Assembly: GCA_016875695.1 (NCBI GenBank)
Contig: VGPB01000001.1
Location: 1 to 30,677, forward strand
Direction of reading: 5' to 3'
Source of the DNA: Chloroflexota bacterium
GTDB taxonomy: Bacteria; Chloroflexota; Dehalococcoidia; UBA2979
DNA length: 30,677 nt
Shown piece after piece: positions 1 to 30,677 of this stretch; within the stretch, counting starts at the first letter, position 1; each line of letters opens with the position of its first letter. The translations under genes were made by a program, and so were the position numbers. Under the pieces are notes generated by a model, which saw nothing but the letters and a program-made list of their open reading frames with translations, was not told the DNA's origin and did not search any database.

Positions 1-127
1 AGCGACACCGCTGCCCCGTCCGCCCACCTCGATGGAGTGCCGTACGTCGAGCTGCACGCGCACAGCAACTACTCGCTGCTGGAAGGCGCCTCGCACCCGA
101 GCGAGCTCATCGCCCAGGCGCTCGCGC
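1..127 (+). repeat. Exact direct copy of the dnaE2 5' region (identical to 18549-18675)
   Basis: Base-by-base identity of 1-127 with 18549-18675; the copies diverge at 128 (g) versus 18676 (a). Encodes SDTAAPSAHLDGVPYVELHAHSNYSLLEGASHPSELIAQALA. Confidence 0.97.
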
Positions 128-346
128 GACCGAGAAAAGGCGTCTGCGCAGGTAACCGAAATTCCCGAAAGATTAGCCTCCCTACTGACGAGTCGCTGGA
201 CTCCAGCATTTGCCGCGCTGCCCCGAAAATCGCGGAGCTGAGACTGCAACTTCGACCGCAGACCGTTAGGGTGGCAGGACTCTGCACCAGCGGATGTCCT
301 GACCTTGCGGGGGCAGCAAAGACGGTGACTTCTGCCTAAGCGTGGT

Positions 347-360
347 AGGACGTTGGGCCC
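347..360. promoter_or_regulatory. Dos-box-like palindrome AGGACGTTGGGCCC
   Basis: 10/14 match to the DosR core GGGACTWWAGTCCC; upstream of the 471/765/1275 genes. A weaker copy GTGACTTCTGCCTA lies at 325-338. Confidence 0.45.
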
Positions 361-470
361 TCGAAAGTCACATCGCCTTGGTCGATCGTTCACTCACAGG
401 TCGTGGGGCCCAGGGGTTATAGGACCGATCTAACGGAACCGTTCCGACGGAACTCGTGAGGAGCGCTAAC

Positions 471-686
471 GTGACAGATATTCAGCTTCAATGGGGATTT
501 ACTGTTGCCGCGCTCTTCGTGCTTCTCGGCATAACTGCCTTGAACAACGACGCGATCACAATCAGTGCGTCGCTTGCGCTACTGGCTGCGGGGTTTCTAG
601 CGTTCCCACGGCAGCGCAGCCGTGGTGCGCTCGCCGCGACTGCTGCGCTTTGTGTGGCGGCTATCATCGCGTCGATAGCGCGGTGA
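471..686 (+). CDS. Small hydrophobic membrane protein (71 aa)
   Basis: GTG at 471 preceded by GAGGAG; almost entirely hydrophobic, about three TM-like segments. Confidence 0.55.
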   Translation: MTDIQLQWGFTVAALFVLLGITALNNDAITISASLALLAAGFLAFPRQRSRGALAATAALCVAAIIASIAR

Positions 687-764
687 TGACACGAGCCTCC
701 GATCCGACGCGTGACTATGCCTCATCCGCGGGCGTCGAGTGGGCTGATGAGAAGGAAGAGTGCC

Positions 765-1199
765 GTGAAGATCTTCGTGGCCTACGACAGAACCGATGGC
801 GCCGCGGCAGCACTCGACGCGGCTGTCGGCATTGCCGAGCAATGCGCAGGTAGCCAGGTGCGGATCGTCCATGCCCTCAACCCGCTGATCGACGCAGCGG
901 AGATCTTCGCCTCGTCAAATCACGAGGCGATCACCATACGTCGAGATGAAGAGCTCACAGCGCTGCACGAAGTCGCTTCGAAGATTTCGAGTACCGAGGT
1001 CGAGCCAGCTGTCGAAGTGCTGCGCCGCGGAGAGAGCCCGGGCGCGGGTATCGCACGACTCGGCAACGAGTGGCAAGCCGACTTAATCGCAGTCGCAAGT
1101 CGGCGGACAGGTCGTCTCTCCGGCGCACTTCTGGGTAGTGTGGCTGCCGAAATCTTTCGCAACAGCGAAACTCCGCTTTTGCTCGTCCATCCCGCATGA
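765..1199 (+). CDS. Universal stress protein (single USP domain)
   Basis: KIFVAYD start and ADLIAVASRRTG...LLGSVA...PLLLVHP end; GTG at 765 after AAGGAAGAG. Confidence 0.92.
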   Translation: MKIFVAYDRTDGAAAALDAAVGIAEQCAGSQVRIVHALNPLIDAAEIFASSNHEAITIRRDEELTALHEVASKISSTEVEPAVEVLRRGESPGAGIARLGNEWQADLIAVASRRTGRLSGALLGSVAAEIFRNSETPLLLVHPA

Positions 1200-1274
1200 C
1201 CTCGACCAGCAGACCTTGACCGCGACAGCAACCTGGCCCCGAAAGTGCTCAGGCCGCCAAGCATAGGAGCAGCT

Positions 1275-1838
1275 GTGACCTGGACACTTGATAGGTCCCG
1301 CTCTTCCGTTGAATTCGCTGTCACCCACATGCACGTGAGCATAGTGCGTGGACATTTTGCGCAGTTCGAGGCCGATGTCACCCTCGAACCGAGTGATCCG
1401 TCACGCTCCTCAGTGAAGGCGACAATCGATGTCGCGAGCATCACGACCGGCGACGCGGGCCGGGATCGCCAGCTCCGTTCGGCCGCTGTGTTAGACGCGG
1501 AGCACTTCCCATCGATCGAATTCCAAAGCAGCGATGTATTGCCGCTCGCCGCCCAGACATTCTGGGTCCGCGGTGGGCTCACGATTCACGGCACGACGCG
1601 AGAGGTCGTGTTGGAAGGAAGAATCGAGGAACAGCCCGAAGCTGAGTCTGGCACGCCCCGCACAGCCACGTTCGTGGTGTCCACAGAAGTCGATCGACGC
1701 GACTTCTTCCAGATCCCGATGAGCGCCGGCGAACCGTTCATTGGTCGGAGCGTTAACATCCGCGTGCTGGCGCACCTGATTGATGACCCCCAGAGGCACG
1801 CAGAAGGCCAGCCGCACAAGGCAGCAGGAGATAGTTGA
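1275..1838 (+). CDS. YceI family (polyisoprenoid/lipid-binding) protein
   Basis: WTLDRSRSSVEFAVTHM...VRGHF, SITTGDAGRDRQLRS...FPSIEFQS, GGLTIHGTTREV; AGGAG RBS before GTG 1275. Confidence 0.92.
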   Translation: MTWTLDRSRSSVEFAVTHMHVSIVRGHFAQFEADVTLEPSDPSRSSVKATIDVASITTGDAGRDRQLRSAAVLDAEHFPSIEFQSSDVLPLAAQTFWVRGGLTIHGTTREVVLEGRIEEQPEAESGTPRTATFVVSTEVDRRDFFQIPMSAGEPFIGRSVNIRVLAHLIDDPQRHAEGQPHKAAGDS

Positions 1839-1983
1839 CGCGCGCTGTAATAGGCCGCCCGTTCTGACACCTTCATGACCCCCGCCAGCGCCCTTCCACA
1901 CCCGATGGGGCAGTAGGCGGCCTTGCTTCGGCGTGCACTGACGGTCCGTGTGACTCTTGTTCTCTTTCCATATCATTCAGGCC

Positions 1984-3372
1984 ATGGATCCGAAGATGCT
2001 GGCGGCGTTGGTAGATCGGGCACCGGATGGCGTGCTCCTCGTCGATCCGGGTGGCCGAATTACCTTCGCGAATCCCCACACGCAGGTGCTGTTCGGCTAC
2101 TCCCCCGATGAGCTGCTGGGCAAGACGATCGAATTTCTTGTGCCTGAACGATTCCGTGGCCGTCACATCGGACACCAGGCTGCCTTTCACGCCCGCCCAT
2201 CCACGCGCCCGATGGGGTCCGGACTAGAACTCACCGCGCTGAGGAGCGACGGCACAGAGTTGCCCGTCGAGATCAGCCTCAGTCCAATTCCCACCGAGGA
2301 AGGCCAATACGTCGCGGCGATCGTACGAGACGTCTCAGAACGGAAGGCGTTGGAAGACGACTTGCGCCGTTCCGAGGAGCGCTACCGGCTGCTCGCGGAA
2401 CAAGCGCGAGACATCATTTATCGCATCCGCCTCCTTCCTGCGCCGCCACGTGTCGAATACATGGGGCCTGCCGCGACTGCCCTCACAGGGTTCTCGCCCG
2501 AGGACCACTACGCCGATCCGGATCTCATCCTGCGGATCACCGATCCCGCACAACGGGCGCTCTTCGAGCGCCTGATGTCTGACCCCGATTCGGTTCCGAA
2601 CCCCTTCATGACACAGATCCACCGCCGAGACGGAATAGTGGTCTGGCTGGAGCACCAGTTCAGCATCATCCGTTCCAACGGCCGCCCTGTCGCCATCGAA
2701 GCTATCGCTCGTGACACCACAGCCCGAGTGCTATTGGAAGAGGAACGACAGCGACTGCATGCCGAGAACGAACTCGTTGAGGACCGCGAGCGCATCGCGC
2801 GCGACCTCCACGACGGTGTCATGCAGGCGCTGTACGGCGTCGGCCTGAGTCTGGTGCAACAGCGGGGGCAGGCACTGCCCCCTGAAGTGCAAGCAGGCCT
2901 CGATGAAGCGGTGTCGGCGCTGAACGGGGTGATTGCCGACATCCGTGCATACGTCATGGACCTGCCACGGGATAACGGCGAGGGCACGCTAGCGAGCGAG
3001 CTCACTCGGCTAGCACATGACCTCTCAGCAAATGGCCCAACGAGCGTAACGGTGGATGTAGGCGACACGAATCCCATGCTCTCCGAAGCCCAGTTGCACT
3101 CGCTCCTACAGATCACGCGTGAGGCGCTCTCCAACGTTGTGAGACACGCTGCCGCCACGACCGCTCGTGTAACGCTGAAGGACGACCCGCGAGGACTGAT
3201 TCTCGAAATTCGCGATGATGGCCATGGATTCGACCCCGCGGCGAACGTGAGTGAAGACCATCTGGGGTTGCGTAACATGCGCGCCCGCGCGGAGCAGTTG
3301 GGTGCGGACTTTGAAGTGGAGAGCTCGCAAGGAGCGGGAACTGTGGTGCGCCTCAGACTTCGCCCTGTCTAA
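1984..3372 (+). CDS. PAS-PAS sensor histidine kinase, HisKA_3 (NarX/DosS-type) with HATPase_c
   Basis: H-box DRERIARDLHDGVMQ; N-box REALSNVVRHA; G boxes IRDDGHGF, HLGLRNM and GAGTVV; two N-terminal PAS/PAC domains. Confidence 0.95.
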   Translation: MDPKMLAALVDRAPDGVLLVDPGGRITFANPHTQVLFGYSPDELLGKTIEFLVPERFRGRHIGHQAAFHARPSTRPMGSGLELTALRSDGTELPVEISLSPIPTEEGQYVAAIVRDVSERKALEDDLRRSEERYRLLAEQARDIIYRIRLLPAPPRVEYMGPAATALTGFSPEDHYADPDLILRITDPAQRALFERLMSDPDSVPNPFMTQIHRRDGIVVWLEHQFSIIRSNGRPVAIEAIARDTTARVLLEEERQRLHAENELVEDRERIARDLHDGVMQALYGVGLSLVQQRGQALPPEVQAGLDEAVSALNGVIADIRAYVMDLPRDNGEGTLASELTRLAHDLSANGPTSVTVDVGDTNPMLSEAQLHSLLQITREALSNVVRHAAATTARVTLKDDPRGLILEIRDDGHGFDPAANVSEDHLGLRNMRARAEQLGADFEVESSQGAGTVVRLRLRPV

Positions 3373-3381
3373 GCGGAGCCT

Positions 3382-4041
3382 CTATTGCTGCTTACGCATC
3401 CTTCGCTCGGTGGCCATGGCGGCTGCCTGGGAGCGGCGCTCCACATTCAACTTTGCGTAGACCTGCGAGACATAGTTCTTCACGGTTTTCTCACTCAGGT
3501 GCAGGCGCTCGCCGATCTGTCGGTTGGTCAAACCGTCAGCGATCATTTCGAGAATGCGGTCTTCTTGAGGTGTGAGCAGTGAGAAGTTGTCGTCCGCCGG
3601 GTGTGCGCCCGCGCCCTTCCGTAGCCGTCCGAGCAATGTAGCGGCGAGTTTCGGGTCGAGCAGTGAGCCGCCCGCTCCCACCGCCCGGATCGCTTCCTTC
3701 AGGCGTGCCGGGTTCAGGTCCTTGAGCAGATAGCCCGCGGCACCAGCCATGACCGCTGAGAACAGAGCGTGATCATCCGCATACGAGGTCAGAATAAGGA
3801 CGTTGGCGCCGGGGACCTCCGCGCGAATATCACGGCATGCCTCGATCCCCGACCCGTCGGGCAGCCGCAGATCCATGACGACGACGTCCGGCTGGAGACG
3901 CTGCGCAAGCGCGACGCTCTCAGCCACGGTGCCAGCTTCACCCACGATCTCGATCCCAGGTTCCGCGAGCACCGCGCGCAAGCCACGACGCACGATTTCG
4001 TGGTCATCGACCAACATCACCCGCAGCGGTTGGTCTGGCAT
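3382..4041 (-). CDS. NarL/LuxR-family response regulator, DosR/DevR-like
   Basis: REC motifs (LVDDHEIVRRGL, VVMDLRLPDGSGIEAC, LILTSY, GYLLKD) plus HTH LTPQE...GLTNRQI...LSEKTVKNYVS...ERRSQAA, matching my recollection of mycobacterial DosR throughout. Confidence 0.95.
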   Translation of the reverse strand: MPDQPLRVMLVDDHEIVRRGLRAVLAEPGIEIVGEAGTVAESVALAQRLQPDVVVMDLRLPDGSGIEACRDIRAEVPGANVLILTSYADDHALFSAVMAGAAGYLLKDLNPARLKEAIRAVGAGGSLLDPKLAATLLGRLRKGAGAHPADDNFSLLTPQEDRILEMIADGLTNRQIGERLHLSEKTVKNYVSQVYAKLNVERRSQAAAMATERRMRKQQ

Positions 4042-4209
4042 GAGCCCCTCCGGCGTGCACCAACCAGACAATAATCGATGGCAGCGGCAGGCAGGCCACA
4101 CTCCGCCTGCCGCACTAACTGACCTTCGCTCATTTCGCAGCGGTCACGAGCGTCAAGAACGCCTAAGCCGTGGTACGGAGAGCATCGCGCGCGGCAATGG
4201 CACTGCCAC

Positions 4210-4296
4210 CGGACGAACGTCCCTCGAGGTACTGGACCAATGTCGTGGCGAAATTCGGGCATAAGCCCCCCGAGCGCGACTGGTGACCAACGTCCC
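4210..4296. promoter_or_regulatory. Three Dos-box-like palindromes in the divergent regulator/USP promoter
   Basis: CGGACGAACGTCCC (4210-4223), TGGACCAATGTCGT (4233-4246) and GTGACCAACGTCCC (4283-4296). Confidence 0.6.
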
Positions 4297-4377
4297 GCCG
4301 AAATACCGCCCTCGGACACTCATTTGCTCTCGAGAAAGCGACGACGCTGCGCAGTGCAGTTACAGGAGGATTCAGGC

Positions 4378-4869
4378 ATGTACCAAAAGATTCTGTTGAC
4401 CGTCGACGGCTCGACGCTGTCCGAGGCGGCAATCTCACAGGCAGCCTCCCTGGCCGCGGGCGCCGACACTGAGGTGGTCGTGCTCGAGGTGGTCGACACG
4501 CTCGATACGCTGCGGCGCCAGGCGCTTGGAGAGTACGAGCTCACTGATGGTGACCGGGCCCGGATCGAGGCGTTGGCAGAGGAGACCAATTTCACACGAC
4601 GCGACCGCGCACGCAGCGAAGTCGAATCAGCCGAAAGCGAGCTCCGCACGGCAGGCGTGCAAAACGTGCGGACTGTCATCGCTGAAGGCCTTGCCGGCAA
4701 CGAGATCGTCGATCTTGCCACGAAAGAGGGCGTGGACGCGGTCGTGATGGCGACTCGCGGTCATGGTGGGCTCGGCCGCGAGGTCGTCGGCTCGGTAGCC
4801 GAGTTTGTCCTCCGCCACGCTGGCCGAGCTGCCGTCGTCCTCGTGGGGCCGCGGTCGTCGCGCGAGTAA
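4378..4869 (+). CDS. Universal stress protein (single USP domain)
   Basis: MYQKILLTVDGS...DAVVMATRGHGG...VGSVAEFVLRHA; AGGAGG RBS. Confidence 0.95.
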   Translation: MYQKILLTVDGSTLSEAAISQAASLAAGADTEVVVLEVVDTLDTLRRQALGEYELTDGDRARIEALAEETNFTRRDRARSEVESAESELRTAGVQNVRTVIAEGLAGNEIVDLATKEGVDAVVMATRGHGGLGREVVGSVAEFVLRHAGRAAVVLVGPRSSRE

Positions 4870-4874
4870 CTCGG

Positions 4875-5804
4875 ATGCTCGAGCGATTCCTCGTTCCGCT
4901 CGATGCCACCGTGAACGCGGCCGGAATTGTCCCGCACGTCACTGAGCTGGCGAGGCGGATGGGCCAACCAGTGGTCGTACTTTCCGTCATCCCCAACGCG
5001 TTCGAGGGAGATGCGAGCCCCCTGAGAGATGATTTTGCAAGCCAGAAGCGTCGATTTTTTGAGTTTCGTAAGGGCCTCGCGCGCAGGTACCTGAACAAGA
5101 TATGTGCACAATTCCGAAACGACGGTGTGTGGGCGACCTCTACGGTCGTGACAGGCGATGAGGCAGCCGGGATTCTCTCGACCGCGGAGGCGAAGGGCGT
5201 CGGCCTGATCGCGATGTCCACGCACGGCCGAACCGGCGCCCAGCGCTGGTTCATGGGTAGCGTGGCCGACAAAGTGATCCGTACCGCCTTGACGCCGGTT
5301 CTGCTCGTGCGTCCAACTGCGGAATCAGACGAACCCGCGCCACTATTCACCGCGCTCCTCGTCCCACTCGACGGATCGGCGATGGCGGAAGCAGCGCTCA
5401 CGTATGCAACGTTCTTGGCCAAGAACCTTGGGGTACCGGTCACGCTGATCCGTTCATTGGATTTGAGCTGGGCGATCGCTAGCGATGGGCTCGGCTGGTT
5501 TGAGAGCGTCTCAGTCGATCTTGTCAGGGCCGCCGAGTCAGATGCGCACTCGTACCTCGAACACACGGCGGATCGGTTGCGGGGCGAAGGTATCGAGGTC
5601 GGCACATCGCTCTCACAGGGAGCCTCGCCGGCCGCCGAGATCATCAAGCTCGCGGATGTGACGCCCGGCGCCCTGGTCGTCATGACAACGCACGGTCGAT
5701 CGGGTGTCAGCCGAGCCCTCCTCGGCAGCGTGACTGACAAGGTGGTCCGCAGCTCCGCTGCACCCGTCCTCGTCATCCCGCCAGGCGCCGAGGGGCCGAT
5801 GTGA
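4875..5804 (+). CDS. Universal stress protein (tandem USP domains)
   Basis: Two domains: FLVPLD...MSTHGRTG...MGSVADKV and LLVPLDGS...MTTHGRSG...LGSVTDKVVRSS. Confidence 0.95.
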   Translation: MLERFLVPLDATVNAAGIVPHVTELARRMGQPVVVLSVIPNAFEGDASPLRDDFASQKRRFFEFRKGLARRYLNKICAQFRNDGVWATSTVVTGDEAAGILSTAEAKGVGLIAMSTHGRTGAQRWFMGSVADKVIRTALTPVLLVRPTAESDEPAPLFTALLVPLDGSAMAEAALTYATFLAKNLGVPVTLIRSLDLSWAIASDGLGWFESVSVDLVRAAESDAHSYLEHTADRLRGEGIEVGTSLSQGASPAAEIIKLADVTPGALVVMTTHGRSGVSRALLGSVTDKVVRSSAAPVLVIPPGAEGPM

Positions 5805-5868
5805 GCGACAGGGCGGTGCTCAGTACCCCGCGGATGGTGCATTACGGAATGGCCGGAAGGACAAGGCT

Positions 5869-6222
5869 ATGACCCAAGACCATTCCGCCGACGCGTCTGC
5901 TCCCAATCACTCGGTCCGTGCGGAAGAGCAGCAACGCGCTATTTCCGAGGAGATGCGCCAGAGCGCGGAACTCGAACGGCAGTCCGCTGAGACTGAACGC
6001 GAGATCGCGGAGGAGGAACGCTTCTCCGCAGAACGCGGGCGCATGAACGCAGAAGACCTACGACAGGCTGCTGAGCGCGCCAGAGCGGCGGCCGAGGCCG
6101 CACGAATCGCCGCAGAGAACGCACGGCGAAGCTTCGACGAGATGTTCCGCCTGGCCGGGGAGGTGATCGAGCTCTTCCAGGCATCGCATCACTCGAAGGG
6201 CTCAGCGAAACGCCCCGAGTGA
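5869..6222 (+). CDS. Hypothetical coiled-coil protein (117 aa) with heptad R-x-x-A-E repeats
   Basis: Glu/Ala/Arg-rich 7-residue periodicity (RQSAETEREIAEEERFSAERGRMNAEDLRQAAERARAAAEAARIAAENARR); follows the USP operon on the same strand. Confidence 0.65.
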   Translation: MTQDHSADASAPNHSVRAEEQQRAISEEMRQSAELERQSAETEREIAEEERFSAERGRMNAEDLRQAAERARAAAEAARIAAENARRSFDEMFRLAGEVIELFQASHHSKGSAKRPE

Positions 6223-6414
6223 GCACCATAGTGAACCCCAGCGGCGCTGCAGCCGTGGCCGAGCGCCCGGCCCGTTAACCCACGCTTCTCGGCCAGCGAT
6301 GCAATAACCCGGAGTCATCGGAGGGCGCCCAAGCACGCGAGAGCACATCGACATTCCCCGGGGAACCACGTGCGTCACAGCAACTCTCGGGCTAACGAAG
6401 TTGCTCGCTCGTGG

Positions 6415-7311
6415 CTACCGATCGCTCGGCACCACCGCAGGCGGTACAACAACGACTCCTGCCTCTCCCACGTGCTGCAGCACGTGGTCCGCGACCGAGC
6501 CGATCATCTGTGCGGCGCTGCCACGCCCGCGACCTTGCGACGAGAGCACGATGATGTCGCATCGTTGCCGCTCGGCTGCATCGACAATCGCCGTGCCGGG
6601 AGTCCCGGCGGTGACAGTGGCGACGATGTTGTGTAGTCCGGCCTCCCGCAGCGTGGTCACCACGGCGGCGGTGTCCTGCCGCGCCTCATTAAGTTCGGCC
6701 GATACAAGTCGAGTCAACGCGGCATCGTCCAGCAACTCCTCGCTCAGGTGGTAGCCCGCTGGGGTCTTGGCGGAGCGCAGCTGGGCTGCATCGTCGGTCA
6801 GCCGCAACAGCACGATGCCCGCCCCGGTGATAGACGCTAAACGCTGCGTGAATTCGATCGCCCCGGCGTTTGCCGCTGAGCCGTCCAGGGGCAGAAGGAT
6901 ACGTTCGAAGATCTTCGTCCCCGCGATCATCGGGCGGCAGAACAAGACCGGGACACGATGCGTATTCCTCGCCACGTAATCCGCGACCGACCCAAGGAAG
7001 TGACTCGTCGAGCCCGTCCCCTTAGTCGACATCACGATCAGATCCACGCCCATCTCATCAGCAATCTCGACGATCAACGGGCCGGGACTGCCAGCCCGCA
7101 TGAGCGGCGTGACGAGGTGAGGTGCGAGTGCCCGCTTCACGCGATCCAACGAATCGGTCGCGTCCTTCACTTCCATGCTCGCCGGGCCAGCGTGTGGATT
7201 GGTGATGCACAGCGCGATCACCTCGGCACCGGCAGCCTGCGCCAGGGCGTGAGTGGTGGGCACGGCGACATCCGCCATCGCTGATCCGTCGTGGGTGAGC
7301 AGTACCTTCAT
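6415..7311 (-). CDS. Universal stress protein (tandem USP domains)
   Basis: MKVLLTHDGS...MSTKGTG...LGSVADYV and ILLPLDGS...LSSQGRG...IGSVADHVL. Confidence 0.95.
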   Translation of the reverse strand: MKVLLTHDGSAMADVAVPTTHALAQAAGAEVIALCITNPHAGPASMEVKDATDSLDRVKRALAPHLVTPLMRAGSPGPLIVEIADEMGVDLIVMSTKGTGSTSHFLGSVADYVARNTHRVPVLFCRPMIAGTKIFERILLPLDGSAANAGAIEFTQRLASITGAGIVLLRLTDDAAQLRSAKTPAGYHLSEELLDDAALTRLVSAELNEARQDTAAVVTTLREAGLHNIVATVTAGTPGTAIVDAAERQRCDIIVLSSQGRGRGSAAQMIGSVADHVLQHVGEAGVVVVPPAVVPSDR

Positions 7312-7439
7312 TGGTGCGCCTTTCTGCATCATTCGCGCTAGGAACGCGCTGCGCTTACTCAGGTGCGAGGGGTCCGAACCTCACGCTCAACCTCAATTCG
7401 CGAGCACAGTCATTCTCCGACGCCCTTGGGAGCACGACA

Positions 7440-7453
7440 GGGGCTTTCGTCCT
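7440..7453. promoter_or_regulatory. Dos-box-like palindrome GGGGCTTTCGTCCT
   Basis: 11/14 match to GGGACTWWAGTCCC; lies between the divergent USP (7311) and DUF998-like (7546) starts. Confidence 0.5.
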
Positions 7454-7545
7454 TACGACGTCTGACTTACGCCACATGGCAAGGAACGGCGACCTCCATA
7501 CATTCGAGACAGGAGCGCACTCCGGAGAGGCGAGGAGACAAGCAG

Positions 7546-8163
7546 ATGGCAACCCGTGCACTCCTCGTGTGTGGTGCGCTCTCTAGCGTTGTGTACTTCG
7601 TGAGTATCGATGTCCTCGCGCCGCTGCTCTTCCCCGATTACCACGAGTACGAAGGCCAGATGGTGAGCGAGCTCTTCGCCAGTGGCGCGCCCACGCGCCC
7701 GATGCTGGTCTGGGCGGGGGTTCTGTATAACGCGCTCGTGCTCGCGTTTGCGCTGGGCACATGGGAGGTCGGCCGCAATTCGCGAGTAACTCGCCTCACC
7801 GCTGTAGCGATTGGCGTGTACGGTCTCGCGAGCACGGTCGGCGGCTTTCTAGCGCCCATGGATCTGCGCTCTGCGGGCCTGTCCGCTGCGACGTGGGTGC
7901 ACATCGGCGCCACGGCGGTACAAGGCATCGCCCAGTTGGCCGTGCTCGCGACCGGCGCGTTCGTGCACGGTCTGCGATTCCGTGTCTACTCGTTCGCGAC
8001 GCTTGGCCTCGCGCTTGCCTCCGGACTGTGAGCAGGCTACCAGTCGTCTCACCTGCCCGCCCCGTGGCTGGGCGTCACGGAGCGCATCAGCATCTACGTC
8101 TACATGCTGTGGATTTTGATCCTGGCGCTCTCGCTACTTCCTCGCGCGAAGTCGACCCGCTGA
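7546..8163 (+). pseudogene. DUF998-like membrane protein with an in-frame premature TGA at 8029-8031
   Basis: DUF998-like N-terminus (Y...QMVSELFASGAPTR); the frame continues past the TGA as AGYQSSHLPAPWLGVTERISIYVYMLWILILAL, the typical family C-terminus (W-x-G-x-x-ER), ending at TGA 8161-8163. Confidence 0.75.
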
Positions 8164-8187
8164 CCAGCGTTGCTGTAAAGGCGGAGC

Positions 8188-8201
8188 AGGACGTTGGTCA
8201 C
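8188..8201. promoter_or_regulatory. Dos-box-like palindrome AGGACGTTGGTCAC
   Basis: GAC-N-WW-N-GTC core ~90 bp upstream of the 8290 gene; near-identical to the 347-360 site. Confidence 0.5.
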
Positions 8202-8289
8202 AAGGAACACATGCGCGATGTCACTGCGAGCCGTCCGCCACGCGCGATAGTTTGTCGTTATCCCGCGTTCCACCTCAGAGGATCACACC

Positions 8290-8595
8290 ATGTCTTACGT
8301 CCGAATCTCGTTCGTGCGCCCACTCCATGGGAGGGAGGACGCGGTCCGATCCTCGATTGATAAGTTAGTCGAGTACTACGGTGGTCAACCCGGGCATCTC
8401 TCCGGGTACCGCCTCGAACACGTCGATGGCTCGCTTCGATTTGGACGCATCGGGATCTGGCGCAGCGAAGAGGACGCCAATAAAGCTGCCCAGTCCGAAC
8501 ACGACCTCGCGCTTCGCTCTGAACTGAATGGGCTGGTCGAGCAGGGGTCGCACGAGGAGTTCTCCTTCGAGGGGACCTCTTCAGCAGCGCTCTGA
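8290..8595 (+). CDS. Antibiotic-biosynthesis-monooxygenase (ABM)-like dimeric alpha-beta barrel protein
   Basis: 101 aa with an ABM-like pattern (VRISFVRP..GRED...GQPGHLSGY...IGIWRSEEDA...H); GAGGA RBS. Confidence 0.75.
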   Translation: MSYVRISFVRPLHGREDAVRSSIDKLVEYYGGQPGHLSGYRLEHVDGSLRFGRIGIWRSEEDANKAAQSEHDLALRSELNGLVEQGSHEEFSFEGTSSAAL

Positions 8596-8629
8596 ACGCG
8601 TTCATCGAAGCCGCTCATAGTCGAGTCAC

Positions 8630-9478
8630 TCAGGACGCGTGGTCTGTCGGCTCATTCCGGACGCCTTTGACCGGGCCGGGCATGTGCGCTTCGCGGGCCG
8701 TCCACACCGCTAACGCGATGAACAACGCCGCGAATGCGGATAGGACGAGCGCTTCACTCGCCGAGCCCAGCGGGTCCTGCCTTAGGAGCATCGTCCAGCC
8801 CATGGCTGCAACGGCGAAGCCAACGAGCGCGAACCAGGCCACCACTGCTCGCATCGCTCTCTCGGCCAATGGAGCTGCTGTCAGCAGTCCACCTGCTGCG
8901 CAGACTGCCACCGGGACGACGATCCCAAGATCGAGGAAGGCGATCAACCAGAAGGCAGTAGGCGAGTCTAGGTACATTGCTGTCGGTGCACCTGACCACA
9001 CAGAGACAAGCACGGGCACATAGCGCAGTACCAGAAACGCAGCGACCAGCAGCATCAGCAGAGCGAACCCTGGCCGCCTTCTTGGTTCCGTAATGGTCGC
9101 CGTGCCGGACCACGCCATACACGCAAGCATCCACCCGAGGATGAAAAGCGCTATGTGCAGAATGAAGAAGCGCTCGTTGTTGCCATCCAGGCCGACGTAA
9201 TCTGCGCCCAGGATGTACTGCGGCATCATGTACGCCGTGAGGAGCGCAGGCCCGATGATCAGCAGGCCGGCGATGCGACTGCCTCGCAACGCCAGCCACG
9301 CCCCGAATAACAGCAGAGGGGCAGCGGCAACGAGATTCACCGCGTCGAGGGCTATCGCCTGATTCTCGTACGAAGGCGTGTATCGATATCGAATAATCCC
9401 GAGCGCGAGCGGCCCCAATAGCGAGTTCGTGCCGAGCCCGAGAGCGAGCGCAACGGCCCCTCCGGCCAGCCGGTTCAT
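8630..9478 (-). CDS. Hypothetical polytopic membrane protein (282 aa)
   Basis: About eight hydrophobic segments; start overlaps the upstream stop (ATGA, 9475-9478), which suggests translational coupling. Confidence 0.85.
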   Translation of the reverse strand: MNRLAGGAVALALGLGTNSLLGPLALGIIRYRYTPSYENQAIALDAVNLVAAAPLLLFGAWLALRGSRIAGLLIIGPALLTAYMMPQYILGADYVGLDGNNERFFILHIALFILGWMLACMAWSGTATITEPRRRPGFALLMLLVAAFLVLRYVPVLVSVWSGAPTAMYLDSPTAFWLIAFLDLGIVVPVAVCAAGGLLTAAPLAERAMRAVVAWFALVGFAVAAMGWTMLLRQDPLGSASEALVLSAFAALFIALAVWTAREAHMPGPVKGVRNEPTDHAS

Positions 9479-10086
9479 CTCTCGCTGCGCTCCGCGCGCA
9501 CCTTCAAGTTCAACAGCATTTGGCGGGTCATCACCAGCGCCGCCGCATCGAGCACAAGCATCGCCAGCCTCCAGAACGTGCCTGAGGGTGTCAGCGCCCT
9601 ATTCCTCGAGATCAGCCGGGTGCGATGGTCGCTGATCGGATCGAGCATGAAGGTCCACGACCAACCGCCGCCCACAGGGAACCTATCGCCGAGCACCAGA
9701 CTGCGCATGGGATCGACGGCCTTCACCGGCCAGTCACCGTGGCCCATGGGGATGATGTCGCCAGCTTTCAGCAGCTGGAACTGCGGGAGGATCTCCTGCG
9801 CGCTTGGAGCGTCGAGGAAGCCGAACAGACGGTCGAGCGCATCGAAGCTGTACAGGCCGCCACGGCCGCGCCCGATCTGTACGAGCCACGGCCAAATCGC
9901 CGCAGCCCCGGCATCGATTGTGACTGCCTTGGTGGTGACATAGTTCGGAGTTCCGATGATGTCGTCACCTGGCAACGCTCGAGACACCTCCTCATCAGTC
10001 GCTCCCCAGCGTAGACCCCATGGGCGCAAGACTGCGAGATAGGCGCCCACTCCGAGTAGCGGTGCGACGACACCAACGCGCCTCAT
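9475..10086 (-). CDS. SRPBCC/START-like family protein
   Basis: WGATDEEVSRALPGDD...TKAVTIDAGAAAIWPWLVQIGRGRGGLYSFD...WSWTFMLDP...RTRLISR signature. Confidence 0.8.
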   Translation of the reverse strand: MRRVGVVAPLLGVGAYLAVLRPWGLRWGATDEEVSRALPGDDIIGTPNYVTTKAVTIDAGAAAIWPWLVQIGRGRGGLYSFDALDRLFGFLDAPSAQEILPQFQLLKAGDIIPMGHGDWPVKAVDPMRSLVLGDRFPVGGGWSWTFMLDPISDHRTRLISRNRALTPSGTFWRLAMLVLDAAALVMTRQMLLNLKVRAERSER

Positions 10087-10130
10087 TTAAGCCTTCGTTC
10101 TCAAGGGAGACATGGGCTACTGCGACTCGC

Positions 10131-11447
10131 TCATTTCACGATGAAGGCGGTCACCATGCCGTACATTCCCTGCTCGTTCTCGGCGTGAGAAAGGATGTGG
10201 CAATGGAACGCCCACACGCCTAGCTCGCTCGCGCTCACAAGCACGTCGATACGCTGCCCAGGCGCCACCATCACTGTGTCCTGCTGATAGCGTTGGGGCA
10301 CCGAGTTGCCATCGACCGCGATCACGGTCTGCACGAGCCCGTGTAGGTGCATGGGATGGATCTGCAGGCCCTCATTCATATAGCGCACGCGTACCAGCTC
10401 GTTCTGCTTCGCGACGATGGCGTGTGTCGCAGGGAATCCCTTGCCGTTAATCGTGTATCCCAGGGGCCCGTCGTTGAGGACCATCACTTCGTCGTGCGCG
10501 ACGGCCGGTTCGTCCTTGCCATCCACGATGAATGCACCAAGGAGCCCGGCTGGCACCTGGACAGCCGCGTTCATATGTGAGTGGTACATGTGGGAGCCGG
10601 CGTTACGGACAGTGAACTCGTAGTTGAATGACTGACCCGGCAGCACCAACGGCTGCGTGATTCCGGGGACCCCATCCATATCGTTTGGCACTACCAGTCC
10701 GTGGAAGTGCATCGCCGTCGACTCGGTGAGCTGGTTGTGGAGAACGATTCGCACGCGATCGCCGAGCGCGACGTGGATGGTGGGACCGGGCACGGTCCCG
10801 TTGTACGCCATCGCCTGACGCGTCTCGCCCGGTGACACTTCCCACGCAATCTCCGAAGCGGTGATATCGAAGACCTTCACGCCGTTTTCGACGCGAGGAG
10901 CCAGCAGCTGAGCGCCTTCGCCTTTCGTAGCTGCCGGGAACGCCTTGATGCCCGCGAGGTAGGAGGCGTCCATTTTCGCGCTCTGCGCCGGCGTCATGCT
11001 CAACTGCGAAGCGCCCGCAACCGCGGCGTGTGCAGTGTGATCCGTCGACGTCCCCGCCTCAACTGCGAGTGCAGCCTGCATGCCGGCTTCTCGATGGCCG
11101 GGTAGTGAGCAGAAGAGAGTGATCGATGAGGCCACGGCGCCAACGTTTAGGACCGCCGTCTCCCCCGACGCCAGTCTTGGTGTCTTATGGCCATCGGACA
11201 TGGTGAGGTCATGCTCGGTCCCGCCGCCATTGTGCACGCGAAGCGTGACGTCCGTGCCCGCTGGTACGCTAAGCGAACCCGGCTTGATGAACAGATCGCC
11301 GAGTTCTACGTCGAGCGTGCGAGTGGTTAGGGCATCAGGTGCCGCGGCAACTGAAGCTCCCTGTCCAAGTGCAGCCGTCGATACGAGCAGTGCCGAGAAG
11401 CCGAGAATCGCGCCGGCGACCGCCATCGCGGCATACCCATTTCGCAT
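10131..11447 (-). CDS. Secreted multicopper oxidase: N-terminal cupredoxin fused to a two-domain MCO
   Basis: Signal-like N-terminus; cupredoxin T1 ligands H...CSLPGHREAGM; MCO motifs MHFHG, YHSH, HPMHLHG and FHCHILSH...GM. Confidence 0.92.
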   Translation of the reverse strand: MRNGYAAMAVAGAILGFSALLVSTAALGQGASVAAAPDALTTRTLDVELGDLFIKPGSLSVPAGTDVTLRVHNGGGTEHDLTMSDGHKTPRLASGETAVLNVGAVASSITLFCSLPGHREAGMQAALAVEAGTSTDHTAHAAVAGASQLSMTPAQSAKMDASYLAGIKAFPAATKGEGAQLLAPRVENGVKVFDITASEIAWEVSPGETRQAMAYNGTVPGPTIHVALGDRVRIVLHNQLTESTAMHFHGLVVPNDMDGVPGITQPLVLPGQSFNYEFTVRNAGSHMYHSHMNAAVQVPAGLLGAFIVDGKDEPAVAHDEVMVLNDGPLGYTINGKGFPATHAIVAKQNELVRVRYMNEGLQIHPMHLHGLVQTVIAVDGNSVPQRYQQDTVMVAPGQRIDVLVSASELGVWAFHCHILSHAENEQGMYGMVTAFIVK

Positions 11448-11542
11448 CTGCTTCCCCTTCTCAGCAGCGGCCTTGGTACCGCGGCACTTCGAATACCGAC
11501 GTTCAGAATCGGCTGCCGGGCCAGGCAACGCCCGCGTAACCG

Positions 11543-12019
11543 CTAGTCCTTCGGAGTTGGCCTCACGATGAGAAGGGGCGTGCCCGTGAGATGGCGAAGC
11601 ACGTAGTCGGCGACCGAGCCTAGGACTGCGCGTTTGAAGCCTCCGCGCCCGTGCGAGCCCATAACCACCACGGACGCATGGACGCGCTGCGCCTCCTCGA
11701 CGATCGTGTCGCCGGGCACGCCACTGCAGACTCGGGTTTCCACGTTGCTCACACCAAGGCCGGACAGGGTGGCCCGTGCCGCTTCCAGGTTCGTGCTCGC
11801 GCCCTCGCGCTGGCCGTCGAGGATCAAGTCCACAACGTCCGGATTGCTCGCGTAGAACGCTGGGCTCGTACTGCCCATACGGGTAATGACTAGGCCTGCA
11901 TCATCAATCACTTCAATGACCGTCACAGTCCCGGTGGGATCGGCCAAACGCGGCACCTCTGCGAGGACGGCTGTACTTGCCTCCGACCCATCGACAGCGA
12001 TCAAAACGTTGCGATACAT
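11543..12019 (-). CDS. Universal stress protein (single USP domain)
   Basis: MYRNVLIAVDGS...VVVMGSHGRGGFKRAVLGSVADYVL with the canonical G-2x-G-9x-GS motif; GGAG RBS. Confidence 0.95.
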   Translation of the reverse strand: MYRNVLIAVDGSEASTAVLAEVPRLADPTGTVTVIEVIDDAGLVITRMGSTSPAFYASNPDVVDLILDGQREGASTNLEAARATLSGLGVSNVETRVCSGVPGDTIVEEAQRVHASVVVMGSHGRGGFKRAVLGSVADYVLRHLTGTPLLIVRPTPKD

Positions 12020-12099
12020 AGCAGCTCCTCTGGTGGTTGACCGTCACACGGTCTCTGATCCCGCGGCTAGTCCGAAGGTAGGAAGGCAAGTCGTCCAAA

Positions 12100-12113
12100 A
12101 GGACTTTTGTCAC
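12100..12113. promoter_or_regulatory. Dos-box-like palindrome AGGACTTTTGTCAC
   Basis: 11/14 match to GGGACTWWAGTCCC; ~80 bp upstream of the USP start at 12019. Confidence 0.55.
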
Positions 12114-12152
12114 CCAGAACAGACCGTGCGAGCACTCTCACCGCGGTGTTGC

Positions 12153-13472
12153 TCAGCTATCGCCGCCTGATGGCGCGCGATCGCCGCGCTGCATCCGACC
12201 GAACCAGGTCATCACGCCAGCGGCAGCGATCGCACAACCGACGAACCAGGCAAGAGGCGGCAACAGCATGAGCATCACGCCGGCGGTCACCAATCCGACG
12301 AGCGTTGGGATCGGCCATTCGCGTGCGCCGGGACGGACAGTGATGGGGCGGGGCCAGGCAGGCAGTATCCGACGCAGGCGGAGCAGGGCGAGGTTCACCG
12401 CGAGAAATTCGACGAATACGGTGAAGTCCGTGAGCGCCGCCGCAATCTCAATGTCGCCTCCGAGTGCGGTAGCGCACGCGCCAGCTGCTACGGCCCCGGC
12501 CGCGAGCTGCGGCGCTCCGCTACGCCTCCCCACCTGGGAGAACAAGGGCGGCAGCCACTCGCGCGAAGCCAGGCTGAAAACGATCCGGGACGCAGCCGTG
12601 AGCAACAGCAACGTAGTGTTCAGCGTCGATGCCAGAGCGATCCAGACGACGACCGTCGAGGCTCCCGCACCGCCCTGACTGTGCAGCACCAATGCGAGCG
12701 GACGTTCCGAGCTGGCGAGTAGGCGCCAATCGACGGCGCTCACAGCGACTACGCCAACGACTGCGTAAAGAATGGCTGAAACGGCCAGGGAGAGCAGAAG
12801 CGCCCGTGGAATCACCCGCGCCGCTTCGCGGGTCTCCTCGGACAGCGTCACGACCTCGTCGAATCCGATGAATGCGAAGAAGACTAGCGACGACGCCGCG
12901 AGGACCCCGGCTAAGCTACCCTCGGTGAGTGGTCGGCTGCCCACTTCGGGCGCGCCCGCCACTATCACTATCAGGAGCCCTCCTACCTGGAGCATTGCGA
13001 GCGCTGTAGACACCCAGATCGACCGCTCGATGCCACTGACGACCAGAGCCAACAGGGCGAGCAGCATGGCGACGGCGGCGAGGGACACGTTGATATCGAT
13101 GAACTCGCGAAGATACGTTGCGAACCCAAGCGCCACAGCCCCGGCGGCAATGGCATTCCCTGTCGCCATCAGCCAACCCGCGAGGAACCCCCACACATCA
13201 CCGAAGGCCCGACGAGCGAATTCGGACTCCGCGCCAGCAGACGGAAACATACCCGCAAGCTCTGCGTAGCCGAGACCTGTGCAAGCGGCGACCAACGCTG
13301 CGAGCAAGAACGCAGCCCACAACAGGCTCCCGGCGTGGGCTGCTGCCTCACCAACGAGGACGTATATCCCGGCGCCAATCATGATCCCGACACCGGAGAC
13401 CGTGGTCTGCCAGAGGCTCAGACTGCGCCTCAGGTTGCCAGGCGGGACTGCCGGAGACTGTGGCCCCTGCAC
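12153..13472 (-). CDS. APC-family amino acid permease
   Basis: GVGIMIGAGIYVLVG, YAELAGMFPSAG, VFFAFIGFDEVVTLSEE motifs; about 12 TM segments. Confidence 0.93.
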   Translation of the reverse strand: MQGPQSPAVPPGNLRRSLSLWQTTVSGVGIMIGAGIYVLVGEAAAHAGSLLWAAFLLAALVAACTGLGYAELAGMFPSAGAESEFARRAFGDVWGFLAGWLMATGNAIAAGAVALGFATYLREFIDINVSLAAVAMLLALLALVVSGIERSIWVSTALAMLQVGGLLIVIVAGAPEVGSRPLTEGSLAGVLAASSLVFFAFIGFDEVVTLSEETREAARVIPRALLLSLAVSAILYAVVGVVAVSAVDWRLLASSERPLALVLHSQGGAGASTVVVWIALASTLNTTLLLLTAASRIVFSLASREWLPPLFSQVGRRSGAPQLAAGAVAAGACATALGGDIEIAAALTDFTVFVEFLAVNLALLRLRRILPAWPRPITVRPGAREWPIPTLVGLVTAGVMLMLLPPLAWFVGCAIAAAGVMTWFGRMQRGDRAPSGGDS

Positions 13473-13474
13473 CG

Positions 13475-14185
13475 CTACCGCCGGAGGCCACTAGGCCCGC
13501 TGCGAGAGCGCATGACTACCCCAATCACCACAGCCAGAAGGAGGGCACCGAGCCATGTGCCGGAGTCGGTGACGATAAAGCCCACGGCTACCGCGAGCAG
13601 CAAGGTCAGAAACGCAACGACACCGGAAGGGACTCCACCTTCTTCGGACCAGCCGAGGGCAGTGGTGACCCGCGGCATGATCCACCGATCTACGCCGTAC
13701 GTTCCTGCAGTGCTACCCACGAGCACGATTGCGAGCTCGAGTACGAGCATCTGCGGATTCGCGGAGGTGGTGCCTGCGGCGAGAAACATGAAATTCAGGA
13801 ATGCGGCGCTGAGGGCCGTCAACCGCGTGCAGAGCCCAATGATGAGAGCGAAACCAGCGAGCAGTTCGCCCCACGTCACGAGGTTCGCGAAGAGGGCAGC
13901 ATGTGGCAGAACGACGTGCTGCGCGAACCACGTGAACCACGGTTGAACCTCGGGATGGGCTCCGGTCGCTTTGCCAAGCGCGCCGTTGATGAATCCGGCT
14001 ACAGCGCCACCCACAGGCGGCTCGGTCCAACCGGCAGCGCCGATCTTCTCCTGCGCACCGCGAAGCCACTCCGCTCCCAAGATCAGCCGAACAAACAGCC
14101 ATAGCGCTGGCGCGGCCACTACCGACGCAATGCCCGCGTATCCGACACCGCCGCTAACGTTCGTTACGCGCTCGATTGTTGCCAT
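13475..14185 (-). CDS. DoxX/DoxD-family membrane protein with a C-terminal TM extension
   Basis: LFVRLILGAEWLRGAQEK, LVTWGELLAGFALIIGLCTRLTALSAAFLNFMFLAAGTTSANP, GTYGVD motifs. Confidence 0.9.
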   Translation of the reverse strand: MATIERVTNVSGGVGYAGIASVVAAPALWLFVRLILGAEWLRGAQEKIGAAGWTEPPVGGAVAGFINGALGKATGAHPEVQPWFTWFAQHVVLPHAALFANLVTWGELLAGFALIIGLCTRLTALSAAFLNFMFLAAGTTSANPQMLVLELAIVLVGSTAGTYGVDRWIMPRVTTALGWSEEGGVPSGVVAFLTLLLAVAVGFIVTDSGTWLGALLLAVVIGVVMRSRSGPSGLRR

Positions 14186-14276
14186 GTAAACCCCCGCTCG
14201 GTAGGAGGACACCTGCTCCTGCGCACTATCGCGTCTCACGTAGACCGCCGGCAGGGAAGGCCTTCCGGAATCGCAC

Positions 14277-14343
14277 ATGACGTTCGTCACTGCCGAGGTA
14301 CTCGAGGAGGCCTCGGTCCCACCGGTCTCGTGACGTTCGTCGC
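14277..14343. promoter_or_regulatory. Two Dos-box-like sites forming a direct repeat of TGACGTTCGTC
   Basis: ATGACGTTCGTCAC (14277-14290) and GTGACGTTCGTCGC (14330-14343) between the divergent doxX-like and 14396 genes. Confidence 0.55.
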
Positions 14344-14395
14344 TACCGACCCTTATCGGTCTGAACGACGCTCCTCTTGGAGAAGGAGGTGGACC

Positions 14396-14557
14396 GTGTG
14401 GGAGTACGTGGTTGGTGGAGTGATCGCGACCGGGGGCACCGCGTTCGCGCTATTCAACGCTTGGGTTTCCGAGCGCGATGACCGTGTTCGCAAAGCCGAG
14501 GAGCGAACCACCCGCTTGGAGGCAGATCACCACCACGAGCCTTCCGCCGCTGCGTAG
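14396..14557 (+). CDS. Small protein (53 aa) with an N-terminal TM helix and a charged/His tail
   Basis: Strong AAGGAGGT RBS before GTG 14396; MWEYVVGGVIATGGTAFALFNAWVSERDDRVRKAEERTTRLEADHHHEPSAAA. Confidence 0.6.
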   Translation: MWEYVVGGVIATGGTAFALFNAWVSERDDRVRKAEERTTRLEADHHHEPSAAA

Positions 14558-14619
14558 GCGCGACGAGCGGCGCAGCCCGATCCACGTGTCGTTGGAAGGC
14601 CCCGCCCGAACTCTGGCTC

Positions 14620-14639
14620 TGGGATCATTTTGGGATCAT
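14620..14639 (+). repeat. Tandem 9-bp direct repeat TGGGATCAT; possible integrase arm-type sites
   Basis: TGGGATCAT at 14620-14628 and 14631-14639, about 110-130 bp inside the tRNA fragment. Confidence 0.45.
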
Positions 14640-14750
14640 GACGCGCCGTTAAGGACCAGACGGATTGCTACGACCCAGACAAGAACGCCTTACAGACAGC
14701 CGATTTGGAGACGGAGCGCTACCAGACGGAAGCTGTGATACGGCTTCTAG

Positions 14751-14799
14751 CACTCTGTCACGGTGGAGAGCGTCGGTTCGAATCCGATCGGGGTCGCCA
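14751..14799 (+). tRNA. 3' fragment of tRNA-Asp(GTC), non-functional; attR-like site
   Basis: Anticodon loop CTGTCAC (GTC at 14757-14759), T-arm GTCGG-TTCGAAT-CCGAT, acceptor 3' strand CGGGGTC, discriminator G and CCA. The upstream sequence has no D-arm or acceptor 5' strand. Confidence 0.88.
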
Positions 14800-14822
14800 C
14801 AGCCTCCTCGGCGCACGCCGCC

Positions 14823-15683
14823 CTATCTCCGCGGCGCGTACTCGAAGAAGCCGCGGCCGCTCTTGCGGCCCAGCCAGCCCGCCGCGACGTAGCGACGCAG
14901 CAGCCCCGACGGCCGGTACTTGTCGCCCAGCTCCGCGTGCAGCACCTCGGCGATCGCGAGCACGGTGTCGAGGCCGATCAGGTCCGCGAGCGCCAGCGGG
15001 CCCATGGGGTGGTTGAGGCCGACGCGCACCGCGCCGTCGAGCTCGTCCGGCGTCGCGAGTCCTTCCTGCAGCACGAAGCAGGCCTCGTTCAGGAACGGGA
15101 TCAGCAGCCGGTTCACCACGAAGCCCGGGCTGTCCTGCGCCGCGACCACGGTCTTGCCCATGCGCTGTGCGACCGCGCGCACCGTCGCGGCCGTCGCCTC
15201 GTCCGTCTGCGTACCCACCACCAGCTCGACGAGCGCCATCGCCGGCGCGGGGTTCATGAAGTGCATGCCTGCGACGCGCTGCGGCCGCCGGCACGCCGCC
15301 GCCAGCTGCGTGATCGACAGCGACGACGTGTTGCTCGCGAGCACCGCGTCGTCGCGCAGCACCGCCTCGACGTCCGCGAGCACGCGCAGCTTGAGCGCGA
15401 GCGCCTCAGGCACCGCCTCGACCACGAGGTCGGCGTCCGCCAGCGCCGAGACGTCGGCGACCGGCCGCACCGCCTCGACGGTACGCGTGCGGTCCGCCTC
15501 TGCCAGCTGGCCGCGCGCGACCTGGCGGTCCAGCGCCACTGCTATGGCGTCGCGCCCCGCCTCAGCGAGGCCGGGCGCCGCGTCGAGCAGCGCGACGGAG
15601 TAGCCCGCAGCCGCCGCCACCTGCGCGATGCCACGCCCCATCTGCCCCGCGCCTACCACCCCGATCGTGCGTACCTCGCCCAC
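14823..15683 (-). CDS. hbd: 3-hydroxybutyryl-CoA dehydrogenase
   Basis: IGVVGAGQMGRGIA Rossmann motif, LVVEAVPE, LASNTSSLSI, GMHFMNP, PGFVVNRLL, NHPMGPLALADLIGLD; GGAGGAGG RBS before GTG 15683. Confidence 0.95.
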   Translation of the reverse strand: MGEVRTIGVVGAGQMGRGIAQVAAAAGYSVALLDAAPGLAEAGRDAIAVALDRQVARGQLAEADRTRTVEAVRPVADVSALADADLVVEAVPEALALKLRVLADVEAVLRDDAVLASNTSSLSITQLAAACRRPQRVAGMHFMNPAPAMALVELVVGTQTDEATAATVRAVAQRMGKTVVAAQDSPGFVVNRLLIPFLNEACFVLQEGLATPDELDGAVRVGLNHPMGPLALADLIGLDTVLAIAEVLHAELGDKYRPSGLLRRYVAAGWLGRKSGRGFFEYAPRR

Positions 15684-15806
15684 CGCGACCTCCTCCGCCG
15701 AACGCCGCGCGCAGCATACCTGCGCGGCGTGCACGGCGCGGCGGCGCCAAAAGAGGCTACTCGAAAGTCGCGATGGCAAACGTCACCGCGAACGAGCGGC
15801 ACCAGA

Positions 15807-16682
15807 TCACCGCGCTGCGGAACCCGAGGTGTCCACGCCAGCCGGCAGCTCGTAGTTCACGTTGCCCTGCGTCGCCTTGATCATGCTGAGATTGAGCGCA
15901 CCGCTCACGCCGACGTCCCCGGCAGCGTCCGGCGTCAGGTACACGAACAGGTCCGGGCCGTTGCGCACCGCGTAATCCTCGAAGCGCAGCAGTGCGCGGC
16001 CGTCCGGGCCGCGTAGCAGGCGCACGCTGTCGGACCCGAAGTGGAACGCGTCCGTGCCCTTGAGCAGCCCCTGCCGCAACACGACGCCCGCGCCGCCCGC
16101 TGCGGCCGTCGCGCCGCCCGCGGCCGAGGGGGCGCTCGCCGCCACCACGAAGTCGAGCTGCTCGTCCAGCGTGCGCCCCTCGTCGATGAGCGGGCGCAGC
16201 AGCCAGACCGACAGCGCCCCCGTGGCCACCAGCGCGCCGCCCGCAGGCACGCCGCCCGCAGCCCACCACTGCGGGTGGCGGGCCTGCGCGAGCTGTGCGA
16301 TGCGCGCGTCGGACGACCGCACGATGAACACCGCCGCCCCAGCGAGCGCGAGCAGCGCGGCAGGCGGCACCGCGAGCGGCGGCGCGAGCAGCAGCGCGCA
16401 CGCCATGGCCGCGGCGGCGACGCCATAGCGCAGCACGGCAAGGTCGAGGCGCCGTGCCGCGAGCATCGCCACGGCCGCCGCAAGCAGCCCGAGCTCGACG
16501 AGTCGCTGCCGCGCGCGGGCATCGAGCTCGAGCAGGCGCACCGGACCTTCGTCCACGAAGTCCGTCAGCTCGCGCGAGGCGAGCGACCAGGCGCCGGCCG
16601 CCGCTAGCAGGCCGCACGCGCCCCACCACGCCACCCGCTCGACGGTGCGCGCGCGCCCGCGCATCGAGCTGTGTTGCCGCAT
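15807..16682 (-). CDS. Membrane-anchored DM13 domain protein
   Basis: N-terminal TM segments; C-terminal G..KGTDAFHFGS..V...LLRFEDYAVRNGPDLFVYL...L..KATQGNVNYELPAGVD...AVIW-like DM13 signature. Confidence 0.85.
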   Translation of the reverse strand: MRQHSSMRGRARTVERVAWWGACGLLAAAGAWSLASRELTDFVDEGPVRLLELDARARQRLVELGLLAAAVAMLAARRLDLAVLRYGVAAAAMACALLLAPPLAVPPAALLALAGAAVFIVRSSDARIAQLAQARHPQWWAAGGVPAGGALVATGALSVWLLRPLIDEGRTLDEQLDFVVAASAPSAAGGATAAAGGAGVVLRQGLLKGTDAFHFGSDSVRLLRGPDGRALLRFEDYAVRNGPDLFVYLTPDAAGDVGVSGALNLSMIKATQGNVNYELPAGVDTSGSAAR

Positions 16683-16862
16683 GGCACCCTCCATTGCGAC
16701 TCGCCCTGGAGACGTTACGTCCCGAAGCGGGTGCAGCGATGCCCGTGCGGCGCGCGATCGATCGGTTCACGCTCGCCCTCTCGTCGAGCCCTACCCAAGG
16801 CTGCGGCGTGAAGGGAGCAAGCCGAGCGTAACGACCTGAGCCGCCCGTCACGGCAACTGACC

Positions 16863-16891
16863 TTGTCATCGAACAAGTGTTCTGGTACCAT
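16863..16891 (+). promoter_or_regulatory. Sigma70-type promoter with a LexA (SOS) box in the spacer
   Basis: -35 TTGTCA (16863-16868), 17-bp spacer, -10 TACCAT (16886-16891); CGAAC-AAGT-GTTC (GAAC-N4-GTTC at 16871-16882). Confidence 0.85.
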
Positions 16892-16919
16892 GCCCGTTGC
16901 CCTTTGGCGGGGGTACACC

Positions 16920-18143
16920 ATGGCTCCAGCGCTGCCCGTCGCCTGCCTGCTCGTCCCTTCGCTCGCGCTCTCGGTGGCGCTGGCCGAGCGGACGCAGCTC
17001 GCCACGCGGCCGGTCGTGCTCGTCGACGCAGAGCGCGTGCGTGTGCTCGATTGCACGCCCACCGCCGCGCGCGCCGGCGTGCGCGGCGGGCAGCCGCTGC
17101 GCGAAGCCGTCGCGCTCTGCCCCGCGCTCTTCGTGCTGGAGGAGCGCCCCGCGCGCACTGCTCAGGCCGCCGAGGCGCTGGTCGAAGCGCTCGGCGGCCT
17201 GAGCCCGCTCGTGGAGGCGGCAGCCCCCGGCGAGGCGTACGCCGACCTGCGCGGGCTCGACGGGCTGTACCCCGAGCGCGCGCAACTCGCCGAGGCGATC
17301 CTTGCGGCCGCGTGCGTGGCGGGCCCCGCCCCCTCGGCCGCGCTGAGCCCACGGCTGGGCTTGGCCGACACGCGCTTCGCGGCGCACGCCGCCGCGCGCT
17401 GCGCTATGCCGAGCGCGGCGCTCGCCGTGGAGCCCGGCACGGCCGCCGCGTTCCTCGCGCCGCTGCCAGCGGCGTGGCTGCCGCTGAACGCGGACGCGCT
17501 GGACCGGCTACGGCTGTTCGGCATCACGACCATCGGCGGCTTTGCCGCGCTGCCCGCGCACGCGGTGCAGGCGCAATTCGGCGCGCCGGGCTGGCGCGCC
17601 TGGCGCGCCGCGCACGGCGACGACCCCACGCCGCTGCGCCCGCGGCCGCCGGCCCTCGAGCGCGTCGTCGAGCGCGCGCAGAGCGAGCCGCCGCTCGTCA
17701 GCCGCGAGGCGGTGACACTGACGATGGAGCAGCTGCTGCTGCGCGCGCTGCGCCATCCGCGCGCGCACCGCCGCGTAGTGCGCGCCGTCAACCTGCGCGC
17801 GACGAGCGCGGACGACCGGCTGTGGGAGCGCACGCAGGTGCTGCGCGAACCGACCGGCGATCGCATGCGGCTGTGGCATGCGATCCGTCCGCAACTCGAA
17901 CACGCCGAGTACCCCGGGCCGATCGCCGCGCTCACCATCGAGCTCGGCGGGCTCACCGCGGAGCGCGGACGCCAGTCGAGCCTGTTCGATGCCGCGCGCG
18001 TGCGCCGCCGCGAGCAGATGAACGACATGGTGCGGCACTTGAAGGTGCGCTACGGGCTGTCCCCGCTCGCGCGCATGGTGGAGGTGGAACCATGGTCTCG
18101 CATCCCGGAACGGCGCTGGGCGCTCATGGACTACGACCCCTAG
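16920..18143 (+). CDS. imuB: ImuB-like catalytically inactive Y-family polymerase
   Basis: UmuC/DinB fold motifs (ARAGVRGGQPLREAVALCP, LSPLVE, EAYADL, LFGITTIG); lacks the N-terminal Asp and SIDE catalytic motifs; clamp-binding-like QSSLF. ATG 16920 chosen because ATG 16890 lies inside the -10 box. Confidence 0.88.
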   Translation: MAPALPVACLLVPSLALSVALAERTQLATRPVVLVDAERVRVLDCTPTAARAGVRGGQPLREAVALCPALFVLEERPARTAQAAEALVEALGGLSPLVEAAAPGEAYADLRGLDGLYPERAQLAEAILAAACVAGPAPSAALSPRLGLADTRFAAHAAARCAMPSAALAVEPGTAAAFLAPLPAAWLPLNADALDRLRLFGITTIGGFAALPAHAVQAQFGAPGWRAWRAAHGDDPTPLRPRPPALERVVERAQSEPPLVSREAVTLTMEQLLLRALRHPRAHRRVVRAVNLRATSADDRLWERTQVLREPTGDRMRLWHAIRPQLEHAEYPGPIAALTIELGGLTAERGRQSSLFDAARVRRREQMNDMVRHLKVRYGLSPLARMVEVEPWSRIPERRWALMDYDP

Positions 18144-18415
18144 GCCTGCCGCGCGCCATCGGCGTGACCGTCGACGACCTCGGCCTGCCGCGCACAGTCG
18201 CGCGCTCCGCGCGCGGTGCGACCGCTGCGCACGCACAGCCGCCGGTCGCCGTCGCGCAGATCGTCGAAGTGTGGCGTGTCGCCGAGGCGTGGTGGCGCGA
18301 GGCGCCACTCGCGCGCACCTACGTCAGCGTGCTGCTCACCGACGATCGCCTGCTCACGCTCTTCCACGACGATACACAGGCACCCGCCGACGGCTGGTTC
18401 GAACAGCGGTACTAG
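18092..18415 (+). CDS. Small cassette protein (107 aa), DUF6504/ImuB-C-like; not separated in the ORF track
   Basis: ATG 18092 with GGAGGT RBS overlaps the imuB end by 52 nt; LRPLGLPRAIGV...IVEVWRVAEAWWRE.P..RTYVSVLL.D.RLLTLFHD...WFEQRY; stops 4 nt before the dnaE2 ATG. Confidence 0.75.
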   Translation: MVSHPGTALGAHGLRPLGLPRAIGVTVDDLGLPRTVARSARGATAAHAQPPVAVAQIVEVWRVAEAWWREAPLARTYVSVLLTDDRLLTLFHDDTQAPADGWFEQRY

Positions 18416-18419
18416 CACG

Positions 18420-21400
18420 ATGCCACCCGCCGGCGCCACGCCGCCGCGCTGGTCCTGGCAGCGCTTCGAGACAAAGCGCAACGACCAGGAGGCCGCGCTC
18501 GCGCCGGACACGCCGCGCTCGCGCGCCGGTCGCGCGCCACGGCCGGCGAGCGACACCGCTGCCCCGTCCGCCCACCTCGATGGAGTGCCGTACGTCGAGC
18601 TGCACGCGCACAGCAACTACTCGCTGCTGGAAGGCGCCTCGCACCCGAGCGAGCTCATCGCCCAGGCGCTCGCGCAGGGCCATCGCGCGCTCGCGCTCAC
18701 CGATCACGACGGCATGTTCGGCGCGATGGAGTTCGCGCGCGCGGCCGTCGAGGCCGGCCTGCAGCCGATCACCGGCCTCGAGGTCACGATCGCGGAAGAT
18801 GACGGCACGCGCTCGCACCTCACGCTGCTCGCGGAGACGCGCGCGGGCTACGCGCAGCTCTGCCGGCTCGCCAGCCTCGCGTTTGGCCTCGGCGAGGACG
18901 ACCCCGCGCGCAAGGAGCTGCGCCGACTCGATCCCTGCGTGCCGCTCGCTGCGCTGCCGCGTCACGCCACGGGCGTCATCGCACTCACCGGCTGCCGCCA
19001 GGGCCGCCTCGCGCAGCTGCTCGACGCCGGGCGCGGCGCCGAGGCCGAGCGCACGCTCCGCCGGTACGTCCAGTGGTACGGGCCTGACCAGGTGTTCGTC
19101 GAGCTCGTCGACAACTATGTCTTCGGCGACCGCCCGCGCAACATGGCGCTCGTGCGCCTCGCAGAGCACGCCGGCGTGCCGGTGGTCGGCACCGGCGACG
19201 TGCACTACCACGAGCCTGGCCGCCACCGACTGCAGGACGTGCTGGTCGCGATCCGCCACCGCAAGACCCTGGACGACGCGCACCGCGAGCGCCGCGCGAA
19301 CGGCGAATGCTACCTGCGCAGCCCGCACGAGCAGGCACGCCGCTTCGCGCAGTACCACCCGGACGCCGCCGCGAACGCCGTGCGCATCGCGCGCCGCTGC
19401 ACGTTCGACCTGACGGCGGACCTCGGCTACCAGCTGCCGTCGCCGCCCGTGCCGGACGGCAGCACGCCACTTGCCCAGCTCGAACGCATCTGCCAGGAGC
19501 GCATTGGCCGCAAGTACGTGCAGTCACGCGAGCGCGCGCAGGCCGAGCAGCGCCTCGCCGAGGAGCTGCGCCTCGTCGCGCTGCACGACCTCGCCGGCTT
19601 CTTCCTCGTCTACTTCGAGGTCATGCAGCTCGCCGAGGAGGTGGCGCGCGAGGTGCGCGGCCCCAGCCGGGCGCGCTCCGTCACCGAGCTCCCACCTGGG
19701 CGCGGACGCGGCTCCTCGGTCTCCTCCATCATCTGCTACCTGATCGGCCTCTCGCACATCGACCCCGTGCGCAACAACCTGTTCATCCGCCGCTTTCTGA
19801 ACGAGGAGCTGTACTCGCTCCCCGACATCGACCTCGACTTCCCGCGCGACATCCGCGAGCGGCTCATCGAGCGCGTCTACGAGCGCTGGGGTAAGGACCA
19901 CGCCGCGCTCGTGGCGATCTTCCCCACGTATCGCGCGCGCAGCGCGATCCGCGACGTCGGTAAGGCGCTCGGCCTGCCCGCCGCGGAGCTCGACCGCCTC
20001 GCCAGGCGCGCCGGCCCGTACGTCGAGGCGAGCGCAGTCGCCGAGGAGCTCGCGCGCGCGCCGGACGCCGCCACCCACGCCGAGGCACGCGGCTGGCAGC
20101 AGCTTGCCACCATCTCTTCGGCGCTCGCCGGCTTCCCGCGCCACATGTCGCAGCACGTCGGCGGGATGGTGATCTCCTCGAAGCCGCTCATCGACTGCGT
20201 GCCCTGCCAGCCGGCGGCGTGGCCCAATCGCTACCTGTGCCACTGGGACAAGGACAGCATCGACGACGCGCGCATGGTGAAGATCGACTTCCTCGCGCTC
20301 GGCATGCTCTCCGCCGTCGAGGAATGCGTCGACCTCATCGAGCAGCATCGCGGCCGCGTCGTCGACCTCTCGCGCATCCCGTTCGACGACCAGGCGGTGT
20401 ACGACGCGATCTGCAAGGGGGACACCGTCGGCGTGTTCCAGATCGAATCGCGCGCGCAGGTCGCGATGCTCCCGCGCACGCAACCGCGCACGCTCGACGA
20501 CCTGACGGTGCAAGTCTCGATCGTACGGCCCGGGCCGATCGTCGGCGGCGCGGTCAACCCGTACGTGCGCCGCCGCGAGCGCCTGCGCCGCGACCCCCTG
20601 TACCGGCCGGAGATGCCGCACCACAGCGTTGCCGATGTGCTCGCGGAAACGCTGGGTGTGGTCATCTTCCAGGAGCAGGTGCTGCAGGTGTGCGAGCAGA
20701 TGGGCGGCTTCACCCCCGGCGATGCCGACACGTTCCGCCGCGCGATGAGCCGCCGCCGCTCGCACGAGGCGATAGAGGCGTACCGCGAGCGCTTCATGCG
20801 CGGCGCCGCGGACCGCGACGTGCCCGTCACCGTAGCCGCGCGCATGTTCGAGACGCTGCTGGGCTTCGCCGAGTTCGGCTTCCCGAAGTCGCACGGCGCA
20901 GCGTTCGGGCTGCTCGCGTACCAGTCCACGTGGCTGCGTTGCTACTTCGCGCCAGAGTTCACCTGCGCACTCTTCAACGCGCAGCCGATGGGCTTCTACC
21001 CGCCACACGTGCTCACCGGGGACGCGCAGCGCCACGGCGTGGAGGTACGCCGCCCCGACGTGAACGCGAGCGCCGCCGACTGCACGGTCGAGGGCCACGC
21101 CGTGCGCGTCGGCCTGTGCTACGTGCAGCACGTTGGCGAGGCCGGCGGCCGCCGCATCGAGGAGGAGCGCCGCCGCGCCGGCCCCTACCGCTCGCTGTTC
21201 GACCTCACGCAGCGCACCGGCTTGCCGCGTCGAGCCATCGAGGCGCTGATCCAGGTCGGCGCGTTCGATGCGTTTGGCCTCAACCGTCGCGAGCTGCTCT
21301 GGCAGCTGGGACTGTTCTCAGGCGGCATGCAGCGCTCCGTGCTGCGCGTGCCGCAAGCCCGCCAGCTGCGCATGGACCTCGCGACCGCGCAGGACGAGGT

Positions 21401-21836
21401 CGCGCTCCCCGACTTCACGACGTACGAGCGCATGGCCGCCGACTACGCGCTGCTGCACTTGTCGCCGGACGCGCACCCGATGCAGTTCCTGCGCCCCGCG
21501 CTCGGCGAGGGTGTGCTGTCGAGCCGGCACCTGCAGGGGATCGCGGGCCGCCACACGGTGGAGGTCGCGGGCCTCGTCGTGTGCCGGCAGCGCCCGCTCA
21601 CCGCGCGCGGCATCGTGTTCCTGCTGCTGGAGGATGAGCACGGCATGGTCAATGTGCTGGTCAGCCGCGAGCTCGGCGAGCAGGAGCGCGAGGTCGTGCA
21701 CCTCGCGCCGTTCGTCGTCGCGCGCGGCGAGCTTGCGGTGCGCGCCGGCGAGCAGCGCACGCTCGTCGCCACCGCGCTGCGCGAGCTGCTCCCCGCCGAC
21801 GCGCTCGCGATGCCCCGCGGCAAGAGCTGGGCGTAG
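18420..21836 (+). CDS. dnaE2: Error-prone DNA polymerase III alpha subunit (DnaE2/ImuC)
   Basis: PHP YVELHAHSNYSLLEGAS, GRGSS, catalytic PDIDLDF and KIDFLALG, FGFPKSH, NAQPMGFY, OB-fold VCRQRP; located in an SOS cassette with imuB. Confidence 0.96.
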   Translation: MPPAGATPPRWSWQRFETKRNDQEAALAPDTPRSRAGRAPRPASDTAAPSAHLDGVPYVELHAHSNYSLLEGASHPSELIAQALAQGHRALALTDHDGMFGAMEFARAAVEAGLQPITGLEVTIAEDDGTRSHLTLLAETRAGYAQLCRLASLAFGLGEDDPARKELRRLDPCVPLAALPRHATGVIALTGCRQGRLAQLLDAGRGAEAERTLRRYVQWYGPDQVFVELVDNYVFGDRPRNMALVRLAEHAGVPVVGTGDVHYHEPGRHRLQDVLVAIRHRKTLDDAHRERRANGECYLRSPHEQARRFAQYHPDAAANAVRIARRCTFDLTADLGYQLPSPPVPDGSTPLAQLERICQERIGRKYVQSRERAQAEQRLAEELRLVALHDLAGFFLVYFEVMQLAEEVAREVRGPSRARSVTELPPGRGRGSSVSSIICYLIGLSHIDPVRNNLFIRRFLNEELYSLPDIDLDFPRDIRERLIERVYERWGKDHAALVAIFPTYRARSAIRDVGKALGLPAAELDRLARRAGPYVEASAVAEELARAPDAATHAEARGWQQLATISSALAGFPRHMSQHVGGMVISSKPLIDCVPCQPAAWPNRYLCHWDKDSIDDARMVKIDFLALGMLSAVEECVDLIEQHRGRVVDLSRIPFDDQAVYDAICKGDTVGVFQIESRAQVAMLPRTQPRTLDDLTVQVSIVRPGPIVGGAVNPYVRRRERLRRDPLYRPEMPHHSVADVLAETLGVVIFQEQVLQVCEQMGGFTPGDADTFRRAMSRRRSHEAIEAYRERFMRGAADRDVPVTVAARMFETLLGFAEFGFPKSHGAAFGLLAYQSTWLRCYFAPEFTCALFNAQPMGFYPPHVLTGDAQRHGVEVRRPDVNASAADCTVEGHAVRVGLCYVQHVGEAGGRRIEEERRRAGPYRSLFDLTQRTGLPRRAIEALIQVGAFDAFGLNRRELLWQLGLFSGGMQRSVLRVPQARQLRMDLATAQDEVALPDFTTYERMAADYALLHLSPDAHPMQFLRPALGEGVLSSRHLQGIAGRHTVEVAGLVVCRQRPLTARGIVFLLLEDEHGMVNVLVSRELGEQEREVVHLAPFVVARGELAVRAGEQRTLVATALRELLPADALAMPRGKSWA

Positions 21837-21844
21837 CCGCGGGC

Positions 21845-22566
21845 TTATGACGCGTTGAGGCTACGCAACGCGTCGACGACGCGCGCGCGCCGGCCTTCGC
21901 CCGCTGTTCGATGTCCGCGGCGAGGCTCGAAACCGCGCTCGCGCTGAGGTTGGCGGCCGTGCCCTTGAGCGTGTGCGCGGCCGCGCGCTGGCCGTCAGCG
22001 CTCCCTTCGGCGATCGCCGTGTGCAGGTCCGCGAGCCACGCCCCGGCCATCGCCGCGAACACCGCCGCGAACACCGCCGCGACCGGCGGCTCGCCCTCCG
22101 CAGGCTCGAGCAGGCCAAGCTCGCGCAACAGTTCGACATCTAGGACGGCCACCACCCCTTCGAGTGCTGCGCTCGCGCTCGGCGCGGGGACTAACGCGAC
22201 GACGCTGTGCGCGAGCGCCGCCGCGAGGTTTCCCAGGCGGATCGGCTTCGCGAGGTACCCGTCCATCCCGGCATCGAGGCGGCGCTCGCGGTCGCCGGCC
22301 ATCGAGTTGGCGGTGACGGCGATCACCGGCACGCGGTGCTCGGGATGGCGGCGGCGCAGCTCGGCGGTGGCCGCGTAGCCGTCCAGCTCCGGCATCATGC
22401 AGTCCATGAGCACCGCCGCGAAGCGCTCCGGGGCGAACGCGGCCAGCGCCTGCGACCCGTCCGCGACCCCGACCGCGTCGTAGCCCAGCCGCTTCAGCAT
22501 CTCCACGCAGACCCGCCGGTTGACCGCGTCGTCCTCCGTGACGAGCACCAGCGGACGCGCGCCCAC
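21845..22566 (-). pseudogene. REC-Hpt signalling protein (hybrid-kinase C-terminal type) with an apparent deletion/frameshift near 21881-21890
   Basis: LVTEDDAVNRRV, VLMDCMMPELDG, IAVTAN, YLAKP; Hpt AAHTLKGTAANLSA. The natural-looking ending ARVVDALRSLNAS-TAA (21845-21847) is in a different frame after a (GC)5 run; the unshifted frame runs 176 nt into dnaE2. Confidence 0.7.
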
Positions 22567-22721
22567 CCCGCCCTCGTCATGCCCTGCATCGCCAGCCCCC
22601 GTTCGCCGCTGGTTTCCCGCGTCGATCGTTGGCACCCACGCGGGCGCGCTGCTGCCTGCGCTGCGTGCCGTCAGCGGATCGTCGGCGGGCCGCGGCGCGT
22701 GCCCTCCACTACACTCGAGGC

Positions 22722-22907
22722 ATGCGCGACGACGATGGCTGGGCGGCCTCGACGGAGGGCGTCTCGCCCCCGACCTCACCGAAGAAGCGGGCTACGCCGG
22801 CTGGGAGCCCGCCCCGGCGCGACGGCTGGGCGCTCGCGCTGCGGCTCACTGCGGGCGTGCTACTCATCGCGATCGCAGGCGGGGCGCTGCTCGCGCTCGC
22901 CCGCTAG
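22722..22907 (+). CDS. Small single-TM protein (61 aa), probably leaderless
   Basis: TACACT (-10-like, 22710-22715) 6 nt before the ATG; Pro/Ser-rich N-terminus and C-terminal TM helix; followed by a palindromic terminator. Confidence 0.55.
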   Translation: MRDDDGWAASTEGVSPPTSPKKRATPAGSPPRRDGWALALRLTAGVLLIAIAGGALLALAR

Positions 22908-22914
22908 CACCGCC

Positions 22915-22972
22915 CCACGCGCACACACGACGAGGGGGCCCCGCGGGGCCCCCTCGTCGTGTGTGCGCGTGG
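22915..22972. terminator. Perfect 58-bp palindrome; probable bidirectional terminator
   Basis: CCACGCGCACACACGACGAGGGGGCCCCGCGGGGCCCCCTCGTCGTGTGTGCGCGTGG equals its own reverse complement; lies between the convergent stops at 22907 and 22980. Confidence 0.75.
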
Positions 22973-22979
22973 TCGCTGG

Positions 22980-24740
22980 CTACTTGTCGAGCCAGATATT
23001 CTTGGCCTGCGCACCCCAATCATAATAATACGTGTCTGTGCCGAGCGCGCCCACCGAGCGGTAGCCGCGCAGCCAGGGCTGGTACGTGGCGAAGGCCATA
23101 GCGGTCGGCTTCTCCACGCGATACGCCTGATCCAGCACCTTGTCCCAGATCTTGCGATGGACCTCCTTGCGGCGATCCTTGTTCAGCTCGCTGCGCTGCT
23201 GGTCGGCCCAGGCGTCGATCTCGGCGTCTTTGATCCGCCAGCGGTTGCCCGGCGAGTCCGAGCGCACGTGGGCGTAGAAGAAGTTGTCTGCGTCGAACCC
23301 CACCGTGAGCCACCCGTCCGCCAAGTCGGCGAACTTGGCGCTCACCCATTGCGAGTTGAACTCGGTGTAGTCGACGCGCTTGGCGGCGAACTTGATGCCG
23401 GCCTGCCGCATTTGGTTGACTAGCACCTCGTTCGGACGGCTGTTGGAGGTGTCCGAGTAGTTGTTGAAGATCATCTCGAGCTCGAGGTTTTCCTGGCCGG
23501 CCGCAACCAGCAGCGCCTTTGCCTCCGTGCGATCGGTGCGCCACCACTTGCCCAGCAGCCCGGAATCGGCCGTCGGCGCCTTGTCGAACAGGAAGTTCCA
23601 CGCGATCGTCGGCATCGTCACGGCGTAGCCCGCCATCACGACTTGCTCGATCTCCTTGCGATCCATCGCCAGGCTCACCGCGCGGCGGATGCGCACGTCC
23701 TGGTACTTCGGGTTGTCCAGGTTGAACGAGATCGCGAATGTGCTGTACGTCTGCGCACCAACGGTGGTCTGGATCTCCGGGTTGGTTTTGAGCATCTGCT
23801 CGAGGTCGGTGGCGTTCGTGCCCACGATGTAGCCGAAGTCAATCTGCCCGGCGCGGAACGCCGCCAACTGCGCGGCACCGTCGATCATCGTGCGGTACTC
23901 CATCCCGTCGAGGAGCACCTTGCCGTCGAAGTAGTCCGGGTTCTTGCTGAAGGCCACCTGGGTGGACTTCATATCCTTGAGGATCATCGGCCCGGTCCCG
24001 ACGGCCTTCCGATCGATCTCGCCGGCGTCCACCAGTTCCTTCGGGTGGATGGTCAGGTAGCGCCCGGCGAGCGGAATCACAAAGTCCGGCTGCGGCTTGT
24101 TCAGCGTGATCTTCAGCGTGGAGTCGTTCGGCGCTTCGACCGACTTCATGTTGCTGAAGTACGCCTTGTGCACACCGTCCTTGGCGTAGCGCTCGTAGGC
24201 AGCCCTGACGTCGCTGGCCACGAAGGGGCGCCCGTTGAGCGGTGCGATGTTCTGCCACTTGATGCCCGGCTTGATCGTGAACGTCGCGGTCAGTCCGTCC
24301 GGCGTGACCTCCCAGCTCTGCGCGAGCTCCGGCACGATCTCGTACTTGAACGGCGAGGCGTCGACGCCCTTCTTGAAGCCAATCAGGCGGTTGTAGACGG
24401 TGTTCGGGATCGTGATCGTGCCGCCCGCCGCCGACTTCGTCGGGTCGATCGTCGAGGCTTCCCAGGTCGTCCCGACCACCAGCGTGCCGCCCGCCTTCGG
24501 CGTTTTCCCCGCAGGCTCCGGGAAGTTGTACGGAATCCGCTTGCCGCCAACGTCCACGCCGTCGAGCTGGGCTGCGACGGTGGTCGCGCCCGCACTGGGC
24601 CCGCCGCTCGCGCCGCTGTCGCCCTCGTCGTCAGAGCCGCAGCCGATCAGCGCCACGGCCGCGAGCCCGGCGCCGCCGAGGGCGCTCGTGCGCAGCAGTG
24701 CCCGCCGGCCGACGCGCCGTGACATCTCTTCAGGAACCAT
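22980..24740 (-). CDS. ABC transporter family-5 (DppA/OppA-like) substrate-binding lipoprotein, TAT-exported
   Basis: GGAGGT RBS before ATG 24740; twin-Arg signal (SRRVGRRALLR) and lipobox-like LIGC; PELAQSWEVTPDGLTATFTIKPGIKW, GTGPMIL, DVRIRRAVSLAMDR motifs. Confidence 0.93.
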   Translation of the reverse strand: MVPEEMSRRVGRRALLRTSALGGAGLAAVALIGCGSDDEGDSGASGGPSAGATTVAAQLDGVDVGGKRIPYNFPEPAGKTPKAGGTLVVGTTWEASTIDPTKSAAGGTITIPNTVYNRLIGFKKGVDASPFKYEIVPELAQSWEVTPDGLTATFTIKPGIKWQNIAPLNGRPFVASDVRAAYERYAKDGVHKAYFSNMKSVEAPNDSTLKITLNKPQPDFVIPLAGRYLTIHPKELVDAGEIDRKAVGTGPMILKDMKSTQVAFSKNPDYFDGKVLLDGMEYRTMIDGAAQLAAFRAGQIDFGYIVGTNATDLEQMLKTNPEIQTTVGAQTYSTFAISFNLDNPKYQDVRIRRAVSLAMDRKEIEQVVMAGYAVTMPTIAWNFLFDKAPTADSGLLGKWWRTDRTEAKALLVAAGQENLELEMIFNNYSDTSNSRPNEVLVNQMRQAGIKFAAKRVDYTEFNSQWVSAKFADLADGWLTVGFDADNFFYAHVRSDSPGNRWRIKDAEIDAWADQQRSELNKDRRKEVHRKIWDKVLDQAYRVEKPTAMAFATYQPWLRGYRSVGALGTDTYYYDWGAQAKNIWLDK

Positions 24741-24880
24741 CCAGACCTCCACTACGTACGCGGGGTGACGGAGAATGTACGCACGCAGCCGGCTCCTGGA
24801 TGTACCGCCCCGCGCCCGCCCGTGCGCGTGGCCCGTGCACGTCGAGCCAGATGCGCTCGCCCCGGCGCGCGGCGAGCCGC

Positions 24881-25717
24881 CTACGGCAGCCCGGCCCGCG
24901 GCGCCTCCACGCGGAGCTGCAGGATGCGGCCCGCCGCCTTGCCGGCGCAGCCCTCCGCGGAGAAGCCGGGCGCCGTGAGGATGTAGAGCGTCCGGCCGTC
25001 CTCGCCGCCGAGCATGCACGCGTACGTGCCCGCCCCGGTCTCGACGCTGTCGGTGACACGCCCGCCTTCGAGCACGCGCACGACGCACTGCCCGCGCGCG
25101 TCGGCGAACCACAGCCCGCCACCCGCGTCCAGCGTGCAGCCGTCGGGCCCGCTGCCCTCGACCGCCGCCCACACGCGCCGCTCGCCCAGCGAGCCGTCCG
25201 CCCGCAGCTCGAACGCGCTCACGCAGCCGCCCGCCGTCTCCGCCACCATGAGCGTCGCGCCGTCCGGCGTAATCACGGAGCCGTTCGGGAAGCGCAGCCC
25301 CGCGGCGGCAGCCTCCACGTGCCCATCGGGCGTGACGTGCGCGAGCGCGGCCACGGGCGAGCCATCCGAGCTCGCCGCGCCGAAATTGCCGACGTACGCG
25401 TGCCCGCTCGCGCTCACCACCATGTCGTTGCACGGCCCCGTTGCCACCGCCGACAGGTCGGCGTGCTCGACGAGCGCGCCACCCTCGAGCCGCAGTACGC
25501 GCCGGTCGAGCATCGACACGACGAGCAGCCGCCCGTCGGGCAGCCAGCCCAGGCCGGACGGCTGCTGCGGCACCTCGACGATCCGCTCGCGCACGCCGTC
25601 CGGCGTGACTGCGTACACCGCGTGCTGGAAGAAGTCGCTGTACCACAGCCGCCCCTCGTGCCAGCGCGGCCCTTCCCCAAAGTCGATACCGTCGACCAGC
25701 ACATCGAGCGTCGCCAC
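24881..25717 (-). CDS. SMP-30/gluconolactonase/LRE family protein
   Basis: DFGEGPRW, PSGLGWLPDG, CNDMVV, FPNGSVITPDG, PDGCTLDAGG motifs. Confidence 0.93.
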   Translation of the reverse strand: MATLDVLVDGIDFGEGPRWHEGRLWYSDFFQHAVYAVTPDGVRERIVEVPQQPSGLGWLPDGRLLVVSMLDRRVLRLEGGALVEHADLSAVATGPCNDMVVSASGHAYVGNFGAASSDGSPVAALAHVTPDGHVEAAAAGLRFPNGSVITPDGATLMVAETAGGCVSAFELRADGSLGERRVWAAVEGSGPDGCTLDAGGGLWFADARGQCVVRVLEGGRVTDSVETGAGTYACMLGGEDGRTLYILTAPGFSAEGCAGKAAGRILQLRVEAPRAGLP

Positions 25718-25733
25718 CGCGCGCCTCGCCCGC

Positions 25734-26687
25734 CTACGCGCGCGGCAGCGCGGCGCTCAGGAAGCCATCGAGCGCACTCGCGAAGTCCGCCGGGTTGTCG
25801 GAGTGCACGTTGTGCGTTGCGCGCGCGATCACCACCAGCCGCGCGTCGCGCATGGCCGCCACCGTACGCTCCGCGGCGTCGTGCGCGAGAATCTTGCTGT
25901 CGGCGCCGCGAAACAACAGCGTCGGCACCGCGATCGCGCGCACGTCGGCCCACATCGCCTCGTCCGCGCGGTCGCGGCGCGCCTGCTGCGTGGCCTTCTC
26001 CTCGGCGGGCTGCTCGCGAGGCCGGTAATCCTGCTTCCACGTCCAGCCCTCCGCCGTCTGCTTCAGACTGTGCGTGAGGCTGTACTGCAGGTGCTCCGGC
26101 GCTCGATGCGGCATGAACTTCCCGGCGCGCTCGAGGAAGTCCTCGACGCGGCTCAGCGTCTCGGTGGCTTCGCGGAACTGCTCCATCTCGATTTGCCCCG
26201 CGCGCATCGTCTCCGGCGCGATGTCGACGATACCGAGCGCGGCGAGGCCCGCGGGGTGCTCCGCCGCGAAGCGGATCGCGTTCATGCCGCCCATCGACAT
26301 GCCGACGAGCGCGTACGACGCGTAGCCGAGGTGCGCGATGAACTGGCGCGTGTCCTCCAACATCAGCTCGTTGTTGTCCAGGTCGAGCTGGTCGCCGGGC
26401 GTCCACTCCGTGTCGCCGTGCCTGCGCTGGTCGAGCGCGACGAGGTGGTAGCGGTCGCGCAGCAGCAGCGCGGCCATGTCCCATGTGTGCGCCGTCAGCG
26501 AGCCGCCGTGCAGCAGCACGACGTGCGGCAGGTGTGCGTTCCCCCAGTCGAGGTAGTGGAAGCGGATGCCGTTGAGCTGCAGCCAGTGATCCTCCGGCCG
26601 CACGATCGCGGATGGGTTGAGCCCCGCAGCCTTCGCAGCCGCTGCCATCAGCTTGCTGTAGTCGGTCTGGCCGGTCGTCGCAGTCAT
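25734..26687 (-). CDS. Alpha/beta-fold hydrolase
   Basis: VVLLHGG oxyanion motif, nucleophile GMSMGG, LLFRGADS, catalytic HNVHSDNP. Confidence 0.92.
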   Translation of the reverse strand: MTATTGQTDYSKLMAAAAKAAGLNPSAIVRPEDHWLQLNGIRFHYLDWGNAHLPHVVLLHGGSLTAHTWDMAALLLRDRYHLVALDQRRHGDTEWTPGDQLDLDNNELMLEDTRQFIAHLGYASYALVGMSMGGMNAIRFAAEHPAGLAALGIVDIAPETMRAGQIEMEQFREATETLSRVEDFLERAGKFMPHRAPEHLQYSLTHSLKQTAEGWTWKQDYRPREQPAEEKATQQARRDRADEAMWADVRAIAVPTLLFRGADSKILAHDAAERTVAAMRDARLVVIARATHNVHSDNPADFASALDGFLSAALPRA

Positions 26688-26724
26688 CCGTCGAGCTCCT
26701 TCTGCGTACGTCGCTGCGTGTGTG

Positions 26725-27933
26725 CTAGCCGCGCGGCAGCCCTAACCCGCGCGTCGTGATGATGTTGCGCTGGATCTCCGACGATCCTCCCCCGATTGTC
26801 GAGGGAATCAAGCGAATGTAGCCTTCGATGTGTGCACCACGTAGCGGCGCCTCCACGTCGCCCGGCCACAGCTGCCCGAACAGCCCGAACGTCCGCACGC
26901 CCACGCGGTGCAGCTCCTGGCCGTGCTCCGAGGAGAACATTTTCGCCACCGACACCTCGTGGTTCGACACCATGCCCGCCGTCGGGACCGACGCGACGCG
27001 CAGCGAGAAGTTGTACGCCACCTCGATCGCGATCGCGCGGTCCGCCAGCCGCTCGCGCAGGTGTGGGTTGCGCCCGAGCACCGAGCACGCGTCTGAGCAC
27101 GCCACCGCAGCGAGCTCGCCGAAGCTCCGCCGCTGCCCCACCGCGTCCGAAATGCCGGAGCGCTCAAAGTCGAGCAGCGTCATGCCGACGTACCAGCCGC
27201 GATTGACCTTGCCAACGATGTTCGCGGCCGAGATGCGCACGTCCTCGAAGAACGTCTCGTTCATCTCGTGCCCCCATGCGGCGTCGATGAGCGGGTGCAC
27301 CATCAGCCCCGGCGTCTCGATGTCCTCCACGAGCACGAACGAGATGCCGCGGTGCTTCGGCGCATTCGGATCCGTGCGCACGAGCACGAACAACGCGTCC
27401 GCGAAGTGCGCCGACGACGTCCAGATCTTCTGCCCGTTGAATACGTACTCGTCGCCGCCGCGCACCGCGCGCATCTGCAGCGATGCGAGACCCGACCCCG
27501 CGCCCCGCTCGGAGTAGTCCTGCGCCCACGCCGTCGCGCCAGACAGGGTCTGCGGCAGGTAGCGCTGCTTCTGCTCCTCGCTGCCGTGCACGATGAGCGT
27601 CGGACCGAGCATCACCACGCCAGAGCCGCCGACCATCGGCGCGTGCGCGCGTGCCATCTCCTCGTTGAAGATGAACTGCTCCCAGGTCGACAGGCCCGCG
27701 CCGCCGTACTCGCGGGGCCAGTGCGGCGCGACCCAGCCGCGCTCCACCAGTGCGGCCGCCCAGTCCTCGGCGGCCGCGCGCAGCGTCGCGTCGGGGGCGC
27801 GGCGGTGGCGATACCAGCTCAGCATCCCGGCGCCCACGCTGCCATCGCGGTGCGCCTCCGACAGCCGCGCGCCGATGAAGCGCGCCACCTCGGCGTGGAA
27901 CGCGGCCTGCGCCGGCGTGTCGTTCCAGTCCAT
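26725..27933 (-). CDS. Acyl-CoA dehydrogenase family protein (possibly degenerate)
   Basis: WPREYGGAG, GPTLIVHGSEEQK, NGQKIWTS, RTDPNAPKHRGIS, LDFERSG, IGGGSSEIQRNII; several normally conserved residues are substituted. Confidence 0.88.
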   Translation of the reverse strand: MDWNDTPAQAAFHAEVARFIGARLSEAHRDGSVGAGMLSWYRHRRAPDATLRAAAEDWAAALVERGWVAPHWPREYGGAGLSTWEQFIFNEEMARAHAPMVGGSGVVMLGPTLIVHGSEEQKQRYLPQTLSGATAWAQDYSERGAGSGLASLQMRAVRGGDEYVFNGQKIWTSSAHFADALFVLVRTDPNAPKHRGISFVLVEDIETPGLMVHPLIDAAWGHEMNETFFEDVRISAANIVGKVNRGWYVGMTLLDFERSGISDAVGQRRSFGELAAVACSDACSVLGRNPHLRERLADRAIAIEVAYNFSLRVASVPTAGMVSNHEVSVAKMFSSEHGQELHRVGVRTFGLFGQLWPGDVEAPLRGAHIEGYIRLIPSTIGGGSSEIQRNIITTRGLGLPRG

Positions 27934-28038
27934 CGCGTCCCCTCTAGCGGCCTCCGCGCGATCCGGAGCCGCGTGGCCTCATGCCTCGACGAGCCTACTC
28001 CGTCGCGCGCCCCGCCGGGCGCTCGCCAGCGGCGGCGA

Positions 28039-28067
28039 TTGACACGCGCACCGTGAACGCGAACGAT
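28039..28067 (+). promoter_or_regulatory. Possible sigma70 promoter of the selenoprotein gene
   Basis: Perfect TTGACA (28039-28044) with a weak -10 AACGAT at 17-bp spacing. Confidence 0.35.
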
Positions 28068-28108
28068 AGGCAAAGCATCGACCCCCCCGGCGTGCACCAG
28101 GAGCCACC

Positions 28109-29188
28109 GTGAGCGTCACCATCCTCTACGAAGACGCGGGGACGGCGACCGCGCCGACCGCCGAGGCGAGCGGCGACGACCTGTGGCTCGGCCCGGCCGA
28201 GCTCGTTGCGGCGAGCGGCTGGGAGATCAAGCCGGAAGGCGTGTGCCGCGAGGAGATCTGCGTGCCGGTGCCCGCCGACCGCGCCGCGCAGCTCGTGCGC
28301 GACGGCGCCGGCGGCCAGTGGCTCAACCTCGCGGCGTTCGCGCGCTACATCGAGCAGCCGTACGCGCGCGACGACTCAGGCGGCGCGTGGGCGTTCGCCG
28401 CCCCCGCGAGCGAGCGCCGCACGGCGCTGCTCACGCTCGAAGCGCCCGATTTCACGCTCACCGACCTCGATGGCCGCGCCTACACGCTGTCCGCGTTCCG
28501 CGGGCAAAAGGTGCTACTCGCGCTCTGGGCCTCGTGGTGAGGCTGCCGCTTCGACCTGCCGGTCTGGCAGGCCTTCCGCACCGAGATGCACGACCAAGGC
28601 TTCGAGGTCATCACCGTCGCGTGTGAGACCAAGGGACGTGCCGGCGCCGAGCAGTGGCTCGCGGCGGCGCAGCCCAAGCATCCCTCGCTGATCGATCCGC
28701 ATCACCTCGTGCCGGAGCTGTACAACACGCGCAACGTGCCGGCCGTGTTCTGGATCGACGAGGCCGGGCGCATTGTGCGGGCGAACGATCCCATCTACAT
28801 CCGCCGCGAGAACCGTGAGACGCACGAGGTCACGATCAACGAGCGCTACCTCGAAGGTGTGCGTGACTGGATCCGCAACGGCTCCGCGAGTCGATGGGTG
28901 ACCGAGGCCGCCGAGACCGCGCGGCGCATCGGCGAGCCGGACGCCGCCGACACGCAGGCGCGCGCGCACTTCCGCCTCGGCATCTACCTGCACGAGCAAG
29001 GGCGCACGGACGAGGCGATCGCGCAGTTCAAGCGCGCGCACGAGCTCAAGCCCGACAACTGGAACTACAAGCGCCAGGCGTGGAACCTGGGCGACGCGCA
29101 GCGCGACTACGGCACGACGGTGATCGAGGCGATTCGCAACGGCACGATTCCGTTCTACCCGCCGCTCGAGATGCCGGACCCCGTGTAG
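28109..29188 (+). CDS. Selenoprotein: TlpA/ResA-like redoxin with WAxxUGC motif, N-terminal extension and C-terminal TPR-like region (359 aa)
   Basis: ORFs 28109-28540 and 28586-29188 are one frame broken only by TGA 28538-28540 in LWASW-U-GCRFDLP, the redox-active position; SECIS-like hairpin follows; AGGAG RBS. Confidence 0.88.
28555..28571 (+). promoter_or_regulatory. Bacterial SECIS-like apical hairpin
   Basis: CCTGCC-GGTCT-GGCAGG: a 6-bp stem with a 5-nt loop starting with G, about 20 nt after the in-frame TGA. Confidence 0.7.
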
Positions 29189-29239
29189 AGCCCACTCGCT
29201 ATGCTGTCGCGCCATGAGCACGCGCGGCAACAGCGCCCG

Positions 29240-30507
29240 ATGACCGCCGGCGTTCCCGCGCCGGCGCGCCTGCGCCGCCACCCCTTCTTCGGCTGGTACA
29301 TCCTGCTCGCCAGCGCGACGAACAATTTCGTCGTGTTCGGCCTACGATCTGGGGCTTCGACATCTTCATCGAGCCGCTGCGCTAGGAGTTCGGCTGGAGC
29401 ACCGCCATCATCGCCGGCGGCTTCTCGATTCGCAGCTTTGAGGCTGGCTTCCTCGCGCCGTTCGTCGGCGTGCTCATCGATCGCTTCGGTCCGCAGCTCA
29501 TGCTCATCGCGGACACGCTGATCCTCGCGCTCGGCCTGCTCGCGTTCGCGTTGGTGCAATCGATCGAGATGTACTACCTCGCGAGCCTGCTAGTGGCGCT
29601 CGGCCAGAGCGTCGGCTCCTTCACCGCGTACTCGACTGCTGTGATGCGCTGGTTCGTACGCAAGCACGGCCGCGCGATCGGGCTGATGGACGCTGGCAAC
29701 GGCGCCGGCTACCTGCTCGTGCCGCTCGTCGCGTTCATCGTCACACACGCCGGCTGGCGCGCTGCGATGGTCGCCGGCGCGGTGCTGCTCGTCAGCATCG
29801 CGCTGCCGCTTGCGCTCTTCGTGCGCGACGCGCCAGCGCCGCCCGGCCTGCGGCCGGACGGCGACCCGCTCGACGCCGACTCGGCGCACGACACTGCGCT
29901 CGCAGGGCAGCAGGGCGCCTCCGTCGGCGAGGCGCTGCGCACGCCCGCGTTCTACCTCATGGTCGCGGCGCAAGCCGGAGGCGGCGCGCTGATCAGCGGC
30001 TGGACGGCGCACACGATCCCGCACCTGCGGGACGGCAGCTTCTCGCTCGCCGCCGCGACTACCGTCGGCGTCGTGTACGCGCTGTGCCAGCTCGCGTTCC
30101 GGCCCGCCGCGGGCGTCGTCGGCGACCGCGTGTGGCGTCGACGCATGCTCGTACTCGCGTACCTTTTGCAGGCGGTGGGCATCGTCGTGTTTGCGTTCGT
30201 GACGCGCGAGCGCGTGCTGCTGCTATCGTTATACTACGCGACCTTCGCGTTCGGACAGGCCGCGTGGAGCGTGCTGCAGATGTCGGTCGTCGCGGACCTG
30301 TTCGGCCCGCGCCGCTTCGCGATGATCTTCGGGCTGCTCGGCATCATGCAGGTGCCGGCGAGTCTCGCGTCGCCCGTGATCGCGGGCGCGGTGTTCGACG
30401 CGCGCAGTACGTACGTGCCGGTGTTCGTCGCCTACGCCGGCTGCGCCCTCGCCGCCGCGCTCGCGCTGGCGCTCAGCCGGCGCGCTCCGCTCGACGCCGG
30501 CGGCTAG
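29240..30507 (+). pseudogene. MFS transporter (OFA/MCT-like) pseudogene
   Basis: FFGWYIL...VVFG in one frame continues after a 1-nt deletion (~29342) as TIWGFDIFIEPLR-TAG(29383-29385)-EFGWS...LIDRFGP, in frame with the 29470-30507 ORF: one frameshift plus one nonsense codon. Confidence 0.85.
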
Positions 30508-30511
30508 CGGG

Positions 30512-30677
30512 CTACGCCGCGCGCGAGGCGAACGCGGGCAGCACCGCCTCGCCGAACAGCTGCACACCATCGAGCGCGGGCAGCTCCGGGAACACGAGAA
30601 ACACCCACGCGATGCCCGCCGCTTCGAGCGCACGCAGCCGCGCGACTACCTCGGCGGGCGTGCCGACGAGGGCGGCG
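30512..30677 (-). CDS. LLM-class flavin-dependent oxidoreductase, C-terminal end (runs off the window)
   Basis: Manual translation ...AALVGTPAEVVARLRALEAAGIAWVFLVFPELPALDGVQLFGEAVLPAFASRAA-TAG; VGTPxEV and LFxExVLP are typical luciferase-like termini. Confidence 0.8.
   Translation of the reverse strand, partial: AALVGTPAEVVARLRALEAAGIAWVFLVFPELPALDGVQLFGEAVLPAFASRAA

Follow-up and report, generated by a model that had tools for sequence, protein, structure and literature searches.

A low-GC, strain-variable block beside a displaced tRNA-Asp half in a lake-water Chloroflexota genome carries a predicted DevR/DosR-type stress regulon

USP-rich DosR regulons are the paradigm of hypoxia adaptation, and structural work on the DosR-DNA complex has identified Lys179, Lys182 and Asn183 of the regulator as the base-contact residues. 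In Mycobacterium tuberculosis (Mtb) the regulator, DevR/DosR, is paired with the GAF-GAF sensors DosS and DosT. Its binding box has been described as a 20-bp palindrome with invariant G6 and C8 and an A/T centre (PMC2275270; PMC2947987). Another kind of sensor, the haem-PAS, occurs in FixL, where it is coupled to HisKA and FixJ, in the phosphodiesterase EcDOS/DosP and in FG214 of Fimbriimonas (10JX), a one-component HTH protein whose ligand residues have been reported and whose His/Met haem is a redox switch (bioRxiv 10.64898/2026.03.15.711900). Here we describe a 14.6-kb block of low GC content and strain-variable occurrence in a Chloroflexota genome from lake water, which adjoins a displaced tRNA-Asp half and encodes a regulator of the DevR kind next to a kinase with a probable haem-PAS. 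All positions refer to the window, i.e. the whole stretch of 30,677 nucleotides that was analysed, and its features are collected in Table 1.

Table 1. Features of the window, with positions, strands and the evidence for each
Feature	Position	Strand	Evidence or remark
Exact copy of dnaE2 5' end (= 18549-18675)	1..127	+	BLAST 100% over 127 nt
Low-GC block with regulon	128..14750	.	GC 62.9% vs 71.7% (14801-30677, remaining contig); GC3 ~0.74 (island genes) vs ~0.90 (core genes)
Near-consensus box GGACGTTGGGCC	347..358	.	upstream of unit smORF-USP1-YceI-kinase
USP1, single domain	711..1199	+	Pfam Usp 1.5e-21
YceI-like protein	1245..1838	+	Pfam YceI 1.1e-36
Sensor kinase: probable haem-PAS, second PAS, HisKA_3, HATPase_c	1957..3372	+	Pfam; database start 1996
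DevR/DosR-type response regulator, REC + GerE HTH	3382..4041	-	PDB 3C3W DevR 216 bits
Box GGACGAACGTCC	4211..4222	.	170 nt upstream of regulator start
Box TGACCAACGTCC	4284..4295	.	83 nt upstream of USP2
USP2, single domain	4378..4869 (alternative start 4240)	+	Pfam Usp 2e-25
USP3, tandem USP	4875..5804	+	Pfam Usp 7.7e-46, two stretches
117-aa Glu/Arg/Ala-rich protein	5869..6222	+	no Pfam/NCBIfam match
USP4, tandem USP	6415..7332	-	Pfam Usp 4.4e-34, two stretches
Near-consensus box GGGCTTTCGTCC	7441..7452	.	between divergent USP4 and DUF998
DUF998 membrane protein	7546..8031	+	Pfam 3.4e-11
Box GGACGTTGGTCA	8189..8200	.	89 nt upstream of ABM gene
ABM-like small protein, weak match	8290..8595	+	Pfam ABM 1.2e-4, 22.6 bits, just below 23.1 cut-off
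282-aa membrane protein, no family	8630..9478	-	
203-aa protein, no family	9475..10086	-	
Two-domain multicopper oxidase (MCO), N-terminal cupredoxin	10131..11528	-	Pfam; PDB two-domain laccases 2ZWN, 3G5W
USP5, single domain; leads USP5-MCO-203aa-282aa unit	11543..12019	-	Pfam Usp 8.5e-26
Box GGACTTTTGTCA	12101..12112	.	81 nt upstream of USP5
APC-family amino-acid permease	12153..13472	-	Pfam AA_permease_2 1.6e-34
DoxD/DoxX membrane protein	13475..14290 (true start probably near 14185)	-	Pfam DoxD 7.4e-9, DoxX 1.8e-6
Two boxes, TGACGTTCGTCA at 14278 and TGACGTTCGTCG at 14331	14278..14342	.	upstream of DoxX-permease
Displaced 3' part (positions 29-77) of tRNA-Asp(GTC), right border of block	14751..14800	+	96% identity to tRNA-Asp(GTC) genes of family relatives
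3-hydroxybutyryl-CoA dehydrogenase, core flank	14823..15779	-	Pfam; sister species has same flank

The regulator is about 52% identical to Mtb DevR over its full length, contains the Pfam domains Response_reg (4e-26) and GerE (2e-19), and scores higher against DevR than against the next PDB entries, VraR (137 bits), NarL (121), ChrA (107) and DesR (95). In the HMMER alignment with 3C3W, Asp8/Asp9, Asp54, Thr82 and Lys104 are identical, and the recognition-helix motif EKTVKNYVS is that of DevR, including the equivalents of Lys179, Lys182 and Asn183. In Actinobacteria, generic NarL regulators encoded beside HisKA_3 kinases show 32-47% identity and do not have this motif, while NCBIfam has no DevR-specific model and all of its matches to the regulator fall under their cut-offs. 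Judged by its sequence, the protein is of the DevR/DosR type specifically and not a generic NarL regulator, in agreement with a preliminary description of this DNA that had called it DosR-like.

The kinase and regulator genes converge, with 9 nt between their ends, and the kinase shares with the Mtb dormancy system a HisKA_3 core (2.6e-10), followed by HATPase_c (1e-13). Its sensor part, however, consists of two PAS domains (PAS_9/PAS_4 and PAS_3) and Pfam finds no GAF domain in it, on which grounds a haem-GAF sensor of the DosS/DosT type was rejected; the HisKA_3 kinase noted earlier is borne out, its sensor being haem-PAS-like. Within the ATPase domain, DevS is no nearer than VraS. The best PDB match of the first PAS domain (PAS1) is the haem-PAS of FG214, followed by FixL and DosP, and ungapped alignment gives E values of 2e-20 for FG214 and 1e-12 for FixL. 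H70 of PAS1 aligns with His156 of FG214 and His200 of BjFixL, the proximal axial-ligand position on the F-alpha helix, and M86 aligns with Met172 of FG214; both residues are invariant in 18 kinase homologues of 43-76% identity. Arg206 and Arg220 of FixL and His175 of FG214 are not conserved, Arg220 being replaced by Leu and His175 by Gly. PAS1 is a probable haem-PAS of the FG214/FixL kind, although, unlike in FixL, DosP and FG214, it is linked to HisKA_3 and a NarL-family regulator of the DevR type.

A predicted kGAC-N4-GTCm palindrome lies ahead of every transcription unit of the block (8/8). In an unbiased scan of all 256 half-sites with spacers of 0-8 over the 2,182 nt that lie between the genes of the island, TGAC-N4-GTCA was the top palindrome, with 8 matches in 6/8 regions against 0.75 expected (z=8.6), and the shared upstream palindromes of the preliminary description are in this way confirmed. 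The strict pattern KGACNNNNGTCM occurs five times in the island, always outside gene calls, a density about 14-fold that elsewhere in the genome of 1.9 Mb (0.023 per kb), where box copies fall almost entirely within coding sequence; as far as the genome is assembled (90%), the boxes are limited to the block. These predicted sites have the G6/C8 core and the spacing of the published DosR box (PMC2275270; PMC2947987), that is, a G-A-C...G-T-C core with 4-nt spacing and an A/T-rich centre, but the outer GGG/CCC of the Mtb box is weak (kGAC, not GGGAC). As in Mtb, a box precedes the regulator gene, which suggests possible autoregulation.

The five USP genes carry seven USP domains and, as in the Mtb regulon, the putative targets are USP-rich and include tandem-USP proteins. 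Nevertheless, the block differs from that regulon in several respects: hspX, acg, narK2, nrdZ and tgs1 are absent from it, MCO, DoxX, YceI and permease genes are present, its USPs have no close orthologues in Mtb and are not closely related to Rv2623-type proteins, its host belongs to the Chloroflexota, and the whole set lies in a single 14.6-kb block. The gene content given earlier was otherwise recovered, apart from an ABM match that is weak. Similar circuits occur in relatives, since regulator orthologues of 66-84% identity are found at native GC in 11/25 sampled genomes of the family, and homologues of the MCO, the permease and the USPs are also present in many of its genomes. In four of these (G003, G167, G017 and G132) the regulator is preceded by boxes, as is the MCO in G017, while for several regulator orthologues the 300 nt upstream hold none. 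The nearest kinase homologues share the gene order kinase/regulator/USP/tandem-USP. Apparently, and as far as sequence comparison goes, this type of regulon is widespread and native in this family of the class Dehalococcoidia. Separately, the locus of the closest kinase homologue contains HSP20, GroEL and Lon genes, which points to a general stress set.

We propose that the cytoplasmic kinase would sense a gas or redox signal through its N-terminal haem-PAS, with His70 as the proximal and possibly Met86 as the distal ligand, and would then phosphorylate the DevR-type regulator. The regulator would in turn bind the palindromes that precede its own gene and seven other units by 80-170 nt, and presumably activate the five USPs, YceI, the multicopper oxidase, DoxX, the permease and small membrane proteins. 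Hypoxia or dormancy may be the signal, but the fit is poor because an O2-dependent oxidase is among the targets, and with an O2-consuming MCO in the cargo a response to O2, redox state or copper fits at least as well. That the circuit answers oxygen exposure, oxidative or copper stress instead, the same type of regulator serving another physiology, is a serious possibility that we nonetheless place somewhat below even chances. It would accommodate an MCO with an extra cupredoxin, DoxD/DoxX, YceI and the ABM-like protein as targets, the conservation of the MCO box in G017, a distal pocket unlike that of the O2-sensing FixL, and a His/Met haem acting, as in FG214, as a redox switch; yet the hypoxia paradigm of the USP-rich DosR regulons and the general stress genes near the closest kinase homologue speak against it, and the sign of the response is not fixed by sequence alone.

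The lowest 5-kb GC windows of the MAG (mean 71.3%, sd 2.2) are from the island, and its right border falls at a stretch in which ARAGORN and Rfam, run over the window, called no tRNA. At the same site, the order in a sister species is core, intact tRNA-Asp, a low-GC island of 11.6 kb with R-M/CBASS cargo, a tRNA repeat of 16 nt and then hbd; its far flank matches contig C74 of this MAG, and its cargo at the tRNA-Asp site differs between two samples. In run X6, the core contig of a 99.7%-identical strain begins at 14751, and the island has next to no depth there. The block looks to have been acquired horizontally at a tRNA-Asp hotspot, and the horizontal acquisition proposed earlier is supported by the shift in GC and GC3 and by the comparison at this site, i.e. 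the other cargo of the sister species and the near-absence of the island from the X6 strain. It is scarcely credible that the low-GC half belongs to another organism and was joined on by misassembly at a conserved tRNA, even though chimeras often form at tRNA genes, the MAG is broken into 275 contigs and the island-to-core depth ratio varies across samples. In another sample, 2785-16210 is covered without a mismatch by a Logan contig of 13.4 kb, a further run covers 14513-16416 at 99.95% identity, the left junction recurs in X2 and in a JGI assembly, island and flank depths are similar in X1 and X2, and the shared tRNA stretch of just 50 nt is far under the k=127 of the assembly.

In its lower GC, its strain-variable content, its tRNA 3' part starting in the anticodon stem and the other cargo of the sister species, whose island is flanked by an intact tRNA-Asp and the 16-nt repeat, the block resembles tRNA-linked islands. 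It differs from them in having no integrase, no second att assembled, a left border that is a junction to dnaE2 and, as cargo, a complete regulatory circuit of family-native type. Bases 1-127 are a 127-mer vertex of the assembly graph through which dnaE2 position 18675 is connected with island base 128 and an 18.5-kb loop is closed, the right border of the block lying 3.9 kb upstream of the dnaE2 partner; the X2 Logan contig runs from 17627-18548 through the 127 nt into 128-2808, and JGI contig L144 corresponds to window positions 22-13372. That the left end joins dnaE2 implies either that direct repeats of 3.9 kb flank the block or that it exists as a circle or in tandem, and the two copies of 14804-18675 that flanking repeats need are not clearly visible in the contig depths. 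The tRNA-derived att end of the preliminary description holds for the right end, but base 128 shows no att end and is preceded by the dnaE2 copy. Its term 'mobile' is not sustained either, as the 30.7-kb window contains no integrase, recombinase or other mobility gene, the MAG has a single copy of the tRNA-Asp direct repeat, and on its left the block passes by an assembly loop into dnaE2. The classic attR of an integrase is a tRNA 3' part that extends from the anticodon stem to CCA, and the block might be the cargo-bearing end of an integrative element able to move by itself, with the integrase and an intact-tRNA attL in the unassembled part. We regard this as rather improbable: an intact tRNA-Asp is indeed missing from the MAG, C74, the expected far flank, ends about 220 nt short of it, and in the sister species a different island occupies the site, but apart from the lack of a recombinase in the window, the complete island of the sister species has no gene with a recombinase Pfam match, and upstream of base 128 three assemblies show only the dnaE2 5' end and no element DNA.

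With regard to the origin of the block, DnaE2 of the relatives compared is 76/75/69% identical and the regulator 84/77/76-79%, so that the ranking by regulator identity tracks a core protein, a pattern that vertical descent also predicts. As the type is, moreover, native, any donor would be a close relative and not a member of the Actinomycetota; import from Actinobacteria was rejected on the identities of the family orthologues and on this parallel, and the Chloroflexota host assumed earlier is borne out. It is nevertheless quite improbable, more so than the integrative element, that the cluster is native, vertically inherited and never transferred, its low GC having some other cause. Such descent would agree with the many homologues in the family, with the parallel to DnaE2 and with a same-genus genome (G001) in which the regulator (76% aa) and the MCO (74% aa) show about core-like divergence; however, GC is 9 and GC3 16 points below the core while the relatives' copies are at native GC, the border lies exactly at the displaced tRNA-Asp part where the cargo of the sister species is a different one, the X6 strain shows the core but hardly any of the island, and over the same residues the same-genus regulator (77%) is not the nearest, one from another genus reaching 84%. 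No donor was found among 400 genomes of the class, and the block most likely came as a unit from a family member of lower GC.

We may further speculate that the whole regulon, with sensor, regulator, all target operons and their operators, moves as one integrase-less cassette among related Chloroflexota. The 18.5-kb loop (block, tRNA half and hbd-imuB-dnaE2') would then stem from a circle that was excised aberrantly and went back, by homologous recombination, into a chromosome lacking the island, with direct repeats of 3.9 kb as the result, a scenario that we consider unlikely. With reasonable, if not strong, confidence we regard the block as a compact two-component stress regulon of the DevR/DosR type, a kind of circuit that would be native to this Chloroflexota family and that would have arrived here as a block from a lower-GC relative.

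Against all PDB sequences, the response regulator of the block found its best match in DevR of Mycobacterium tuberculosis (3C3W; 216 bits, ~52% identity over the full length), with lower scores for VraR (137 bits) and NarL (121 bits). The alignment with DevR preserves Asp8, Asp9 and Asp54, Thr82 and Lys104, as well as the recognition-helix string EKTVKNYVS with Lys179, Lys182 and Asn183. For ordinary NarL-type regulators whose genes neighbour those of HisKA_3 kinases (in Streptomyces, Thermoleophilia and others), identity to the regulator is 32-47% and this string is missing; the two loci among the HisKA_3-kinase neighbours that do carry it are 49-57% identical. Judged by its sequence, the regulator is of the DevR/DosR type, as the preliminary description had proposed, and does not group with generic NarL proteins. 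It is the only DevR-type regulator found in the MAG.

The parallel with the mycobacterial DosS/DosT sensors, also drawn at that stage, does not hold for the input side of the kinase. Pfam detected no GAF domain in this protein, and the best match of its first PAS domain, in a gapless alignment, is FG214 of Fimbriimonas ginsengisoli (PDB 10JX, E 2e-20), followed by FixL and DosP. For FG214, the proximal haem ligand has been assigned as His156 and the distal one as His175, with Met172 as an alternative (bioRxiv 10.64898/2026.03.15.711900). By alignment offset, the kinase counterparts of these residues are H70, G89 and M86, of which H70 and M86 are invariant in 18 kinase homologues (43-76% identity); Arg206 and Arg220 of FixL are not kept. 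The PAS alignment to FG214 and FixL, together with the conserved H70, therefore makes a haem-PAS sensor likely. The signal is likely to be gas or redox, and the response may run in either direction. A role in hypoxia or dormancy would follow by analogy with M. tuberculosis, from whose DosR regulon the block differs in that the hallmark genes are absent. The USPs are generic, USP3 is not close to the solved mycobacterial USPs, and the conserved regulon member is an O2-consuming oxidase, the multicopper oxidase (MCO).

Every gene named in the preliminary description was found in the block: five USP genes with seven USP domains in all, two of the genes being tandem; YceI; the PAS-PAS-HisKA_3-HATPase kinase; the REC+GerE regulator; DoxD/DoxX; ABM (a weak match); and a two-domain MCO with an extra cupredoxin. 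The block also encodes an APC permease, a DUF998 protein and three proteins without a family; an NCBIfam search yielded no specific names.

Coordinates of features in the window
Feature	Position (strand)	Remark
Low-GC block	128-14750	
Kinase gene	1957-3372 (+)	
Regulator gene	3382-4041 (-)	
MCO gene	10131-11528 (-)	
Predicted boxes (eight)	347, 4211, 4284, 7441, 8189, 12101, 14278, 14331	One upstream of the regulator's own gene
Direct repeat TGGGATCAT-TT-TGGGATCAT	14620-14639	Inside the block, 110 nt from the tRNA half
tRNA-Asp(GTC) part	14751-14800	
hbd (3-hydroxybutyryl-CoA dehydrogenase gene)	14823-15779 (-)	
imuB-dnaE2 cassette	16660-21880	
127-base exact copies	1-127 and 18549-18675	Second copy in dnaE2
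Second GC dip	22980-24700	63-64% GC; within or beside the SBP_bac_5 gene region
Acyl-CoA dehydrogenase gene	26702-28100	

For the operator side of the circuit, an unbiased palindrome scan was run over the 2,182 nt of intergenic DNA in the block, covering all 256 four-base half-sites with spacers of 0-8 and one mismatch allowed. TGAC-N4-GTCA ranked first, with 8 matches in six of the eight regions vs 0.75 ± 0.85 expected and a maximum of 4 in 200 shuffles; GACG-N2-CGTC (this motif offset by one base) and GGAC-N4-GTCC likewise scored high. Five matches to the strict pattern KGACNNNNGTCM fall in the block, none of them within a gene call, vs 0.023 per kb in the remaining genome. When three near-matches are included, each of the eight inferred transcription units has a predicted box 80-170 nt upstream. 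Enrichment is restricted to the short kGAC-N4-GTCm core, since the loose pattern GGGACNNNNGTCCC (two mismatches or fewer) was found 19 times vs 22.7 expected. The DosR consensus has been published as TTSGGGACTWWAGTCCCSAA (PMC2275270) and in the degenerate form NNNGGGHCNWWNGNCCCBNN, in which G6 and C8 are invariant (PMC2947987). The block boxes agree with it in the G-A-C/G-T-C core, in the spacing of four bases and in an A/T-rich centre; they are weaker at the outer G and C positions.

Elsewhere on the MAG contigs there are 45 strict sites, nearly all within sequence of strong codon periodicity, and over the 90% of the genome that is assembled the predicted regulon is therefore confined to the block. 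Outside the island there are four copies of the perfect 12-mer TGACGAACGTCA or its complement, an apparent excess that traces to codons, two sites being ferredoxin starts and the others lying deep in long genes. The two paralogous 7Fe-type ferredoxin genes (C104:296 and C192:2672 of the MAG) begin with ATGACGTTCGTCAT, which places a perfect box over the start codon, and encode M-T-F-V-I at the start. The gene fdxA is a member of the DosR regulon in M. tuberculosis; we read the ferredoxin-start boxes here as coding coincidence. As anatomy, a sensor-regulator-operator circuit over USPs and redox/copper proteins is well supported.

The MAG, of which the window is contig C1 in full, was recovered from lake-water metagenomes (275 contigs, 1.9 Mb, 72% GC, 90% complete), and its proposed Chloroflexota host is upheld by the nearest kinase homologues, all labelled Dehalococcoidia or Chloroflexota. 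The block stands out at 62.9% GC vs 71.7% in the remaining contig and supplies the lowest 5-kb windows of the MAG; third-position GC is ~0.74 in its genes vs ~0.90 in the adjoining core genes. Both shifts stop exactly at the tRNA part. Neither ARAGORN nor Rfam called a tRNA in the window, and the part matches positions 29-77 of tRNA-Asp(GTC) genes from family relatives at 96% identity, with homology from the 5' strand of the anticodon stem through the terminal CCA. The right junction is real: a 13.4-kb Logan contig from another sample covers 2785-16210 without mismatch, and another run covers 14513-16416. Multi-kb stretches at 64-67% GC also occur on contigs C13, C19 and C9 of the MAG, and in the SBP_bac_5 region of the window a long 888-aa frame fits that family only over its C-terminal 360 residues.

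Run X6, a metagenome from another study, contains a strain that shows 7 differences over 2,769 nt of core. One of its contigs begins at 14751, preceded by 12 unlike bases, and another is unbroken over 18675/18676; there is almost no island depth. In a sister species, whose hbd is 90% identical, the corresponding locus (L146/L153) reads core genes, intact tRNA-Asp, a low-GC island of 11.6 kb (~1.0-12.6 kb of L153), a 16-nt tRNA 3'-end repeat and hbd. Its island encodes a type I R-M system (HsdM/S/R), TspO, an epimerase and a CBASS pair (CD-NTase and Cap15), with no recombinase Pfam match; a second sample of that species (L154) has different cargo, without the R-M genes. The far core flank of its locus matches contig C74 of the MAG, which ends ~220 nt before the expected tRNA. 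The sister-species cargo and the C74 flank therefore identify the site as a tRNA-Asp hotspot and the block as one of its cargoes. Together with the border at the tRNA part and the near-absence in X6, the alternative cargo bears out the proposed tRNA-Asp island, and several lines indicate a self-contained, strain-variable block at this hotspot. An intact tRNA-Asp was not found in the MAG; a 92-nt call at C79:2946-3037 from ARAGORN in batch mode is probably false, being coding-like and absent on rerun. A more distant hbd homologue (P0123) was not syntenic and thus uninformative. Contig C9 carries a homologue (69% nt) of the sister species' epimerase gene.

The left border is of a different nature. 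Base 128 is not an att end: the preceding 127 bases are an exact copy from dnaE2, and 127 is the usual largest SPAdes k-mer. In run X2, one contig consists of 17627-18548, the 127 bases and then 128-2808; a JGI assembly contig begins 106 bases inside the copy, and no other predecessor of base 128 was seen in run X1. This junction into dnaE2 implies an 18.5-kb loop in the assembly graph, comprising the block, the tRNA half, hbd, a DM13-like gene, imuB and dnaE2'. A chromosome with C74, tRNA-Asp, 14801-18675, block, tRNA half and 14801-18675 again, in that order, would explain the loop, as would a circular or tandem form. Contig depths, noisy and GC-biased, are 31 for 14944-18675 vs ~25 (island) and 22 (downstream) in X1, ~12.6 for the 14.8-17.3 kb part vs 12-16 and 10-19 in X2, and 8 for the 14751-17519 contig vs 11 and 8-13 downstream in X6. 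Logan contigs also break at unrelated places (2785-2814 in three runs) and are therefore unreliable markers of structural branch points. A coherent but speculative route would start with aberrant excision in one strain and continue with homologous recombination into a strain that lacked the island. The 30.7-kb window contains no recombinase or other mobility gene. The observation behind the "mobile, self-contained DosR-like hypoxia/dormancy regulon" is confirmed and its interpretation supported in part, mobility in the strict sense excepted. The sister species lacks the imuB-dnaE2 cassette and has, between the DM13-like gene and an RR-Hpt gene, a 1.7-kb segment holding a single 460-aa gene; this makes the mutagenesis cassette a variable segment in its own right, and the island's left junction lies inside the cassette. 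The acyl-CoA dehydrogenase gene likewise has no counterpart at its position in the sister species' otherwise collinear contig.

Of 25 family genomes sampled, 11 have regulator orthologues, at 66-84% identity; those of other families of the class are 54-57% identical. The complete genome G003 holds the regulator, permease, a USP, a kinase homologue and YceI within ~27 kb of uniform native GC, with a box ~100 nt (84-93 nt by two estimates) upstream of the regulator. In G017 the regulator adjoins the kinase, and the MCO, 14 kb off, has a perfect box 35 nt upstream; G167 and G132 both have a box upstream of the regulator. The two closest metagenome kinase homologues (76% and 68%), both on JGI contigs, share the order kinase, regulator (in one of the two only), USP and tandem USP, with HSP20, GroEL, Lon or ClpB nearby. 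Identities of the regulator to G132, G001 (residues available) and G003 are 84%, 77% and 76-79%, and those of core DnaE2 are 76, 75 and 69%, respectively. The spread of orthologues indicates that this type of circuit is native to the family, and we see no sign of an Actinomycetota origin; the 52% identity to M. tuberculosis DevR, similar to that towards other Chloroflexota families, points to an old shared subfamily. A DNA search of 400 class genomes found no donor of the block, the best matches being single genes at 75% identity. Genome-wide, G003 has 202 strict box matches, scattered over the chromosome, vs 116 for the reversed control pattern, and its regulon may be dispersed rather than clustered.

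Our literature search found no paper tying DosR to Chloroflexi in substance. New here is the predicted occurrence in Chloroflexota of a DevR-type regulator with a putative haem-PAS kinase, packed as one strain-variable block. The DevR/DosR paradigm would thus no longer be limited to Actinomycetota but include an uncultured family of freshwater Chloroflexota, in which the regulator pairs with a putative haem-PAS kinase, not a haem-GAF kinase. With a single kinase, a single regulator and eight boxed promoters within 14.6 kb, the block offers a small, fully specified test case. Its strain-variable placement at a tRNA-Asp hotspot suggests that a whole regulon may be gained or lost as a unit, which bears on the spread of stress responses in natural populations.
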